A stretch of 64,000 nt of DNA. Origin: Myxococcota bacterium. Lineage in GTDB: Bacteria > Myxococcota_A > UBA9160 > UBA6930. Made by a program: the position numbers and the translations under genes. The DNA lies in NCBI GenBank assembly GCA_965223415.1, contig OZ245002.1:2080001-2144000 (forward strand). The letters run 5' to 3'. Positions 1 to 64,000 of this stretch are shown one piece after another (the stretch's first letter is position 1; each line of letters begins with the position of its first letter). The notes beneath the pieces are model-generated. The model ran no database searches, was not told the origin of the DNA, and worked only from the letters and a program-made list of their open reading frames with translations.

Positions 1-1
1 G

Positions 2-361
2 TGCTCATGGTGGAACCCCGACGGTGCGGAGAGCTCCGAGACGTACACGTTGCAACACGAGCAGATCCACTTCGCGATCGTCGAGCTCGAAGCCAGGCGG
101 CTGGACGAGGAGGCGAGGGGGCTCCTCGGGCGGGGGAGCTCGCCCGAGGCCGCCGCGGCCGCCCTCCAGCGCAGCATCAACGCTGCACTCCAAGCTGCCC
201 TGAGCCGAGGACTCAGCCGCAGCACCCGATTCGACGAGGACACCTCGCTCGTTCACGATCCGAGAGCTCAATCGCGATGGAACCAGCGCGTGGTCGAGGA
301 GCTCGGCCAGCTCGACGAGCCAGGGCGGTCCCTGCACGACCCAGCCGCGAGGATCCCATGA
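2..361 (+). CDS. DUF922-like putative Zn-dependent protease domain protein, 5'-partial
   Basis: Frame open from window edge: CSWWNPD...TLQHEQIHFAI (HExxH in DUF922-like context). Confidence 0.6.
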   Translation, partial: CSWWNPDGAESSETYTLQHEQIHFAIVELEARRLDEEARGLLGRGSSPEAAAAALQRSINAALQAALSRGLSRSTRFDEDTSLVHDPRAQSRWNQRVVEELGQLDEPGRSLHDPAARIP

Positions 362-729
362 GCTCCACGACCACCGGGCACGTCCTTCGAGTGTTCATCG
401 TCCTCGCCGTCGCAGCGTGCGCCACCCCGTTGGAGCGGCTGCAACGCACCGAGGCCGTGCCCTTTGCCGAGAGTTGGCTCGACCATCTGGACGCGGGACG
501 GCAGGAGCCGGCGTGGGACGCGACGGCCGACCTTGCGAGGCTCCGGTACGAGAAGGCACGAAGGCTCAAGCTGTGGTTCGGTGCCAGAGGCGCGCTCGGG
601 GAGCGCATCTCGCGGCGCGTCGGTATGCGTCCGGATTCGCCACGGCCTCGACGATCAGGGGGCCGCCCTCTCCCTCCGCCGCGCGCTCCCCGGCGTAGCC
701 GGGCAGATCGCCCGAGTTGGCGCGCGTGA
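358..729 (+). pseudogene. DUF4019-like lipoprotein, C-terminus apparently lost
   Basis: ATGA overlap; lipobox VAAC; AESWLDHLDAG...AW...RGALGERISR resembles DUF4019, followed by a low-complexity non-homologous tail. Confidence 0.45.
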
Positions 730-851
730 CGCGTTCGAGCTTCGAACGCGACATGCCGGGATGCGATCGCACCGCACTCGCGCGGCCTCAGGTTCGCGCC
801 CTGGCCCCCCGATGTCTCGATGGAGTCCTTCTCCCCCATCGAGGTTCCACC

Positions 852-1064
852 ATGCGAGAGATCTGGGCCCCGGTCTGGTTCGCTACGGCACTGTGCGCCA
901 TCGCCCTCATCGCAACCGTCCTGTACAAGTGGGAGCCCGCAGCACCCGCCTTCTTCTCCTTCCTCCCCGTGGTCTTCCTGCAGATGGGCCGCAGCATCCA
1001 GGGCCTCCATCGGCGGATCGAAGACCTCGAGCGCTCCCAGGAGCAGGACGAGCACGGCGTCTAA
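852..1064 (+). CDS. small two-TM hypothetical membrane protein
   Basis: GAGG SD before ATG 852; two hydrophobic segments and a coiled tail. Confidence 0.6.
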   Translation: MREIWAPVWFATALCAIALIATVLYKWEPAAPAFFSFLPVVFLQMGRSIQGLHRRIEDLERSQEQDEHGV

Positions 1065-1102
1065 CCGCAGCCCGGGTACCCTCACGTCGAGGGAGGCCCG
1101 CG

Positions 1103-1392
1103 ATGCCCGCACTCCTCATCGCCGAGATGACGTGGAAGAGCACCGAGTGGCTCCCTGACGATCTCGCCGTGGTCCCTGATCTCGTGAAGAAGCACGGGGC
1201 CGGTACGTGGTACGGACCGGCGAGATCGAGCGGCTCGAAGGGACACGGGACGAGACGGACGGCATCGTCGTCCTCGAGTTTCCCGATCGGGACGCGGCGC
1301 TGGCGTTCATCGACGATCCCGAGTACGAGGGCCCGAAGAAGGCCCGCCTGGCCAATACCCTTTCCGAGACGATTCTCGTACCGCTGAAGTGA
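1103..1392 (+). pseudogene. DUF1330 family protein, frameshifted
   Basis: GGGAGG SD; adding one G to the G-run at 1196-1199 restores HGGRYVVRTGEIERLEG...VVLEFPD...PEY. Confidence 0.75.
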
Positions 1393-1516
1393 AGGCGCAG
1401 GCATGGCCATTCACCGCGGTCTTCGGTCTCGCCAAGGCCGGCGGCCGAATCGCGAACCCCCTGGGCGAGCAGTGGACTCCGTTCGGCCGACGACGTGGTA
1501 GCCTGGGACGCGAGAC

Positions 1517-2047
1517 ATGACGGCGAAGGACGAGCTCCTGACGATCGTTGAGATCAGCGTCGCGCTGATCGGTTTCTCGGGTCTGATCTTCGTGTTCCGG
1601 TCCCGGGACATCACGGAGCTCGAGGTTCGAGACCTCTCCGCGCTAGCCATGATCCTGGGCGCCGGTGGCTTGACGCTCGTGTTCGCGCTGCTGCCGCTGC
1701 CCTTCTCCTACCTCGGCCTGGCGGAGCCCCAGCTCTGGCGTCTCTGCTCCGGGTTGTTTGCTGCCGGGATGCTCGGCGCGGGCACCGCGTTCCTTCTCGT
1801 CAACCGGAGACTGGTAGCCAAGGGTCATGCCGAGCGGACGCCACGTCTCAACCGGCTCACCCTGTTCTCGGCGTTCCTGACGGCGGTCCTTCTCGGACTG
1901 GTCGCGGCGGGAACGTTCCCGGCGGGTCCGGCGGTATACCTGCTGGGACTCGTCGTCTGCATCCTGCATTGCCTCGTCTACGTCGCGTTCATGCTGGTGG
2001 TCGCGCGCCGATTCGACACTCCCCGGCGAGTTGATCGGCATTCGTGA
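1517..2047 (+). CDS. multi-pass hypothetical membrane protein
   Basis: About 5 TM segments; N-terminal LLTIVEISVALIGFSG motif shared with 56951..57451. Confidence 0.75.
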   Translation: MTAKDELLTIVEISVALIGFSGLIFVFRSRDITELEVRDLSALAMILGAGGLTLVFALLPLPFSYLGLAEPQLWRLCSGLFAAGMLGAGTAFLLVNRRLVAKGHAERTPRLNRLTLFSAFLTAVLLGLVAAGTFPAGPAVYLLGLVVCILHCLVYVAFMLVVARRFDTPRRVDRHS

Positions 2048-2088
2048 TACGCTGGGCGCCAGCCACAGGGGCGAGGGAAGGCCGCGCG

Positions 2089-2625
2089 ATGTCAGAGAAC
2101 GGTGACCGACCCGAAGCCGCTCCGGGCACCACACTTGATCCCGCCCAGCAGCTCTACCTGGCACAGAGCCTCCAGTCCGAGCAGAACCTGGTCCTGGCGG
2201 TCGCCGCCGGACTGGCCGCGGCGCTCGTCGGCGCGGCGCTGTGGGCGGGGGTTACGTTGGCATCCGGGTACCAGATCGGCTTCATGGCGGTCGGGGTGGG
2301 CTTTCTCGTGGGGCTCGTCGTACGCGTCGCCGGAAAGGGAATCTCGCCTCCGTTCGGCGTCGTCGGTGCGGTTTGTTCCCTGCTCGGGTGCGCGCTGGGC
2401 AACCTTCTCGCGGTCGTGGCGATCGTCGCCGACAGTGAAGGGGTGCCCTTCGGATCCGTTCTCGGACAGCTGAGCTCCGACGTCATCGCGGAGCTGATGG
2501 TGGCAACCTTCAACCCGATGGACCTGCTCTTCTACGGGATCGCGATCTACGAGGGGTATCGCCTCTCTTTCCGTCAAGTCTCGGCGGAAGAGCTGCAGAC
2601 AAGGCTGGGCGGCCCAGCTGCCTGA
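2089..2625 (+). CDS. hypothetical membrane protein
   Basis: Hydrophobic ORF with GYQIGFMAVGVG and MDLLFYGIAIYEGY segments; SD-like sequence before ATG 2089. Confidence 0.75.
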   Translation: MSENGDRPEAAPGTTLDPAQQLYLAQSLQSEQNLVLAVAAGLAAALVGAALWAGVTLASGYQIGFMAVGVGFLVGLVVRVAGKGISPPFGVVGAVCSLLGCALGNLLAVVAIVADSEGVPFGSVLGQLSSDVIAELMVATFNPMDLLFYGIAIYEGYRLSFRQVSAEELQTRLGGPAA

Positions 2626-2642
2626 AACAGCCGGAGGGATCC

Positions 2643-3026
2643 ATGACGGAAGGGTCTTCCTTCGTTCCGGAGGGCTGGCCGAGGGTCGTCCCGCGAATCG
2701 TCGTCGGGGACCCGCAGGGGCTGGTGCGCTTCGTCCAGGAAGTCTTCGCGGCGAAAGGTGGGTTCAACGCCGATCGTCCGAGCGAGCTCTGGATCGGCGG
2801 CTCGGTGATCATGATCAGCAGTCCGCTCGCTCGGGAGGTGATGACGGCCTTCCTCTACGTCTACGTGGAGGATGTGGACGCCACCTACCGGAAGGCCATC
2901 GCGGCGGGAGCGACGTCCCTCGAGGAGCCCACCGACATGCCCTACGGCGACCGCCGGGCCATGCTGCGAGACCCGTGGGACAACACCTGGCAGATCGCCA
3001 CCCACGGCGGACGCTTCACGCCGTGA
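2643..3026 (+). CDS. VOC/glyoxalase (PhnB-like) protein
   Basis: LYVYVEDVDATYRKAIAAGA...DMPYGDR...DPWDNTW. Confidence 0.85.
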   Translation: MTEGSSFVPEGWPRVVPRIVVGDPQGLVRFVQEVFAAKGGFNADRPSELWIGGSVIMISSPLAREVMTAFLYVYVEDVDATYRKAIAAGATSLEEPTDMPYGDRRAMLRDPWDNTWQIATHGGRFTP

Positions 3027-3775
3027 GTGGAGCGCGCGCCCTGTACGACGAGATCGGCATCGGCTACGTCGAGCATCGCCGGCCGGACCCGCGAATCGCC
3101 GCCGCGATCGACGCGGCGCTGGGAGGGGCGGGCTCGGTGCTCAACGTCGGGGCGGGCACGGGGTCCTACGAGCCGCTGGATCGCCCGGTCGTCGCCGTCG
3201 AACCGTCGATCGCGATGATTCGCCAGCGCGCGCCGCGCAGCGCGCAAGCGATCCGCGCTTCGGCCCCCGAGCTGCCCTTCCCGAACGGTGCCTTCGATGC
3301 CGCACTGTCCGTCCTCACCGTGCACCACTGGCCCGACCGCGTCCGCGGGCTCCGGGAGATGCTGCGCGTCGCACGCAACCGCGTGGTGATCGTCACCTGG
3401 GATCCGGCCACCTACGGGTTCTGGCTCATCGACGACTACTTCCCCGAGATTCGCGAGATCGATCGGCGGGGCCTTCCATCCCTCGACGAGCTGCTCGACG
3501 AGATGGTGGAGCCACGGGTCCTCCCTCTCCCCGTTCCCCATGACTGCACCGACGGTTTCCTGGGCGCCTACTGGCGCCGGCCTCGGGCCTACCTCGATCC
3601 GGGTGTGCGCGGCGCCATCTCGGCGTTCGCGAAGCTCGAAGGGGTGGAGGCTCGTCTCGCGCGACTGCGCCGCGATCTGGACGACGGCAGCTGGGAGCAG
3701 CGGAACGGGCATCTGTCGAGCCGTTCCGAGCTCGACATCGGGTACCGCCTCCTCGTCAGCCGTGGCTCTGGGTGA
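3023..3775 (+). CDS. class I SAM-dependent methyltransferase
   Basis: VLNVGAGTGSYE motif; GTGA overlap start. Confidence 0.85.
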   Translation: MSGARALYDEIGIGYVEHRRPDPRIAAAIDAALGGAGSVLNVGAGTGSYEPLDRPVVAVEPSIAMIRQRAPRSAQAIRASAPELPFPNGAFDAALSVLTVHHWPDRVRGLREMLRVARNRVVIVTWDPATYGFWLIDDYFPEIREIDRRGLPSLDELLDEMVEPRVLPLPVPHDCTDGFLGAYWRRPRAYLDPGVRGAISAFAKLEGVEARLARLRRDLDDGSWEQRNGHLSSRSELDIGYRLLVSRGSG

Positions 3776-4637
3776 TCGGTGGTCCATCCGCCAGGCGTGC
3801 AGCGATCCGCGCCGTCGACGCCACGTCATCCGCGTCGAGGAGCGCGAAGCGTGCGAAGGCCCAGCCCCGGAGTCGCACCTCGTCGATTCCCAGGAGGCCT
3901 GCGAGTCGCGCGACCAGCTCCCGGGGCGCTTCGCTCATCCGCTCGCGGCAATTCAGCAGGTGCTGGGTGGCGTCGTAGCACGGGTCTCCGACGAAGGGCT
4001 TCGGGTCGATGACGAGCCAGGGCTGTCGCTCGGCCGAGAGGACGTTGCCGGCGTGGAGGTCCGTCGCGAGCACGACGTGCTCGCGCTGGGAGCCGGCCAG
4101 CTCCTCGAACGCGGCGAGGCCTTCGCGGATGCGGGCTTCGTCGCTCCAGCCCTCCTCGCGCTCGCGGATCTCCGTGCACCAGGAGTCGATCATGCGAGCC
4201 AACGGCCTGAAGGGACGTGACGGCGGCGGAGGTCTCCACAGCCTGCGAAGCAGGCCCGCCAGGATCTCGTCCTGATCGCGCTCGGGAAGGGTGCGCAGGT
4301 GCCGGCCCGGCCGGCATCGCTCGAGCACCATCGCATGGGCCTCACGATCGGCGTCCACGAGGAGGACGGTCGGGTCTCCGTGCCAGAAGGCGAGTCCGTC
4401 GATCTCGTGCATGGCCTCCATGTGCGGGTAGCCGAGCTTGAGCATCACGTCTCGGCCGTCGGCGGTCGTGGCCGGCGTGACCCAGGCGCAGCTGGCTTCG
4501 CTCTCGACCGGCTCCCCTACGCTGAGAGCCAACCGGGCGGTCAGGGCTTCGATAAGGGAAGGGAGCCCGTCGATCCACGCGGCCCCTTCAGGGGTCGTGC
4601 CGAGGGTCCGGTGGAGGTGGGAGGGAATCGTGGCCAT
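3756..4637 (-). CDS. aminoglycoside/hydroxyurea kinase family (APH(6)-like)
   Basis: VMLKL, DLHAGNVL and WLVIDPKP kinase motifs. Confidence 0.8.
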   Translation of the reverse strand: MATIPSHLHRTLGTTPEGAAWIDGLPSLIEALTARLALSVGEPVESEASCAWVTPATTADGRDVMLKLGYPHMEAMHEIDGLAFWHGDPTVLLVDADREAHAMVLERCRPGRHLRTLPERDQDEILAGLLRRLWRPPPPSRPFRPLARMIDSWCTEIREREEGWSDEARIREGLAAFEELAGSQREHVVLATDLHAGNVLSAERQPWLVIDPKPFVGDPCYDATQHLLNCRERMSEAPRELVARLAGLLGIDEVRLRGWAFARFALLDADDVASTARIAARLADGPPITQSHG

Positions 4638-4720
4638 GGGCTCTCGGGCGAGGGTACCGGGCGCCGCGTGGTAGGATGCGCCCACCCAACGAAGCAGCGC
4701 GTCCCAAGGGAGACATCGAG

Positions 4721-5149
4721 ATGCCCCAATCCGCGATCTTCGGGCCCGTCCTGGCAACGCTGGCCCTCACCTTCGTCGTCTGGATCGTCCTCTTCGCGCG
4801 CCGAATCCCCTTCATCAACGCCAGCGGGGCGACGCCGGAGCAGCTCGCGACGCCCGGCCATCTCGCGGAGATCCAGCCGCCCGAGGTGTCGAACCCGTCG
4901 GACAATTTCAAGAACCTCTTCGAGATCCCGGTCCTGTTCTACGTCCTGGCCGGCTACCTCTTCGCGACGGAGCAGGTGGACGGCCTCCACGTCGCGGCCG
5001 GTTGGGTGTTCTTCGGCTTTCGTGTCCTACACAGCGCGGTCCACTGCACGGTCAACATCGTGATGCTGCGCTTCGTTCTCTACCTGCTCTCGACCCTCGC
5101 CGTCTGGTTCATCGCCGCGCGGGCGATTCTCGGGCACCTGAGTGGGTGA
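4721..5149 (+). CDS. MAPEG family membrane protein
   Basis: SDNFKNLFEIPVLFY...RVLHSAVH. Confidence 0.85.
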   Translation: MPQSAIFGPVLATLALTFVVWIVLFARRIPFINASGATPEQLATPGHLAEIQPPEVSNPSDNFKNLFEIPVLFYVLAGYLFATEQVDGLHVAAGWVFFGFRVLHSAVHCTVNIVMLRFVLYLLSTLAVWFIAARAILGHLSG

Positions 5150-5524
5150 TCAACCGTAGTGCCGAATCTCGATCAGGTGGCGGTTCGGGTCGAACAGGTA
5201 GAGTGACGCGCCGGCGCCCCGGGCGCCGATCTCCTCGCCTGGGCCCTTCCCGTTGCCCACCGCGTGGAAGGAATCGCCGAACTCGACACCGGCTTCCCGG
5301 ACCCGGCGGAACACCTCGTCGAACTCGGCTCGCGGCATGGCGAAGGCCAGGTGCTCGCCGCCCTCGGTGCCCCAGGCCGCGAGCTGGAGTGTGAGATCCG
5401 GCGTCACCCGGAGCACCGAGAAGGGCTCGTTCTCTCCCTCGCCGGCGAGGCCGAGCACCTCGGTGTAGAAGCGCACGCTCTCGTCGCGATCGTTCACTTT
5501 CAGGATCAGGTGGTCGAGCTGCAC
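5150..5524 (-). CDS. VOC family protein
   Basis: LDHLILKV...HLAF...YLFDPNRHLIEI. Confidence 0.85.
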   Translation of the reverse strand: MQLDHLILKVNDRDESVRFYTEVLGLAGEGENEPFSVLRVTPDLTLQLAAWGTEGGEHLAFAMPRAEFDEVFRRVREAGVEFGDSFHAVGNGKGPGEEIGARGAGASLYLFDPNRHLIEIRHYG

Positions 5525-5527
5525 GGC

Positions 5528-6019
5528 TCAGTGGACCTCCCTCAGGCGGCCGGACTCGACCTCGTAGACGAAGCCGCGCACTGCTCCGACGTGGGGGAGA
5601 AACGGGCTCGCGGACAGGTCGGCGACGGAGCGGCGCACGTTCTCCTCGAGATCCCGGAAGGCGCCCAGGGCGAAGGGGAGGCGGACGCCGACCTCCTGGT
5701 GGATGGCCTCGGCGACCTCCCCATCCTCGAAGGACATCATCCCGCAGCCGGTGTGCTGGACGATCATGATCTCCCGGGTGCCGAGCATGCGCTGCGAGAT
5801 CGTGAGCGACCGCACGACGTCGTCGGTGACGATACCCCCGGCGTTGCGGACGACGTGGGCATCGCCCTCCTCGAGGCCGAGCATCGCCGCGGGGTCGATC
5901 CGCGCGTCCATGCACGTCACGATGGCGATCTCCCGGCCGGGGGGGGCCGCGAGCTGGCCCTTCGAGAAGCCGGCGGCGTACTTCACGTTTGCCTGGAGAC
6001 AAGCGTCGATGGCACTCAT
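5528..6019 (-). CDS. beta-class carbonic anhydrase
   Basis: CMDAR, RNAGG and HTGCG Zn-ligand motifs. Confidence 0.9.
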   Translation of the reverse strand: MSAIDACLQANVKYAAGFSKGQLAAPPGREIAIVTCMDARIDPAAMLGLEEGDAHVVRNAGGIVTDDVVRSLTISQRMLGTREIMIVQHTGCGMMSFEDGEVAEAIHQEVGVRLPFALGAFRDLEENVRRSVADLSASPFLPHVGAVRGFVYEVESGRLREVH

Positions 6020-6063
6020 GCGATTTGGGTAGCATCTGAGAGCCCGATCCGGGAGGGAGCCTT

Positions 6064-7227
6064 CTGGTCACGCACCTCCTCTTCGATTTCTTCGGCACCC
6101 TCGTCGGCTACTCGCCGAGCCGGACGGAGCAGGGTTTCGCGCGAACTCACGCGCTCCTACGAGAGGCCGGCGTGGCGCGCGGATACGAGGCGTTCCTCAC
6201 CCTCTGGGTGCAGGCGTCGGAGGATCTCGGGCGTCAGGCGGCACGCGACCACCGGGAGTACTCGATGATCGAGCTGGGCCGGGAGTTCACCCGGCGCGCG
6301 ACGGGAAGGCAGGACGATACGCTGGCCCGGTCGCTCGCAGCGACCTATGTCTCGGAATGGAACCGAGGCGTCTCGTACCTCGAAGGCCTGCCGGCTCTCC
6401 TCGACCGCCTGAGCGAGGAGTTCGTCCTCGCCGTCGTCACCAACAGCCACGATCCGGCGCTTGTGCCCGGTCACCTCGAGCGCATGGGCGTCGCGAATCG
6501 CTTCGAATGGGTGGTCACGTCCGTGGAGCACGGGCGACGAAAGCCCAGCCCCTCGATCTTCAGGCACGTGCTGGACGAAGTGGGCGCGGGAGCCGAGGCG
6601 TGCCTCTTCGTCGGTGACGACTACCATGCCGACTATCAGGGTGCGCGGGCCGCGGGTCTTGGGGCCCTCCTGATCGATCCGGACGCGCACGCGTCGGTTC
6701 CGCCCGACGCCCGCCTCGATTCGATCTTGGAGCTGGGCGGCCTGATACCTCCAGAGGGAGAACGACGATGCTTCGCGGTTCGTGCGCATGCGGGAAGGTT
6801 CGCTACGAGCTCCGCGGTGAGCTGGTCGGGCCCGTCGGTCACTGCCACTGCTGGCAGTGCCGGAAGCACTCCGGAGCCAGCTTCGGGACGACGAGTGCGA
6901 TCAAGGCGGAGGAGCTTCGCTTCGTGGAAGGGGAGGAGCGGCTCTCGAGCTGGGAATCGAGTCCCGGCACGACGGCGGCTGTCGCGCGGATTCGCGCGGT
7001 GGGCCGCGGCGAGATCAGCGAGGACTCCTACCGGCTCTTCGAGGGGGGATCGCGCCCGGAGCTCGACGCGAAGCTCACCGGACACGACGCGAACCTGCTG
7101 GAGCTTCCCGTTCTGTTCTACGCCGTGGGTCTCGGCATCTTCGCCGCCGGGCGGGTCGACGCCGTGTTCGTCGGGCTGTGCAGGGCCTACGTCGCGGTCC
7201 GCTTCGTCCACGCGACGGTGCACCTGA
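6064..7227 (+). CDS. HAD-family hydrolase, probable CTG start; reading frame runs on past the domain end (~6760)
   Basis: Motif I LFDFFGTL just after CTG 6064 with GGGAGG SD; VTNS, KP and FVGDD motifs; no stop until 7227. Confidence 0.65.
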   Translation: MVTHLLFDFFGTLVGYSPSRTEQGFARTHALLREAGVARGYEAFLTLWVQASEDLGRQAARDHREYSMIELGREFTRRATGRQDDTLARSLAATYVSEWNRGVSYLEGLPALLDRLSEEFVLAVVTNSHDPALVPGHLERMGVANRFEWVVTSVEHGRRKPSPSIFRHVLDEVGAGAEACLFVGDDYHADYQGARAAGLGALLIDPDAHASVPPDARLDSILELGGLIPPEGERRCFAVRAHAGRFATSSAVSWSGPSVTATAGSAGSTPEPASGRRVRSRRRSFASWKGRSGSRAGNRVPARRRLSRGFARWAAARSARTPTGSSRGDRARSSTRSSPDTTRTCWSFPFCSTPWVSASSPPGGSTPCSSGCAGPTSRSASSTRRCT

Positions 7228-7334
7228 CCGGAAATCGCCCGGCGCACCGGGCCGCGGTGTTCGGCACCGGCGTGATCCTGCTCGTGGTGATCTGGGTCCG
7301 CCTCCTCATCCTCCTGTCCGGCGGCGGGAGCTGA
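6768..7334 (+). pseudogene. chimeric GFA(N-terminal)::MAPEG(C-terminal) ORF
   Basis: GSCACG...CHCWQCRK GFA half ends at ESSPGT (~6970), then MAPEG-like NLLELPVLFY...RFVHATVH. Confidence 0.7.
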
Positions 7335-7335
7335 G

Positions 7336-7662
7336 GTGGTTGCCAAGGACACGGACGAACTGGTCCTGGAGGTGGCGGTCCTCCAGGTACGCCCCGGCGA
7401 AGCGGAGCGCTTCGAGGAGGCCTTCTGCGAGGCCCAGGAGATCCTCGCCTCTGCGGGCGGGTACCGGGGCCACGAGCTGCGCAGCTGCGTGGGGGCGGCG
7501 AACCGCTACCTGCTGCTCGTCTGGTGGGACGACCTCGAATCGCACACCGAGGGCTTTCGCGGCTCTCCTGACTACGAGCGTTGGAAGGACCTGCTCCACC
7601 GGTTCTACGATCCGTTCCCGCAGGTCGAACACTACCGCTCGCGCTTTCGGAGGACGCCATGA
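7336..7662 (+). CDS. antibiotic biosynthesis monooxygenase (ABM) family protein
   Basis: LEVAVLQV...YLLLVWW...HTEGFRGS...LHRFYDPFPQVEHY. Confidence 0.85.
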   Translation: MVAKDTDELVLEVAVLQVRPGEAERFEEAFCEAQEILASAGGYRGHELRSCVGAANRYLLLVWWDDLESHTEGFRGSPDYERWKDLLHRFYDPFPQVEHYRSRFRRTP

Positions 7663-8021
7663 TCGAGACCCACGGCCTGACGCACATCAGCCTGTCCGTC
7701 GAAGACCCCGACCGTTCGCTCGCCTTCTACCAGGCCCTGTTCGGGGTTCGCGAGTGCCACCGCGAGGAGAACAGCATCCAGGTGCAGGGCCCCGGACCCC
7801 ACGACATCCTGGTGTTCGAGCGGCGCGCCAGCCACGGCCAGCCCGGCGGCATCGACCACTTCGGTTTTCGGCTCCGGGATCCGGGCCAGATCGGCGAGGC
7901 GGTCCGCCAGGCCGAGGCGGCCGGCGCGAAGATCCTCCGTCACGGGGAGTTCGAGCCGGGCATGCCCTACCTCTACTTGGAGGACCCGGACGGCTACGTC
8001 ATCGAGATCTGGTACGAGTAG
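7659..8021 (+). CDS. VOC family protein
   Basis: GLTHISLSV...IDHFGF...DPDGYVIEI; ATGA overlap. Confidence 0.85.
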   Translation: MIETHGLTHISLSVEDPDRSLAFYQALFGVRECHREENSIQVQGPGPHDILVFERRASHGQPGGIDHFGFRLRDPGQIGEAVRQAEAAGAKILRHGEFEPGMPYLYLEDPDGYVIEIWYE

Positions 8022-8564
8022 TCAGACCGGCTCGAGGGGCTCCGGCGGCCCATCCGGAAGGGCGACGTGGATCGGATGCCCCGCCTTCACGTCGCCGCCG
8101 GCGACGACGATCGCCATCACGCCGGCCTTTCGCACGAGTCGGCCCCCGGCATTCCGATCGAGGGTGGCGGCCATCAGCCCGGGCGCGATCTCGTCGAGCT
8201 GGGCGCAGGGGTTGCGCAAGCCCGTCACCTCGACGACGGCGTCCTCGCCGAGGCGCAGGCGCGTGCCGCGGGGGAGGGCGAGCAGGTCGAGGCCGCGGGT
8301 CGTGACGTTCTCGCCCAGGAGGCCGGGCGCCACCTCGAAGCCGGCGGCGCGCAGCTCGAGCAGGAGCTCCTCGTGCAGGAGGTGCACCTGGCGAAGGTTC
8401 GGCTGGGTGGGGTCGCGAGCCACCCGCGAGCGATGCCGGACGGTGAAACCGAAGTGGGCGTCGCCCTCGACGCCCCGGCCCCGGGCGAGTCGGATGCCGA
8501 CCCGGATGGGCTTGTCCACTCCGTGGCTCGCGCTGCTGCTCACCGAGACGACGAAGGCACTCAC
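8022..8564 (-). CDS. MOSC domain protein
   Basis: GVEGDAH, RQVHL, GENVTT and TGLRNPC motifs. Confidence 0.85.
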   Translation of the reverse strand: MSAFVVSVSSSASHGVDKPIRVGIRLARGRGVEGDAHFGFTVRHRSRVARDPTQPNLRQVHLLHEELLLELRAAGFEVAPGLLGENVTTRGLDLLALPRGTRLRLGEDAVVEVTGLRNPCAQLDEIAPGLMAATLDRNAGGRLVRKAGVMAIVVAGGDVKAGHPIHVALPDGPPEPLEPV

Positions 8565-8681
8565 GCACGCGAGTGTAGGGAACCCGCGTGATACGATGGC
8601 GGCATGGCGGCACCGCCGGGGAGCTGACAACAGCTGGAGCGCCGGGCACCGGAGCTGGCCCGGGCTGCTCGGCGCCTGGTC

Positions 8682-8794
8682 TGGCGGGATCGTCCCCGAC
8701 ACCGCGAGGCCCAGGAGGCCGGACGCGATCGCTTCTACGAGGGGTACCTCTCCACGTGGTCGACCCGGTCCGGGAGAGCTCCTTCCGCCGCTGA
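8682..8794 (+). pseudogene. remnant of an ABM-family gene (C-terminal part, frameshifted)
   Basis: [22 protein letters not shown], then a frame change to [14 protein letters not shown]. Confidence 0.55.
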
Positions 8795-8823
8795 GGGTGG
8801 TACGATTTCGGCGAGGAGGCCCG

Positions 8824-9312
8824 ATGAACGAGCTCGAGGAGATCGCCCCCGCCTTCGTGGAGATGGCGCACCAGATCGTCTGGTGCAGCGCCGCCACGGT
8901 CGATCGGGAGGGTCGCCCGCGCTCCCGGGTGCTCCATCCGATCTGGGACTGGGACGGCCGCGAGCTGGTCGGCTGGATCGGCACCGGGCCGACCCCGACC
9001 AAGCGTGCCCACCTGGAGAAGAGCCCTCACCTGTCCCTCAACTACTGGGCCCCGACCCAGGACACCTGTGTCGCCGAGTGCCGGGCGAGCTGGGCCTTCG
9101 ACCACGAGACGCGCACGCGGGTCTGGGACCTGCTGAAGAACGCGCCATCTCCCGTGGGCTACGACCCGGCCATCATCCCCGGCTGGGACGATCCCACCTG
9201 CGACGCCTTCGCCGCGCTGCGGCTCGAGCCCTGGCGCTTGCGGGTCTTTCCTGGGACGGTGCTGATCGGCCAGGGCGGAGACGTCCTCACCTGGCAGGAG
9301 GGCGGCCGCTGA
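8824..9312 (+). CDS. pyridoxamine 5'-phosphate oxidase family protein
   Basis: [18 protein letters not shown]...KRAHL; GAGGAGG SD. Confidence 0.85.
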
Positions 9313-9782
9313 GCACGATCCGCGCCGAGCGCCTCACCGCGGACATCGACGACGAGGTCGTCGTGTTCCTGATCGGCATGCGCATCAACAAGCGCTGGAA
9401 GGTTCACAAGTGGCTCCCGGTGGCGCGAGCGATGGGCCGCATGATCGCCGAGATCGAGGCGGATCCGGAATCGGGCTTCCTCGGCGTGGAGAGCTGGAAG
9501 GGCAATCCTTCGGTCATGGTCCAGTACTGGCGATCCTTCGAGCATCTCGAGCGCTACGCCGTCGACAAGGCCCGTGAGCACCAGCCGGCCTGGGCCGCCT
9601 TCAACAAGGCGGTGGGCTCGAACGGGGACGTCGGCATCTGGCACGAGACCTATCGCGTTCGCGTGGGCGACTACGAGTGCGTCTACAACAACATGCCCCT
9701 CTTCGGCCTGGCCAGGGCCACGCGGGCCGTACCCGCGACCGGTCGGTGGGAATCGGCGCCGCGCCGCATGGCGGGTGCGTGA
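9309..9782 (+). CDS. DUF4188 family (monooxygenase-like) protein, probable CTG start
   Basis: [10 protein letters not shown]...VQYWRSFE...VGIWHETY...YNNMP; CTGA overlap with upstream stop. Confidence 0.8.
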
Positions 9783-10297
9783 ACGTGTCCCGAAGCCACC
9801 TGCTCGTATTCGCGCTGCTGGCATTCGGCTCGGTGGGTTGCGACCACGCGACGAAGCAGCTGGCCCAGGAGACCCTGGCCGGGGTCGCACCGATCTCGCT
9901 CGTCGGCGACACCCTGCGCTTCGAGCTCGCGGAGAACCACGGCGCTTTCCTGAGCCTGGGCGAGGGGCTTCCGCCCGCCCTTCGCAGCGCACTCCTGATC
10001 GGCGGCGTGCCGATCCTGCTCGCCTTGGTGGTGGGCATCGCCCTCCGCCGCGGGCCGGGCTCCCACGCCGAGCTGGGCGGCCTGGCCCTGATCACCGGTG
10101 GCGGTCTCGCCAACTGGCTCGACCGGCTCCTCCACGATGGCGCCGTCACCGACTTCGTGAGCATCGGTGTCCCGGGCCTGCGCACGGGCATCTTCAACCT
10201 GGCCGACGTCGTGATCGTGTTGGGGTTCCTACTCTTCGCCTTCGGAGGGCATCGCGAGCACGCGGACGAAGGAGCCGAATCCGTGGAGGAAACATGA
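9779..10297 (+). CDS. lspA: lipoprotein signal peptidase II
   Basis: [25 protein letters not shown] and FNLAD motifs. Confidence 0.85.
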
Positions 10298-10677
10298 ACG
10301 ACATCGATCTCCTGGCCGTGCTGGTCGCATCGGTGGCCAGCTTCGCCTTCGGTGCCCTGTGGTACTCGAAGCCCCTCTTCCTCGATAGCTGGATCGCCGC
10401 CAACGAGGCGGAGCCGGAGCCGAGCCCGCCGGTCTTCGCATTGGGCTTCGCCGCCACGCTGGTCTCGGCGACCGCGTTCGCCGTGTGGCTCGGCGAGAGC
10501 CCGGGCCTGGGCGAGGCGGTGATCCAGGGCCTGGTGGTCGGCGGCTGCCTGGTCGCGGCCAGCCTGGGCATCAACTACCCGTTCGCCGGGCGCAGCCCGC
10601 TGCTGTGGCTGATCGATGGCGGCTTCCACACCGCGCGCTTCGCCCTGATCGGCGCGGTCCTCGCCCTGTGGCCGTGA
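10294..10677 (+). CDS. DUF1761 family membrane protein
   Basis: FAFGALWYS...GINYPF...LWLIDGGFH. Confidence 0.8.
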   Translation: MNDIDLLAVLVASVASFAFGALWYSKPLFLDSWIAANEAEPEPSPPVFALGFAATLVSATAFAVWLGESPGLGEAVIQGLVVGGCLVAASLGINYPFAGRSPLLWLIDGGFHTARFALIGAVLALWP

Positions 10678-11105
10678 TGCCGACGCGCGAGCAGCTTCTC
10701 CATTGGGCGCGCGGCTACGTCGCCCTCTGGAACGAAGGGGACAAGGACGCGTGGGTCGAGAACTGGCGGACGGTCCTGTCCGGCGATGTCCGGATGCTCG
10801 ATCCGGTCGGGACGCCGGAGAAGAAGGGCTTCCAGGAGTGCTGCCTCGACGCCTGGGACCTCTTCCAGCCGAGGGTCCGCTTCCGGATTCCGCCGGGGCA
10901 GCTCTTCATTTGCGACAACGAGGTCGCCTGGCTGCTCGAGAACCACATCACGACCGACGGCAAGGAGAGCCTCGCCTACAGCATCGAGACCTACCGCTTC
11001 GAGCCGGACGGCTCGGTCCTGATTCGCACCTACTACCGGGTGCCGGACCATTCGGCGGGAGAGCTGGGCGAGATGTTCCAGACGTACCTGCCCGAGGGAG
11101 GCTAG
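10677..11105 (+). CDS. NTF2/SnoaL-like protein
   Basis: YVALWNEGDKDAW...DPVGTP pattern. Confidence 0.7.
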   Translation: MPTREQLLHWARGYVALWNEGDKDAWVENWRTVLSGDVRMLDPVGTPEKKGFQECCLDAWDLFQPRVRFRIPPGQLFICDNEVAWLLENHITTDGKESLAYSIETYRFEPDGSVLIRTYYRVPDHSAGELGEMFQTYLPEGG

Positions 11106-11704
11106 TCGGCCATCGCTCGCTGAAGGGCGGGGCGGGCCTCGAGGCGCTCGAGATACCCGGTGAGCTTCGGATGCCCGCCGAGCACGCCGACGAAGCGGGC
11201 GATTGCGAGGGTGAAGCCGGTCATGATGTCGGCGCCGCTGAAGTCGTCACCGAGGAGCCAGGGGCCATCACCCAGCCCGTCCTCGAGGAACCGCAGCGCG
11301 GAGCCGGCACGACCGCGAGCGTCCTCCATCACTTCGGGAACTCGCTCGTGATCGCCCCGGTAGAAGACGTGCCAGATGAGGGTGCCGAGGGGCGGGTAGG
11401 CGGTGCCCTCGGAGTAGTGGACCCACTGCAGGAAGCGCCCCCGCTCCGGCGAGCCGGGCGGCGGCGCCAGGCGGCCCTCGCCGTAGCGCTCCAAGACGTA
11501 CTCGAGGATCGCGCCGGACTCGCAGAAGGTGGCGTCGTCGTCGACCAGTACCGGAAACTTGCCCGTCGGCGTGCCCTGGCTGAAGAAGCCGCCGGAGGGC
11601 GGTTGGAAGGGGCGCCTCTCCAGGCGATGGGGCAGCTCGAGCTCTTCGAGGAGCCAGCGGATGCGGACCGAGCGGGTGCGCGGCGCGTGGTAGAGGGTGA
11701 GCAT
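11102..11704 (-). CDS. glutathione S-transferase family protein
   Basis: LYHAPRTRS..WLLEEL, GKFPVL, ESGAILEY, FSGADI. Confidence 0.9.
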   Translation of the reverse strand: MLTLYHAPRTRSVRIRWLLEELELPHRLERRPFQPPSGGFFSQGTPTGKFPVLVDDDATFCESGAILEYVLERYGEGRLAPPPGSPERGRFLQWVHYSEGTAYPPLGTLIWHVFYRGDHERVPEVMEDARGRAGSALRFLEDGLGDGPWLLGDDFSGADIMTGFTLAIARFVGVLGGHPKLTGYLERLEARPALQRAMAD

Positions 11705-11777
11705 GTCCCTGCTGTAGTCCAGGAGCGGGGGCCCGGGCAAGCCGTGGTAGCCTCGCATCCTCTCGAAGGAGGCGATC

Positions 11778-12182
11778 ATGGCCAAGGAGCACCTGCAGCC
11801 CCCGGATCTCTTCGCCAGCGAGAAGCTGGGCTTCACCCAGGTGGTGACGTCGCCGCCCGGCAAGCTGGTCTTCGTGTCGGGGCAGACGGCCTGGAACGAG
11901 AAGATGGAGGTGGAGGGCGGCGACGACCTGCAGGAGCAGACGGGGCACGCCCTCGAGAACCTGCGGCGCGCCCTGGCCGCGGCCGGCGCCGGCCCCGCCG
12001 ACCTGACCAGCCTTCGCCTCTACATCGTCGATTACACGCCGGAGGACATGCGCGCGATCGGTCGCCCGCTGGCGGCGTTCCTCGAGGGTGTGAAGCCGCC
12101 GGCCCAGACGCTCCTGGGCGTGCAGGCCCTGGCGCTGCCCGACCTGCGGATCGAGATCGAGGCAACGGCGCTGGTCGAATGA
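11778..12182 (+). CDS. RidA/YjgF family protein
   Basis: VFVSGQ...PAQTLLGVQALALPDLRIEIEATA. Confidence 0.85.
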   Translation: MAKEHLQPPDLFASEKLGFTQVVTSPPGKLVFVSGQTAWNEKMEVEGGDDLQEQTGHALENLRRALAAAGAGPADLTSLRLYIVDYTPEDMRAIGRPLAAFLEGVKPPAQTLLGVQALALPDLRIEIEATALVE

Positions 12183-12421
12183 TGCGCATCCGCCTCTCGG
12201 ACGAGCGGCGTTCCGCACTGATCGAGGTCACCCAGGCCTTCTTCGCCGATCGCTTCGACGACGAGCTGAGCGAGTGGCAGGCGGGGCTGGTGCTCGACTT
12301 CTTCGCCGAGCGCTTGGGGCCGCAGGTCTACAACCAGGCAATCCGCGACGCGCACGGCTTCATGCAGGACAAGCTGGTCGATCTCGAAGGCGAGTTCTAC
12401 GAACCGGAAGAGGAGCAGTGA
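12179..12421 (+). CDS. DUF2164 family protein
   Basis: LDFFAERLGPQVYNQAIRDA. Confidence 0.8.
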   Translation: MMRIRLSDERRSALIEVTQAFFADRFDDELSEWQAGLVLDFFAERLGPQVYNQAIRDAHGFMQDKLVDLEGEFYEPEEEQ

Positions 12422-12819
12422 GGCTCGCCCTGGCCGGAGGGGCAGCGCTCATCCTCGGCTTCGTCGGCGTGACCTGGCTCGCTCTCGAGGCCTCTGAGGT
12501 GGCCGTGCTGGAGACCCGCGTGCCGGACGGCAGCGTTCGCCGTACCCACGTCTGGTTCGTGGAGCCGGACGGCGAGCTCTGGATCGAAGCGGGCACGCCC
12601 CAGAACCCGTGGCTGACGGACGTAGGCCGTGCTCCGGAGTTGCGCTTCGCGGCCGAGGACCGCGCCGGCCGCTACCGGGCGCGGGTGTTGGAGGGGCGCG
12701 AGCCCGCGCAGCGGGTGCGGAGGCTGCTGCGCGAGAAGTACGGCTGGCGAGACGCGTGGGTCGGCATGATGGTGGACGCCTCCCGGTCGATCGCGGTGCG
12801 GCTGGAGCCTCTTCCGTGA
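12418..12819 (+). CDS. membrane-anchored split-barrel (DUF2255/deazaflavin nitroreductase-like) protein
   Basis: N-terminal TM; EVAVLET...THVWFV...W...REKYG; paralog at 15915..16310. Confidence 0.6.
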   Translation: MRLALAGGAALILGFVGVTWLALEASEVAVLETRVPDGSVRRTHVWFVEPDGELWIEAGTPQNPWLTDVGRAPELRFAAEDRAGRYRARVLEGREPAQRVRRLLREKYGWRDAWVGMMVDASRSIAVRLEPLP

Positions 12820-13211
12820 ACGTCACGCACCGGGGCGGCTGCCACTGCGGGCGGGTACGCTTCGAGGTCGACGCGCCCGCGGACCTCGAGCTCCACGAGT
12901 GCAACTGCTCCATCTGCGGCAAGGTCGGTTACCTGCACCTGACCGTGCCCCGCAGCCGTTTCCGTCTCCTCTCCGGCGAGGAGGAGCTCACCGCCTATAC
13001 CTTCAACACGGGAGTGGCCCGCCACCTCTTCTGCTCGGTCTGCGGCGTGAAGTCCTTCTACGTGCCGCGCTCCCACCCGGCGGGCTACAGCGTGAACGGC
13101 CGCTGTCTCGATCCGGAGACGGTCGCGAGCCGCGCCGTCCTGCCCTTCGACGGCGCCGACTGGGAGGCTCACGTCGACGAGCTGCCGCCGCTCCCGGAGG
13201 ACGAGACCTGA
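12816..13211 (+). CDS. GFA (CENP-V) family protein
   Basis: GGCHCG, CNCSIC, FCSVCG, PRSHP. Confidence 0.9.
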   Translation: MNVTHRGGCHCGRVRFEVDAPADLELHECNCSICGKVGYLHLTVPRSRFRLLSGEEELTAYTFNTGVARHLFCSVCGVKSFYVPRSHPAGYSVNGRCLDPETVASRAVLPFDGADWEAHVDELPPLPEDET

Positions 13212-13246
13212 CGCGATCGTACGGTGGCCCCTAGACTGGGGGCCCC

Positions 13247-13780
13247 TTGGACACGATTCCCGACGCCCTCCTCGACCGGCCCGTCACCGGCGCGAACCTC
13301 ATGCCGGGCCGGCTGCGCGACCAGCTGCACGGGCCGACCCTGCTCGTCTTCCTCCGCCACTTCGGCTGCATCTTCTGTCGCGAAGCCGTGGGAGACCTGC
13401 GCGCTGCCGTCGAGGGCGACGAGAGCTATCCGGACGTGATCTTCTTCGCCCAGGCGAGCCCGATCGAGGCGCGGGCCTTCCTGCGGCGCTACTGGCCGAC
13501 GGCCCGGGTGGTGTCGGATCCAGGGCTCTCCTTCTACGACGACTTCGGCGTGGGGCGCGCGAGCCTGCTGCAGTCGTTCTCGCCCCGGGTGTTCGCGGCC
13601 CAGCGCCGCGCCGCCGCCAAGGGCTACGAGAACGGGCCGCGAAGCGGTGACGTCTGGAGGATGCCGGCGGCCTTCGTCGTGGACGGCGAGCGCATCCTCT
13701 GGCGCTACGAGCCGCGCCATGCCGCGGACCATCCGGACTTCGCGTCGATTCCCGCTCAGCTGGCCGCGGCGCCCGCCTAG
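13247..13780 (+). CDS. peroxiredoxin-like (AhpC/TSA-2, SelL-related) redox protein
   Basis: LLVFLRHFGCIFCRE (CxxC). Confidence 0.8.
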   Translation: MDTIPDALLDRPVTGANLMPGRLRDQLHGPTLLVFLRHFGCIFCREAVGDLRAAVEGDESYPDVIFFAQASPIEARAFLRRYWPTARVVSDPGLSFYDDFGVGRASLLQSFSPRVFAAQRRAAAKGYENGPRSGDVWRMPAAFVVDGERILWRYEPRHAADHPDFASIPAQLAAAPA

Positions 13781-13782
13781 CG

Positions 13783-14412
13783 ATGGCCTTGGCGATCGGG
13801 GTCGGTGCCGCGGCGGTGGCGGCGCTCCTTGCGTCCCAACGCGCGGGCTTCCGCCCCGGCGTGGTCGTATCGAAGCTCCTGGCGGCCTCCGCGTTCGTCG
13901 CGGCCGCTCTCGGATGGGGAGCGCTGGCGACTCCGTACGGCCAGATGGTGCTCGCGGGTCTCGTCCTGTGCTGGCTGGGGGATGCGCTCCTGCTGCCGCT
14001 GGGGCAGAGCCGCTGGTTCCAGGCGGGCATCGGCGCGTTCCTGGCGGGTCACCTGGCCTATGCGGTCGCGTTCCTCCAGGGTCCGCTCTCCCCGCCGGCC
14101 CTGGTCCTGGCCGCGCTGGGCCTGGCGATCTTCGCGTGGTGGGTGCGGCGCTGGCTGGGTCCGCACCTCCCGGCCGAGTTCGAACTGCCGGTAACGGCCT
14201 ACCTGGCAGTCATCTCGGCGATGGTGGTGCTGGCCATCGCCTCCTCCGCGGCCACGGGCCGCCCGGAAGCCGCCGTCGGGGCCGTGGGGTTCGCGCTCTC
14301 GGACGTGTCCGTCGCGCGGGATCGCTTCGTGGCGCCTGGCTTCGTGAACGGCGCGTGGGGCCTGCCCCTCTACTTCGGCTCGCAGTTCCTGCTCGCGTCG
14401 ACGGTCGCCTGA
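13783..14412 (+). CDS. lysoplasmalogenase (YhhN family)
   Basis: LGDALL, FLAGHLAY, FALSD motifs; multi-TM. Confidence 0.85.
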   Translation: MALAIGVGAAAVAALLASQRAGFRPGVVVSKLLAASAFVAAALGWGALATPYGQMVLAGLVLCWLGDALLLPLGQSRWFQAGIGAFLAGHLAYAVAFLQGPLSPPALVLAALGLAIFAWWVRRWLGPHLPAEFELPVTAYLAVISAMVVLAIASSAATGRPEAAVGAVGFALSDVSVARDRFVAPGFVNGAWGLPLYFGSQFLLASTVA

Positions 14413-14429
14413 GGTCTACCCTGGGAGAC

Positions 14430-14843
14430 GTGAGCGATCTGCGCGTGCGTCGAGAGGCCCTGGTCCGCCGGCACATGGAGGCGGAGAACGTCCACGACTT
14501 CGACGCGGTGATCGAGACCTTCGCCCGTCCGCGCTACGAGCTGATCGGAACCGATCGGGTGCACGACGGCGAGGCGGAGGTGCGGGCCTACTTCCGCGAG
14601 ACCCGCACCGCGTTTCCCGATCAGCGCAACGAGCTGATCGCCCTCCACCATGCCGACGACGCGGTGATCGCGGAGTTCTGGCTGCTGGGCACCCACGAAG
14701 GCCCCCTCGGCTCGCTCCCGCCGACCGGCCGCAGCTTCCGCTGCCGCATGACCGCCTTCTTCCTGTTCGAAGGCGAAGGCCTCGTCTGCGAGCGCGTCTA
14801 CTTCGACTCCGGAACCATCCTCCGCCAGCTCACCGGCTCCTGA
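14430..14843 (+). CDS. ester cyclase/SnoaL-like protein
   Basis: HMEAEN...AFPD...GTHEG...PTGR...ERVYFD. Confidence 0.85.
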   Translation: MSDLRVRREALVRRHMEAENVHDFDAVIETFARPRYELIGTDRVHDGEAEVRAYFRETRTAFPDQRNELIALHHADDAVIAEFWLLGTHEGPLGSLPPTGRSFRCRMTAFFLFEGEGLVCERVYFDSGTILRQLTGS

Positions 14844-15286
14844 TGCGACGTCCAGCGGTAGAGGATGTCGGGCTCGCTCTCGGGCGGGGGGCTGGTGGCG
14901 AAGGCGATGGGGTGGAAGCCGAAGCGCTCGTAGAAGGCGCGGGCCCCGGTGTTGCGGCGGTGGGTGAAGAGCGTGAGCTCGGAAGGGGAGAGCTCGCGGG
15001 CCCTGGCGAGCAGCACGCGGCCGATTCCGGCGCTCTGGGCGGTGGGGTCGACGTAGAGGTGCTCGACGCGCACGCCCGCGAGTGCGAGGAAGCCCAGCAA
15101 TCTGCGGCCCCCCCGCGCTACCCACACGTCGCTCTCCCGTGCGATCACGTCGCGCATCTGGGCATGATCCTCGGCCGGGGTGTACCCCATGCGCTGCTCG
15201 AGCCAGGGCTGGGCACCCTCCCGGGAGCGGCGCCACAGGGCCGCAAGCTCCGCCGTGTCCGCCGAGTCGAGCGGCTCGAGCGTCAT
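14798..15286 (-). CDS. GNAT family N-acetyltransferase
   Basis: LYVDPTAQSAGIGR...NTGARAFYERFGF. Confidence 0.85.
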   Translation of the reverse strand: MTLEPLDSADTAELAALWRRSREGAQPWLEQRMGYTPAEDHAQMRDVIARESDVWVARGGRRLLGFLALAGVRVEHLYVDPTAQSAGIGRVLLARARELSPSELTLFTHRRNTGARAFYERFGFHPIAFATSPPPESEPDILYRWTSHQEPVSWRRMVPESK

Positions 15287-15852
15287 GGCTCCGCGGACGT
15301 GATGCGCGGTGCGGTCCAACTCCGGTCCTCCTGCTCCGTGTCCTCCAGGGTACGCTGCTGCTCACGACCCAGCAGGGCGCGCTTCCGCCACACGCCGCCG
15401 ACGAAGCCCCCGAGCGAGCCGTCCCCGCGCACGACCCGGTGGCAGGGGACGAGGAGCGGTACCGGGTTCGTGGCGCAGGCGCTGCCCACCGCCCGGGCGG
15501 CGCCCGGCGCGCCGAGCGCTCGCGCCACCTCGCGATAGCTGCGCGTCTCGCCGCTGGGAATGCGGGTGAGCGCCTGCCAGACCCGACGCTGGAATCGGCT
15601 GCCGCGCACGTCCAGGGGAACGGTCTCCCGGGGTGGCCGGCCTCCCACGACGGCGAGCAGCGCGTCCATCCAGGGGCGCAGGCCTTCGGGATCGGGCCGG
15701 CGGCCCGCGCACGGGAACTCGCGCCGAAGCAGTTCGAGGAGCTCGGCCTCGTCCCGACCGAAGCGGACCAGGCACACACCGCGGCTCGAAGCGACGAGCA
15801 GCAGCTCGCCCAGATCGGTGCTCCGGGTGGCGTAGCGAAGGGAGGTGTCCAT
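15283..15852 (-). CDS. ogt: methylated-DNA-protein-cysteine S-methyltransferase
   Basis: FQRRVW...ARAVGSAC..NP...VPCHRV. Confidence 0.9.
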   Translation of the reverse strand: MDTSLRYATRSTDLGELLLVASSRGVCLVRFGRDEAELLELLRREFPCAGRRPDPEGLRPWMDALLAVVGGRPPRETVPLDVRGSRFQRRVWQALTRIPSGETRSYREVARALGAPGAARAVGSACATNPVPLLVPCHRVVRGDGSLGGFVGGVWRKRALLGREQQRTLEDTEQEDRSWTAPRITSAEP

Positions 15853-15914
15853 GCCGTGGAGGATCGTCCCTGCCGAAGCCCGGGGCTGGCGGAATTCGGA
15901 CGTCTTCCTCGGGC

Positions 15915-16310
15915 TCAGCGCGGATCGAGCCGGACCGGAACCGCTTCGCGCCCGACGAGGAAGCGGACCCAGCGGTCGGCCAGGCCGTACTTCCCGGCCA
16001 TCAGGCCGAGCAGGCTCTCGCGTTCCGCCACGACCGGGACGGCGGTGTAGCTCGCCCACTCGCCCTCGATCTGCACCCGCACGGCAGGATCGCTGCGCAC
16101 GCGGGCGAGCCAGGCTGCGTCGCCGCTGCCGGCAAGGAGCCAGCGGCGGCCCTGGTGCCGGGCGAACCACAGGCGCGTCGTCTCGACCGCGCCGTTCCCG
16201 GCGCTCGTCTCCAGCACCGCGACCTCGCCGCTCTCCACGAGTGCGCAGTGGCCGAGGTAGGCGGCGCCGAGCAGCAGCAGGAGGGCCACGAGCACACGGG
16301 CGATCTTCAT
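15915..16310 (-). CDS. membrane-anchored split-barrel (DUF2255/deazaflavin nitroreductase-like) protein
   Basis: N-terminal TM; EVAVLET...TRLWF...GKYG; paralog of 12418..12819. Confidence 0.6.
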   Translation of the reverse strand: MKIARVLVALLLLLGAAYLGHCALVESGEVAVLETSAGNGAVETTRLWFARHQGRRWLLAGSGDAAWLARVRSDPAVRVQIEGEWASYTAVPVVAERESLLGLMAGKYGLADRWVRFLVGREAVPVRLDPR

Positions 16311-16361
16311 GGGCGGCCTCCGGCGCGTTCCTCCACGGTAGCGCTGCGGTAGCGTGGTTCC

Positions 16362-17222
16362 ATGGTCGATCCCGCCGCCTCCGCACGGGCGGCCTACGCG
16401 CGGGAGCTCGCCGAAGCCGTGGGCTTCCGCACTCCGGGCCTCGAGGCGGCGTTCGCGGCGGTGCCCCGCGACGCCTTCGTCGGGCGCGGCCCGTGGCAGG
16501 TGATCGAGCTGGAGCTCGGAGGCGAGCCCACCCGGACCCCCGACGACGATCCGGCCCACCTGCACCGCAACGTGCTGGTGGTGCTGGACGCCGAGCGCGA
16601 GATCAACAGCGGCGAGCCGCGGCTGCTGGCGGGCTGGCTCGACACCCTCGGTCTCGCACCGGGCCGGCGCATGCTCCACGTCGGCTGCGGCGTCGGCTAC
16701 TACACGGCCGTGGCGGCGCAGCTCGTCGGCTCGAGCGGTCGCGTGCTCGGAGTGGAGGCGGAGCCCGACCTGGCATCGCGGGCACGCAACAGCCTCGCGC
16801 CGTGGCCCTGGGCCGAGGTGGTGGAAGGGGACGCTTCGCGGCTCGGCGGCACGCGCTTCGAGGCGATCCTGACGAACGCCGGCGTGACGCACGTGCCACC
16901 CGTGTGGTGCGACGCGCTCGCCGAAGGAGGTCGCTGGCTCCTGCCGATGACCGTGGACCTGCCGGCCTCGAAGTTCGGCGCCGGCTGGTCCCTCGTGATC
17001 GAACGCCGCCCGGGGCTGCGCTGGGGCGCGGCCTTCCAGGCGCCGGTGGGCATCTTCCCCTGTCTCGGTGCCCGCGACGAGCACGCCCAGCAAGCGCTCC
17101 GGAAGGCGTTCGAAGCCGGCGGCCACGATGCAGTGTGCAGCCTGCGCCTCGATCTCCACGATCCCGAGCCGAGCTGCTGGCTGCACGGTGAGGACGGGTG
17201 CCTGAGTCGGCTACCGGTCTAG
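16362..17222 (+). CDS. protein-L-isoaspartate O-methyltransferase-like protein
   Basis: AFAAVPRDAF, LHVGCGVGYYTA, GRVLGVE. Confidence 0.8.
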   Translation: MVDPAASARAAYARELAEAVGFRTPGLEAAFAAVPRDAFVGRGPWQVIELELGGEPTRTPDDDPAHLHRNVLVVLDAEREINSGEPRLLAGWLDTLGLAPGRRMLHVGCGVGYYTAVAAQLVGSSGRVLGVEAEPDLASRARNSLAPWPWAEVVEGDASRLGGTRFEAILTNAGVTHVPPVWCDALAEGGRWLLPMTVDLPASKFGAGWSLVIERRPGLRWGAAFQAPVGIFPCLGARDEHAQQALRKAFEAGGHDAVCSLRLDLHDPEPSCWLHGEDGCLSRLPV

Positions 17223-17332
17223 ACTCGGGAGAATGGCGGTCCTCCCCCGGGCGAGACGCTTCGAGCTCCGCTGGGTGTTTGACGGCGGCTCCAGCGGGGC
17301 CAATCCTTTGCGGGCGTCCATCGGAGGGGCAC

Positions 17333-17707
17333 ATGGGATTCCTGCTTCGCATGGCGATCACGGCGCTGGGCCTGTGGCTGGCCGCGCGCTGGGTACCGGG
17401 GCTCCGGATTCCGGCCGACGCGACGCTGGCGATCGCAGCCCTGCTGCTGGGGTTCGTCAACGCGACGGTGCGACCGATCGCCGTGTTCCTCACCTTTCCG
17501 ATCACCGTGGTCACGCTCGGTCTCTTCCTCTGGGTCGTGAACGCGGGCATGCTCGGGCTGGTCGCGTGGGTACTGCGCGATTTCCAGATCGCCGGGCTGG
17601 GCTCGGCGCTGCTCGGCTCCCTGGTCGTCAGCGTCACGAGCTGGCTCGGCTCCTGGTTCATCGGGCCGAAGGGACGCTACGAGGTGATGGTGGTGCGGCG
17701 TGGCTGA
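17333..17707 (+). CDS. YvlD-like four-TM membrane protein (phage holin superfamily IV)
   Basis: VNATVRPI..LTFPITVVTLGLFLWVVNAGML. Confidence 0.85.
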   Translation: MGFLLRMAITALGLWLAARWVPGLRIPADATLAIAALLLGFVNATVRPIAVFLTFPITVVTLGLFLWVVNAGMLGLVAWVLRDFQIAGLGSALLGSLVVSVTSWLGSWFIGPKGRYEVMVVRRG

Positions 17708-18140
17708 CCGGGCTCGGAAGCCGCCAAACATCGACGAGGTGGGCAACCTGGTGCTGCTGAAGCAGGTGCTGGATCTGCTGGCGGCGCCCGGCCCGGCACA
17801 GCTCGCCGCCTATCCTGTGGATCGCGAGGCCGGGCGGGAGATCGCCCTCTTGTTCGATGACGCGCTCGCGCGGGTGCGGCCCGTCTTCTGGCCGAGCTTC
17901 CCGCCCGAGGCGCGCGATGCGTTGCTCGCCATCCGACGCGGGCTCGACGCGGCGCCCCGCTCGGACGAGGCGGTGCTGGAAGGCGAAGCCTGGCGCGAGC
18001 TCCGCGAGCTGGCCGCCCGGGCCACGCCGATCCCGAGCTGGCTGCCTTCGGCGCCGCGAGGCTGGCGCGACCAGATCGTCCGCCACCGCGGCAGGCTCCG
18101 GCTGCGCCGCCAGGTGCAGGAGGAGCTGGCATGCCCGTAG
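17700..18140 (+). CDS. hypothetical protein
   Basis: Overlaps both neighbours; plausible codon usage. Confidence 0.6.
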   Translation: MADRARKPPNIDEVGNLVLLKQVLDLLAAPGPAQLAAYPVDREAGREIALLFDDALARVRPVFWPSFPPEARDALLAIRRGLDAAPRSDEAVLEGEAWRELRELAARATPIPSWLPSAPRGWRDQIVRHRGRLRLRRQVQEELACP

Positions 18141-18523
18141 CCATCACAGCGCTCTACGCCGCGCTCCTCGGTGGGCTGCAGATCGTGCTGCAGCAGCTGG
18201 TGGGTCGCGAGCGGCTGCGGGTGGGCGTCTCGCTGGGCGACGGCGACGACGTGGGGCTTCGCGAGGCGATGCGGCGCCACGGCAACTTCCTGGAGCAGGT
18301 GCCGCTCGCCCTGCTCCTGATCGCTCTGGCCGAGCTGAACGGCGCCGCGCCAGCGTGGATCCACGGCCTCGGCGGGGGCCTGCTGGTGAGCCGGCTCGCG
18401 CACCCCTGGGGCGTGAAGCAGGAGGACGCGCGGCAGCTCCCGCGTTTCCTCGGAGCCCTCGGCACCCTGCTCGTGCAGATCGCCGCGGTGGCGCTCCTGC
18501 TCTGGCAGGTGGTCGGTGGCTGA
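18131..18523 (+). CDS. MAPEG family protein
   Basis: VSLGDG...RRHGNFLEQVP...RLAHP. Confidence 0.85.
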   Translation: MPVAITALYAALLGGLQIVLQQLVGRERLRVGVSLGDGDDVGLREAMRRHGNFLEQVPLALLLIALAELNGAAPAWIHGLGGGLLVSRLAHPWGVKQEDARQLPRFLGALGTLLVQIAAVALLLWQVVGG

Positions 18524-19175
18524 GATGCGCGTCGAGTCGCTGAACCGGAGCGGGGTGGAGACGGTTTGCTTCGCCGACGGCGGCGAGATCCGGAGCGGCA
18601 TCTGCAAGCGGCCGCAGCAGGGGCCCGTGCGGGTCGGCCCGGAAGGTCTGACGGGCGACGAGGTGCACGATCGCCGGTTCCACGGCGGGCCGAATCGCGC
18701 GCTGCACGCGTTCGCCCTCGAGGGCTACCGGGCGCTCGAGGAGGCGTCCGGCGCAGCCCTGCCCGTGCCCTGCTTCGGCGAGAACCTCACCGTCGGCGGC
18801 CTCACCGAGGTGGATGTCCGGCCCGGCGATGTCTGGCAGGTCGGGAGCGCACGGCTCCAGGTGACGATGCCCACCGAGCGCTGCGCCCATCCGGGCCGGC
18901 TGGCCGGGCATCCGCGCATCTTGTCGTGGGTCGTTCGCGACGGGCGCTGCGGCTGGTACCTGCGCGTCCTCGAGCCGGGCCTGCTGGAGACGGGCGACGC
19001 CATCGCCCGGGCCGAGCGCGGCCCCGAGGGCCCGACGCTTCTCGACCTCCACATCTGGATGCGCGACCAGGCCGGCGACCCGGACATCCTGCGCCAGATC
19101 GAGGCCCACCCCGCCCTTGCCCCCGAGTGGAAGGAGCGCATGCGCATCCTCCACGCCCGCCGCCGCAAGCCCTGA
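18516..19175 (+). CDS. MOSC domain protein (YiiM-like)
   Basis: SGICK, HGGPNRA, FGENLT, GWYLRVLEPG. Confidence 0.85.
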   Translation: MAEMRVESLNRSGVETVCFADGGEIRSGICKRPQQGPVRVGPEGLTGDEVHDRRFHGGPNRALHAFALEGYRALEEASGAALPVPCFGENLTVGGLTEVDVRPGDVWQVGSARLQVTMPTERCAHPGRLAGHPRILSWVVRDGRCGWYLRVLEPGLLETGDAIARAERGPEGPTLLDLHIWMRDQAGDPDILRQIEAHPALAPEWKERMRILHARRRKP

Positions 19176-19181
19176 CCCGGA

Positions 19182-19255
19182 AACGCAAGAGTGGGGACGT
19201 TCCTTGCATCTTGCGCAAAAGCGCAAGATGCAAGGAACGTCCCCACTCTTGCGTT
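19182..19255. repeat. perfect 35-bp inverted repeat with AAAA loop (REP/REPIN-like)
   Basis: 19182-19216 is the exact reverse complement of 19221-19255. Confidence 0.9.
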
Positions 19256-19274
19256 CTCTATGCTTGGTGGCGGG

Positions 19275-19778
19275 ATGGAAGCGGAAGCGGTCACCTGGGC
19301 GTTGCTGGTGCTCTCGTTCCTGCTGGTCGTGGTGGGACTGGCGGGGATGATCCTGCCCGCGATCCCCGGGGCGCCGGTCCTGTTCGGAGGGTTGGCGCTC
19401 GCGGCCTGGGCCGAGGGGTTCGCCCACGTCGGCTACGGCACGCTCGCGGTGCTCGGGGTGCTGGCGCTGCTCAGCTACGCGGTGGACTTCGCTGCGGGTG
19501 CGTTCGGTGCCAAGCGCTTCGGCGCGTCGCGCCGGGGGATGGTCGGCGCGGCCCTCGGCGCCCTGGTCGGGCTCTTCTTCGGCCTGCCCGGTGTGTTGGT
19601 CGGGCCCTTCGCCGGTGCGGTGCTCGGGGAGCTCTCGGGCCAACGCCGCCTCGACGAGGCCGGCCGCGCCGGCGTCGGAGCGTCGCTGGGGCTCGTCCTC
19701 GGCGCCGCCGCCAAGCTGGCCCTCGCCTTCTCGATGCTCGGGATCTTCCTCGCGGTCCGCATCGCGGGCACCCTGTAG
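19275..19778 (+). CDS. DUF456 family membrane protein
   Basis: LPAIPG...AKRFGASRRG...GPFAGAVLGEL. Confidence 0.85.
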   Translation: MEAEAVTWALLVLSFLLVVVGLAGMILPAIPGAPVLFGGLALAAWAEGFAHVGYGTLAVLGVLALLSYAVDFAAGAFGAKRFGASRRGMVGAALGALVGLFFGLPGVLVGPFAGAVLGELSGQRRLDEAGRAGVGASLGLVLGAAAKLALAFSMLGIFLAVRIAGTL

Positions 19779-19797
19779 GGGGTGGTAGCCTCTCGCC

Positions 19798-20457
19798 ATG
19801 GCCGCCTCTCCCCGCACCCTCGGCGCCGTCCTCCACGAGGACTTCGAGCTGCTCGATCTCTACGGCCCCCTCGAGATGTTCGGCAGCCTCGGCGACGACG
19901 TCCGCATCATCACCGTCGCCGAGAGCAAAGGCCCGGTGAAGTCGACGCCCGGTCCCTGCACTGTGGCAGAGGCCGACTTCGCGAGCTGCCCGCCCCTCGA
20001 CCTCCTGCTGGTTCCCGGTGGCATCGGCACGGTGGCCCAGCTCGCCAACGAGCCCATCCTGGGCTTCCTGCGCGAGCGTTGCGCGAAGGCGGAGGTGACG
20101 ATGTCGGTCTGCTCCGGCTCGGCGCTCCTCGCCCGCGCCGGCGTGCTCGACGGCCGCCGCGCCACGTCGAACAAGATGTTCTTCGACCTCGCTCGCGGCC
20201 AGAGCGGCGCGGTGGATTGGGTGACCGAGGCGCGCTGGGTGGAGGACGGCCCCTTCGTCACCTCGTCGGGCGTGTCCGCCGGCACGGACATGGCCCTGGC
20301 CGTGATCGCGCGCCTCTACGGCCGGGAGCGCGCAGAGCAGGTGGCCATCTACACCGAGTACGAGTGGCAGACCGACGCCGATCGCGATCCCTTCGCGAAG
20401 TACCTGAACCGGGCGGCGGAGCTGGGCCTCGTCCCCGGCGCGGACGCGAGCGGGTGA
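19798..20457 (+). CDS. DJ-1/PfpI family protein
   Basis: FELLDLYGP, VPGG, SVCSG, SSGVSAG. Confidence 0.9.
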   Translation: MAASPRTLGAVLHEDFELLDLYGPLEMFGSLGDDVRIITVAESKGPVKSTPGPCTVAEADFASCPPLDLLLVPGGIGTVAQLANEPILGFLRERCAKAEVTMSVCSGSALLARAGVLDGRRATSNKMFFDLARGQSGAVDWVTEARWVEDGPFVTSSGVSAGTDMALAVIARLYGRERAEQVAIYTEYEWQTDADRDPFAKYLNRAAELGLVPGADASG

Positions 20458-20687
20458 ACGCGACCCTGCGGCGCTTCCTCCTCTCCTGGCACTGGATCTG
20501 GGTGATCGGCGCGGCGGCGGTCGCCTGGGCGTCGCTCTGGCTGGGTGATCCCCGGCCGCTGCTGGTGGTGCTCTGGTGGATGGGCTTCGTGGCCCTCGGC
20601 GGCATCCTGTTCGCCGGCGTGATCGGTGGCCTGGTCGTGCTGGTCGTGGGGATCCGCCAGAACCTCCGCAGGAACCGGAAGGGCTGA
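20454..20687 (+). CDS. small hypothetical membrane protein
   Basis: GTGA overlap; two TM segments; basic tail. Confidence 0.55.
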   Translation: MNATLRRFLLSWHWIWVIGAAAVAWASLWLGDPRPLLVVLWWMGFVALGGILFAGVIGGLVVLVVGIRQNLRRNRKG

Positions 20688-20700
20688 GGAAAGGGAACCC

Positions 20701-21087
20701 ATGGCGACGCGCATCTTCCTCGGCCTGATGGCGGTGGTCTGGCTGCCCTACGGCCTGGTCTGTCTCCTGCAGCCCGAGACCCTCGAAGCGGGAGGCCTGA
20801 CGTTCGCCTCCGCCACCGGCTCGACCGAGGTTCGTGCCATGTACGGCGGGCTCCAGGCCGCGCTCGGCACGTGGGCGGCGTACGGGGCCTGGCGCCCCGC
20901 GGCCGCCCGCCCGGTGCTGCTGGCGCTCGCGGTGCTGACCGGCGGGCTCGCCAGTGCTCGCTTGCTCGGTGTGCTCCTCGACGGGGGCGTCGGCACCTAC
21001 ACCGGAGGTGCCCTGGTCTTCGAACTCGTCATCGTCGCGGCCAGCAGCGCCCTGCTCCGGGGCGCGCCCCGCGAGCCGGCGGCGTGA
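20701..21087 (+). CDS. DUF4345 family membrane protein
   Basis: TEVRAMYGG...ARLLGVLLDG. Confidence 0.75.
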   Translation: MATRIFLGLMAVVWLPYGLVCLLQPETLEAGGLTFASATGSTEVRAMYGGLQAALGTWAAYGAWRPAAARPVLLALAVLTGGLASARLLGVLLDGGVGTYTGGALVFELVIVAASSALLRGAPREPAA

Positions 21088-21100
21088 GTCCCTCGCGCCC

Positions 21101-21283
21101 GTGACGGAATGGATCCGCCAGCACCCGGTGATCGCGGGCATCCTCGCCGTCGCTGCAATCGCGGGCGCCGTGGTCGGCCTGCTCTACCTCGACCCGACCT
21201 GGAGCGCCGGGCGGCGCATCGCGGCGGGTGGGCTGGCGGGCGGCGGCATCGGCTTCCTGATGACCGCGACCAGGATGCTCTGA
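21101..21283 (+). CDS. small hypothetical membrane protein
   Basis: Two hydrophobic helices; fills the gap to the convergent gene. Confidence 0.5.
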   Translation: MTEWIRQHPVIAGILAVAAIAGAVVGLLYLDPTWSAGRRIAAGGLAGGGIGFLMTATRML

Positions 21284-21811
21284 TCAGAGCTGCTCGATCT
21301 CGAGGACCGTCCACTCGTCGCCGAAGCGCTTCCGCGTCCTCAGCCGCGCGTCGGCCTCGTCGTTCGCCTGCACGTAGAGCTTGCGGGTGCGGGGGCCGCC
21401 CTCGTGTCGCAGCCGCATCAGGAACGTGAACGCAGGTGCCTCGGCGGCGGCAGCCGCGGCGGTCCTGGGCGCCGCGCGCCGCGCCGACGAGGGGTCCATC
21501 ACGAGCCCGAAGTAGGAAGGCGGCGCGTTGCGGATCGCCAGGCCCATCCCCCCCTTCGCGAGGGTCCGGAGATGGGAGGCCACGGTCCGGCGCCACACCA
21601 CCTGGGCGTCGATCTCGATGGGTTGCGGGAGCTGAGCCGGGTTCAGGTGCACCCGCACGCTCTCGCCGGGCCGGCCCGGTGCGCCCGTCTGCACGAACAG
21701 GCCGCGCCGGGAGACGTTCAAGACCATGGCCGAGGTGGAGCTGCCTCCAACCGTGACCCGGCACGGGACCCGCTTCTTGAACCTCGGATCCCGCTGTGCC
21801 TCGACGCCCAT
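21284..21811 (-). CDS. PilZ domain protein
   Basis: RFKKR (RxxxR), NVSRRG (NxSxxG), AQVVW, GMGL. Confidence 0.75.
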   Translation of the reverse strand: MGVEAQRDPRFKKRVPCRVTVGGSSTSAMVLNVSRRGLFVQTGAPGRPGESVRVHLNPAQLPQPIEIDAQVVWRRTVASHLRTLAKGGMGLAIRNAPPSYFGLVMDPSSARRAAPRTAAAAAAEAPAFTFLMRLRHEGGPRTRKLYVQANDEADARLRTRKRFGDEWTVLEIEQL

Positions 21812-21905
21812 TCCGTCCTCCCCGCACCTCGACTTCGGAGACCTCGGCGTTTCCCTTGAGGCGGAGCTGGCCGGCCCGCGACCCGGGTGCCATGCTGGCC
21901 GGATC

Positions 21906-22433
21906 ATGGGTGTTCGTCGACTTGCCGCGTTCTGGGTCCTCCTCCTCGTGTTCGGCTGTGGCACTTTCGCATCATCTCCCGAACGGGTGACGGAGGGCTT
22001 CTGGGAGGCCGTCGCCCACGGCGACCTCGACGACGCGAAAGCCCACTCCACCGAGCTGGACCTGCGCCGCCTGACGAGGCTCGCCGAGCAGCACGCCATC
22101 GAGGGCGTCGAGATCGGCGAGGTCCTCACCCGCGGCGACGTCGCGGAGGTGGCGACCACCCTGCGGCGAGCGGAGGACGAGGCGATCACCTTCCACACCC
22201 AGCTCCGACGCTACGACGCAGGCTGGCGGGTCGACGCCCCGTCCAGCGCGACGGCCCTGCGCGAGGCGATCGCCGAGGAAGCGCTCTCGGACCTGCGCGA
22301 CGCCTTCAGCGAAGGCGCCGGTGCGATCGGCGAGGCGGTGGAGCAGGGCCTCGAAGAGGCGACCGACGCGATGCGCGAGGCCCTGGACGGGCTCGAGCGG
22401 GGCCGGCAGGAGCGTCGCTCGCCGGCGCCTTGA
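21906..22433 (+). CDS. hypothetical lipoprotein
   Basis: Lipobox VFGC; SPERVTEGFW...GWRV. Confidence 0.7.
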   Translation: MGVRRLAAFWVLLLVFGCGTFASSPERVTEGFWEAVAHGDLDDAKAHSTELDLRRLTRLAEQHAIEGVEIGEVLTRGDVAEVATTLRRAEDEAITFHTQLRRYDAGWRVDAPSSATALREAIAEEALSDLRDAFSEGAGAIGEAVEQGLEEATDAMREALDGLERGRQERRSPAP

Positions 22434-22439
22434 GTCTCG

Positions 22440-22985
22440 ATGCCGACCGCGTTCACCCACGCCTTGGTCGGTGGGCTCGTCGCTGGAGCCACCCGGGCCG
22501 AGCTTCCGCGCGGACGCCTCGTCCTCCTGCTCGCGACGCTGGCGGTGCTGCCGGACCTCGATGTCGTCGCCTTCTCCCTCGGCATCCCCTACGGCCACCC
22601 GCTCGGGCACCGCGGCCTCACCCACTCGCTGCCCTTCGCGCTCGCGCTGGCACCCGTCGCGACCGCACTGGTGTTCCCCCACCTCCCGCGTTTCGGGCCG
22701 ACCTGGTGGCGGGTGGTGGCGGGGGCCGCCCTGGCCTGCGCGTCCCACGGCGTTCTCGACGCCTTCACCGACGGCGGGCGCGGGGTCGGCTTCTTCGTTC
22801 CCTTCGACTCGCGGCGCTTCTTCTTCCCCTGGCGGCCGCTCATCGTGTCGCCGATCGGTGTCGGCTCCTTCCTGGGGCGGGCCACGCCGATCCTGTGGAA
22901 CGAGATCCTGTGGGTGTGGCTGCCGGCCCTGGTCCTGGCCGTCGCCTGGCGGCTCAGTCGTCGCCGGCCATCTCGGGGCGCATGA
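22440..22985 (+). CDS. inner-membrane metal-dependent hydrolase (YdjM/YbcI family)
   Basis: TH, PDLD, HRGLTHS, SHGVLD. Confidence 0.85.
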   Translation: MPTAFTHALVGGLVAGATRAELPRGRLVLLLATLAVLPDLDVVAFSLGIPYGHPLGHRGLTHSLPFALALAPVATALVFPHLPRFGPTWWRVVAGAALACASHGVLDAFTDGGRGVGFFVPFDSRRFFFPWRPLIVSPIGVGSFLGRATPILWNEILWVWLPALVLAVAWRLSRRRPSRGA

Positions 22986-23955
22986 CCGGGCCCGCGCGGT
23001 TGCGTCCGCCTTCCTTCGCCTCGTAGAGGGAGGCGTCCGCGGCTCGCAGCACCCCGGCCGGGTCTGCGCTGCCGGAGTTCGGCGCGACCACGGCGATGCC
23101 CAGGCTCACCGTCACGACGCCGTGGCGGGACGGCTCGTGGGGAATCTGCAGGGCTTCGACGGCGCCGCGGATCCGCTCGGCGGAGGCCACGGCGTCGTCC
23201 GCTTCGGTCTCTGGAAGGGCGACCACGAACTCCTCGCCGCCGAAGCGATAGAGCACGTCCGATCCGCGGATGGCCGAGTGGGCGGCGCCCACCAGATCGC
23301 CCAGCGCCGCGTCGGCCTCCGGGTGACCGTAGTGGTCGTTGAGCTTCTTGAACTCGTCGATGTCGAACATGATGAGTGCGAAGCCGCGACCGAAGCGCTC
23401 GGCCAGGGCCTGCTGCCGGTCGAGCTCCTTGTCGAGGGCGCGCCGGTTGCCCACGCCGAGCATGGGATCGACGAGGGCCATGTGCTCCAGCCGCTCGTTC
23501 AGCATCCGGAGCTGCTCGGTGCGCATGGCGACGTGCTCCTCGAGCTGGTCGCGCTCCCGCTCGAGGGCCAGGGCCTGGGCCTGGACCAGGTTGCTCTCGG
23601 TGATGAGACCGATCATCCCGCCGTCCCCGCCGACGATGATCACGCGTCGGATCTTGCGGCGGTCGAGCAGGCGAATTGCCGCCTCCACCGACGCCTCCTC
23701 GTGGAGGGTGATCGCCGGAGAGGTCATCAGCTCGCTGGCGATGCGGGGCAGGGGCTCTCCGTGCGCCTGGTCGGCCAGGGCCTCGACCACGTCCCGCTCG
23801 CTGATCACGCCCACCGGCAGCCAGTCCTCGATCACCGGAATGCAGGAGAGCCTCTGCTTTCGCATGCTCTCCAGCACGTCCACGAGCGGCGTGTTCCTCG
23901 TCGCCGTCTCGATGTGCCGGGTCATGACCTCGGCGAGCTTCACCGGCTCCATCAT
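22954..23955 (-). CDS. CBS-pair diguanylate cyclase
   Basis: Two CBS domains, coiled coil, DIDEFK.LND.YGH, RGSD I-site, GGEEF. Confidence 0.9.
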   Translation of the reverse strand: MMEPVKLAEVMTRHIETATRNTPLVDVLESMRKQRLSCIPVIEDWLPVGVISERDVVEALADQAHGEPLPRIASELMTSPAITLHEEASVEAAIRLLDRRKIRRVIIVGGDGGMIGLITESNLVQAQALALERERDQLEEHVAMRTEQLRMLNERLEHMALVDPMLGVGNRRALDKELDRQQALAERFGRGFALIMFDIDEFKKLNDHYGHPEADAALGDLVGAAHSAIRGSDVLYRFGGEEFVVALPETEADDAVASAERIRGAVEALQIPHEPSRHGVVTVSLGIAVVAPNSGSADPAGVLRAADASLYEAKEGGRNRAGPVMRPEMAGDD

Positions 23956-24596
23956 CGACCTCCTTCCGCGTTGCGGCGCTTCGCATCGCGATGGCGCCGG
24001 GCTTCCTCGCGGTAGATCCAACGGCGTAGCGCGGCCTGCTCTTCCAGGTCGGCGCCGACGAACTCGAAGCCCACGATCCGGCTGGCTCCCCGCGCATCGA
24101 CGCGCACCACCCGGGCCTGTAGCTCGAAGCTCCCCTCCCCCTGGAGATGGAAGCCACAGGTGACGATCTCTCCCGGCGCGAGCTCGGACCGCTCGCGTCC
24201 AGCGGCGCCTCCGGCGCTGACGTCGACCATCTGGAGCTTCTCGCGCTCGGGCGGCTGGTCCCGTCGGCCGTGGCGCTCCACCTCGAGCGCGACGTCGTAG
24301 GTGGTGAGCCGCACGTGGGAGCGGCGCTGGCTGCGCCGCCAGGAGCCCACTCGCCGCAGGACGAGGGTCTCCGGCGGGACGAGCTCGACCCGGGCGGGGG
24401 CGACGTACTGGGCGTCGCCGGGGACGACGTGCACCATCTTCACCATCTCGCCGGGCGCTCCCGGCTCCTCGATCCCGCTGATCCAGATCAAGCCGTCACT
24501 TACGCGCACGACGATGGCGGAGCGGAGCGGGTCGCCGGCTTCGCCGAGGAGCACCAGACGACTGCCGGTCGACAGCTTCGGCGACTCCGTGCCCAT
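23952..24596 (-). CDS. PilZ domain protein (YcgR-like flagellar brake candidate)
   Basis: QRRSHVR and DVSAGG c-di-GMP motifs; N-terminal beta-domain. Confidence 0.8.
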   Translation of the reverse strand: MGTESPKLSTGSRLVLLGEAGDPLRSAIVVRVSDGLIWISGIEEPGAPGEMVKMVHVVPGDAQYVAPARVELVPPETLVLRRVGSWRRSQRRSHVRLTTYDVALEVERHGRRDQPPEREKLQMVDVSAGGAAGRERSELAPGEIVTCGFHLQGEGSFELQARVVRVDARGASRIVGFEFVGADLEEQAALRRWIYREEARRHRDAKRRNAEGGR

Positions 24597-24778
24597 GGCC
24601 GTTGGTTCGGCGCCCGATGTGCAGAAGTTGATCGGGCCAACACCCGAGACGGCTGGGCGAATCACCGAGGGGGAGATCGCGGGGGAGGTTCCTTCCTGTC
24701 GTGGTGTTCGTTCTGCAACGTCTCGTCTTGCGTTCTGGGAGACGGGGAAGCTGGTCGGGCGCGACGACGGTCCCGGCC

Positions 24779-24794
24779 GGGCACCGATCTTGCG
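24779..24794 (+). promoter_or_regulatory. sigma54 -24/-12 promoter of the pseB operon
   Basis: GGGCAC-CGATC-TTGCG, GG-N10-GC. Confidence 0.7.
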
Positions 24795-24838
24795 TAGCTC
24801 CTGCGCATCCGTGACGCATCGTCAGGGCAGGGGGGAAC

Positions 24839-25792
24839 GTGCTCCAGATCCTACTCACCGGTGGAACGGGCTCCTTCGGCCACGCCTTCGCTCGGCGGAT
24901 GCTCCGGGAGCGCGACGACTGCATGATCCGCATCTACAGTCGCGACGAGCTGAAGCAGGCCGAGATGCTCCGCCGCTTCGACGACGACGAGCGTCTGCGC
25001 TTCCTCATCGGCGACGTGCGGGATCGGGTGCGCCTGCGGCGGGCAATGAGCGACGTCGACGTTGTCGTGCACGCTGCCGCCATGAAGCAGGTGCCGATCT
25101 GCGAGTACAACCCGGCCGAGGCGGTGAAGACCAACGTCATGGGCGGCATGAACGTCCTCGAATGCTGCCTGGACGCCGGTGTGCCGAAGGCGATCGCCCT
25201 CTCGACCGACAAGGCGGTGAACCCGGTCAACATCTACGGCGCCACGAAGCTGTGCATGGAGAAGCTCTTCATCCATGGCAACGCCTACGCGGGCGGCAGC
25301 GATACCCGCTTCGCGGTGGTTCGCTACGGCAACGTGGTCGGGAGCCGGGGAAGCGTGATCCCGCTCTTCCTCCAGCAGGCGGCGGACGGCGTCATGACCG
25401 TGACGGACCGCCGCATGACCCGTTTCTGGATCTCCCTGGAGCAGGCGGTGGAGCTGGTGCTGCTGGCGATGGAGGACATGCAGGGCGAGGAGACCTTCGT
25501 GCCCAAGATCCCCAGCATGCGCATCGTCGATCTGGCCAAGGCAGTCCGTTCCGACGCGATGATCAAGGAGATCGGCATCCGGCCCGGCGAGAAGATGCAC
25601 GAGGTTCTGCTCACCGCCGACGAGGCACGGCACGCCCGGGATTTCGAGACCCACTTCGTGATCGGCGGCAATCCGAAGGGCGGCCGCTCGGTGCCGGAGG
25701 GCTTCGTCTACTCGAGCGACCAGAACTCGCTCTGGCTCACGGTCGAGAGGCTCTCGGAGCTGATCGAGAGCTGGAAGGTCGGGCGTGGGTGA
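24839..25792 (+). CDS. pseB: UDP-N-acetylglucosamine 4,6-dehydratase (inverting)
   Basis: TGGTGSFG, SRDELKQ, STDKAVNPVN.YGATK, RYGNVVGSRGSV. Confidence 0.93.
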   Translation: MLQILLTGGTGSFGHAFARRMLRERDDCMIRIYSRDELKQAEMLRRFDDDERLRFLIGDVRDRVRLRRAMSDVDVVVHAAAMKQVPICEYNPAEAVKTNVMGGMNVLECCLDAGVPKAIALSTDKAVNPVNIYGATKLCMEKLFIHGNAYAGGSDTRFAVVRYGNVVGSRGSVIPLFLQQAADGVMTVTDRRMTRFWISLEQAVELVLLAMEDMQGEETFVPKIPSMRIVDLAKAVRSDAMIKEIGIRPGEKMHEVLLTADEARHARDFETHFVIGGNPKGGRSVPEGFVYSSDQNSLWLTVERLSELIESWKVGRG

Positions 25793-26978
25793 GGTCGGCG
25801 ACCGTTCCCATCTTCCCTACACCCGGCACACGCTGGAGCCGGAGGATTCGCAGGCGCTGATCGATGCTCTCGAGAGCGGATGCATCACCCAGGGACCGAT
25901 CGTCCAGGACTTCGAGGCGCGGGTCGCCGCCATCGTGGGCGTGGGCCATGCAGTCGCCACGTCGAGCGGCACGACCGCCCTCGAGACCGCGCTGGCGGCC
26001 CTGGGCGTGGGGCCCGGCGCGGAGGTCGTCGTCCCCACGCTCACCTTCGTGGCGACGGCCAACGCGGTGCGCGCGCGAGGCGCCACGCCGGTCTTCGCCG
26101 ACGTGGATCCGCAGACCCTGAACCTCTCCGCGGAGACCCTCGCGCCTCACGTGAACGAGCGGACCGTGGGAGCGATCCCGGTGCACTTCGCCGGCCACCC
26201 CGCCGACGTCCCCGCGCTTCGGGAGGTGCTCGGGACCGAACGCTTCCTGCTCGAGGACGCCGCCCACGCCTTCGGGGCCGAGCTCGCCGATCGGCCGGCG
26301 GGATCACTCGGCGACGCGGCGTGCTTCTCCTTTCATCCGGCCAAGCTGGTCACGACGGCGGAAGGCGGGGCGGTCGCGACGAATTCGTCCTTCCTCGGCC
26401 GCCGCGCCCGGATGTTCCGCGAGCACGGGCTCGTCCGGGATCCGGCCCTCTTCGAGGGCCTCGACGTGCCGGAGGACCTGGCGGAGGACGGGCTCGGCCC
26501 CTGGGTCTACGAGCAGCAGAGCTGCGGCTCGAACCATCGCATGAACGAGCTCCAGGCGGCGCTCGGGCGCAGCCAGCTCACGAGGACCGGGCGCCTGCTC
26601 GAGCGGCGGCGCGCCCTGGCCGGCGCCTACGATGCGGCGCTCGCCGGCCTGGACGAGGTCGAGCCCCCCGCGGAGCGGGACGGCGCGCGTTCGGCCTGGC
26701 ACCTCTACGTGATCCGGCTGCGCCCCGGCTCGATCGGGCGAGGCGCCCTCTACCGGCGCATGCGCGAAGCGAAGATCGGCGTGCAGGTCCACTACGTGCC
26801 CGTCCATCTCCAGCCCTACCATCGCCACGAGCTGGGCACGGCCTGGGGCGACTACCCGGTGGCCGAGGACGCCTACCTGCGGATGCTCTCGCTCCCCCTG
26901 TTCCCCGGCATGGGAGAGGACGACACCTACCGGGTCGTGGACGCCCTGCGGCAAGCGCTGGCCGGGAGCCCCCGGTGA
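25785..26978 (+). CDS. pseC: UDP-4-amino-4,6-dideoxy-N-acetyl-L-altrosamine transaminase (DegT family)
   Basis: EDAAHA, FSFHPAK (PLP Lys), VQVHYVPVHLQPY; follows pseB. Confidence 0.85.
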   Translation: MGEVGDRSHLPYTRHTLEPEDSQALIDALESGCITQGPIVQDFEARVAAIVGVGHAVATSSGTTALETALAALGVGPGAEVVVPTLTFVATANAVRARGATPVFADVDPQTLNLSAETLAPHVNERTVGAIPVHFAGHPADVPALREVLGTERFLLEDAAHAFGAELADRPAGSLGDAACFSFHPAKLVTTAEGGAVATNSSFLGRRARMFREHGLVRDPALFEGLDVPEDLAEDGLGPWVYEQQSCGSNHRMNELQAALGRSQLTRTGRLLERRRALAGAYDAALAGLDEVEPPAERDGARSAWHLYVIRLRPGSIGRGALYRRMREAKIGVQVHYVPVHLQPYHRHELGTAWGDYPVAEDAYLRMLSLPLFPGMGEDDTYRVVDALRQALAGSPR

Positions 26979-28885
26979 GCGCGCTGGCTCCGGAAGTCCA
27001 CCGGCACGCGCTCCGGACGAACCTGGCCCGCCTGCAGGGCCGCCAGCCGGCCCTCGCCCAGGCGATCCTCGACGCCGATCCGGGCGGCGTGGAGGTGGTG
27101 GACGGAGCCAGGGGCATCCACACCGTGTCCGACCAGGGCACGCTGCTCGCCTCCGCCTACGACCCGGCGCGAGAGGGAGCGCGCCTGGCCGCGGACATGG
27201 CGGACGCTCCCACCGATCTGCTTGTCGCCGTGGGCTTCGGCCTCGGCCACCACCTCGAGGCCTTCCGCTCGCGCAATCCGTGTCCCGTCGTGGTCTACGA
27301 GCCGAAGCTCGCCCGGCTGCGGGCGGCGCTCTCGGCGCGGCCGGACCTCCGCCTGCTCGAAGAGGACGACGTCTACCTGACCGGCGATGCCGACGAGCTC
27401 CGCAACCTGATCGCCGCGCGCTACACGCCGGGGCTCCGGATCAAGGTCTTTCCCCATCCCGCACTGATGCGGCTCTCGCCGGATGCGGTGCACGAGGCGA
27501 TCGACCGGGTCTCCCGGGTCAAGGACTCGATCGATCTGGTCACGAACACGCGGATGACGATGATGGCCGATTGGGCACGGGGCACCATCGCCAACGCCCG
27601 CCACCTGACCCACCGGCCGAGCATCACGCGCCTCGCCGGCGCGTTCCGCGGCGTGCCGGCGGTGATCTGCGCTGCGGGCCCGTCGCTCGATCGGCAGCTC
27701 CCCAAGCTCGCCGCCGCCCGGGATCGGGTGCTCGTCGTCGCCATCGGTCAGACGCTGCGGGCACTCCGCCGGGCCGGGATCGAGCCCGACCTCGTGCACG
27801 TGGTGGAGAGCCAGGACGTGGCCCACCAGCTCACCGAGGCCGGCGACGTGAGCCGGCTCCACCTCGTGCTGCCGCCCCAGGCCCACCCTTCCCTCTTCAC
27901 GCTGCCCGTCCGCCAGCATTGGATCGCCTATCAATCGACGAACCCGTTCGGATGCTGGATCGGAGAGCAGCTCGGCGAGCGGGACTTCCTGCCCTCGGCA
28001 GGAACCGTGACCCAGTGCAGCCTGCACCTGGCCCGGGTGATGGGCTGCAACCCGGTCGCCGTGATCGGCCAGGATCTCGCCTTCACCGGGGGGCGCCTGT
28101 ACGCGAGCGGGTCCGCCTACCACGACGTCGGCTTCCGCACTCTCGCCGACGGGCGCTACGAGTACACGAACCTGCGCGGCAAGCTCGAGGCCCTGGGACG
28201 CGACGATCCCGGCCAGGCGATGGGCGGCGAGCTGATCTGGGTGGAGGGCTGGGACGGGAATGCCGTCCCGACGAACCAGGCCTACGCGTCCTTCCTCGAC
28301 CACTACCGGGACCTGAGTCCCTACTTCGCCCGCGAGGGCGTCAGCCTCGTGAACTGCACGGAAGGCGGCGCGCGGCTCCCGGGGCTGCTGCACCGGCCCT
28401 TCCAGGAGTTCCTGGACGAGCACGCGCGGACGCCCCACGGCGCGGGTGAGGTGCTCGCCCGGACGGCGGGCGCCTTCACGCCCGCTGCGCCGGGCCGCTT
28501 CGACCCCGGCTTCTCGAGGCTCCGGCGGGAGCTCCGCGAGCTCGGCCGCGAGTGCAGCCGCGGCCTCGAACGGGCGCGCAAGGCGCGCCGGGAGGTGGAG
28601 CGCGCCGCCGGAGAGGCCCGCCAGGTGGAGCTCCTACGGGGCGTCGCCCGGAGCCAGCGCAGGATCCATACCGTCGTTTCCCGCGTGACGCTCCTCGACG
28701 CCCTCGTCCAGCGCGAGCTCCAGGGCGTCCAGAGTGACGTCTCGCGGGCCTCCTCCGCCCATCCGACGCCGCTCCAGGTGGCGGGTGAGGCGGAACGCTT
28801 GATGGAGGCGGCCCAGCAGGCGGCCCGTCGCGGGGTCGAGCTCGTGGACACCCTCGAGCGGGAGATCGCGGACTCGCTGCCTTAG
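26975..28885 (+). CDS. maf: motility-associated factor (Maf) flagellin glycosyltransferase
   Basis: SAYDPAREG, GFGLGHH, AAGPSL, GQDLAF, NCTEGGA motifs. Confidence 0.85.
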   Translation: MSALAPEVHRHALRTNLARLQGRQPALAQAILDADPGGVEVVDGARGIHTVSDQGTLLASAYDPAREGARLAADMADAPTDLLVAVGFGLGHHLEAFRSRNPCPVVVYEPKLARLRAALSARPDLRLLEEDDVYLTGDADELRNLIAARYTPGLRIKVFPHPALMRLSPDAVHEAIDRVSRVKDSIDLVTNTRMTMMADWARGTIANARHLTHRPSITRLAGAFRGVPAVICAAGPSLDRQLPKLAAARDRVLVVAIGQTLRALRRAGIEPDLVHVVESQDVAHQLTEAGDVSRLHLVLPPQAHPSLFTLPVRQHWIAYQSTNPFGCWIGEQLGERDFLPSAGTVTQCSLHLARVMGCNPVAVIGQDLAFTGGRLYASGSAYHDVGFRTLADGRYEYTNLRGKLEALGRDDPGQAMGGELIWVEGWDGNAVPTNQAYASFLDHYRDLSPYFAREGVSLVNCTEGGARLPGLLHRPFQEFLDEHARTPHGAGEVLARTAGAFTPAAPGRFDPGFSRLRRELRELGRECSRGLERARKARREVERAAGEARQVELLRGVARSQRRIHTVVSRVTLLDALVQRELQGVQSDVSRASSAHPTPLQVAGEAERLMEAAQQAARRGVELVDTLEREIADSLP

Positions 28886-28897
28886 CCAGGTTCGAGG

Positions 28898-30376
28898 TCA
28901 GGCCCCGCCGTCACCCGGCGGAGGCTCGAAGACCTGTTGGGAGTAGCTGAAGCTGGTGTCGCCCTGATTGCGCTTCGGGGTGTGCTGCTTGTAGCCGCCG
29001 GTGCGAATCAGCTCGTCGTCGGCCAGACCGAGCTCGAGGCTCCGGTTCAGGCGCGAGCATTCCTCCTGGATCGCGTGCAGGATCGCCTCGTCCTCGAGCG
29101 CGGTCATGTTGAGGCAGATGTCCTGGCGCTCGGTAATCGAATCGAGGTAGGCGTCCTCGTCGGGGATGAACCCGTTCCGGCGGGCGTAGTCGTACATCTC
29201 GGTGTCGGGAAGCGGAAGGAGGAAGCCCACGCTCGGGTAGACGCCGTTGCGCTCGCAGAGGTCGAAGGTCTCGCGGATCGTGTCGCGAGTCTCGATCGGA
29301 TAGCCGAGCACGACGCTGGTGTTGGAGGTGATCCCGACCTCGCGCAGCAGGCGCACCTGCTCCTCGAAGTAGTCCACGCGAACCCGCTTGTTCATCATGG
29401 CGAGGATCTCGGCGTTGCCGGACTCGAGGGAGTAGCCGAGGGTGAGGCAGCCGGAATCGCGGAACTTCTGCGCGACTTCGAGGCGCCGCTCGTAGGGGAT
29501 CTGCCGGTTTCCGAACAGGTCGGTCCGCACGGCGGCGCTCCATGCGAAGCGCAGCCCGGAACCCAGGATCGCGTCCACCAGCTTCTCGGCTTGGGCGAGC
29601 TTGGTAAAGGTGAGGTCGTCCCAGAAGTTGATGTAGTTCGCGCCGTAGCCCTCGATGTTGCGGCGCACTTCCTGCAGCACGCCCTCGGCGCACCGGTGCC
29701 GATAGGGGTCGTGCTTGAAGACGATGTGGCAGAACGTGCACTTGTAGACGCAGCCGCGGGCGGTCGCGACGGGCATCGTGCGCCAGGTCGCATCGCCCTG
29801 GGTCGTGCCCCAGGCGGAGGGCGCGTCCGTCTCCGCGAAGTAGCGATCGACGTCGAAGAGGTCCCAATCGGGCATCGGCAGCTGGTCGATCGGGGCGGCC
29901 TTGCGGCGGGGCGTGTGGAGCGGCTCGCCCCGGGCGTCTCGAAGGACGATGCCCTCCACCTCGTGGAGGGCCGTGCCGCGCCGGAGTGCGTCGAGCACGG
30001 CCACGGTCGTGATCTCGCCCTCGCCGACCACCACCACATCGGCCTGCGACCGGGCCAGGAAGAGGTCCGGGACCGAGCCCGCCACCGAGTTCCCCACGAC
30101 GATCTTCGCTCCGGGAGCAGCGCGGCGCGCCATCTCCGTGAAGCCCTTCATCCACTTGTAGTGGGTGACGATCGATCCGGTGAGGATGACCTCCCAACGA
30201 TTCCGGCCCAGGAAGGCCTCGACGGCGTCGTCGTCCTGGTCGTGGACCCCGACGTCGAGAAGCTCGACCTCGTAGCCGGCTTCGCGCACCGCCGTCATCA
30301 CGTAGGCGAGACCGACCGGCAGGTAACGGGTCGCGTGGCCCGGACGCAGGTTGGGATTGACGAACAGCAGGCGCAT
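28898..30376 (-). CDS. cobalamin-dependent radical SAM enzyme (class B methyltransferase type)
   Basis: N-terminal B12-binding domain (PVGLAYV, VGEGE), RGCVYKCTFC, ESG. Confidence 0.88.
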   Translation of the reverse strand: MRLLFVNPNLRPGHATRYLPVGLAYVMTAVREAGYEVELLDVGVHDQDDDAVEAFLGRNRWEVILTGSIVTHYKWMKGFTEMARRAAPGAKIVVGNSVAGSVPDLFLARSQADVVVVGEGEITTVAVLDALRRGTALHEVEGIVLRDARGEPLHTPRRKAAPIDQLPMPDWDLFDVDRYFAETDAPSAWGTTQGDATWRTMPVATARGCVYKCTFCHIVFKHDPYRHRCAEGVLQEVRRNIEGYGANYINFWDDLTFTKLAQAEKLVDAILGSGLRFAWSAAVRTDLFGNRQIPYERRLEVAQKFRDSGCLTLGYSLESGNAEILAMMNKRVRVDYFEEQVRLLREVGITSNTSVVLGYPIETRDTIRETFDLCERNGVYPSVGFLLPLPDTEMYDYARRNGFIPDEDAYLDSITERQDICLNMTALEDEAILHAIQEECSRLNRSLELGLADDELIRTGGYKQHTPKRNQGDTSFSYSQQVFEPPPGDGGA

Positions 30377-30397
30377 GAAAGCTCCCTCGGCGGGCCG

Positions 30398-31135
30398 CTA
30401 CCAGCGGTAGGGCGTCTGGGGCACGTGCTCGTTCCAGACGAGCCAACCCGGGTGCTCGGTGAGCCAGCCCTCGACCCGGTCGAAGCCGAAGGCTTCCTCG
30501 CCCGGATGCAGGGCGTCGTAGAGGGCGGAGACCAGCCGGTAGTCGTCGGCGGTGTCCACGGCGAGCCGCCACGGGCGCCGATCCGGTGTGCGATCGAGAT
30601 ACGCGGCCGGGCCCGCCTGTCCCCGCCAGAGCCAGGGCGTCACGTGCTCGCGCTCGTAGGGGTCCCGCGCCTCGCGGTGCGCCCGGAGCAGCGCCGCCGC
30701 GGTGAAGGCCTCCGCGTCGAGACCGATCGGGTAGCCGCTCTCGAGGGCCGTCGACGCGAACGCCACGTCGAGGCCCTGGCGCAGGGCGAGCACCGACGCA
30801 CCGACCGCCGGGTCGTAGAGCGGGCAGTCCGACGTGACGCGAAGCACGACGGAGGCGCCGGTCGCATCCACCGCCAGGGCCGTTCGCGCGAGCACGTCCT
30901 CCTCCGGTCCGCGCACGACGTGCACGCCCCTGTGCAGAGAAGCGACGTCGACCACCGGCTGCTGAGCCGCGCCCTCGGGAAGGGCGACGCAGATTTCGTC
31001 GACGCCCGGCGTCCGCCCGACCCGCTCGATCACCCGCGAGAGGAGCGGGGCTCCGGCGAGGGGCAGGCACACCTTGCCCGGCAGCCGTGTCGAGGTGCCC
31101 CGCGCCTGGATCACCGCCACGACGGGCCCGCTCAC
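30398..31135 (-). CDS. acylneuraminate cytidylyltransferase (SpsF/PseF-like)
   Basis: IQARGTSTRLPGKV, RVTSDCP, REHVT, LAVDTADD. Confidence 0.85.
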   Translation of the reverse strand: MSGPVVAVIQARGTSTRLPGKVCLPLAGAPLLSRVIERVGRTPGVDEICVALPEGAAQQPVVDVASLHRGVHVVRGPEEDVLARTALAVDATGASVVLRVTSDCPLYDPAVGASVLALRQGLDVAFASTALESGYPIGLDAEAFTAAALLRAHREARDPYEREHVTPWLWRGQAGPAAYLDRTPDRRPWRLAVDTADDYRLVSALYDALHPGEEAFGFDRVEGWLTEHPGWLVWNEHVPQTPYRW

Positions 31136-32187
31136 GACGCCTCTCCCAGCTGTTCCCACTGGAGGGGCTCGCCCCGCTTCAGATCGCGGAGCGCCGGGCG
31201 ACCGAGCACCGCGCCCAGGTGACGCGGCTCGAGGCCGAGGGCGGGACGGATCGAGCGCACCGCGTCACGGGTGAGCCGCTCTCCGGCTGCCACGTCCCGC
31301 ACGACGTAGAGCGAGCGCCGACACCGGCGGCTGCTCGCCTCGCAGGCAGCCGGTGCCGAACGTCCGTCGCCCAGGCCTTCCCAGGCGGCCCGCACGTCGC
31401 GCACCATCGCCGCGAACTCGTCGGGCTCCAGGCTGAAGCCCGCGTCGGGGCCGCCGTCGGCTCGCGCCAGGGTGAGGTGCTTCTCGATCAGGCTCGCGCC
31501 GAGGGCGACCGCGGCGATCGGAGCGGCGGGCCCGAGGCTGTGGTCCGACAGCCCGGTGACGACGCCGAACTCCGCCGCGAGGGTCGCCATGCGGCGCAGG
31601 TTCATCTCGCCGGGCGGGGTCGGGTAGCCGCTCACGCAGTGCAGCAGCGCCAGGTCGGTGCCGCCGGCGGCCCGGGCCGCGGCGAGGGCGCGTCGGATCT
31701 CGTCGGGCGTGGCCATGCCCGTGGAGAGGACGACCGGGCGTCCGGTCGCCGCGGCCCGCGCGATCAGCTCGAGATCGCCCAGCTCGAAGGACGCGATCTT
31801 GTAGGCTGGTGCGTCCAGCCGCTCGAGGAAGTCGACGGTCGCCGGGTCGAAGGGGGAGCTGAAGACAGCCATTCCCAGCTCGCGGCCGCGGGCGAAGAGC
31901 GCCGGGTGCCACGCGGCGGGCGTCTGGGCCTCGGCGTAGAGCTCGAACAGGTTGCGACCGCGCCAGGGGCCGTCCTCGATGTGGAACCCCGGCCCGCTCT
32001 CGTCGAGGGTCATGCTCTCGGGCGTGTAGGTCTGGAGCTTCACGGCGTCGGCGCCGGCCCGGTGGGCGGCTTCGACGATGGCGAGGGCGCGGTCCCGATC
32101 GCCCAGGTGGTTCGCCGAGAGCTCCGCCACCACGTAGGGCGGCGCGCCGTCCCCAATCCAGCGTCTGTCCAGGGCGAATCCGCTCAC
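31132..32187 (-). CDS. pseI: pseudaminic acid synthase
   Basis: AELSANH, KLQTY, KIASFE, GLSDH, IEKH, C-terminal SAF domain. Confidence 0.9.
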   Translation of the reverse strand: MSGFALDRRWIGDGAPPYVVAELSANHLGDRDRALAIVEAAHRAGADAVKLQTYTPESMTLDESGPGFHIEDGPWRGRNLFELYAEAQTPAAWHPALFARGRELGMAVFSSPFDPATVDFLERLDAPAYKIASFELGDLELIARAAATGRPVVLSTGMATPDEIRRALAAARAAGGTDLALLHCVSGYPTPPGEMNLRRMATLAAEFGVVTGLSDHSLGPAAPIAAVALGASLIEKHLTLARADGGPDAGFSLEPDEFAAMVRDVRAAWEGLGDGRSAPAACEASSRRCRRSLYVVRDVAAGERLTRDAVRSIRPALGLEPRHLGAVLGRPALRDLKRGEPLQWEQLGEAS

Positions 32188-32921
32188 GGGCTCACTCCCA
32201 GGGTGCGCGGCTCGCGCCGGCCCCGTCGCAGGATCTCCCGGGCCTCGCGGCCGGTATTGAGGAGCAGGTCGACGGCGCTCGCCTGGGAGACGAAGCCGGC
32301 GCTGCACCGGGCACTGCACTGGGGATAGGGCGGTGGCTCGAAGTGCTGGATCGAGACGCGGATGCCGCGGCTGCGGAACGGCTCCTGGTCCTCGAGCAGG
32401 TAGGGCTCGGCTCCGGGGGCGGAGAGGTAGTGGGTGGCGCCCAGCTCCTCGCACAGGCCGGCCAGTCGCTCGCCCCGCCGCCCGCCGGCCTCGAGCCGCG
32501 AAGAGCGGTGGATCGGCACGTCGATGCCGAGCTCGTGGAACAGCCAGCCGATCAGCGCCAGGTTCAGCTCCGCGAGCCCCGTCCACGGCGCGCCGGAGGC
32601 GTAGGTGGCCTCGAGCCGCGACGCGAAAGGCTCGAGGGCGGGGGCGCGGGCGTAGGCGTGGCGGAGGGTGCGCAGGTGTTTGCGCCAGAAGTCCGCGTGG
32701 TCGATCGCGACGTCGCGGATGGTCTGTCCGCGCAGCCCCTTTACCCGCACCGGAACCGTCAGCCAATGCAGCGCGCCGCCGACGACGATGCGATTGCGCT
32801 GCTGCCAGCTGCGGTGGGCGAAGCTGGCATCGTCGAGGAAGACGAAGCGATCGACCTGGTCCGCCAGGTCGAGGTAGCCGGGCCACGGCAGGTAGGTGGG
32901 CTGCATGATCGCGACCCGCAT
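32184..32921 (-). CDS. WbqC family protein
   Basis: IMQPTYLPWPGY...QQRNRI...WLTVPV...YLSAPGA. Confidence 0.88.
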   Translation of the reverse strand: MRVAIMQPTYLPWPGYLDLADQVDRFVFLDDASFAHRSWQQRNRIVVGGALHWLTVPVRVKGLRGQTIRDVAIDHADFWRKHLRTLRHAYARAPALEPFASRLEATYASGAPWTGLAELNLALIGWLFHELGIDVPIHRSSRLEAGGRRGERLAGLCEELGATHYLSAPGAEPYLLEDQEPFRSRGIRVSIQHFEPPPYPQCSARCSAGFVSQASAVDLLLNTGREAREILRRGRREPRTLGVSP

Positions 32922-33871
32922 CAGGTCGCCGCTCCCGCGAGCCGCTCCCACACCGCGCCCGCGACCCGGAAGCAGCCGCGGCCGTCGAAGGGGCGTGCGG
33001 CGGGCGGCCCCTGGGCGAGGGCCTCCTCCACCCGTGCCCAGGCCGCTTCCGGCTCCGCCTTCGGCTCCAGCCCGAGCAGTGCGCCCTCGCTCTCGAGCCA
33101 GGCGATCTCCTCCACCAGATCGGGCTCGTTGGGGAAGGCGACGCAGGGAACGCCGACGGTGAGCGCCTCCGGGACGATCATGCCTCCGGTGACCAGCGCG
33201 ACCGAAGCCCGGCACAGGCGGCGGGCGAGCTCTTCCGCTTCCAGATCGACCCGCAGCTCGTGGCCGCCCGCTTCGCAGGTGCTGCGGAGCCGTTCCGGCT
33301 CCGCGAAGGACCCGCCGACGACCACGCATAGGTGCAGCGTCCCGGATGGCTCGGCGAGGAGCCCGAGCAGCCAGCGGGCCGCGTTCGCCCCGGAGCCCGC
33401 GACGACGATGACCTCGGGCACCTCGGCCGGCTCGCGGAGGCCCCGGGCCTCGGCGAAGGCCGGACGCAGGAGCGCGTAGCGCGGGCCGCACAGGCGGAGC
33501 GCCTCCTCCGGCAGCTTCGGGTAGGCATGGCGCGTCCCGGGACCGCTTCCGTTCACCACGACGTCGGCGCAGGCGGCGTCGCCGCCGTCGTCGACGACGA
33601 CCCGGAGCCCGGAGGTCGCCACCCGGGCCTCGCGCGGATCCGGGTGGTCCACGACGAGCAGGTCGGCCCTCGCTGCCAGCGCCTCGTAGCGCGCGGGCGG
33701 CTCGATGCGGGCCCCGGGAAACAGCGCGGCGAGGTCGTCCGCACCCCGGCCCACGACGATCGGGGGCGCCGTCCCGGGCAGGGCGTCCAGCAGCGCCGCC
33801 GTGCGCACCGCGTGGCCGCGGCCCACCGAGGCGTCGGCATCGAGGCGTGCAACCGCGCAGGGACCGCTCAC
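32921..33871 (-). CDS. pseG: PseG/SpsG-like UDP-sugar hydrolase
   Basis: DADASVGRGHAVR, VVDHP, GPRYALLRPAF, DGRG. Confidence 0.75.
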   Translation of the reverse strand: MSGPCAVARLDADASVGRGHAVRTAALLDALPGTAPPIVVGRGADDLAALFPGARIEPPARYEALAARADLLVVDHPDPREARVATSGLRVVVDDGGDAACADVVVNGSGPGTRHAYPKLPEEALRLCGPRYALLRPAFAEARGLREPAEVPEVIVVAGSGANAARWLLGLLAEPSGTLHLCVVVGGSFAEPERLRSTCEAGGHELRVDLEAEELARRLCRASVALVTGGMIVPEALTVGVPCVAFPNEPDLVEEIAWLESEGALLGLEPKAEPEAAWARVEEALAQGPPAARPFDGRGCFRVAGAVWERLAGAAT

Positions 33872-33872
33872 G

Positions 33873-34574
33873 TCAGCGAACCGCCGAGACCAGCCAGTCG
33901 TCGTCCAGGAAGCGGCCGCCCTCACGGGTGACGCTTCGGCGATCCACCTGGACGTGGGTGAAGGGTCGGAACAGCTCGCGCAGGCTCGCCTCGTCGAGGA
34001 AGGTCATCTCCAGGCCCTCCTCGGCGGCCGCCGGCGTCCCGGCCAGTCCCTCGAGGCGGACGCGGTGATCGCCGATCGCCGTGCCGAAGACGAGGCGGGA
34101 ATCCGCGTCGCTTCGCGTGCCGCACAGGAAGCGGCCGCCCGGCGCCAGCGCGCCGGCGACGCGCGAGATGGACGCGGCGATGCGCTCGAGGGGCGCGTAG
34201 CAATAGACCGACGCACACAGCACGGCGTCGAAGAAGCCTTCCGGGAACTCGAACGCGTCGATCGCGGCCTGCTGCGTGCCCAGCTCGAGGCCCTCTCCCG
34301 CGGCGCGGCGCAGGGCCTCGTCCAGACCCGCTCGCGACAGGTCGACGGCGAAGGTCTCGAAGCCCTCGCGGGCGAGGAACACCGCGTGGCGGCCCGCCCC
34401 GCAGCCGAGGTCGAGGGCGCGCGTGCTCCCGCGGCGCAGGCCGGGGAAGCTCGTGAGGGCCCAACGCACCACGGCCTCGTCCGGGTAGCGCGGGCAGTAG
34501 CGCGCTTCGCCGTGCAGCGCGTCCCAGCGCTCCCGCAAGCCCGCCTGCCCGACGTCGTCCAGCGCGGTCAGCAC
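33873..34574 (-). CDS. class I SAM-dependent methyltransferase
   Basis: RYPDEAVVRW, ALDLGCGAGRH, LAPGGRF. Confidence 0.85.
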   Translation of the reverse strand: MLTALDDVGQAGLRERWDALHGEARYCPRYPDEAVVRWALTSFPGLRRGSTRALDLGCGAGRHAVFLAREGFETFAVDLSRAGLDEALRRAAGEGLELGTQQAAIDAFEFPEGFFDAVLCASVYCYAPLERIAASISRVAGALAPGGRFLCGTRSDADSRLVFGTAIGDHRVRLEGLAGTPAAAEEGLEMTFLDEASLRELFRPFTHVQVDRRSVTREGGRFLDDDWLVSAVR

Positions 34575-34584
34575 GCCCCCTCCT

Positions 34585-34615
34585 CGTTTCAGATCGAAAC
34601 GCGGCGGTTTCGATC
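34585..34615. promoter_or_regulatory. overlapping palindromes, candidate enhancer (activator-binding site)
   Basis: CGTTTC-N5-GAAACG at 34585-34601 and GATCGAAAC-N6-GTTTCGATC at 34592-34615. Confidence 0.55.
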
Positions 34616-34677
34616 GGGAACCCGAGCCCCCCTCTCGCCCGCGCAGAAACGAGCGGAAGGCAGCGTCGACACGAGAG

Positions 34678-34693
34678 AGCAAGACCCGTGCCC
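34678..34693 (-). promoter_or_regulatory. sigma54 promoter of the methyltransferase-pseG-wbqC-pseI-pseF-rSAM operon
   Basis: Minus strand GGGCAC-GGGTC-TTGCT. Confidence 0.7.
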
Positions 34694-34709
34694 TGGCGCG
34701 GCGATTGCA
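34694..34709 (+). promoter_or_regulatory. sigma54 promoter of the 34746 gene (and possibly the stator genes)
   Basis: TGGCGC-GGCGA-TTGCA. Confidence 0.7.
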
Positions 34710-34745
34710 TCGACCCGTAGGCGCGCGGGTGAAGAGGAGGAGACC

Positions 34746-35339
34746 ATGCGCCTGATCCAGGATGGACGGGAGTCCCAGGTCGAAGACGGTGCGGAGAACG
34801 CGGAGGCCTTGCTCCTTCCGCGCCTCGCGCCCACCGGCGAGGATCCGCGGGTGGTCGTGCGCATGTGGCTCGACGGAAGCGACGTGCCCTCGAGCGAGCT
34901 CGGCGATCTCTCCGCGATCGCCGTGCAGGGCTGCGAGCTCCTGGAGGTAGAGACCGCGCCGGTGCGCGACGTCGCCCGGCAGAGCCTGGCGAGCGCGGGG
35001 GAGTACGCGGAGAAGGTGAAGGACGCTCTGCGGCATACCGCCGAGCTGATGCGCTCGGACCGTCCGGAGGTGGCCAACGAGCACTTCGCCGAGGCGATCG
35101 ATGGGATGTCCGTGCTCTTCTTCACCCTCCAGGCCGCCGCTCAGCACCTCGGGCCGGAAGCTCGTCCGGTGGAGGAGATCGGCGCGCGCGTGCAGCCCTG
35201 GCTCGACGCCCTGACCGAGGCCCAGATCGCCCAGGACTGGATCCGCGTCGCGGACTACCTGGAGTACGAGATCGCTCCGGTGCTCGGAGAGGCGCGGGGC
35301 GCGATCGCCGCCGTGTGCGAGGGCGGCAGCCCGGGGTAG
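34746..35339 (+). CDS. hypothetical flagellar-locus protein
   Basis: GAGGAGG SD; acidic helical protein ending QDWIRVADYLEYEIAP. Confidence 0.8.
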   Translation: MRLIQDGRESQVEDGAENAEALLLPRLAPTGEDPRVVVRMWLDGSDVPSSELGDLSAIAVQGCELLEVETAPVRDVARQSLASAGEYAEKVKDALRHTAELMRSDRPEVANEHFAEAIDGMSVLFFTLQAAAQHLGPEARPVEEIGARVQPWLDALTEAQIAQDWIRVADYLEYEIAPVLGEARGAIAAVCEGGSPG

Positions 35340-35470
35340 AGACCCGAGGCGCGAATGCAGCGTTCTCCGGATCGATCCGCAGCCCGGGAGATCCGATAGC
35401 GGCGAAGGCGCGGAGGCGGGAGCGGGCTCCGCGCGGCCAACCCATGTCGGCTCCGCTCCGGTAGGCAGAG

Positions 35471-36235
35471 ATGGACCTCGCGACGCTGATCGGAATCGTC
35501 CTCGGGCTCGGCCTGATCGTCGGGTCGATGGCGCTCGGCGGTTCGATCATGGCGTTCGTGAACGTCCCGGGTCTGCTGATCGTGGTCGGCGGCACCATCG
35601 CGGCGACGCTCATCAACGAGTCCCTCGCCCAGGTGATCGGCGCCGTGAAGGTCTACCTCCAGGCGTTCTTCGAGAGGAAGGCTTCCGCGACGGAGCTGAT
35701 CGAGAAGGTCGTCGATCTGGCGGCGAAGGCGCGCAAGGAGGGGCTCGTCTCGCTGGAGGGCGAGGACATCCCCGATCCCTTCCTCGCCCGCGGCGTCCAG
35801 CTCGGGGTCGACGGGCTCTCGCCCGAGATCATCAACGCCATCCTCGAGGGCGAGCTCAAGACCCTGAAGAGCCGGCACACCCGTGGACAGACCGTCTTCA
35901 AGTTCATGGCCTCCACCGCGCCCGCCATGGGCATGATCGGCACGCTGATCGGCCTGGTGCAGATGCTCCAGAACATGTCGGACCCGTCGGCGATCGGTCC
36001 GTCGATGGCCGTGGCGCTCCTCACCACCCTCTACGGAGCCATCCTGGCCTTCGTCCTCTTCCAGCCCATCGCCTCGAAGCTGGAGACCCGCACCAAGAGC
36101 GAAGTGGCCCACAAGACGCTGGCGATCATCGGCGTCGAATCCATCCTGAAGGGCGACAACTCGATGGTCATCCAGTCGAAGCTCGACGCCTACCTCTCGC
36201 CCCAGGAAAGGGAAGCGAAGAAGGAGGAGAAGTGA
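35471..36235 (+). CDS. motA: flagellar stator A subunit (PomA/MotP type)
   Basis: MDLATLIG, APAMGMIGTLIGL, AVALLTTLYG. Confidence 0.92.
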   Translation: MDLATLIGIVLGLGLIVGSMALGGSIMAFVNVPGLLIVVGGTIAATLINESLAQVIGAVKVYLQAFFERKASATELIEKVVDLAAKARKEGLVSLEGEDIPDPFLARGVQLGVDGLSPEIINAILEGELKTLKSRHTRGQTVFKFMASTAPAMGMIGTLIGLVQMLQNMSDPSAIGPSMAVALLTTLYGAILAFVLFQPIASKLETRTKSEVAHKTLAIIGVESILKGDNSMVIQSKLDAYLSPQEREAKKEEK

Positions 36236-36978
36236 GCGACGAAGACGAGGCCTTCGAGGAGCCGACGGCCCCAGCTTGGATGGCGACCTTCGGGGACCTG
36301 ATGAGTCTCCTGCTGTGCTTCTTCGTCCTCCTCCTCTCCTTCGCCAGCATGGACGCGAAGCGCTTCGCCGAGGTGAACGGCTCGATGCGCGACGCCTTCG
36401 GCGTCCAGCAGATCGAGCCCGGCGAGTTCGAGGCGCTGTCGGACGATCTCATCAGCCTGAACGACCGGTCGACCTCCTCCCACGTCAGCGTCATCGACGT
36501 GCCCACCCGCGCGAAGACCGACGCCAAGAGGCTGGTGCAGCGCATCAAGGCGAGCATCGCCGCCCAGCGCATGGATCGGCTGATCGAGGTGGAGGAGACG
36601 CCCCGCGGCGTCATGATCCGGGTGCCGGGCCAGCTGATGTTCTCCTCGGGCTCGACGGAGCTGAGGCCGGAATCGCTGGTCTTCCTGCGGGAGATCGCCG
36701 GCCTGATCAACGGGACGCCGGACACGGTGGCGATCGAGGGTCACACCGATGCGTCTCCCTCCTCCGCCACCACGACCAACTGGACGATCTCCACGGCCCG
36801 GGCGGTGGCCACCCTCGAGTTCCTCGTCGACGTCGGCCACGTCGACCCCTCGCGCCTGCAGGCCACCGGCTTCGCGGACACGAAGCCCATCGCTTCGAAC
36901 GAAGAGCCCGCCGGCCGTGCGAAGAACCGCCGCGTCGAGTTCACCTTCCTCCGCACGTCGGCCGAGGTGGAAGGGTAG
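36232..36978 (+). CDS. motB: flagellar stator B subunit (PomB/MotS type)
   Basis: WMATFGDLMSLLLCFFVLL; OmpA-like EGHTD...NRRVEF. Confidence 0.92.
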   Translation: MSDEDEAFEEPTAPAWMATFGDLMSLLLCFFVLLLSFASMDAKRFAEVNGSMRDAFGVQQIEPGEFEALSDDLISLNDRSTSSHVSVIDVPTRAKTDAKRLVQRIKASIAAQRMDRLIEVEETPRGVMIRVPGQLMFSSGSTELRPESLVFLREIAGLINGTPDTVAIEGHTDASPSSATTTNWTISTARAVATLEFLVDVGHVDPSRLQATGFADTKPIASNEEPAGRAKNRRVEFTFLRTSAEVEG

Positions 36979-37157
36979 GCGGAAGGATCTTCCGCCCGAC
37001 CTTTCTCCCTGAAACACCCGAAGCGTTCCGACTGAAACGGGGGTCGGAGCCCTCGAATCATGCGGCGCCCGCTCCCATCGCAGCGGAAAAGTCCAAAAAG
37101 AACGCAAGGTGTCCGCGTCTTCCGCCGATCGATGAGCCCATGACCGAGGGCTCCAAA

Positions 37158-38588
<1,431 letters not shown>

Positions 38589-38607
38589 CGAGGGCCAAGG
38601 AGAGCTC

Positions 38608-39117
38608 ATGGCGGACGAGGAAGCCGAAGAGACCACCGAAGAGGGCGGCGACGAGAAGGGCGGCAAGCCCTGGATGCTCATCATCCTGGCGGCGCTGGTG
38701 GCCCTGGGCCTCGGGGCAGGCGGCACCTTCTTCCTGCTGGGGGGGAAGGAGGAGCCCGTGGCGGCCGAGGCCGGCGAGGCGGACGCGGAGCCCGTCGAGC
38801 CGGACACCGAGTTCCAGGAGCGCGTCTTCTCCCTCGACCCCTTCGTCGTGAACGTCACCGGTGAGGGCTACCCGCGCTACCTGAAGATGCAGGTCGCCTT
38901 CGAGATGAACACGGCCGAGGGCCGCATCGAGATCGAGAGCCGGGTCGCCCAGGTGCGGGACACGACGATCCTGCTGCTCTCGAGCAAGCGCCTCTCGGAC
39001 ATCAGCGATTTCGAGGGGAAGGCGCTCCTCAAGGATGACCTGCGAGACCGGGTGAACTCGCTCCTCAAGGCCGGCCGGGTCGAGAGCGTCCTCTTCACCG
39101 AGTTCGTGGTGCAGTAG
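38608..39117 (+). CDS. fliL: flagellar basal body-associated protein FliL
   Basis: Single TM; LDPFVVN...RYLK...VLFTEFVVQ. Confidence 0.9.
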   Translation: MADEEAEETTEEGGDEKGGKPWMLIILAALVALGLGAGGTFFLLGGKEEPVAAEAGEADAEPVEPDTEFQERVFSLDPFVVNVTGEGYPRYLKMQVAFEMNTAEGRIEIESRVAQVRDTTILLLSSKRLSDISDFEGKALLKDDLRDRVNSLLKAGRVESVLFTEFVVQ

Positions 39118-39120
39118 ACG

Positions 39121-40032
39121 ATGAGTGAAGCCGAAGCCAGGGAGCTGCTCAGCCGCGAAGAGCTCGCGGCACTCCTGCAGGAGCTGCGGGAGGACCGGGG
39201 CAGTGCGCGGTCCTTCCCGGACAGCTCGAGCGGGCGCCTGGCGCCGGTCTCCCGCCTGCTCGGCGAGTTCGCGGACCAGCAGAGCCGCGCGCTCTCGACC
39301 CTGCACCAGCGCAGCATCGACCTCACGCTGCTGGACGTGGCCGAGGTGGCGATGCGCGAGTTCCAGGCGACGCTGCTTCCGGTGGATCGGGTGATCGAGC
39401 TGGAGCTCGAGCCCGGAGGCCACCGGCTCTACCTCCTGCTGGGTCGGTCCTTCCTGTTCGCCTGGCTCGCCCTCGCCTTCGGTGCCAAGGAGAGCACGCC
39501 GGTCGTGAGCGTGCCCGAGCGCCACTACACCCGCATCGAGGAGCGCTTCATGCGGCGGGCGGCCGCCGAGCTGGTGCGGCATCTCGAGGCGACCTGGAGC
39601 TTCCGGAGTCCGGTGCAGATCCGCATCGTGGCGCTCGTCGATCCCGAGTCCCTGCCGCCTGCGTCTTCGAAGTGGGCGCTGGCGAGCTTCGACGCCCGTG
39701 GCCTGGGCGATCTCTGCCGGCTGCGCCTGCTGGTGGATCCCGGACTGTACGCCGCCGAGAGCGAGAGCACCGCCGACCAGGGCGAGCGCGCCGAGCTCGC
39801 CGTGGCCGTGCAGCAGGAGGTGCTCGAGATGCCGGTGCGCGTGCGCATAGAGGCCGGCTACGCGCAGGTGCCGCTGCAGCAGGTAGCCAACCTGCAGGTG
39901 GGCGACGTGATCCCGCTGGAGCGCGCCGATCGGCGTGGGCTGGTGGTGCGAATCGAGGACGAGGCGAAGTACCTGGCGGTGCGCGGCGCCGTGGGTGCGC
40001 GGCTCGCCGTGCAACTGGTCGAGAGCCTCTAG
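39121..40032 (+). CDS. fliM: flagellar motor switch protein FliM (divergent)
   Basis: LLSREELAALL N-terminal motif, YTRIE, C-terminal SPOA (LQVGDVI); lies between fliL and fliN. Confidence 0.8.
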   Translation: MSEAEARELLSREELAALLQELREDRGSARSFPDSSSGRLAPVSRLLGEFADQQSRALSTLHQRSIDLTLLDVAEVAMREFQATLLPVDRVIELELEPGGHRLYLLLGRSFLFAWLALAFGAKESTPVVSVPERHYTRIEERFMRRAAAELVRHLEATWSFRSPVQIRIVALVDPESLPPASSKWALASFDARGLGDLCRLRLLVDPGLYAAESESTADQGERAELAVAVQQEVLEMPVRVRIEAGYAQVPLQQVANLQVGDVIPLERADRRGLVVRIEDEAKYLAVRGAVGARLAVQLVESL

Positions 40033-40043
40033 GAGCGGACGGA

Positions 40044-40352
40044 ATGGAGCAGGAGAAGCCGGACGAGACGGTGGCGGAGGCCACCGATGGCGCTGCCGCC
40101 GAGAGCGGCTCCCTCGACCTCGTGATCGACGTGCCCCTGCGCGTCACCGTCGAGGTCGGATCCGCCTCCATGCTCGTGCGTGAGGTGCTCCAGTTCAGCA
40201 AGGGCTCGGTGATCGAGCTCGATCGCGCCGCCGGGCAGCCGGCGGACGTGCTGGTGAACGGGCGCCTGCTGGCCCGGGGCGAGGTGACGGTCGAAGACGA
40301 CCGCCTCGCCGTACGCATCGTGGAGATGCTGGCCCTTCCGCCGGGCTCGTGA
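40044..40352 (+). CDS. fliN: flagellar motor switch protein FliN
   Basis: DVPLRVTVEVG...GSVIELDR...VNGRLLARGEV. Confidence 0.9.
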   Translation: MEQEKPDETVAEATDGAAAESGSLDLVIDVPLRVTVEVGSASMLVREVLQFSKGSVIELDRAAGQPADVLVNGRLLARGEVTVEDDRLAVRIVEMLALPPGS

Positions 40353-40383
40353 GCCCGGCGGACCGACGCGAGGAGGGGAAGCG

Positions 40384-41427
40384 TTGGTCGAGACAGGATC
40401 CGCACTGCTGGTGGTGCTGGGATGCCTCGCGCTCCTGCGCGTCGCGCTCCAGTGGACAGGACTCGCCGGCGCCGGAACGAAGCGCCGGAGCCTGCGGGTG
40501 GTGGAGAGCTGCGCCCTCGGCTCGCGACAGCGTCTCCACGTGGTCGAGGTGGCGGGCGAGCGCCTGCTGGTCGGCTCCAGCGAGAAGGGGCTCTCGATGC
40601 TGAAGAGCCTGCCGGAAGCCGCCCCGCCCGAGGCGCAAGCGGCACCGGACCCGGAGGTCGAGCGCACGCCGCCGCCGCCGCGCCCGTTGCGTCGCCTGCT
40701 CCAGGCGCTGGGCGGCTTCGCCCTGCTCCTGCTGTTCAGCGATCCCGCCCTGGCCGAGAGCGGCCTGACGATCCAGCTCGAGGGCCTCGACGAGCCGGAG
40801 CAGCTGAGCTCGACCCTCGAGATGGTGGCGTTCTTCACCCTGGTCGGCGTCGCTCCTTCCATCCTGCTGATGGCGACCAGCTTCACGCGCATCGTCATCG
40901 TGCTGGCCTTCCTACGCCAGGCGATCGGCGTGCAGCACCTCCCGCCGAACCAGGTGCTCGTGGGGCTGGCGCTCTTCACCACGCTCTTCGTCATGGCGCC
41001 CCTGGGCGAGCAGATCCGTGTCGACGCCTACGAGCCCTACGTGGCCGAGAAGATCGACGCCTCCGAGGCCGCCGCCAAGGCCATGGGCCCCGTGCGCGGC
41101 TTCCTGCTCCAGTCCACGCAGGAGCAGGACCTGAACCTCTTCCTGGAGATCTCCGGCACGGGCGCGGTGGAAGATCTGGCCGACGTGCCCATCACGACGC
41201 TGCTTCCCTCCTACATGCTGAGCGAGCTGCGCACGGCCTTCGAGATCGGCTTCATGATCTACCTGCCCTTCCTGGTGATCGACCTCGTGATCGCCTCGAT
41301 GCTCATCTCCATGGGCATGATCGTGCTGCCGCCGATCGTGATCTCCCTCCCCTTCAAACTGATGCTCTTCGTGCTGCTCGACGGATGGAATCTGGTGCTC
41401 GGCTCGCTGATCAGCGGGCTGCGCTGA
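40384..41427 (+). CDS. fliP: FliO-FliP fusion protein
   Basis: N-terminal FliO-like domain (TM plus LRVVE..LG.RQRLHVVEV.GERLLVG) in frame with FliP (TSFTRIVIVL, PPNQ, SELRTAF, LPFKL). Confidence 0.85.
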   Translation: MVETGSALLVVLGCLALLRVALQWTGLAGAGTKRRSLRVVESCALGSRQRLHVVEVAGERLLVGSSEKGLSMLKSLPEAAPPEAQAAPDPEVERTPPPPRPLRRLLQALGGFALLLLFSDPALAESGLTIQLEGLDEPEQLSSTLEMVAFFTLVGVAPSILLMATSFTRIVIVLAFLRQAIGVQHLPPNQVLVGLALFTTLFVMAPLGEQIRVDAYEPYVAEKIDASEAAAKAMGPVRGFLLQSTQEQDLNLFLEISGTGAVEDLADVPITTLLPSYMLSELRTAFEIGFMIYLPFLVIDLVIASMLISMGMIVLPPIVISLPFKLMLFVLLDGWNLVLGSLISGLR

Positions 41428-41437
41428 AGGAGGAACG

Positions 41438-41707
41438 ATGGACATCGGGCAAGTCAGTGCGCTCCTGCAGGAGACGATCCGCATCAGCTTGGTGCTCGCG
41501 GCGCCGATCCTGGCCACCGCGCTGCTCTCGGGCCTGGTGGTCTCGATCTTCCAGGCGGCCACCCAGGTGAACGAGCAGACCCTCTCCTTCGTGCCGAAGA
41601 TCGTCCTCACCCTGGGCGTCTTCGCCTTCACCTTTCCCTGGGTCATGGCGAGCCTCGTCGATTTCGGCAACCGGTTGATGAGCCAGGTGGCTGCGGGGGG
41701 CCCGTGA
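41438..41707 (+). CDS. fliQ: flagellar export protein FliQ
   Basis: QAATQVNEQTLSFVPK. Confidence 0.93.
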   Translation: MDIGQVSALLQETIRISLVLAAPILATALLSGLVVSIFQAATQVNEQTLSFVPKIVLTLGVFAFTFPWVMASLVDFGNRLMSQVAAGGP

Positions 41708-42474
41708 CGGTTCCGCTGGACGAGACCTGGTCCTTCGCGCTGGTGATGGTCCGCATCGTCGCGCTCTTCGTGACGGCGCCGCTCTTCAGCCACGCGCTGA
41801 TCCCGATGCGGGTGCGGGCCGGGCTCGCCTTCGCCGTGGCTCTGGCGGCCGGCACGCGCTTCGGCGAGGCGCCGGACCCGGCCCTGCTGAGCGGCGCCGA
41901 GGCGACGGCCCTCGTGGTGCGAGAGGCCCTCGTCGGCATCCTCCTGGGCTTCGCCTCGGGGCTCGTCTTCAGCGGGCTGGCGCTGATGGGGGAGTTCGCG
42001 TCGATCCAGGGCGGCCTGGGCGCGGCCACCGTCCTCGATCCGATGAGCGGCTCGTCCTCGGTGGTGCTCACCTCGATGATCCAGCTCTTCGGCGTGCTGA
42101 CCTTCCTGGCCATCGACGGCCACCACGAGGTGCTGCGGGGCCTCGCGCTCTCCTTCGCCGTCTTCCCGGTGGGCCAGATGACGATGGACGTGGCGGCCTT
42201 CGAGACCGTGGCGAAGCTCGGCAGCGTGATCTTCCGGGTGGCGGTCCATCTGGCCGCACCGATCACCGCTGCGATGGTGATCTCGAACGTCGCGGTGGGC
42301 ATCCTCGGGCGGGCGATTCCTCAGTTGAACCTGATGGCGTTGCAGCTTCCCGCCCACGTGGCGACCACCCTGCTCATCCTCGGCCTGGGCGCGGCCCCGC
42401 TCACCGACGTCATGGCCCGCACCCTGCGTGGCTTCACCGACGAAGCGATCGGCGCGGTCCTCGGAGTACGTTAG
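41704..42474 (+). CDS. fliR: flagellar export protein FliR
   Basis: APLFS...DGHH...GRAIPQLN. Confidence 0.9.
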   Translation: MTVPLDETWSFALVMVRIVALFVTAPLFSHALIPMRVRAGLAFAVALAAGTRFGEAPDPALLSGAEATALVVREALVGILLGFASGLVFSGLALMGEFASIQGGLGAATVLDPMSGSSSVVLTSMIQLFGVLTFLAIDGHHEVLRGLALSFAVFPVGQMTMDVAAFETVAKLGSVIFRVAVHLAAPITAAMVISNVAVGILGRAIPQLNLMALQLPAHVATTLLILGLGAAPLTDVMARTLRGFTDEAIGAVLGVR

Positions 42475-43563
42475 GTGCCTGAAGAAGAAGCGGAGCGAAC
42501 CGAACCGGCGACGCCGAAGCGTCGTCAGGACGCGCGGAACAAGGGTGAAGTGGCCCAGAGCCGCGAGATCCAGCACGTCGTCATTCTCGGGGTGGCGCTC
42601 CTGGCCCTGGGCTCGTTCCTGGGTGGCGGCGTGGTGACCGCGCTGGCGGAGGTGGCCCGTTCCTCGTGGGGTGCGGTGGCGGCGCCGCCGGAGACCCTCG
42701 CCGACTACCGCTCCGTCCTGATCGGCTACGTGCGCTACCCCGCCCTGGCCGTCCTTCCCCTCTTCCTGCTGCTCGCGGCAACCGGCGCCTTGGCGCAGGT
42801 GCTGCAGACCGGGCCCCTGCTGAGCGCCCAGGCGCTGGCTTTCAAGCCGAACCGCATGAGCCCGCTCCAGGGCGTGAAGCGCTTCGTCAGTCCGGACCGC
42901 CTCTTCGATCTGGCCAAGGCGATCCTCAAGATCACCATCGTCGGCGCCGTCGGCTGGGCCGTGATCGGGGGCGAAATCGATCGCGTGATCGGCCTTGCCG
43001 ACGTGGACATCGGGCCCGGCCTCGCGACCCTCGGAATGCTGGTCCGCCGGCTGGCCATCGCCATCCTCGCGGTGCTGGCGGTGATGGCGGTCGGCGATCT
43101 CCTCTACCAGCGTTGGCGCTACGAGAAGCGGCTGCGCATGAGCAAGCGGGAGGTTCGGGAGGAGGCCAAGCAGCGCGAGGGCAACCCCCACGTCCGCAGC
43201 CGCTTCCGCCAGATGCAGCGCGAGCTCTCGCGCTCGCGGATGATCTCGGCGGTGGCCGACGCCGACGTCGTCGTCACCAACCCGACCCACTACGCCGTGG
43301 CCCTGCGCTACCAGCAGGACGAGATGCGCGCGCCGGAGGTCGTGGCGAAGGGCCGCGGCCACGTGGCCGCCCGCATCCGCGAAGCTGCCCGGGACGCCGA
43401 CGTCCCGGTCGTCGAGAACCCGCCGCTGGCGCGGATGCTCCACCAGACCACCGAGGTCGGACACGCCGTGCCGGAGAACCTGTTCCAGGCGGTGGCCGAG
43501 GTGCTGGCCTACGTCTACCGGCTCGATCCGCGTAGGGCGAGCGCCTGGGGGGCTGCCTCGTGA
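42475..43563 (+). CDS. flhB: flagellar export protein FlhB
   Basis: RTEPATPKR, NPTH autocleavage motif. Confidence 0.93.
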   Translation: MPEEEAERTEPATPKRRQDARNKGEVAQSREIQHVVILGVALLALGSFLGGGVVTALAEVARSSWGAVAAPPETLADYRSVLIGYVRYPALAVLPLFLLLAATGALAQVLQTGPLLSAQALAFKPNRMSPLQGVKRFVSPDRLFDLAKAILKITIVGAVGWAVIGGEIDRVIGLADVDIGPGLATLGMLVRRLAIAILAVLAVMAVGDLLYQRWRYEKRLRMSKREVREEAKQREGNPHVRSRFRQMQRELSRSRMISAVADADVVVTNPTHYAVALRYQQDEMRAPEVVAKGRGHVAARIREAARDADVPVVENPPLARMLHQTTEVGHAVPENLFQAVAEVLAYVYRLDPRRASAWGAAS

Positions 43564-45635
43564 GGGGCGCACGAAGCGAGCTGCTGCTGGCCGGAACCTT
43601 CTTCTGGATCCTGGCGCTCTTGATCGTGCCGCTGCCGCCGGCGCTGCTCGATCTCTTCCTGTCGCTCTCGATCACCATCTCGCTGATCATCCTGCTGATC
43701 GCGCTCTACGTGGAGAAGCCCCTCGACTTCTCCGTCTTCCCCTCTTTGCTGCTGATCGTGACGCTCTCGCGGCTGGGCCTGAACGTCGCGAGCACCCGGC
43801 TCATCCTGGTGCGCGGTCCGGAGGGCTCCGACGCCGCCGGCCGCGTGATCCAGGCCTTCGGAGACATCGCCGTCGGCGGCAACTACCTGGTCGGCATCAT
43901 CCTGTTCCTGATCTTCGTGATCATCAACTTCGTGGTCATCTCGAAGGGCTCGGGCCGAATCGCCGAGGTCGCCGCCCGCTTCACCCTGGACGCCATGCCC
44001 GGCAAGCAGATGGCGATCGACGCGGACCTGAACCAGGGCATCCTGGACGAACGCGAGGCCAAGGATCGGCGACGGGAGATCCAGCGCGAGTCGGATTTCT
44101 ACGGCGCGATGGACGGCGCCAGCAAGTTCGTGAAGGGCGACGCCATCGCCGGCCTGGTGATCATGGCGGTGAACATCCTGGGAGGCCTCGCCGTCGGCGT
44201 AGTGCAGGGCGGCATGGCCCTCGGCGACGCGGTGGAGACCTACACGCTGCTGACCGTGGGCGACGGCCTGGTCGGGCAGGTCCCCGCGCTGATCGTCTCC
44301 ACCGCCGCCGGCATGGTCGTCACCCGGGCGGCCGCCGGCGACACGCTCTCCGCCGAGCTCGGCACCCAGGTCGTGATGCAGCCCCGCGCGATGTACGGCG
44401 CCGCCGGCATGCTCGGTGTGCTGGCCTTGGTGCCGGGCTTCCCGTTCGCGCCCTTCGCCGGGCTCGCCGCCGGCGCGGCCTACATCGCTCGCCAGATGAA
44501 CCAGAAGCAGCAGCAGGAGGAGCCCATGGAGCCGCCGGCCGAGACCACCGAGCCCGCCGTGACCGAGGAAGAGGAAGTGCGCGGCGCGCTGGCCCTCGAC
44601 GACCTCGAGCTCGAGATCGGCTACGGGCTGATCCCCCTGGTGGACCCGGACCGCGGCGGCGACCTGCTGCCCCGGGTGCGCGCCATGCGCAAGCAGCTCG
44701 CGACGGAGCTGGGCTTCGTGATCCCGCTGATCCACATTCGCGACAACCTGCAGCTCGAGCCCGGCGAGTACGCGATCCTGGTGCGGGGCAACCAGGTGGC
44801 GCGCTCGAGGATTCCGCCCGGTCGTCTGCTCGCGATCCAGCCCGGCGAGGGCGCCCCGGAGATCCCGGGCATCGCGACCAAGGATCCGGCCTTCGGCCTG
44901 CCCGCGATCTGGATCCAGGATCGGGACAAGGAGCGCGCCACCACGGCCGGCTACGCGGTGGTCGACTCGGCCTCCGCCCTCGCGACGCACCTGGCCGAGA
45001 CGATCCGCCGCTTCGCGCCGGAGCTCCTGACCCGCGCCCAGGTGATGGAGCTGCTCGACGCTTTCTCGCGCCAGTCGCCGAAGGTGGTGGAGGACATCGT
45101 GCCGGCGCTGGTCAGCGTGTCGGTGCTGCACCGCACCCTGCGCCAGCTCCTGGAGGAGGGCGTGTCGATCCGCGACGTCGGCGCCATCCTCGAGACCCTC
45201 GCCGAGTATTCCGGCAAGATCGAGGATCCGGACCTGCAAACGGATCTCGTGCGGGAGCGCCTCGGCCGCACCATCACCCGACCGCTGCTCGAGCCCGACG
45301 GTACGCTCAAGGTGCTCACCCTCGAGCCCGGGCTGGAGGAGAGCCTCAAGAGCGGCGTCCAGCGTTCCCAGGGCGGCTCCTTCCTGGCGGTGGATCCGGG
45401 CACGCTGGACCGGCTGGTGAGGGGGGTCGAGGCGCGGCTCCAGGGTCTGCCCGCCGGAAGCGACCGCGGGCCGGTGCTGCTCTCGCCCCAGCAGCTCCGC
45501 TCGCCCCTGCGCCAGCTGCTCTCGCGCAGCGCGCCGCAGGTGGCGGTGGTGTCTCACAACGAGCTGCCGCCGGACGTTCGCATCGTCGCGGCGGGACAAG
45601 TGGAGCTGGCGGATGCCCAACCGGCCTTCTCTTGA
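43560..45635 (+). CDS. flhA: flagellar export protein FlhA
   Basis: EVAARFTLDAMPGKQMAIDADL, GAMDGASKFVKGD. Confidence 0.95.
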   Translation: MRGARSELLLAGTFFWILALLIVPLPPALLDLFLSLSITISLIILLIALYVEKPLDFSVFPSLLLIVTLSRLGLNVASTRLILVRGPEGSDAAGRVIQAFGDIAVGGNYLVGIILFLIFVIINFVVISKGSGRIAEVAARFTLDAMPGKQMAIDADLNQGILDEREAKDRRREIQRESDFYGAMDGASKFVKGDAIAGLVIMAVNILGGLAVGVVQGGMALGDAVETYTLLTVGDGLVGQVPALIVSTAAGMVVTRAAAGDTLSAELGTQVVMQPRAMYGAAGMLGVLALVPGFPFAPFAGLAAGAAYIARQMNQKQQQEEPMEPPAETTEPAVTEEEEVRGALALDDLELEIGYGLIPLVDPDRGGDLLPRVRAMRKQLATELGFVIPLIHIRDNLQLEPGEYAILVRGNQVARSRIPPGRLLAIQPGEGAPEIPGIATKDPAFGLPAIWIQDRDKERATTAGYAVVDSASALATHLAETIRRFAPELLTRAQVMELLDAFSRQSPKVVEDIVPALVSVSVLHRTLRQLLEEGVSIRDVGAILETLAEYSGKIEDPDLQTDLVRERLGRTITRPLLEPDGTLKVLTLEPGLEESLKSGVQRSQGGSFLAVDPGTLDRLVRGVEARLQGLPAGSDRGPVLLSPQQLRSPLRQLLSRSAPQVAVVSHNELPPDVRIVAAGQVELADAQPAFS

Positions 45636-45651
45636 GACGGGGGACTGACCC

Positions 45652-46800
45652 GTGCACATCAAACGCTTCGAAGCGCCGACCATGCCCGAGGCGATCGCCC
45701 AGATCCGAGAGGAGCTGGGTCCGGAGGCACTGATCCTGCAGACGCGGCAGGTCCGTCGAGAGGGGGTGTTCGGCATGCTGGCCCGTCCCGTCGTCGAGGT
45801 GACGGCGGCGGTGGATCGGGATCACGCGCGCAGCCGCGCTGCCGCCGCCGGGCCCGAGCAGCGCAGCTGGCGCGAGATCCAGATCGCGCGGACACTGATG
45901 GAGCCGATCGAATCCGAGGTGAAGTCGGTGCGGCGCTCGGTGGACGCGCTGACCGGCGGCGCCCAAGGCACGCTCACCATCGCCGCCGAGGTCGCCGAGC
46001 TGCGCCAGATGGTCGCCGACCTGAGGCGTCCCTCCCTCGTCGGCGGGCGGACCCTGCTCGCCGCGCTCCTTTCCTCCGGGCTCGAGCCGCGCCACGCCTT
46101 CGCGCTCGCCGCGGAAGCGGAGACCCTCCAAGGTGTCGAGGCCCACGAAGCCTGCGTCGCCAGCCTGGCCTCGCGTCTCGAGGCACGGCTGCGTCCCGAG
46201 CGCGACGACGACCCGGCGGTGACGATGGTGGTGGGGCCGACCGGGGTCGGCAAGACGACGAGCCTCGCCAAGGTGGCCGGCCTGCGATGCGGGGTGCGGC
46301 GCGGGCTCGCGGTGGTGACGACCGATGCCCATCGCTACGGCGCCGAGCTGCTGCTCCGCCGCTTCGCCCGGGACCTGGAGGTGCCCTTCGACGTGGCGGT
46401 GTCTCCCGAGTCCCTGGGCGAGCGCGCCCGGCACTTCGCGAGGCGACGGCTCTTCGTGGATACGGCGGGCCGCAGCCCGAGCGATTCGGGCGGTCTCCCG
46501 GAGCTTCGGGCCCTGCGCGAGGCGCTTCCCGAGGACGCCCAGGTGCAGCTCGTGGTCTCCGCGACGACGAAGCAGGAGGACCTGCGGGCCCAGGTGGCCC
46601 GTTTCCGACCCCTCGAGCCGGACGCGCTGATCGTGACCAAGACCGACGAGAGCACGGATCTCACCAACGTCGTGAACCTGCTGCTCGACGAGGAGTCGCC
46701 GCCGCTCACCTGGTTCGGCGTGGGACAGAAGGTCCCGAGCGACCTGCGGGTCCCGGATCCGCGGGAGCTCGCCCTGGGCGTCCTGGGGACAGCGGCGTGA
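45652..46800 (+). CDS. flhF: flagellar SRP-type GTPase FlhF
   Basis: GPTGVGKTT, DTAG, TKTDE. Confidence 0.9.
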   Translation: MHIKRFEAPTMPEAIAQIREELGPEALILQTRQVRREGVFGMLARPVVEVTAAVDRDHARSRAAAAGPEQRSWREIQIARTLMEPIESEVKSVRRSVDALTGGAQGTLTIAAEVAELRQMVADLRRPSLVGGRTLLAALLSSGLEPRHAFALAAEAETLQGVEAHEACVASLASRLEARLRPERDDDPAVTMVVGPTGVGKTTSLAKVAGLRCGVRRGLAVVTTDAHRYGAELLLRRFARDLEVPFDVAVSPESLGERARHFARRRLFVDTAGRSPSDSGGLPELRALREALPEDAQVQLVVSATTKQEDLRAQVARFRPLEPDALIVTKTDESTDLTNVVNLLLDEESPPLTWFGVGQKVPSDLRVPDPRELALGVLGTAA

Positions 46801-47588
46801 GGGGCGCGCGTCTCGTCTCGGTGGTGAGCGGCAAGGGAGGCGTCGGCAAGACGAATCTCGTCGCGAACCTGGCGGTCTCTGCCGCCGGCCAGGGAGCCCG
46901 CGTGCTCGTGGTGGACGGCGATCTCGGCCTCTCGAACGTGGACGTGCTGCTCGGTCTCACGCCGCCGCGCACGGTTGCTGACGTGCTGGAAGGCCGCTGC
47001 AGCTTCGAGGAGGCGCTGCTCGAGGGACCGCGGGGCATCCACCTGCTTCCCGCCGCGTCCGGAAGGATGGACCTACCCGCCTGTCGTCCTGACGATCTGG
47101 CGGCGCTGCTGCTTCCCCTCTTCGAGGCGGCGTCCCGCTACGACCTGGTGCTGGTCGACGGCGGCGCCGGCGTCGGACCGGCGGTGGTCAGCCTGGCTGC
47201 GGCCTGCGATCGGGCGCTGCTCGTCGTGACCCGCGATCCCACCTGTCTGGCGGACGCCTATGCGACGTTGAAGGTGCTGGCCCGGGAGGCGCCGAGCCTT
47301 CGGGTCGAGGTGCTCGTGAACCTGGCGCGAGGCGAGCTGGAGGCCCGTGCGACCCACGCCCGTCTCGACCGGGTGGCCGGGCGCTTCCTCGGCACCCACC
47401 CGCCCTTTCGGGGCTACCTGCCCGTCGACCCGCGCCTCGCGGAGGCGTCGCTCCTGCAGCGGGCGGTCGTGGAGGCCTTCCCTTCCGCCCCTGCCGCCGA
47501 GAAGATCCACGACCTCGCCCGGGACCTGCTCGCCCTGCCGGGTCCGGGCGAGGCTTTGCTTCAACCCTCTCCGAGAGTCACGCCATGA
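46797..47588 (+). CDS. flhG: MinD-like ATPase FlhG/FleN
   Basis: SGKGGVGKT, DGDLGLSN; follows flhF. Confidence 0.9.
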   Translation: MRGARLVSVVSGKGGVGKTNLVANLAVSAAGQGARVLVVDGDLGLSNVDVLLGLTPPRTVADVLEGRCSFEEALLEGPRGIHLLPAASGRMDLPACRPDDLAALLLPLFEAASRYDLVLVDGGAGVGPAVVSLAAACDRALLVVTRDPTCLADAYATLKVLAREAPSLRVEVLVNLARGELEARATHARLDRVAGRFLGTHPPFRGYLPVDPRLAEASLLQRAVVEAFPSAPAAEKIHDLARDLLALPGPGEALLQPSPRVTP

Positions 47589-48439
47589 ACGACCGCCTCA
47601 AGCCCTACCTCGCCGTCGTCGGCGATCTCCCCGGCATCCCCGCGATCGCCAGCCAGGTGATGAGCGCCGCCGCCGATCCGAACACCAGCGCCGACGATCT
47701 GCGTCAGGTCATCGAGCGGGATCCGGCGCTCGCCGCGCGCATCCTGAAGGTGGCGAACTCCTCGCTCTACTCTTTCTCGAAAGGGATCGAGACGCTGCGG
47801 CACGCCATTGCCCTGCTCGGCTTTCGCACGGTCGAGAACCTGGTGATGGCAGCCTCGCTCCGGGACGTCTTCCAGAACTTCGGGCTCTCGGAGAAGCTGC
47901 TGTGGGAGCACTCGACCCTGGCCGGGTCGGTGGCGGCGAAGCTCTCGAGCTATGGGCCGATCGACGTGGACCGCGAGTCCGCCTTCACGGCCGGCCTGCT
48001 CCACGATCTCGGCAAGATCGCGCTCTCGAACACCGCCCGCGAGAAGTACAACAAGATCATCATGCGGACCTACAACGAGGGCGTGTCCTTCCGCGACGCC
48101 GAGCTGGACGAGTTCGGCTTCGATCACGCGGAGCTGGGCGCTCTGGTGGGCGAGAAGTGGAAGCTCCCGGACCGGCTCGTCCACGCAATCCGCTTCCACC
48201 ACCACGATCCGCTGGAGTACCCGGACGGGCCGCCGGAGGACGGCCGCCTGATCGCGCTCACGGCGGTCGTCACACGCTGCTGCAGCCGGCTCGGCTACGG
48301 AAGGCGAGGCCCCATCGAGGCCATCGACGTGATGGAGCTGCCGGCCTGGAACCACCTCGACCTCGGCACGGCCGACATGGAGCCGATCCTCGAGCTCGTG
48401 CTCGAGGAGGCGAAGAGCGCGGAGGGTCTGTTCGGCTGA
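47585..48439 (+). CDS. HDOD domain protein
   Basis: DPALAARILKVANS, WEHS, GLLHDLGK, DHAELG. Confidence 0.9.
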   Translation: MNDRLKPYLAVVGDLPGIPAIASQVMSAAADPNTSADDLRQVIERDPALAARILKVANSSLYSFSKGIETLRHAIALLGFRTVENLVMAASLRDVFQNFGLSEKLLWEHSTLAGSVAAKLSSYGPIDVDRESAFTAGLLHDLGKIALSNTAREKYNKIIMRTYNEGVSFRDAELDEFGFDHAELGALVGEKWKLPDRLVHAIRFHHHDPLEYPDGPPEDGRLIALTAVVTRCCSRLGYGRRGPIEAIDVMELPAWNHLDLGTADMEPILELVLEEAKSAEGLFG

Positions 48440-48467
48440 GCGCCGCCGGAACCCACGGAGGTTCGCC

Positions 48468-48755
48468 ATGGAGAGCAACCCGATCCCCCCCCGTCTTCCC
48501 GAGCCCGCGGTCACCCAGGCGCGGGAAGCGGGCCAGCGCCAGGAGGGGCGCCGCCGCTTCGACGAGGAGCGGCGCAAGGCGTTCCGTCGAGCCAGGGGCG
48601 GCGACGCCGGGGGAACGGCCGAGCCGGAGCTCGAGCTTTCGCCGGAGGCCATCGCGTCTCGGGAACGGACACCGCCGCGAGAGCGCGCTCCGGAGGGCGA
48701 CACCGCAGAGGAATCCCTGGACGTGCGCGGCCGGCGCCTCGACATCCGCGTCTGA
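48468..48755 (+). CDS. small charged hypothetical protein
   Basis: GGAGG SD; LELSPEA and C-terminal GRRLDIRV. Confidence 0.65.
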   Translation: MESNPIPPRLPEPAVTQAREAGQRQEGRRRFDEERRKAFRRARGGDAGGTAEPELELSPEAIASRERTPPRERAPEGDTAEESLDVRGRRLDIRV

Positions 48756-48913
48756 CCCGGGGCCGCGCCATCCCCGTGCAGGCTGAAACGCGCGTGAAAC
48801 GGATGCCGGCGCATGTTGCCACCGGCGAAGGGCCCGGGCGCCGGGAGCGCGTCCGAACGCGCGCGAGAGGGAGCTAGAACGCCCCCACCCGGCAGCTTCT
48901 TCCCACCGGGTCG

Positions 48914-48929
48914 TGGCACGCGTCTTGCT
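48914..48929 (+). promoter_or_regulatory. sigma54 promoter of the flgF operon
   Basis: TGGCACG-CGTC-TTGCT, consensus match. Confidence 0.85.
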
Positions 48930-48971
48930 CTCCCCTCGTTCGTCAGTTCCCACCCTTCGAGGAGGCCCGCG

Positions 48972-49712
48972 TTGGGTACCGAGCTCTACGTCTCGACTTC
49001 CGGCGCGGTCTCGCGCTTCCAGCAGCTCGAGATCGTCGCCAACAACCTCGCCAACGTGGACACGCTCGGCTACAAGGCCGATCGTCCACAGTTCCAGGCG
49101 GCGCTCCAGAGCCAGATCCGCGACGTGGACGGCGAGATCGCGGCGGGGAGTCCGGCTCGCGCCTTCGTGCAGACGGCCGGCGTCGTCACCGACCACGGCC
49201 TCGGCAACGTGGTGCGCACGGGCCGCCGGCTCGACGCGGCGATCGAAGGCCCCGGCTTCTACGTGATCGATACGGACGCCGGCGCCCGCTACACCCGCGC
49301 CGGATCGTTCATCGCAGATGCCAGCGGCGCCCTCACCACCCTCGACGGGCGCCCGGTGCTGGGCGACGGCGGGCCGATCCAGGTGGGCGATCGCGCCGCG
49401 GAGATCCGCGCCAGCGGCGAGGTGGTGGACGCCCAGGGGGAGGTACTGGGTCGCCTGCGCCTCGAGGCCTTCGAGGATCCGCGCATGCTGGAGAAGGAAG
49501 GCACGAACCTCTTCCGGGCGCCGCCCGAGGCCGTGGGCTTTCCGGTTGATGCGGTGCGCGTCCTGCCCGGCTCCGTGGAGCGCTCGAACGTCCGGGCCAT
49601 CGAGGAGCTCGCCACGATGATGATCCTGCAGAGGGAGTTCGACGCCAGCATGCAGGTGCTGCGTGCCGACGACAACGCCACCGACCAGCTCATCCGGGAG
49701 TTCTCGCAATGA
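48972..49712 (+). CDS. flgF: flagellar basal-body rod protein FlgF
   Basis: GGAGG plus TTG; ANNLAN, YTRAG, ERSNV. Confidence 0.88.
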   Translation: MGTELYVSTSGAVSRFQQLEIVANNLANVDTLGYKADRPQFQAALQSQIRDVDGEIAAGSPARAFVQTAGVVTDHGLGNVVRTGRRLDAAIEGPGFYVIDTDAGARYTRAGSFIADASGALTTLDGRPVLGDGGPIQVGDRAAEIRASGEVVDAQGEVLGRLRLEAFEDPRMLEKEGTNLFRAPPEAVGFPVDAVRVLPGSVERSNVRAIEELATMMILQREFDASMQVLRADDNATDQLIREFSQ

Positions 49713-50488
49713 GGGCCTTGTTCACGGCGGCGACCGGCATGGACGCCCAGCAGCTCCGCATCGACACGATCGCCAACAACCTGGCGAACGTCTCGACAAC
49801 CGGCTTCAAGAAGACCCGGGCCGAGTTCCAGGATCTCTTCTACGAGACCCTGGCTGCGCCCGGCGCTCAGACGGCCGACGGAACGACGCTTCCGACCGGA
49901 GCCCAGGTGGGCCACGGCGTGAAGCTCGGCGGCATGAACCGGGTCTTCACCCAGGGCACGCGCAGCAACACGGGCAGGGACTTCGACCTCGCCATCGACG
50001 GCGACGGCTTCTTCCAGATCGCGGACACCGGCGGTGAGATCCTCTACACCCGCGACGGTTCCTTCCACCTGGACCAGGACGGCAACCTGGTGAACGACCA
50101 GGGCAACCTGCTCGACCCGAACATCCAGGTGCCGATCGACGCGATCCAGGTGACCGTGCTCCAGGACGGCACCGTGTCGGCCCTGATCGCCGGCCAGACC
50201 GCGCCCCAGACCCTGGGGCAGCTGGAGATCGCGCGCTTCGCGAACCCGTCGGGCCTGCGCGCCTTGGGCGGCAACCTCTTCGTCCCCAGCGAGGCGTCCG
50301 GTGACGCGGAGACCGGCACACCGGGCGACACCGGCTACGGGACCCTTGCTCAGGGCTTCCTCGAGTCCTCGAACGTCAACATGGCCGAAGAGCTGGTGAA
50401 GATGATCCTGGCCCAACGGGCCTTCGAGGTGAACAGCCGGGTGATCCGGGCCGGGGACGAGATGCTCCAGGCGGCGGCGAACCTGTGA
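49709..50488 (+). CDS. flgG: flagellar distal rod protein FlgG
   Basis: ANNLANVSTTGFK, FQDLFY, YTRDG, LESSNV. Confidence 0.93.
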   Translation: MRALFTAATGMDAQQLRIDTIANNLANVSTTGFKKTRAEFQDLFYETLAAPGAQTADGTTLPTGAQVGHGVKLGGMNRVFTQGTRSNTGRDFDLAIDGDGFFQIADTGGEILYTRDGSFHLDQDGNLVNDQGNLLDPNIQVPIDAIQVTVLQDGTVSALIAGQTAPQTLGQLEIARFANPSGLRALGGNLFVPSEASGDAETGTPGDTGYGTLAQGFLESSNVNMAEELVKMILAQRAFEVNSRVIRAGDEMLQAAANL

Positions 50489-51189
50489 TGCGCCGTCTAC
50501 CGCTGGCTCTGGGCCTGGTGCTGGTCCTCCTGCAGGTGGCCCACGCGACGCCCTCGGCCTCGCCCTTCGGGCTGCGGGAGGCGATCGTCGCCTATCTGGA
50601 GGACCGCTCGCCGCTTCCGCCACGTAGCATCGAGGTGCCGCCGCTCGCGGACTTTGCCCTGGCCGGAATCGCCCCGAAGGACGTGCGCGTCGACGTGCGC
50701 GCCCATCCGAGGGCGCCCCGGATCGGGCGGGTGCCGGTGACGGTCACCCTGGCCGTCGGCGGGAAGATCCTGCGGCGCGGCGTGGTCAACGCCCGGGTGA
50801 ACGCGGACGTGCCGGTCGTGGTCGCTGCAGGCCCCGTGCAGCGGGGAGACACGATCGAGGCCGCCGACCTGAAGATCGAGGAGCGCGACGTCTCCGAGCT
50901 TCGCACCGGCTGGATCGACGATCCTGCGCAGCTGATCGGCCGCCGCGCCCGGCGCACGGTGGCGCCGGGGGCGCTCTGGCTGCGGGGCTGGGCCGAGATC
51001 CCGCCGCTGGTCAAGCGCGGAGAGCTGGTGCGACTGCGCCTGCGCCACGGTCCCCTGGCCATCGAGGGCAAGGGCGTCGTGCGCAAGGACGGCCATGCCG
51101 GCGAGTGGGTCCGGGTCGTGAACGCCGATTCCAAGCGCGAGCTGCTCGGCCGCGTCGAGCCCGACGGAGCCATCCATGTCGAGTTCTAG
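50485..51189 (+). CDS. flgA: P-ring chaperone FlgA
   Basis: Signal peptide; SAF domain; LVKRG...VVNADSKR. Confidence 0.85.
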   Translation: MMRRLPLALGLVLVLLQVAHATPSASPFGLREAIVAYLEDRSPLPPRSIEVPPLADFALAGIAPKDVRVDVRAHPRAPRIGRVPVTVTLAVGGKILRRGVVNARVNADVPVVVAAGPVQRGDTIEAADLKIEERDVSELRTGWIDDPAQLIGRRARRTVAPGALWLRGWAEIPPLVKRGELVRLRLRHGPLAIEGKGVVRKDGHAGEWVRVVNADSKRELLGRVEPDGAIHVEF

Positions 51190-51931
51190 GCACCGAGGCT
51201 GGCTGTTGGCAGCGCTCCTCCTGGCGCTCGCCCAGACCGGCTGCATCGAGAGCTCGCTTCGCGAAATCGCCACGCCGCGCCGCTACCCGGCGCCGCCCCA
51301 GACCCCGACGGCCCCGCCCACCGAGGGCGCGATCTGGAGCGGCGGCACCGCTGGTGGCTCCTTCCTCTACTTCGACCGCAAGGCGCGGGGCGTCGGCGAC
51401 CTGGTGACCGTGCTGGTGGCCGAAAGCCCGCGCGCCACCGGCAGCGCCAACACCCAGCTCGACCACACGACCACCTACGACGCCACGCTTACCTCGGACA
51501 TCGGCTTCACGACCCTGCTCCAGGAAGGAGCCGCGCAGCTCTTCAACCTGGTCGGTGTGGACGGAGGAGGGACGGCGGCACCCGGGGAGGCCGTGAACGT
51601 CATCAGCGGCACCGGCGGCAGCCAGTTCGACGGGGACGGCCAGACCGCACGGAGCGGACAGTTCACCGCCATCGTCACCTGTCGAGTGGTCGACGTCCTG
51701 CCCGGCGGGATCTTCCACGTCTTCGGGCAGCGCCAGATCGTCGTGAACCACGATCTCCAGTGGATCACGGTCGAAGGGCTGGTCCGCCGGGAAGACATCA
51801 GCATCGACAACACCGTGCGTTCCTCGGTACTGGCGGACGCCAAGCTCACCTACGACGGCATCGGCGTGATCGACGACAAGCAGCGGCCGCCGCTGGTCTC
51901 GAGGCTCATCAACTGGGTGTATCCTTTCTGA
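51176..51931 (+). CDS. flgH: L-ring lipoprotein FlgH
   Basis: Lipobox TGC; DRKARGVGD; GLVRREDI..DN. Confidence 0.9.
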   Translation: MSSSRHRGWLLAALLLALAQTGCIESSLREIATPRRYPAPPQTPTAPPTEGAIWSGGTAGGSFLYFDRKARGVGDLVTVLVAESPRATGSANTQLDHTTTYDATLTSDIGFTTLLQEGAAQLFNLVGVDGGGTAAPGEAVNVISGTGGSQFDGDGQTARSGQFTAIVTCRVVDVLPGGIFHVFGQRQIVVNHDLQWITVEGLVRREDISIDNTVRSSVLADAKLTYDGIGVIDDKQRPPLVSRLINWVYPF

Positions 51932-53025
51932 TGCTGCGCTCCTTCGCCGTTCTCGCGCTCTCGGTCTTGCTCGCCGGGCCCAGCGTGGCCGTGCGCCTGA
52001 AGGACATCGCTTCGATCCAGGGTGTCCGTGCGAACCAGCTGACGGGCTACGGCCTCGTCGTGGGCCTGAAGGGCACCGGCGACAAGAGCGGTACCGAGTT
52101 CACCGTGCGTTCCCTGGCCAGCGTGCTGGCGCGCATGGGCATCGGGGTCGACGCGGACCAGATCCAGGTGAAGAACGTGGCGGCGGTGGTGGTGACCGCT
52201 GCGCTGCCGCCCTTCGCCCGGGCCGGCTCGCGCATCGACTCGACGGTCTCGTCCCTCGGTGACGCCACCAGCCTCGAAGGCGGCACCCTCGTGATGACGC
52301 CGCTCTTCGGCGCCGACGGCCAGGTGTACGCGATCGCTCAGGGCGCCGTCTCGGTCGGGGGCTTCTCGGCCGGCGGAGGCGGGGGCTCCTCCGTCGCGAA
52401 GAACCACACGACGGTGGGGCGCCTGGCCGGCGGCGCCACCGTGGAGCGGGAGCTCGCCTACGAGATCGACCGCAAGGACGCCTTCGACGTGGCGCTGGCG
52501 GAGGTCGACTTCACCACGGCCCGTCGCATCGCGCGGGTGATCAACCGGGAGCTGGGCGAGGACGTGGCGATCGCCCCGGATCCGGGGACCATCCGCGTCC
52601 GCGTCCCGACCCACTACCGCTCCGATGTGGTCGGCTTCCTGGCCGCCGTCGAGGCGATCGAGATCGAGCCGGATCGCGCTGCGAGGGTGGTACTGAACGA
52701 GCGCACCGGCACGGTGGTGATGGGCCAGAACGTCACGATCTCGACGGTCGCCATTTCCCACGGGTCCCTGTCGGTCACGATCCGTATCGACAACGACGTC
52801 TCGCAGCCGCTCCCCTTCTCGGAGGGGGTGACGACGCCGGTGACGAACGACGAGATCACCGCCGTCGAGGAGGAGGCGACGCTCACGGTGGTGCAGGGAC
52901 CTGTGACCATCGACGAGCTGGTACGCGGGCTGAACGCCATGGGTGTGACGCCCCGCGACCTCATCTCGATCCTCCAGGCTATCAAGGCCGCCGGCGCGCT
53001 TTCCGCCGAGATCGAGGTGATGTGA
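51931..53025 (+). CDS. flgI: P-ring protein FlgI
   Basis: RLKDI, NQLTGYGLVVGL, GDATSLEGG, ERTGTVV. Confidence 0.93.
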   Translation: MLRSFAVLALSVLLAGPSVAVRLKDIASIQGVRANQLTGYGLVVGLKGTGDKSGTEFTVRSLASVLARMGIGVDADQIQVKNVAAVVVTAALPPFARAGSRIDSTVSSLGDATSLEGGTLVMTPLFGADGQVYAIAQGAVSVGGFSAGGGGGSSVAKNHTTVGRLAGGATVERELAYEIDRKDAFDVALAEVDFTTARRIARVINRELGEDVAIAPDPGTIRVRVPTHYRSDVVGFLAAVEAIEIEPDRAARVVLNERTGTVVMGQNVTISTVAISHGSLSVTIRIDNDVSQPLPFSEGVTTPVTNDEITAVEEEATLTVVQGPVTIDELVRGLNAMGVTPRDLISILQAIKAAGALSAEIEVM

Positions 53026-53306
53026 TGGATCCGGCGGGTCTCGAGGCGCTGCGCGCCCTCGGCGGGCAGGTCGAGCGGGGTGGTGCGGAAGCGCGGCGAC
53101 AGGTGGCGCGGGAGTTCGAAGCGCTGCTGGTCGGTGAGATGATGAAGCAGGCGACGCGCCCGACCCTGGGCGACACGCCGCTCTCCGGCGGCTCCGCCGC
53201 GCGCATGTGGCAGGAGATGTTCCTCGACCAGGTCGTTCGCAGCGGCGCCGGCCGCTTCGGCCTGGCCGAGGCCGTCGAGCGGGAGCTCGAAGGGGCGAAG
53301 AAGTGA
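53025..53306 (+). CDS. flgJ: FlgJ, rod-binding domain only
   Basis: AREFEALLV..MMK...GLAE; no muramidase domain. Confidence 0.8.
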   Translation: MDPAGLEALRALGGQVERGGAEARRQVAREFEALLVGEMMKQATRPTLGDTPLSGGSAARMWQEMFLDQVVRSGAGRFGLAEAVERELEGAKK

Positions 53307-53803
53307 CGACCGAGCGGCTCACCGCACTCACTTCCGTGCTCGACGCCGAGGAAACGCTCTATGTCGAGCTCAGGGATCTGCTCCAGCGCGAGCACGGGTT
53401 GATGGTCACCCTCGACGCCGAAGGCCTCGAGGAGGTGGCGCGGCGCAAGGAAGAGCTGGCGGACGAAGGCCGACTGGTCGAAGAGACGAGGATGTTCCTC
53501 TGTCACGAGCTGGCTGCCGCACTCGGCATGGCCGACGCCCGCCCCCGCCTCTCCGGCATCTGCGAGCGCCTCGGCCCGGAAGGCCGGGCGCTGCGCGAGG
53601 CCCACACCCGACTGGTGGTGCTGGTCAGTGTGGTCCGCGAGCTGATGGACGCCAACAACGCGCTGGCGGGCGACGCGCTCTCCCAGGTGCGCGGAACGCT
53701 CCGCATGCTGGGCGGGCTCGTCCCCGGTGAGATCACCTACGAGGGCTCCGGGCCGGTACACGCCGGGCTCGGGGTCGGCCAGCTCGTGCGAAGGACCGCC
53801 TAG
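53303..53803 (+). CDS. flgN: export chaperone FlgN
   Basis: Helical; located just before flgK; C-terminal TY...G motif. Confidence 0.75.
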   Translation: MTTERLTALTSVLDAEETLYVELRDLLQREHGLMVTLDAEGLEEVARRKEELADEGRLVEETRMFLCHELAAALGMADARPRLSGICERLGPEGRALREAHTRLVVLVSVVRELMDANNALAGDALSQVRGTLRMLGGLVPGEITYEGSGPVHAGLGVGQLVRRTA

Positions 53804-53811
53804 GAGCCATC

Positions 53812-55260
53812 ATGACCGGAATCTTCGGCGCCCTCGACATCGCCCGGAAGGGCCTCATCGTCACCCAGGCGGGTGTTCGCGTGGCCGGTCACAACATCGC
53901 CAACGCGAACACGCCGGGCTTCACCCAGCAGCGCGGGCTCCAGGCCGCCGATGCACCCATCCGCACCTCCGTCGGCCTCCAGGGCACGGGCGTGCGCTCC
54001 TTCGGTGTCGAGCGCATCACCGATCCCTTCGTGCAGGCCCAGCTGATTCGCCAGCAGGGCGCGACGGCCTCGGCCCAGGCCCAGTCCGGCGTGCTCTCCC
54101 TGGTGGAGGAGATCCTGAACGAGCAGGACACCGGCGGCATCACCGCCGCCCTTGGCCAGTTCTACGACGCCCTCGACGATCTGGCGACCAGCGCCACGCC
54201 CGGTGCGCCGGCCGAGCGGTCGGCCCTCGTGGCTTCGGCCCAGGCGGTGGTGGACACGCTCCACGTCACCGACGGACGCATCCGCGACGTGATGGCCTCC
54301 ACCAACGACGCCATCGAGGGGGTCATCCCGCGGGTGAACGACATCCTGAGCCACATCAACACCCTGAACGGGGAGATCAACCGCATCGAGGTCGACGCCT
54401 CGAGCCAGGCCAACGACCTCCGCGACCAGCGCGATGCGCTGCTCCGCGAGCTCGCGGGCGTCATGGACATCACCCACTACGAGAACGACGACGGCGCCGT
54501 CGTCGTGGGCCTCACCAGCGGTGCCGCCCTCGTCGAGGGCGGGCGTGCCCGCTCTCTTGGCCTGGCCGTGGACCCCGCCAACCCGTTCAACACCGGCTAC
54601 TTCCGGATCGATCTCATCGACCAGTCGGCGGTGCGGGACATCACGGCGGAGATCGGTGCCGGCGAGCTGGGTGGCCTGCTCCGCTCCCGCGACACCATCC
54701 TGCCCGCCGCCGTGCGCTCCCTCGATACCGTCGCCTACAACCTGGTGGCGAGCGTGAACACGGTGCATGGAGCCGGCCAAGGCCTGACCGGCGTCACCGG
54801 CGACTTCTTCACTGCGCTGCCGGTGGTGGAGGATGCTGCCCGCGACGTCGGCATCGCGGCGAACATCCTCGCCAACCCGGACGACATCGCGGCAGGCCTG
54901 ACGTCCGCCGCCGGCGACAACCAGAACGCCCTGGCCCTGGCCGCGCTCCGCGACCAGAAGGCGCCTCTCTTCCTGCCCGGTGACCCGCCCGGCCCCGCCA
55001 GCGGCCCGACCCGGAGCGTCACCGAGCACGCCGTGGCGGTGGCGGTCGACGTCGGCCAGCAGGCCCAGAGCATGGCGTCCTCGCTGACCCAGCAGGAGAA
55101 GATCATCGAGAGCCTCGAGAACCGGCGCGAGGAGGTCTCCGGCGTCTCGATCGACGAGCAGGTGACCGACCTGATCAAGCTCCAGGCCGCGTTCCAGGCG
55201 AACTCACGGGTGATCGGCGTGGTCGAGAGGCTGCTCGACGACCTGGTCAACATCCTCTAG
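53812..55260 (+). CDS. flgK: hook-associated protein FlgK
   Basis: HNIANANTPG, GTGV, SGVSIDE. Confidence 0.92.
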   Translation: MTGIFGALDIARKGLIVTQAGVRVAGHNIANANTPGFTQQRGLQAADAPIRTSVGLQGTGVRSFGVERITDPFVQAQLIRQQGATASAQAQSGVLSLVEEILNEQDTGGITAALGQFYDALDDLATSATPGAPAERSALVASAQAVVDTLHVTDGRIRDVMASTNDAIEGVIPRVNDILSHINTLNGEINRIEVDASSQANDLRDQRDALLRELAGVMDITHYENDDGAVVVGLTSGAALVEGGRARSLGLAVDPANPFNTGYFRIDLIDQSAVRDITAEIGAGELGGLLRSRDTILPAAVRSLDTVAYNLVASVNTVHGAGQGLTGVTGDFFTALPVVEDAARDVGIAANILANPDDIAAGLTSAAGDNQNALALAALRDQKAPLFLPGDPPGPASGPTRSVTEHAVAVAVDVGQQAQSMASSLTQQEKIIESLENRREEVSGVSIDEQVTDLIKLQAAFQANSRVIGVVERLLDDLVNIL

Positions 55261-55272
55261 CGGGAGGCGGCG

Positions 55273-56217
55273 ATGCGCGTCACCCAATCGATGATCATCC
55301 GGTCCGCGCTCGAGGACTTGAACCGCGCGCGCCTGCGCCTGGCCCGGACCCAGGAGCAGGCCGCCAGCGGCCTGCGCATCAACCGGCCTTCGGACGATCC
55401 GGTCGGCGCCTCCGCCGCGATGCTGCTCAAGTCCGGGATCGACGCCACCCGCCAGTACCAGCGCAACATCACCCAGACGCGCACACGGCTCGCCGCCGGC
55501 GAGAATGCCATCGCCAACGCGACGGATCTCCTGATCCGCGCCAAGGAGCTGGCGATCCAGGGCGTGAACGGCACCCAGAACGCCGCGTCGCGGGCCCAGC
55601 TCGCCAAGGAGATCGAGGGCCTGCACGCGAGCCTGCTCGCCGAGGGCAACAGCCGCATCGCGGGGGGCTCGCTCTTCGGCGGCTTCGCTTCGGACACGGC
55701 GCCCTTCGTCGCGTCCGGGGCCTTCGTCGACCTGCCGCCCTCCTCGCCGACGGTCACCTTCGCTGGCGACCGCAACGAGGTGCAGGTCCAGATCGACGAG
55801 GCGGTGCGGGCGACCGCGACCCTGAACGGCCAGCGGGTCTTCATGGGCGACGCCAACGGCGACGGCCTCGTCGACGCCGGGCGCGAGGACGTCTTCCAGC
55901 TCCTGGCCGATCTCCGCGACGGGCTCATCACCGACAACGTCGCCCAGATCAACGGGGCGCTGCCGCGCCTCGACACGGCCCTGGGCCAGCTCTCGGTGGA
56001 GCGGACGCGCTTCGGCGCCGCGCTGAACCAGCTCGACACCTTCGAAGAGCGCCTCGAGGATCGCTTCGTCGACCTCACGACGCGCCTCTCCGACACCCAA
56101 GACGCCGACGCCGTCAAGGTGTTCTCCGACCTCGCCAGCCAGGAGGTGGCGCTGCAGGCCTCCCTCCAGGCCAACGCCCGCCTGATCCAGCCGACGTTGC
56201 TGGACTTCATCGCCTAA
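55273..56217 (+). CDS. flgL: hook-associated protein FlgL
   Basis: MRVT, SGLRINRPSDDP, TLLDFI. Confidence 0.92.
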   Translation: MRVTQSMIIRSALEDLNRARLRLARTQEQAASGLRINRPSDDPVGASAAMLLKSGIDATRQYQRNITQTRTRLAAGENAIANATDLLIRAKELAIQGVNGTQNAASRAQLAKEIEGLHASLLAEGNSRIAGGSLFGGFASDTAPFVASGAFVDLPPSSPTVTFAGDRNEVQVQIDEAVRATATLNGQRVFMGDANGDGLVDAGREDVFQLLADLRDGLITDNVAQINGALPRLDTALGQLSVERTRFGAALNQLDTFEERLEDRFVDLTTRLSDTQDADAVKVFSDLASQEVALQASLQANARLIQPTLLDFIA

Positions 56218-56219
56218 CG

Positions 56220-56462
56220 GTGCTCGTCCTCACCCGCCGCGCCGGCGAGAGCGTGCGCATCGGATCGGAGATCCGGGTCACCGTGCTCAGCGCGGCCGGT
56301 GGCCAGATGCGCATCGGCATCGAGGCCCCGGGCCGTGTGGCCGTGCATCGCGAGGAGGTCTTCGACCGCATCGTAGCCGCTAACGTCGAGGCGGCGTCGG
56401 TGGCGCCGTCGGAGCTGGAGCGCTGGCTGCCGAAGACGAAGACGAGCGGGGAGGGGAAGTGA
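56220..56462 (+). CDS. csrA: carbon storage regulator CsrA
   Basis: MLVLTRR.GE...IGIEAP...VHREE, with C-terminal extension. Confidence 0.92.
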   Translation: MLVLTRRAGESVRIGSEIRVTVLSAAGGQMRIGIEAPGRVAVHREEVFDRIVAANVEAASVAPSELERWLPKTKTSGEGK

Positions 56463-56902
56463 GCGGAGCCGAGACCGTCGCGATCGATCACGAGCGCTTC
56501 GGGCGCGTCGAGGTGCCGGCACCGGACGTGCTGCTCTTCGACGGCCTGCCCGGCTTCGCCGACGCGCGCCGCTTCGCCCTGCTGCGCCACGATCGCGAAT
56601 CCGCCTTCCTCTGGCTCGTCTCCCTCGACCGCCCGGAGCTGGCCTTCGTGGTCACCGACCCCTGCCAGTTCTTCCCGGACTACGCGCCCAGGCTGAGCAG
56701 GCCCCAGCTCGGCGCCGTCGAGGCCGAGAGCCCCGAGGTTGTCGAGCTCTACGCCATCGCGACCATCCGCGAAGGCTCGACCAGCCTGAACCTGGCGGCG
56801 CCGGTGCTCGTGCACGCCGCGGCCGGCCGCGGGGCCCAGGTGATCCTGGACCAGAGCGAGCGCGGGACGCGGGAGCCGCTGCCGGAGCCGCTGGAGAACT
56901 GA
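56459..56902 (+). CDS. fliW: flagellar assembly factor FliW
   Basis: GLPGF, FVVTDP..FFPDY, NLAAPV, QVIL. Confidence 0.9.
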   Translation: MSGAETVAIDHERFGRVEVPAPDVLLFDGLPGFADARRFALLRHDRESAFLWLVSLDRPELAFVVTDPCQFFPDYAPRLSRPQLGAVEAESPEVVELYAIATIREGSTSLNLAAPVLVHAAAGRGAQVILDQSERGTREPLPEPLEN

Positions 56903-56950
56903 GCCCCGCGCGATCGGACCTCGGAACGTCCGCGTTGATATCCTGTCGGG

Positions 56951-57451
56951 ATGGCTTCCGACCTCCTCACGGTCAGCGAGATCGCAGTCGCATTCGTCGG
57001 CTTTGCAAGCATCGTCGTGCTCTTCAGACGGTCCGGGACCGGGCGCTGGAAGCGTGAGGACGCCTACGGGTTCCGAGACATGGTCTCGTTGACACTCGGC
57101 GTGGCGGCCTGGGCCGCCCTCCCCTTCTTCGTCTCCCAGTTCACCGAGCTCCGCGAGGCCTGGCGGGTGCTGTGTGGCCTCTTCGGGTTTACCCACCTCT
57201 TCGTTACGGCACGGGGTGTGGTCGCTCGATTCCGGTCGTGGGGGAAGGGCCCGATCTGGCGCGCCGCATCGGTCAGCATCCTCAGCCACTTTGCGATCGC
57301 GGGCGTTCTGATCCTGGCCGCTCTCGGCGTCCTGGGGTCAGCCGCCGGGATCTACGCAGGAGCCATTGCCCTTCTGCTGCTGAATGCGGGTCTCTGGTTC
57401 CTCCAGCTGGTCGCCGTACGCGAAGACCAGCTGGAGGATGCTGGCGGGTAG
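56951..57451 (+). CDS. multi-pass hypothetical membrane protein
   Basis: LLTVSEIAVAFVGF motif shared with 1517..2047. Confidence 0.7.
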   Translation: MASDLLTVSEIAVAFVGFASIVVLFRRSGTGRWKREDAYGFRDMVSLTLGVAAWAALPFFVSQFTELREAWRVLCGLFGFTHLFVTARGVVARFRSWGKGPIWRAASVSILSHFAIAGVLILAALGVLGSAAGIYAGAIALLLLNAGLWFLQLVAVREDQLEDAGG

Positions 57452-57549
57452 GTCAGGTCCTCGAACTCCGAGAGTCCGGCCTTCCCGAGGCTCCGGAATC
57501 AGGGTTCCACGTTGCCAGCAAGTCCGTGGGGTTCGTGAGATAGCCTCTA

Positions 57550-58761
57550 GTGTCCTGTTTCGGAAAAAAATACGCAAAATAGTGCGAACTCCCAACGTGC
57601 AGGGGGCATCTTACCGGCATCACGTTGGGGGGACGTATGGCGAATCGTGGCCGGCCCAAGACGCCGATTGTGCTGACGGATGCGGAGCGAGAAGAGCTCC
57701 AGACGCACGCCAGAAGGCGGAAGAGCGCGCATCAGTTGGCCTACCGCTCGCGCATTGTATTGCTCGCAGAGCAGGGGCTGACGAATGGGGAAATCGCGGA
57801 ACGCGTAGGCAAGCGACGAGAGACCGTCGGGATCTGGCGCAAGCGCTTCGTCGAAAAGCGGATCGCTGGGCTCTACGACGAGCCCAAGCCGGGAGCGCCC
57901 CGGACGGTGACCGACGAGCAGGTCGATGAGGTCGTGCGCTTGACGCTAGAGGAAACGCCCACGGGAGCGACGCACTGGTCCGTTCGCCTGATGGCGAAGC
58001 GGGTAGGCCTCCCGACGACGACGGTTCATCGCATCTGGCGAGCATTCAGCCTCCAGCCGCACCGAGTCGAGCGCTTCCGGCTCTCCAACGATCCCCATTT
58101 TGTGGACAAGGTGGTGGATATCGTCGGCCTGTACATGTCTCCGCCGGCGAACGCGGTCGTCCTCTGCGTCGACGAGAAATCGCAGATCCAAGCGCTGGAA
58201 CGGAACCAGCCTGTCTTGCCGATGCAACCGGGCCGGGCGGAGCAGCGCACACACGGATACCTACGCCATGGCACGACGACACTCTTTGCCGCACTCAACA
58301 TCGCAACGGGCGAAGTGATCGGATCCCTCCATCGCCGGCACCGCACGGAGGAGTTCCTGAAGTTCCTCAGGACGATCGACGACAACGTACCCGCCGAACT
58401 CGACATCCATCTCGTGCTCGACAACTACACCACGCACAAGACGAAGCGAACTCGGAGCTGGCTCGCGCGCCACCCTCGTTTCCACGTGCACTTCACCCCG
58501 ACGTACAGCTCATGGCTGAATCAGGTCGAGCGGTTCTTTGCACTCATCACCGAGCGTTGCATCCGTCGCGGCGTGCATCGCAGCACGAGGGCGCTCGAGA
58601 ACGACATCCGGAGCTTCCTGAAGACGACGAACGACGATCCGAGACCCTTCGTCTGGACCAAGACCGCGGATCAGATCCTCGCGAGTGTGCGGCGCTACTG
58701 TGGTCGCGTCCTCGACGTCCACTCCGATTCTAATCGAGTGGTTTCTTCTGGAACAGGACAC
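57550..58761 (+). mobile_element. IS630-family insertion sequence
   Basis: Terminal IRs GTGTCCTGTT(T/C)C(G/A)GAA; flanking TA duplication in CTAG (57547-57550 and 58761-58764). Confidence 0.92.
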
Positions 58762-58764
58762 TAG
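57637..58764 (+). CDS. IS630-family DDE transposase
   Basis: HTH (GATHWS), [30 protein letters not shown]; single intact frame. Confidence 0.95.
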
Positions 58765-59882
58765 ATCGAGTCGAAGCCCCACACGTAGAGAGGGAAAGGC
58801 AACCGGCCGCCTACCGCCTCCCGCTCCGCCGGCGTCAGTGCCGCGTGGAGTGAGGCTGCAGCTGGTGCGTCCTCTCCGCCGAAGAGCAGCGACAACGCCT
58901 GGGCGTGGTTCAGCCGCAGCTCACCCTCGCCTCCGCCCAGCCGTACGCCGTCACGGCTGTTCGCGAGGGCAACGCGCGCGAGCTCCGGCCGGTCGGCGGC
59001 GATCGCCCGCCACAGCCCTGCCGGATCCAGCAGCCGCATCAGGGCGAAGCTCCCCTCCTTGCCCACGGCGCCCGCGTCGTCCAGGAGCTTTGCCAGCAGG
59101 TCGGCGCCCGGGCCGACCATCAAGGCCAGGGCGCGGCGCTCCGCCAGGAGCTCCAACAGGCAGGCCAGCACGCCGGTCGCCTGGCCGGCCCACTCGTGGA
59201 CGACGTCCGCGAAGTCGTCGCCGCGGCCGAGGGCGGCATAGGCGATCGGGCGGCCCCGGTGGTGGGCGACGCGCAGGTCGACCTGGGGGCCGGCGGCGAG
59301 TCGCGCCAACTCGCCGGGGCTGCGCTCCGCCCGGAACGGCTTGGCGTCGTAGAGGGCCTCGAGAGCGCTCCACTCCCTCTCCACCGGCGGGCCCACGTCG
59401 AGGAGGGCCGCGCCCTCCAGTCGCGCGCTGGCGCGGCGGACGACCGTTTCGTCGACAAACAGGAAGCGCTCGCGGCCGGCCGGATGGAAACCCAGGCGCC
59501 GGTAGAAATCCTGGCGATCGCTCCACAAGAGGGCGAGCGGGATGTCCTCGCTCCGCAAGCGCTCGGAACAGGCCTCGACGCAGCGGCTCGCCAGTCCGCG
59601 CCCTCGAGCGGCCTCCTCCGTGTACACGAGGCCGATCATGCCGAGCCGCAGGCGAAGCCCACCGACGCGGGCGGTCGTGCGGTGGATCATGGCGTGAGCC
59701 AACGGCCGATCGCCCTCGCGCACCAGGAGCTGGTCGGCTGCGTGCTCCCTTCTCAGGGAAATCGGGTACTCCGCCTCGAGTCTTCCCCGGGTTCCTCCGC
59801 GAAGTCCGTCGTCGAGCCAGTCGACGACAGACCGCCACTCGTCGTCGTCGACAGCAGCGAGCGTGGCGCGCTCTGCATCCAT
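58761..59882 (-). CDS. Eis-like GNAT acetyltransferase
   Basis: [22 protein letters not shown]...FYRRLGF; tandem GNAT folds; C-terminal WGFDSI. Confidence 0.8.
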
Positions 59883-59894
59883 GGAAGGGCGAAT

Positions 59895-59910
59895 CGCAAG
59901 AACGATGCCG
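59895..59910 (-). promoter_or_regulatory. sigma54 promoter of the Eis-like GNAT gene
   Basis: Minus strand CGGCAT-CGTTC-TTGCG, GG-N10-GC, ending 12 nt before the ATG. Confidence 0.55.
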
Positions 59911-60108
59911 CGTTCTCGCCGGCGCTCGTCGTCCCTCGACGACGAATTGTGTCGCGACCTTTCGACCTGAAACGCGGAAGGCGTGCCGGTGGAACGGTGG
60001 TTCGCATCACACAAGTGCAGCGCGCGCGCATCCGCAGGGGAAAGGCCGCGCCGGCCTCTGGAGACGGCGAAACATGCATGCTAGGCCAGGCGTTTCGCCC
60101 AGGGCCGG

Positions 60109-60124
60109 TGGCACCCGCCTTGCA
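60109..60124 (+). promoter_or_regulatory. sigma54 promoter of flagellin
   Basis: TGGCACC-CGCC-TTGCA. Confidence 0.85.
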
Positions 60125-60213
60125 GCCAGGAGCGTCCGGGCCTCGTGTGAGCGTGCTCTCGCGGTGCCCCCCCATCCGGGACGCTCGAGTGAGTGCCTCG
60201 GAAGCCAGAAGAG

Positions 60214-60254
60214 GGCTCACCAAGGATCGGTGAGTCAGGACCGTTCACGGAGGA
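60214..60254 (+). promoter_or_regulatory. candidate CsrA-binding sites in the fliC leader
   Basis: Stem CTCACC/GGTGAG with AAGGATC loop, plus CAGGA and ACGGAGGA over the SD. Confidence 0.6.
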
Positions 60255-60265
60255 AACAGAATCCA

Positions 60266-61090
60266 ATGGGTCTTCGAGTCAACAACAACATCGCTTCGCT
60301 CAACGCGCAGCGAAACCTCGCCACCACCACGAACAACCTGCAGCGTTCGCTGGAGCGGCTGTCCTCGGGTCTGCGGATCACTCGCGCGTCCGACGATGCG
60401 GCCGGTCTGGCGATCTCCGAGCGGTTCCGCGCCGAGGTGCGGAGTCTCCAGCAGGCGCAGCGGAACGCCAACGACGGCATTTCGCTGCTGCAGATCGCGG
60501 AAGGCGCCCTCAACGAGACGAGCGGCATCCTCACGCGTCTGCGCGAGCTCGCCATCCAGTCGGCGAACGGCACCCTCGGGACCGCCGAGCGCACCACACT
60601 GGACAACGAGTTCAACGACTTGGTGACGGAGATCGGGCGGATCGCCCAGGTGACGGAGTTCAACGGCACCAAGCTGTTGGACGGCACGGCGCCGAGCGTC
60701 ACCTTCCAGGTGGGATCGAACAACACGGCCAACGACCAGATCACGGTCACTGGCGTGGATGCCACTGCCACCGGAATCGGCATCAGCGCGGCCGGTATCG
60801 ATACGGTTGCCAACGCCCAGGCGGCGCTGTCGCTGATCGACTCGGCCATCGGAACCGTCGCGTCCCTGCGCGCCGGCTTCGGTACCGCCCAGAACCGCCT
60901 CGAGTCCACGATCCGATCGATCGCGGTCTCCGTGGAGAACACCACGGCGGCCGAGTCCCGGATCCGCGACGTCGATGTGGCCTCCGAGACCGCCATCCTG
61001 ACGCGGAACCAGGTTCTGCAGCAGGCCGGCATCTCGGTGCTCGCCCAGGCGAACGTGTCGACGCAGAACGCGTTGGCCCTGCTCCAGTAG
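60266..61090 (+). CDS. fliC: flagellin (274 aa)
   Basis: RVNNN, LSSGLRI..ASDDAAG, QNRLE, SRIRDVD, LAQAN. Confidence 0.97.
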   Translation: MGLRVNNNIASLNAQRNLATTTNNLQRSLERLSSGLRITRASDDAAGLAISERFRAEVRSLQQAQRNANDGISLLQIAEGALNETSGILTRLRELAIQSANGTLGTAERTTLDNEFNDLVTEIGRIAQVTEFNGTKLLDGTAPSVTFQVGSNNTANDQITVTGVDATATGIGISAAGIDTVANAQAALSLIDSAIGTVASLRAGFGTAQNRLESTIRSIAVSVENTTAAESRIRDVDVASETAILTRNQVLQQAGISVLAQANVSTQNALALLQ

Positions 61091-61098
61091 TCCCCATC

Positions 61099-61174
61099 GC
61101 GGAGCGCGGCGACGCGGCCGCGCTCCGCACCCCCCGTTCGCCCCGGAGGCGGGTCCGACCCCCGCCTCCGGGGC
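61099..61174 (+). terminator. two tandem GC-rich hairpins between fliC and fliD
   Basis: 12-bp stem at 61099-61128 and 14-bp stem at 61140-61174; no U-tract. Confidence 0.55.
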
Positions 61175-61210
61175 CAACCGCGTCCCCAAGAATGATGAGG
61201 AACACGGGAG

Positions 61211-62620
61211 ATGGGAATCCGAGTCGGCGGGCTCTCCACGGGCCTGGACACCGCAGCGCTGATCGAGGCCTTCGTGGCCTTCGAGCGCCGTCCGCTCGAT
61301 CTCGTGGAGGCGCGCAAGGCCGAAGTCGAGACCCAGCAGTCCCTGTTCCGGGATCTGAACAGCAAGCTCCAGGCGCTGCGCGACGCGGCCGCGGCTGTCG
61401 ACAACCAGAACAGCCTCCTCACCGGCCCGACCCTCGACGAGGAGCTCCTCGAGTTCGGCGTCCTCTCGTCGAACGAGAGCGTGCTTACTGGTAACGCGAC
61501 CGGCAACGCGACGCCCGGCAGCCTCGACGTGGAGGTGGAACGGCTCGCGACAGTCGGCCGCCGCTTCTCCGCGGCGTTCGCCGACGACACGGCGATCATC
61601 GCCAACTCCGGCGAGACGCTGAGCATCGACTACGGCGGCACGAGCAACATCGACATCACGGTCGGTGCCACAGGTTCCAGCCTCCAGGACCTGAAAGACG
61701 CGATCAACACGGATTCCAACAATCAGGGCAACGTGCGCGCCGACATCCTCTTCGACGGCACGAGCTATCGGCTGATCGTGTCCGGTGCCAACACCGGCGC
61801 GGCCAACGACGTCAGCGTCACCACCACCATCTCCGGGCCCGGTGCCCTGCCCTTCGTGGACGCGGCACTGGACCAGGCGGCCCAGGACGCCCGGGTCAAG
61901 GTCTTCGGGAACATCACGATCGATCGGCCCGAGAACGACATCACCGACGTCGTGCCAGGCCTCACCCTGAAGCTTCACGCAGCGGATCCGGGCTTCCCGG
62001 TCACTCTCGACGTGCAGCGCGACGACGAGAAGCTCGCCGAGAAGTTCCAGGCGTTCGTGGACGCCTACAACAGCGTCGTCGACTTCGTGAACTCCCAGAG
62101 CCGCTTCGACGAGGAGGCCGAGAAGGCCGGGCCGCTCTCCGGCAACCCGACCCTGCGCGGCATCCAGTTCGCACTCCAGAACGCACTGCAGGGGAGCTCG
62201 GCGAATCCCTACCAGTTCGCCGGCAACCCCCTGCGCTCGGCCGGCGAGTTCGGCATCGAGCTCGGTTCCGACGGCAGGCTCAACCTGAACACGACCGAGA
62301 TGACCGAGAAGCTCGACGAGGACCCGTTCGCCGTGCGCCAGTTCCTGGCTGGCGACGGGACCGACGACGGAATGGCCCTCGCCATGGCCAAGGCCGTCGA
62401 CGAGTACATCCGCTCCGGCGACGGCATCCTGGCCGGCGTCGATGAGTCGCTCCAGAACCGCATCGCGAACTTCGAGGTCCAGATCGAGCGCTTCGAGGCG
62501 CGGCTCGAGAAGCGGGAGGAGCTGCTCGTGCTCCAGTTCTCGCGCCTCGAGTCCTCGATCGCCGCGCTCCAGGCCCAGGGGAACTCGCTGAACGGCCTCT
62601 TGCTCACCAGATCGGTGTAG
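61211..62620 (+). CDS. fliD: flagellar cap protein FliD
   Basis: GLSTGLDT, AQDA, FVDAYN, QFSRLE. Confidence 0.92.
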   Translation: MGIRVGGLSTGLDTAALIEAFVAFERRPLDLVEARKAEVETQQSLFRDLNSKLQALRDAAAAVDNQNSLLTGPTLDEELLEFGVLSSNESVLTGNATGNATPGSLDVEVERLATVGRRFSAAFADDTAIIANSGETLSIDYGGTSNIDITVGATGSSLQDLKDAINTDSNNQGNVRADILFDGTSYRLIVSGANTGAANDVSVTTTISGPGALPFVDAALDQAAQDARVKVFGNITIDRPENDITDVVPGLTLKLHAADPGFPVTLDVQRDDEKLAEKFQAFVDAYNSVVDFVNSQSRFDEEAEKAGPLSGNPTLRGIQFALQNALQGSSANPYQFAGNPLRSAGEFGIELGSDGRLNLNTTEMTEKLDEDPFAVRQFLAGDGTDDGMALAMAKAVDEYIRSGDGILAGVDESLQNRIANFEVQIERFEARLEKREELLVLQFSRLESSIAALQAQGNSLNGLLLTRSV

Positions 62621-62648
62621 ACGACGGACCACACGTCTCGGAGGGGAG

Positions 62649-63023
62649 ATGGGAAACCGGTACCAGCAGATGGACATCTCGACGGCGTCGCCGGAGGCGA
62701 TCGTCGCGAAGCTGTTCCAGGGTGCGATCCGCCACGCGCGCCGCGCACGGTCGCTGGACACCGACGGGCCGCCCGGAGAGCGGGGCCAGTCCATCTCCAA
62801 GGCCGTCGCGATCGTCGGGGAGCTCCGCAGCTCACTCGACCACGACCGCGGCGGTGAGATCGCGGACAACCTGGCCCGGCTCTACGACTTCGTGATCGAG
62901 CGGCTCACCGAGGCCAACCTGCGCCGAGCGGGTCAGCCCATCGACGACGCGCTGCAGGTGCTCGACACCCTCGAAGAGGCGTGGGCCGAGCTGGCCCGCC
63001 GCGGTGAGCGGGGCGCGGCGTGA
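62649..63023 (+). CDS. fliS: flagellin chaperone FliS
   Basis: TASPE...GGEIADNLARLYDF...EAW. Confidence 0.9.
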   Translation: MGNRYQQMDISTASPEAIVAKLFQGAIRHARRARSLDTDGPPGERGQSISKAVAIVGELRSSLDHDRGGEIADNLARLYDFVIERLTEANLRRAGQPIDDALQVLDTLEEAWAELARRGERGAA

Positions 63024-63355
63024 GCGCCCTGGCCGCCCGCGCCCGAGCGCTGCGGAAGGCGGCGATCGCCCTGGCGGCGGCGGTGGAGCAGGGCGAGCCC
63101 GAGAGCCTGGAGGCGGCCCTCTCCGTGAGGGAGACGGCCTTCGAGCAGCTCCTCGAAGGAGCCGGCGACGGCCTCGACGCCAAGAGCCGGCCGATCGTGG
63201 AGGAAGTGATCGCCCTCGACGCCCGGATCCAGCAACGGCTCCGCGAACAGCAGGCCGCGATCCGGGCCGAGCTCGACCAGATCGCCCACACCCGCCGGGT
63301 GGTCGCCCGCGAGACCGCCGACGACGTACCGCGCTTCGTGAGCCGGCGCGCATGA
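63020..63355 (+). CDS. fliT: FliT-like protein
   Basis: Helical, located after fliS, ends PRFVSRRA. Confidence 0.6.
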   Translation: MSALAARARALRKAAIALAAAVEQGEPESLEAALSVRETAFEQLLEGAGDGLDAKSRPIVEEVIALDARIQQRLREQQAAIRAELDQIAHTRRVVARETADDVPRFVSRRA

Positions 63356-64000
63356 GCGACGAAGAAGCCCAGGAGGTGGCCGAACAGGCTCCGGAAGAGG
63401 AGCCCGAGACGACCGAAGAGGCCGAGAGCGGCGAGGCGGGCGCCGAATCGCCGGACGCGGCCGAGCTCGATGCGGAGGCGCTGGCCGGCGTGGCTCGGGA
63501 CTTCGCCGCGACCTTCTCGAAGGACCTCTCCGCGCTCCTCGGTGCCGACGCGAGCCTCTCGGTCCAGGGCACTTCCGTCGCGCAGCCCGACGCGCTCGTG
63601 TGTCCCGACGCCGTCGTCGATCAGCTCGCGCGATGCGAGGGCGAGCCGGCCCGAAGTCTGCACGTGCTGGTTCCCGTTGCCGACGCCGTCGGAATGGGGG
63701 CTCTCCAGGCAGGCGGCGAAGGTGATGCGGTGACCGAGGCGCGGGAGGGCGGGGACTTCGCTGCCCACGCCGAGGCCTTCGGCGAGGTGATGAAGCTCGC
63801 GGCCGCTGTGCTCTCCAAGCTGCTCGAGCCCCACGGTGTCGGCCCGCTCGCCCTGCAGGACGCACGGCCGCTGGAGGACGCGGCGAGCGACACCTCCTGG
63901 CTCGGCGACGCGGCCCAGTGGTGCCTGCGCCTCGAGCTCGGCGTGGAGGGCTTCGACGGGGCGCCGCTCCTCGTCCTCCTCGAGAAGGTGGAGGGCGACG
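63352..64000 (+). CDS. CheC/FliY-like fold protein, 3'-partial
   Basis: ATGA overlap; open to the window end; acidic N-terminus, LSALLG...AFGEVMKLAAAVLS. Confidence 0.5.
   Translation, partial: MSDEEAQEVAEQAPEEEPETTEEAESGEAGAESPDAAELDAEALAGVARDFAATFSKDLSALLGADASLSVQGTSVAQPDALVCPDAVVDQLARCEGEPARSLHVLVPVADAVGMGALQAGGEGDAVTEAREGGDFAAHAEAFGEVMKLAAAVLSKLLEPHGVGPLALQDARPLEDAASDTSWLGDAAQWCLRLELGVEGFDGAPLLVLLEKVEGD

Follow-up and report, generated by a model that had tools for sequence, protein, structure and literature searches.

The flagellar and pseudaminic-acid genes in a 64,000-nucleotide stretch of DNA from a Myxococcota bacterium (we call the whole stretch the window) form a sigma54 regulon with a common enhancer motif, as originally predicted, and our analysis supports that proposal. 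The motif is the palindrome CGTTTCA-N3-TGAAACG (box A), and very probably it is read by ACT, a sigma54 activator encoded in the same cluster. Judging from sequence comparisons, we also consider it reasonably probable that the wider circuit is one in which box A is the ACT enhancer, ACT is itself under FliA, and a second activator, ACT2, modulates the regulon through a second palindrome, box B.

Two boxes at the flagellar promoters

The six sigma54-type promoters of the original prediction were all found where it placed them, the minus-strand ones being given there by their low coordinate. They have GG at -24 and GC at -12 at a fixed spacing, are intergenic and face genes, and the genome encodes RpoN (an RpoN box within a 486-aa protein). 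The six motif copies reported before are present as well, and a seventh, weaker copy at 34606-34622 had been overlooked (Table 1). From box centre to the -24 element, the distance is 67 bp for pseB, 101 for the promoter at 34694, 132 for flgF, 56 for GNAT and 143 for fliC; at the minus-strand promoter at 34678 the box is not upstream but about 100 bp downstream. Outside the window, box A is also found at the flgB promoter and at the promoter of the PilZ-ACT2 operon.

Table 1. Features of the flagellar and glycosylation cluster, in window coordinates. The names fliQ, fliR, flhB, flhA and flhF, flgG, A, H, I, K and L, and fliD and fliS come from sequence and gene order.
Positions	Strand	Feature	Details
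24683..24697		box B, weak	8.4 bits; 22 bp upstream of box A
24704..24720		box A, weak	9.4 bits; centre 67 bp upstream of pseB promoter
24779..24794	+	sigma54-type promoter, pseB-pseC-maf	GGGCACCGATCTTGCG
24839..28885	+	pseB, pseC-like, Maf/PseD-like glycosyltransferase	pseB over cut-off, pseC-like below cut-off
28898..34574	-	glycosylation operon 2	methyltransferase, PseG-like, WbqC, PseI, cytidylyltransferase-like, B12 radical SAM
34585..34601		box A	24.3 bits; genome's top copy
34606..34622		box A, second copy	10.4 bits; two helical turns from the 34585 copy
34678..34693	-	sigma54-type promoter, glycosylation operon 2	back to back with the 34694 promoter
34694..34709	+	sigma54-type promoter, ORF 34746-motA-motB	
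34746..36978	+	family-less 197-aa ORF, motA/pomA-like, motB-like	
36980..36994		box B	19.4 bits; genome's top copy; 21 bp upstream of box A
37000..37016		box A, ACT operon leader	14.1 bits
37023..37039		box A, ACT operon leader	13.4 bits
37104..37129	+	FliA/sigma28-type promoter, ACT operon	GCAAG-N15-GCCGAT; TCAAG or TAAAG in relatives
37158..38588	+	ACT, sigma54 activator	receiver, intact GAFTGA, Fis-type HTH, helix ISTTTLWRRL
38608..48755	+	fliL fliM fliN fliOP fliQ fliR flhB flhA flhF fleN, HDOD protein, 95-aa ORF	predicted remainder of ACT's sigma28 operon
48774..48801		box A with extra TGAAACG half-site	box 48774-48790, 16.0 bits; half-site 48795-48801, one turn further
48890..48904		box B	16.0 bits; adjoins flgF promoter
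48914..48929	+	sigma54-type promoter, flgF to fliW	
48972..56902	+	flgF G A H I J N K L, csrA, fliW	
58761..59882	-	GNAT-family gene	divergent from flagellin in most relatives
59895..59910	-	sigma54-type promoter, GNAT gene	
59958..59974		box A, common to GNAT and flagellin promoters	23.0 bits; without box B
60109..60124	+	sigma54-type promoter, flagellin gene	sole flagellin gene in genome
60125..60265	+	long flagellin leader	seven GGA motifs; candidate CsrA target
60266..63355	+	fliC, fliD, fliS, fliT	

Box A was recovered by de novo EM from 49 promoters in 12 genomes of other genera with a log-likelihood of 382, compared with 63-67 on shuffled promoters. Of 67 orthologous flagellar promoters, 64 have it upstream; 49 of the 67 are the training set of the matrices, and among held-out promoters it scores above 12 bits at 17 of 18 from our own genus and at 14 of 17 on further contigs. 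Even the weak copy at pseB has a counterpart at 65-67 bp in three relatives (G004, G039, G058). The extra half-site one turn beyond box A is not general (4 of 64).

Is box A specific to one regulon? With the other-genera matrix, the 64-kb flagellar cluster holds six of the eight genome-wide matches above 16 bits, where 0.09 would be expected by length. We observe box A ahead of 5 of the 6 cluster promoters and of 2 of the 76 other sigma54-like promoters in this genome, G000 (Fisher p = 4.5e-6), and those two serve a Maf gene in a second maf locus and an MCP-CheA-CheW-CheB-CheR operon. The best box A keeps helical phase with its promoter (period 10.7 bp, R = 0.63, n = 64) and with box B (period 10.4, R = 0.86, n = 37). 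Both phasings were reached by 0 of 2000 uniform draws, also when pairs of gene and distance were collapsed to unique ones; the p-values overstate the significance because the genomes are kin. In its conservation, its inverted symmetry, its distance of up to about 200 bp from the promoters and its specificity for one regulon, box A fits what is expected of a bEBP enhancer.

Within the window, matches to the plain consensus exceed chance just modestly, both for box A (7 vs. 2.96 +/- 1.70 in shuffles, with 4 of 100 shuffles reaching 7) and for the sigma54 promoter (6 vs. 2.26 +/- 1.53, with 4 of 100 reaching 6). The case for box A is built on position and conservation. Exact-pattern box-A counts over 61 genomes (17 of 18 genomes with ACT and 20 of 43 without it have at least one match) were dropped as support, being confounded by base composition, since a reversed control also matches several genomes without ACT. 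One genome (G055) has a different flagellar cluster without ACT and ACT2, and no sigma54-pattern promoter was found at its flagellar genes; its 80 kb contain 8 box-A matches above 12 bits, 7 of them within ORFs, but as a negative control it is weak, its G+C being lower. Readings of box A as a CRISPR repeat, a riboswitch or a LexA site were set aside in view of its single copies, its occurrence in either orientation and its place upstream of promoters.

Masking box A and repeating the EM yields box B, the palindrome GGMA-N5-TKCC, with a log-likelihood of 165, against the same 63-67 for shuffles. It had been overlooked in the original prediction. Box B occurs at flagellar sigma54 promoters and is in phase with box A at flgB and flgF; its distribution is otherwise patchy (4 of 10 PilZ, 5 of 8 ORF-34746 and 1 of 6 pseB promoters), and the copy at the flgB promoter of this genome is weak (9.6 bits). 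It probably resembles the ftr element of FlbD. Flagellin promoters are different. Among 35 flagellin genes in 19 genomes, 26 have a sigma54 site, and these 26 promoters carry box A in 23 cases and box B in none.

The predicted readers

ACT has the parts of a working sigma54 activator: Walker A and B, the GAFTGA loop, arginine fingers and a Fis-type HTH. GAFTGA or GSFTGA is kept in 18 of 18 ACT proteins; the receiver in this genome has an Asp-to-Glu replacement at the phospho-site. Its recognition helix is identical to that of PrpR at 8 of 10 positions, first of the 21 activators in the genome (the next best has 5), and is the same in 117 of 120 homologues, and ACT stands ahead of fliL in 39 of 46 loci. 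ACT as a whole falls below the cut-offs of the PrpR family (290 bits vs. 499; it has a receiver instead of the PrpR sensing domain), FlbD (296 vs. 750) and FlgR (270 vs. 750).

There are precedents for such a helix and such a box. The Salmonella PrpR enhancer is CGTTTCATGAAACG, the E. coli prp promoter has TGAAAC repeats, and the D. vulgaris DVU2827 sites are GTTKCA-N4-TGMAAC. Box A shares with them the half-site CGTTTCA/TGAAACG and the repetition of half-sites in the promoter, but PrpR half-sites abut where box A has N3, and the DVU2827 spacer is one base longer. PrpR also has a ligand-sensing domain and metabolic targets, whereas ACT has a receiver and flagellar ones. The original view that the motif is unlike the FleQ and FlbD (ftr) boxes holds, both for the FleQ-type box (GTCA-N6-TGAC, which sits at fliA instead) and for the ftr/DVU1063 type, but the PrpR and DVU2827 half-sites do resemble it, and a DVU1063-type box is present besides.

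ACT2, which had also been overlooked, has an FlbD-like helix, kept in 19 of 19 sequences, and its HTH scores best against FlbD (E 8.8e-11). The sigma54-contact loop, in 17 complete sequences, is GAFTGA in 6, GAFSGA in 3 (including this genome) and GSFTGV in 1, and is lost in 7. Box B is identical to the published 13-bp D. vulgaris flagellar site of DVU1063, and ACT2 is its probable reader. The D. vulgaris table, in which transposed rows are possible, gives DVU1063 a helix unlike that of ACT2 and lists the ACT2 helix under DVU1156 with a different motif.

Could the boxes be read otherwise? Because ACT, ACT2 and the flagellar genes co-occur, presence and absence cannot assign a protein to a box. 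We think it quite unlikely that box A belongs to another of the 21 activators, or to an architectural factor that is no activator, with ACT just located in the cluster. This would account for one 94% complete genome (G006) with box A at fliC and no ACT match, though flgB is missing there too, and one other activator, at genome positions 1433590-1434549, is half-similar in its helix (5 of 10). But that activator has a clear orthologue (at least 64%) in just 3 of 18 flagellated genomes, with possible ones (54-57%) in 3 more, and both the near-invariant ACT helix and its place before fliL argue for ACT. It is less probable still that the assignments are swapped, or that there is a single reader, and that ACT2, which is FleR/FlrC/FlbD-like and adjoins flgB, is the true flagellar activator on box A. 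FlbD, FlrC and FleR are indeed known activators of rod and hook genes, and the D. vulgaris table pairs the ACT2 helix with a motif other than box B. However, the 7 of 17 genomes that lost the ACT2 loop keep box A at their promoters, and box A is the sole box at flagellin, which means that box A needs a catalytically sound protein; moreover the ACT2 helix matches PrpR at 3 of 10 positions, and the half-sites of DVU2956, a protein whose S-x-R-T-L-R helix is related, are GGCAA.

With the boxes assigned to ACT and ACT2 as we propose, what ACT2 does is a finer question. We lean slightly towards repression rather than co-activation. ACT2 as co-activator, in a mixed ring or in cooperation with ACT on phased A and B sites in the manner of FleQ/FleT, so that promoters with both boxes fire first at low ACT and the A-only flagellin later, strikes us as rather improbable, even though the tight A-B phasing (20-22, 30-33 and 40-42 bp) suggests contact between the two proteins, the loop is GAFTGA or GAFSGA in the sequences counted above, and FleQ/FleT, HrpR/HrpS and VnfA1/VnfA3 are precedents. 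Against it, the ACT2 operon is under a box-A promoter, and therefore ACT2 is late. Box B also has a repressor-like place, both at the FliA-type promoter, where it is often 92 bp downstream of the -35 element, and at flgF, where it adjoins the promoter in G000, G004, G005 and G053.

Order of control

The activator had been proposed to regulate itself. As ordinary sigma54 activation this fails: ACT is preceded by a FliA-type promoter instead of a sigma54 site, and on the coding strand no hidden sigma54 promoter was found before ACT in 14 loci (best 7.7 bits). One genome, G053, has a sigma54-like match of 15.0 bits on the reverse strand before ACT. Box A exceeds 12 bits in just 13 of 27 ACT-operon leaders, so ACT autoregulation is not general.

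A scan directly upstream of ACT found the FliA-type motif at 9 of 38 loci, and was replaced by a rescan of the interval between motB and ACT because many loci have an intervening gene. The motif is then present at 26 of 27 loci (those of the 46 that reach motB), and in the same intervals wrong-spacer controls gave 0 and 1, the reverse strand 1 and sigma54 sites 0. The genome analysed here encodes FliA, and the motif (TAAAG/TCAAG-N15-GCCGAT) has a sharp peak at spacer 15, with 47 sites: 42 intergenic, 39 facing genes and 0 facing away. The site of its ACT operon is the weakest in the training set (13.7 bits), and 4 of 16 cluster loci (G023, G027, G032, G035) had no scored FliA-type site. Among 9 genomes without a FliA match, the motif is kept in 5 (9-24 copies) and is at background level in 4.

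At the other end, of 30 fliA loci, 29 have a sigma54-like site and 24 a GTCR-N6-YGAC box, by eye count. The Pfam model for FlgM, whose control was positive, matched in 0 of 61 genomes, although a diverged FlgM could escape that model. FliA-type sites of at least 13.5 bits occur at 2 of 35 flagellin genes, and none at the one in this genome; we do not find the canonical late checkpoint of FlgM and a sigma28 flagellin. The FliA-type promoter of the ACT operon, together with the FlgM count, points to sigma28 above, not below, the sigma54 flagellar genes, with FliA likely sitting above ACT.

Proposed circuit and its precedents

In the circuit that we propose, a FleQ-like activator adjoining fliA would switch on fliA through a sigma54 promoter, and FliA would transcribe ACT jointly with the export genes from fliL to fleN, besides some 40 further genes that are mostly non-flagellar. 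Bound as dimers to box A, on the DNA face that also carries the promoter, ACT would open the sigma54 promoters of motAB, of the genes for rod, hook, flagellin, glycosylation and chemotaxis, and of the operon that encodes ACT2. At flgB, flgF and the ACT operon, though not at flagellin, ACT2 would bind box B at a distance of 2-4 turns from box A. Its most plausible role is that of a feedback repressor, holding down early and middle genes but leaving flagellin on. Translation of flagellin would be gated by CsrA-FliW, replacing FlgM.

Caulobacter, in an arrangement like the one here, has its flagellin under sigma54 and is not known to have FlgM. Box B is the site of DVU1063, and the HTH of ACT2 is FlbD-like; FlbD is both activator and repressor according to the title of one paper. 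The differences are that here box B is not at flagellin, is phased with a second box, and has a likely reader that is often catalytically dead. In Rhodobacter sphaeroides, two sigma54 activators, FleQ and FleT, serve flagellar promoters jointly, the second being induced by the first, but its FliA and FlgM are at the bottom and drive fliC, whereas here ACT and ACT2 each keep an HTH and, apparently, a box to themselves, FliA is apparently upstream, and no FlgM was found. Bdellovibrio bacteriovorus has the FliA consensus TTAAG-N16-CCGATA, with promoter spacing equal to ours, and FliA there serves many non-flagellar genes and some regulators; a FliA-driven sigma54 activator for rod, hook and flagellin is not known from its published account. 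Finally, the FleQ-like, FleR-like and FliA proteins of the Vibrio (FlrA, FlrBC, FliA) and Pseudomonas (FleQ, FleSR, FliA) cascades are all here, and so is the four-tier order of export genes before rod and hook genes, but in our case an additional activator, ACT, would take on the work, the pair resembling FleSR has degenerated, and FliA would come in the opposite order.

More tentatively, and with some doubt, this uncultured Myxococcota order may have an inverted cascade that starts from a FleQ-like protein with sigma54, leads through FliA to a PrpR-helix activator with sigma54, and ends at flagellin. In this cascade a two-box code would replace the FlgM checkpoint, and the FlbD-like activator, after independent inactivation in three or more lineages, would have become a pure DNA-binding partner at phased early and middle sites and never at flagellin. 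The two boxes and the probably reversed order of control would together make up a way of timing flagellum building that has apparently not been described before.

For a lineage without a cultured model, the analysis predicts binding sites and a possible wiring of flagellar control. Boxes A and B can serve as probes when these genomes are searched for motility, glycosylation and chemotaxis genes that lie elsewhere. If the circuit is true, the sigma54 tier would stand under sigma28 instead of over it, and ACT2 would offer a natural series from an enhancer-binding ATPase to a catalytically dead regulator whose site is retained.

Two boxes at the flagellar promoters

The original prediction proposed six sigma54 promoters in the window, sharing an enhancer-like motif read by ACT, the sigma54 activator encoded at 37158. 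The sequence contains each of the six promoters and each of the six motif copies, and the core of that proposal is likely correct. Consensus counts within the window alone are only modestly above shuffles. A first out-of-sample test was positive: beyond the window, the motif also stands before the flgB and PilZ-operon promoters, both of sigma54 type.

To define the motif, 87 intergenic sigma54-pattern promoters were gathered from the clusters of 17 genomes, and 67 of them, in six orthologous classes, were retained, with one added by hand. With the 49 promoters of other genera (12 genomes) as training set, EM yielded as first motif cgTTTCA-N3-TGAAAcg (box A) and, once box A was masked, cGGMA-N5-TKCCg (box B); scores on shuffled inputs were far below those of the real promoters. 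The expected conservation in related genomes is observed, with box A above 12 bits in all six classes.

Occurrence of the two boxes by promoter class
Promoter class	Box A (>12 bits)	Box B
flgB	16/16	14/16
flgF	14/15	13/15
fliC	12/12	0/12
PilZ	9/10	4/10
ORF 34746, before motA-motB	8/8	5/8
pseB	5/6	1/6

Held-out promoter sets carry box A at 17/18 and 14/17, and two of the three misses in the latter concern pseI-side promoters in back-to-back pairs. Across the 82 intergenic sigma54-like promoters of the window's own genome (G000), a scan whose threshold leaves out the pseB and GNAT promoters, box A stands before 5 of the 6 cluster promoters vs 2 of the 76 elsewhere. We also find a sigma54 site at 26 of 35 flagellin genes (19 genomes); box A accompanies 23 of these 26 sites, box B none.

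The distance from the box A centre to the −24 element falls at about 46, 56, 67, 79, 89, 101, 110, 122, 131 and 142 bp (period 10.7 bp, R 0.63). Box A and box B lie 20–22, 30–33 or 41–42 bp apart, on either side (period 10.4, R 0.86). Neither phasing is reached by any of 2000 uniform draws, also with duplicates collapsed, although these tests overstate the effect because the genomes are kin. The phasing of box B alone is not significant after collapsing duplicates (233/2000 draws). For 18 of 27 neighboring box A pairs the distance is 19–21 bp. At two loci of G000, divergent sigma54-type promoters stand back to back and have one box A in common, which is upstream for one of the pair and downstream for its partner; in some relatives the gap between the promoters is 33–77 bp.

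Two candidate activators

The genome encodes 21 sigma54 activators, and the ACT recognition helix is the best match among them to E. coli PrpR (8/10 positions), whose enhancer a review table gives as CGTTTCATGAAACG (PMC4987338). A comparable helix and comparable sites are given for D. vulgaris DVU2827 (PMC4641369). ACT orthologues (at least 58% identity) occur in 18 of 61 genomes, every one with flagellar genes; a match is absent in four flagellated genomes, G002 and G054 (both about 81% complete), G006 and G055. Among 251 genomes of the phylum, the ACT HTH is found in its own order only; homologues of the protein are labelled Myxococcota or Deltaproteobacteria in the sources. The catalytic motifs are intact in 18/18 sequences. 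The phospho-acceptor Asp is replaced by Glu in G000 but retained in several relatives, and some of these relatives carry a kinase gene upstream. At many loci (L213, L216–L218, L223–L238) ACT is preceded by a gene for a product of about 430 aa whose kinase-like helix has no His, a second candidate pseudokinase; other loci have an intact-looking kinase.

The second activator, ACT2, scores best against FlbD in its HTH, which is conserved in 19/19, and the kinase-like gene before it lacks the His in 7/7 copies. Its sigma54 loop, in 17 complete sequences, reads GAFTGA in 6, GAFSGA in 3 and GSFTGV in 1, and is lost in 7. Read by eye, a midpoint-rooted tree built from four flagellar proteins of 18 genomes places these losses at three or more separate points. 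Box B matches sites reported for D. vulgaris DVU1063, but the PMC4641369 table lists DVU1063 with a different helix and the helix of ACT2 under DVU1156, which argues against pairing box B with ACT2.

FliA and the order of control

No sigma54 site was found before ACT. Instead, a TCAAG/TAAAG-N14-15-RCCGAT motif precedes it in 26 of 27 loci (controls 0–1), matching a TSS-mapped Bdellovibrio FliA promoter (PMC3627812); these loci overlap the genomes of the other counts and many are close kin. FliA is found in 52 of 61 genomes, mostly non-flagellated ones, and G000 has one above cut-off, far from the flagellar cluster. The fliA gene has its own sigma54 site, usually plus a FleQ-type box (imperfect in G000), behind a FleQ-like activator. 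FlgM was found in 0/61 genomes. Thus FliA apparently stands on top of the cascade.

Of 27 ACT-operon leaders, 20 carry box B above 12 bits, in many cases 92 bp downstream from the −35 element, which favors repression. FleQ, an activator of the same class, is a precedent in that it also represses (PMC3424551). The cluster also holds csrA and fliW, and the flagellin leader is GGA-rich; we infer a CsrA-FliW checkpoint.

The CGGAAAAGTCCA element, box B-like with a shorter spacer, is kept in G004, G005, G011, G001 and G012, and the FliA-type promoter with box A after flgE is kept in G004. Genome-wide, G000 has 46 oriented FliA-type promoters, before small PilZ-like, receiver-domain and type IV pilus genes (names read from sequence).

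The cluster and its place among known systems

G000 is a single-contig genome (5.83 Mb, 71% G+C), and the window corresponds to G000:C1:2080001-2144000. The flagellar cluster, its genes called by a purpose-made codon model, spans about 21 kb to 84 kb in window coordinates and therefore extends beyond the window; its synteny is kept in the relatives fetched.

Features of the cluster and the genome
Feature	Window	Genome	Remarks
PilZ and CBS-GGDEF genes	22954-24596		divergent from pseB
Back-to-back divergent sigma54-type promoters	34678-34709	1132696/1132710	0–14 bp apart
CGGAAAAGTCCA element	37084-37095		about 8 bp before FliA-type −35 element
FliO and FliP matches in a single ORF	40411-41427		apparently a fusion; likewise in relatives
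Small conserved ORF (62–95 aa)	48468-48755		between HDOD gene and flgF; D-I-R/K-x motif at end; no family matches found
IS630-like transposase (DDE_3)	57625-58764		inserted beside GNAT gene, divergent from fliC
IS630-like transposase copy		4607972-4608829	same N-terminal sequence as window copy; adjoins FleQ-like gene
Integrase-/transposase-like ORFs, BrnT/BrnA-like pair		2062000-2077000	directly before window (translations read)
ACT2		2151996-2153282	before flgB, behind kinase-like gene
FliA-type promoter	+84023	2164023	box A about 21 bp upstream; before 165-aa ORF following flgE
Box A match outside cluster		1132696	second Maf/NeuB locus
Box A match outside cluster		4295407	chemotaxis operon

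Taken with the cluster's HDOD and PilZ genes, the PilZ and CBS-GGDEF genes by pseB suggest a c-di-GMP input.

The literature searched, mostly open-access papers, holds no report of the box A motif as a flagellar enhancer, and none of flagellar regulation in this lineage; further comparison literature includes PMC7064773, PMC3439928, PMC12316311, PMC7277832 and PMC9542535. What appears to be undescribed there is the combination: an activator with a PrpR-like helix, a second box in phase for a partner that is often dead, FliA apparently at the top, and FlgM not found. The system works in the manner of sigma54 flagellar cascades already known, with sites that are likewise of known kinds.

Follow-up and report, generated by a model that had tools for sequence, protein, structure and literature searches.

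Pseudaminic acids (Pse) decorate flagella and surface polysaccharides and influence motility as well as recognition by phages and the immune system. Their biosynthesis by a six-enzyme pathway is regarded as settled. In Campylobacter jejuni and Helicobacter pylori the pathway comprises PseB, PseC, PseH, PseG, PseI and PseF, and Pse is transferred to flagellin by Maf/PseE, as described in the accessible parts of PMC7591256 and bioRxiv 10.64898/2026.04.20.719630. According to the accessible text of PMC7591256, Pse in Caulobacter is served by a cytidylyltransferase unrelated to PseF, the Pse genes are scattered, the function of PseH is redundant and encoded apart from the others, and losing flmH together with two paralogues did not mimic other flm mutants. 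The same text states that six Caulobacter enzymes suffice for Pse in E. coli, WbqC not being among those it names. The O antigen of E. coli O121 contains an amide-linked N-acetylglycine (PMC7685785, accessible part).

We analyzed a window of 64 kb, meaning the whole stretch of DNA shown above at its full length, which belongs to a source contig of 5.83 Mb. Profile searches and ORF predictions recovered, at the same coordinates and in the same order, all nine genes that a first-pass annotation had placed between positions 24839 and 34574, with pseB-pseC-maf converging on an operon of methyltransferase (MT)-pseG-wbqC-pseI-cytidylyltransferase-B12 radical SAM enzyme. The genes are tightly packed, and because neighboring genes abut or overlap, there is no space for a hidden gene in the locus. 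An apparently conserved ORF just outside (34589-35125, minus strand) was rejected as the antisense shadow of a real plus-strand gene at 34746-35339.

On the plus strand, the product of pseB (24839-25792), an inverting UDP-GlcNAc 4,6-dehydratase, reaches equivalog level with TIGR03589 (445.7 bits, cutoff 407.75) and scores 326 bits with PF02719. For the pseC-like gene (25785-26978), encoding a DegT-family aminotransferase (PF01041, 367 bits), the best model is TIGR03588 with 371.7 bits, below the cutoff of 423.5, followed by ArnB with 253.7 bits. The maf gene (motility accessory factor, 26975-28885) starts in a GTGA overlap with the stop codon of pseC and encodes a putative flagellin nonulosonic-acid transferase of 636 aa, with a PF01973 MptE-like domain at residues 205-372 (109 bits). 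The PseD model gave 51 bits, far under its cutoff of 670, and there is a weak PDB match to 5MU5 chain A (E 3e-4), which we take to be the structure of a Maf. A central PF01973 domain, a length in the range of ~600-700 aa and flagellar and nonulosonic acid neighbors, the marks by which a Maf is recognized, are all found here, suggesting the transferase role from sequence.

The minus-strand operon opens with the class I SAM-dependent methyltransferase gene (33873-34574), whose 233-aa product matches PF13649 (Methyltransf_25, 64 bits) and PF08241 (Methyltransf_11, 58 bits) and whose GTG start at 34574 is preceded by a GAGGAGG ribosome-binding site. The next product, encoded by a divergent pseG-like gene (32921-33871), scores 64.7 bits with TIGR03590, under the cutoff of 153.55. 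The top Foldseek matches of its AF2 model (pLDDT 89.7) are C. jejuni PseG structures 3HBN and 3HBM (E 4.7e-12), with a TM score of 0.70 when normalized to the query and 0.77-0.78 when normalized to the target. Invariant residues common to 15 PseG homologues, including G17, G19, H20 and R23, are present and the GxGH motif is kept, so that, on the strength of the model, the protein is a PseG-type hydrolase of GT-B fold with predicted activity on UDP-sugars. The wbqC gene (32184-32921) encodes a 245-aa WbqC-family protein that covers positions 1-217 of the 218 in PF08889 with 205.8 bits, compared with a gathering score of 21.3. Its stop codon lies in a GTGA overlap with the start of pseI (31132-32187), a pseudaminic acid synthase gene by TIGR03586 (447.2 bits, cutoff 340.25); the NeuB model gave 273.6 bits, under its own cutoff. 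The KdsB-like cytidylyltransferase gene (30398-31159, start position uncertain) matches PF02348 (CTP_transf_3/KdsB-like, 75.6 bits) and the PDB entry 6OEW, labeled 'cytidylyltransferase' (E 2.8e-22). It fails the PseF model TIGR03584, with 20.3 bits against a cutoff of 205.7, and by its position is the putative functional analogue of PseF, like Caulobacter FlmC.

The last gene of the operon (28898-30376, minus strand) encodes a B12-binding radical SAM enzyme of 492 aa (PF02310, 64 bits; PF04055, 63.5 bits), whose CxxxCxxC motif, CVYKCTFC at residue 209, is conserved in 119 of 119 homologues. It shares the N-terminal B12-binding domain and the CxxxCxxC radical SAM core with class B (cobalamin-dependent) radical SAM methylases, but matches no characterised equivalog: the best NCBIfam model, HpnJ, gave 110 bits against a cutoff of 577.6. 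The nearest solved chains are distant (9CCB with E 3.7e-8, then AprD4 and OxsB), relatives at 52% identity or more form at least 120 clusters, all with generic names, and the identity to the single plasmid relative is 26%. Not every B12 radical SAM enzyme is a methylase, and methylation by this one is therefore an assumption.

The sugar locus sits inside a flagellar gene cluster, and an NtrC-type regulator is encoded nearby (36276-38588, plus strand). The flagellin gene (60266-61090, plus strand; PF00669, 144 bits; PF00700, 79 bits) has its ATG at 60266, preceded by GGAGGAAAC, and encodes a protein of ~274 aa, the presumed glycan acceptor, with 52 Ser and Thr among the 274 residues following the start Met. 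The window contains four exact sites of the form GGCAC-N5-TTGC, compared with 0.38 expected, a number reached in none of 100 shuffles, and these four pattern matches precede pseB, the MT operon, flgF and flagellin. These sigma-54-type -24/-12 promoter motifs are found 46 nt upstream of pseB (24780-24793, plus strand; intergenic and correctly oriented), 105 nt upstream of the MT gene (34679-34692, minus strand) and 143 nt upstream of flagellin (60110-60123, plus strand). The 14-mer in front of the MT gene recurs unchanged before the MT gene in two loci of other genomes, L001 and L002, which have the same MT-pseG-wbqC-pseI-CT-rSAM operon and a convergent maf, with protein identities of 46-77%. 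The flagellar neighborhood, the Maf gene, the flagellin gene and the motifs shared with flgF and flagellin bear out the earlier assignment as a flagellin-glycosylation locus.

The locus was also said to lack a PseH-type GNAT, and this holds for the entire 64-kb window. None of its ORFs reaches TIGR03585 (PseH); the best match, at 12.9 bits and E 0.086, is a generic GNAT of 173 aa (14798-15319), and in a tblastn search of the whole window, three PseH-type domains matched at E 0.26 at best. The window holds two unrelated GNATs, the one just mentioned and, at 58761-60014, an Eis-like protein of the Acetyltransf_9 type.

WbqC loci of other genomes bear on this gap. WbqC relatives were found in 526 species-level genomes, and the neighborhood counts refer to the best 80 of these 526 loci, from related genomes that are mostly Acidobacteriota MAGs. 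In this set, pseI adjoins wbqC in 74 of 80 loci, pseC is found in 62, pseB and the cytidylyltransferase (CTase) in 59 each, an equivalog-level PseG family in 72 and homologues of the MT (family 7) in 40, indicating that in many bacteria WbqC and the pseudaminic acid synthase regularly go together. The typical cassette reads PseB-PseC-(MT)-CT-PseG-(GNAT)-WbqC-PseI. The B12 radical SAM partner is rare, occurring in 2 of the same 80 loci.

For the acetyltransferase, we scored the 51 complete cassettes over a span of 20 kb, leaving out 29 of the 80 as incomplete, many of them cut by contig ends. A GNAT is present in 30 of the 51 (23 through one GNAT family and 7 through PseH-type probes taken from fusion proteins) and absent from 21. 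Nineteen cassettes have a GNAT without the MT, 20 the MT without a GNAT, 11 both and one neither, an alternation with a Fisher p of 2e-5, a value that ignores the relatedness of the genomes. It is thus a class I methyltransferase with which the GNAT alternates. This gene is present in 20 of the 21 GNAT-less cassettes and lies directly beside wbqC in 13 of these 21, compared with 0 of the 30 GNAT cassettes, and since it adjoins wbqC only where the GNAT is missing, the pattern argues for a swap and not for random loss of linkage. In the window locus the MT gene lies upstream of pseG and not next to wbqC. The MT may also methylate an oxygen and have no connection with the place of the GNAT in the cassette; 11 cassettes hold both genes.

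On the WbqC tree the GNAT label switches at least 8 times, with 4 switches forced by well-supported branches, and sister WbqCs can differ in GNAT presence (for example L021 and L036). The commonest GNAT of the cassettes is RimI-like and not PseH-like; the GNAT of L030 reaches the PseH equivalog level with 147.2 bits (cutoff 93.1), P0121 is a WbqC fused to PseH, the PseH part scoring 167 bits against the same cutoff, and P0122 and P0123 are PseG+GNAT+WbqC fusion proteins. The first-pass annotation had WbqC replacing PseH and installing a glycyl group. This is not supported, given the co-occurring GNATs, the equivalog-level PseH in L030 and P0121, the GNAT fusions, and near-identical WbqC proteins in GNAT-bearing and GNAT-less cassettes alike; it is the methyltransferase that takes turns with the GNAT. 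We conclude that WbqC is no general PseH substitute.

The chemistry of WbqC is not revealed by its fold, because structure and profile searches gave no relative. With an AF2 model of high confidence (pLDDT 93.7), Foldseek found no match in the PDB at E ≤ 0.001, the best TM score being 0.31 to ThiF; a profile search of PDB sequences returned nothing below E 0.45, and the ESM Atlas gave no usable match after PF08889 was left out and has no structure of the window WbqC. No functional study of WbqC was found in the accessible parts of the literature that mentions it, and literature searches found no mention of the Pfam identifier PF08889 and no work joining pseudaminic acid with Acidobacteria exopolysaccharide. 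Literature matches for pseudaminic acid, radical SAM and flagellin together look unrelated in the text accessible for them.

The explanation that we favor, with moderate confidence, is a glycosylation island of the flagellum, probably under sigma-54 control and built on a WbqC-type cassette of the GNAT-less, MT-bearing subclass, from which a CMP-activated Pse-type sugar would be moved by Maf to flagellin. We observe the identity and synteny of the genes, their co-occurrence and fusions, and the promoter motifs; from these we infer the substrates, the sequence of reactions and the structure of the end product. The locus would make a CMP-activated pseudaminic-acid-type sugar by a pathway that differs from the textbook PseB-C-H-G-I-F set, and Maf would place it on the flagellin encoded 25 kb downstream. 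It would represent a widespread, undescribed WbqC-type cassette of PseB, PseC, either a GNAT or a class I methyltransferase, PseG, WbqC, PseI and a KdsB-like cytidylyltransferase, in which WbqC may perform an additional step, always present and linked to PseG and PseI, rather than standing in for PseH. In the subclass seen here, which appears to have acquired the B12 radical SAM enzyme besides, the amine made by PseC (the future N7), or a group on it, would undergo methylation instead of plain acetylation, and a further (C-)methyl or similar change could come from the radical SAM enzyme. The product is probably a methylated, non-standard Pse, and flagellin may thus carry such a derivative. Because of the extra enzymes in the locus, a product other than plain Pse5Ac7Ac is likely, and to that extent the new flagellin glycan proposed earlier stands; its glycyl group, which was to be added by WbqC, is unsupported.

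Two other explanations have to be weighed against this one. WbqC could after all take over from PseH as the enzyme that transfers an N-acyl or aminoacyl group to the PseC amine, possibly via aminoacyl-tRNA. The MT would then N-methylate the amino acid and the B12 radical SAM enzyme would C-methylate it, yielding an N7-(methylated aminoacyl) Pse; the GNATs of sister cassettes would acetyl-cap the alpha-amine. Such a role would agree with the alternation of GNAT and MT, which would suit acetyl or methyl capping of one alpha-amine, with the predominance of the RimI-like over the PseH-like type among cassette GNATs, and with the 21 of 51 complete cassettes that have no GNAT within 20 kb. It is also in line with the DegT-type sugar aminotransferase beside a WbqC relative in 5 of 5 annotated plasmid contexts, in 2 of which a PIG-L/LmbE deacetylase directly follows, with Streptomyces operons that combine WbqC with LmbE, a dedicated paralogue of ProRS and an unusual tRNA-Pro (PMC10404621, accessible part), and with the N-acetylglycine of the O121 antigen (PMC7685785, likewise in part). 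However, the PseH that is fused to WbqC in P0121 or adjoins it in L030 counts against this role, because a true PseH would consume the same amine. The Foldseek, PDB profile and ESM Atlas searches gave no fold or sequence link to a known acyl- or aminoacyl-transferase, aminoacyl-tRNA synthetase, tRNA and ATP-grasp genes are absent from the window locus, and a published 'glycyl transferase' proposal was not found in the accessible literature. We consider this role of WbqC unlikely.

We are also doubtful of an arrangement in which an ordinary PseH-type acetyltransferase is encoded elsewhere in the genome and the core sugar is Pse5Ac7Ac, with WbqC, MT and the radical SAM enzyme adding later O- or C-methyl-type decorations or acting on another glycan. 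Caulobacter offers a precedent in its scattered Pse genes, in the triple loss of flmH and its paralogues that did not resemble other flm mutants, and in the six enzymes that make Pse in E. coli with no WbqC named (accessible text of PMC7591256); PseH-type GNATs coexist with WbqC in many cassettes, and our view covers 64 kb of a 5.83-Mb contig. A remote PseH fits poorly with the MT in 20 of 21 GNAT-less cassettes, adjoining wbqC in these only, and with the divergent PseG of the window, at 64.7 bits compared with ~180-223 in six PseGs from GNAT-bearing cassettes or fusions; both GNATs of the window are unlike PseH.

A more far-reaching proposal, which we put forward as improbable, is that WbqC is a new nonulosonic-acid enzyme with a fold unlike solved structures, defining a widespread alternative Pse pathway to an undescribed derivative. 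In its boldest form, WbqC would use aminoacyl-tRNA to attach an amino acid to the nucleotide-sugar amine, and a GNAT or methyltransferase would then cap the amino acid; if so, N-aminoacyl pseudaminic acids would be carried by the flagellin glycan of the window locus and by exopolysaccharides that many soil Acidobacteriota make. Taken by itself, the window locus is the smaller gain, one further variant of a flagellin glycosylation island. The larger one is a seventh protein family, WbqC, whose gene regularly adjoins the gene for Pse synthase across many environmental bacteria. WbqC is in some cases fused to PseG and PseH, has no solved structural relative, and is the protein next to which an acetyltransferase and a methyltransferase repeatedly trade places. 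This step of sugar chemistry is directly testable with a few purified enzymes, and we predict undescribed sugars on the flagellin of the source lineage and in soil Acidobacteriota exopolysaccharides.

Among known systems, the O-antigen wbqC of E. coli O121 and Shigella dysenteriae 7, the namesake of PF08889, belongs to the same Pfam family as the window WbqC and likewise lies within an amino-sugar cluster. The name was presumably given in serogroup O121, and to our knowledge that setting has no nonulosonic acid synthase; a distant DNA search with a low-GC Bacillus wbqC gene did not return the O121 gene. The remaining 78 loci of the set (L003-L080), exopolysaccharide loci of Acidobacteriota and some Proteobacteria, have the same PseB-PseC-(MT)-CT-PseG-WbqC-PseI core, the same KdsB-like cytidylyltransferase family and WbqCs 43-54% identical to that of the window. 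Unlike the window locus, most of them adjoin Wzc, flippase and GT4 genes and therefore presumably serve a polysaccharide rather than flagellin. None of the 78 has a B12 radical SAM enzyme, and L006 alone has a Maf relative. No description of such cassettes in exopolysaccharide loci was found in the literature. With Caulobacter, the window locus shares a Pse pathway for a short flagellin, a non-PseF cytidylyltransferase and an acetyltransferase step that is redundant or not linked to the other genes, but the Caulobacter transferase is FlmG and not Maf, and no WbqC, methyltransferase or radical SAM gene is listed in the Pse-sufficient set, as far as the accessible text of PMC7591256 describes it. 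The canonical pathway is matched by PseB and PseI at equivalog level, by PseC as best match and by PseG through its fold, and the canonical system also by a Maf-type MptE-like protein and a position among flagellar genes. The window locus departs from that pathway in having no PseH and a cytidylyltransferase that is not PseF, and goes beyond it by adding WbqC, a class I methyltransferase and a B12 radical SAM enzyme.

The pse island comprises nine genes at 24839-34574 with hardly any gaps between them, picked by third-position G+C and family matches in a sequence of about 70% G+C. The forward strand carries pseB (24839-25792), scoring 445.7 bits against an equivalog cutoff (the NCBIfam model threshold) of 407.75, pseC (25785-26978), for which the PseC model is the best match at 371.7 bits, under the cutoff of 423.5, and maf (26975-28885). 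On the reverse strand lie a class I methyltransferase (MT) gene (34574-33873, starting at 34574 after GAGGAGG), pseG (33871-32921), wbqC (32921-32184), pseI (32187-31132; 447.2 bits, above the equivalog cutoff of 340.25), a cytidylyltransferase gene (31159-30398), KdsB-like and not PseF (20 bits versus 205.7), and a gene for a B12-binding radical SAM enzyme (30376-28898) with a B12-binding domain and a CxxxCxxC motif. Start codons overlap upstream stop codons at pseC/maf, pseG/wbqC and wbqC/pseI, and the two operons converge with 12 nt between them. The genes, order and convergence described in the first-pass annotation were borne out in every particular. PseG is weak by HMM (64.7 bits versus a cutoff of 153.55); its structural model, built from an alignment with 15 homologues (pLDDT 89.7), has C. 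jejuni PseG as top PDB matches (3HBN/3HBM, TM 0.70-0.78).

The neighbours of the locus are motA/motB, a gene for an NtrC-type sigma-54 activator, fliL, fliM, fliOP, fliQ, fliR, flhB, flhA and flhF, and further flgF to flgL, csrA, fliW, fliD, fliS and fliT; a flagellin gene (274 aa) lies at 60266-61090. The sigma-54-type motif GGCAC-N5-TTGC has four exact sites in the window, compared with 0.38 expected and with none of 100 shuffles reaching four. All are intergenic and correctly oriented: 24780-24793 (+), 46 nt upstream of pseB; 34679-34692 (-), 105 nt upstream of the MT gene; 48915-48928 (+), about 50 nt upstream of the likely flgF start; and 60110-60123 (+), 143 nt upstream of the flagellin gene. 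The 14-mer near the MT gene is identical in L001 and L002, two syntenic WbqC loci from other genomes. This identity and the motif set support, short of proof, a predicted shared control of the two pse operons and the flagellar genes.

The gene between the MT promoter motif and motA (34746-35339, +; ribosome-binding site GAGGAGGAG) encodes 197 aa and matches no known family; its conservation in L001 and L002 shows a codon-like substitution pattern, and a seemingly conserved ORF at 34589-35125 (-) was rejected as its antisense shadow. Directly upstream of pseB, beside the flagellar genes, a c-di-GMP module comprises a PilZ gene (21284-22198, -), a CBS-GGDEF diguanylate cyclase gene (22954-24021, -) and a second PilZ gene (23952-24665, -). 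The 347-aa product of 40384-41427 (+) resembles FliO over residues 8-76 and FliP over 151-344, an apparent fusion or a fliP start called too early, and the FlgJ homologue (53022-53306, +) has only 94 aa, the rod-binding part without the peptidoglycan hydrolase domain. Farther away, 2643-8021 holds a cluster of small genes of the detoxification type (a kinase resembling APH(6) at 3756-4757, -, several glyoxalase/Fos-like, MAPEG and GFA-domain proteins), all far under the resistance-gene model cutoffs.

The first-pass annotation had reported no PseH-type GNAT acetyltransferase in the locus and had read WbqC as its replacement. The absence extends across the 64-kb window, where no ORF reached the PseH model (TIGR03585) and tblastn with three PseH-type domains returned nothing (best E 0.26). 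The two GNATs in the window, a generic 173-aa protein (14798-15319) and an Eis-like 417-aa protein (Acetyltransf_9; 58761-60014, -), are not PseH-like. The Eis-like gene and an IS630-family transposase gene (57625-58764, +) separate fliW from the flagellin gene; the Eis-like gene is divergent from the latter and may modify flagellin or have come with the insertion element.

To place WbqC in context, one genome per species was scanned; the protein collection holds more than 1,200 relatives, and the scan gave 526 stretches encoding them, of which the best 80 were retrieved along with flanking sequence (best match 73% identical; heuristic ORF calls), mostly from related MAGs, chiefly Acidobacteriota, with some Proteobacteria, Myxococcota and others. 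In tblastn with the window proteins, in which several misses are loci ending at contig ends, pseI adjoined wbqC in 74/80 loci, pseC was found in 62, pseB and the cytidylyltransferase in 59 each, MT in 20, maf in 3 and the radical SAM enzyme in 2. Of the proposed grouping of wbqC, pseI and the B12 radical SAM gene, the pseI pairing held and the radical SAM pairing proved rare among these best loci. From clustering of the ORFs around wbqC, together with family scans, the typical arrangement emerged as PseB-PseC-(MT)-cytidylyltransferase-PseG-(GNAT)-WbqC-PseI, and Acidobacteriota cassettes usually lie within exopolysaccharide loci (Wzc, flippase and GT4 genes). The full reverse-strand operon with convergent maf occurs only in L001 and L002 (the latter in Myxococcota) among the best 80, both with motA/motB alongside; L006 (Kofleriaceae) also encodes a relative of Maf, and a flagellin gene lies nearby in L034 (Limnohabitans).

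In about 25/80 loci (e.g. L008, L026, L043, L053), pseI is followed by genes for a polysaccharide deacetylase and for a 526-aa protein bearing a FemAB-like Acetyltransf_6 domain; the two may deacetylate and then reacylate the polymer or the sugar. In the proteobacterial L034, L048, L052 and L080, a second DegT-family aminotransferase just upstream of wbqC hints at an extra amination step; the order is PseG-PseC'-MT-WbqC-PseI in L034, L048 and L080 and PseG-PseC'-WbqC in L052, whose contig ends before any pseI.

Complete cassettes (pseB, pseC, pseG, wbqC and pseI) were present in 51/80 loci, the remaining 29 being set aside. A GNAT lies between pseB and pseI in 30 of the 51 and is missing from 21; it is either RimI-like, often fused to the PseG C-terminus, or of the PseH-type Acetyltransf_3 family. 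One, in L030, scores 147.2 bits, over the PseH cutoff of 93.1; PseH is also the top match of eight further GNAT segments, at scores under the cutoff. Searching for longer proteins yielded four WbqC fusions: P0121 with an equivalog-level PseH (167 bits), P0122 (PseG + GNAT + WbqC), P0123 (WbqC + PseG + GNAT) and P0124, with an N-terminal part of no named family; in 3/80 loci, PseG-family ORFs of 778-836 aa span the WbqC region too. The co-occurrence, the L030 equivalog and the fusions indicate that WbqC is a predicted partner of PseG and PseH, and they contradict, as a general rule, its use in place of PseH.

Among complete cassettes, 11/51 have both GNAT and MT, 19 GNAT only, 20 MT only and one neither (Fisher p 2e-5, uncorrected for relatedness). 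MT directly flanks wbqC in 13/21 GNAT-less cassettes versus 0/30 with GNAT. The WbqC tree requires at least eight changes of GNAT label, four forced by well-supported branches, and close sisters differ (L021 versus L036, L022 versus L057); GNAT comes and goes while WbqC stays constant. The window groups with L001 and L002 in a well-supported clade (100/99), GNAT-less and MT-bearing. On the simplest reading, the acetyltransferase's place would be taken by the methyltransferase, not by WbqC, and, judging from gene content, the PseC-derived amine or a group on it would be methylated in this locus.

An acetyltransferase encoded elsewhere in the genome is the rival view of the PseH gap; its main support is Caulobacter, where the PseH step is described as unlinked and redundant in the available part of PMC7591256. 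That WbqC itself acylates amines, possibly depending on aminoacyl-tRNA, appears unlikely. Its model is confident (pLDDT 93.7), with no relative found among solved structures and no lead from an ESM Atlas search. Distant plasmid wbqC genes of cultured bacteria always accompany DegT-type sugar aminotransferases, with other neighbours varying: Bacillus mycoides and Mycobacterium branderi have a PIG-L deacetylase gene directly after wbqC, Solidesulfovibrio has methyltransferases plus a radical SAM gene, and Streptomyces vietnamensis has a MurG-like gene along with radical SAM/SPASM genes. These contexts keep acylation in play as a candidate role, as do, in the excerpts available, WbqC operons that include genes for LmbE, MurG and a special ProRS as well as an unusual tRNA-Pro (JBC 2023, PMC10404621) and the amide-linked N-acetylglycine of E. 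coli O121 (PMC7685785); against it, a true PseH co-occurs with WbqC in the Pse cassette.

The nearest named families of the window MT are a mix of N-, O- and other methyltransferases. Methylation by the radical SAM enzyme is an assumption, because its nearest solved relatives are distant; its family is large (at least 120 clusters at ≥52% identity), every member seen has a generic name only, and no characterised NCBIfam equivalog was reached. The literature searched yielded no paper tying WbqC to nonulosonic acids and, in the portions available, none connecting flagellin glycosylation with a B12 radical SAM enzyme. Of wider relevance is the WbqC-type Pse cassette with its GNAT/MT alternation, which appears to be undescribed so far. 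Fusions of the KdsB-like cytidylyltransferase occur in L003-L080 (e.g. L007 6032-8188, L019 5544-7226), joining it in 10 loci with a class III (GSA-aminomutase-like) aminotransferase and in 8 with an aldo/keto reductase. True PseF occurs in only 11 of these loci, and in Caulobacter, according to the part of PMC7591256 available, Pse is served by a cytidylyltransferase unrelated to PseF.
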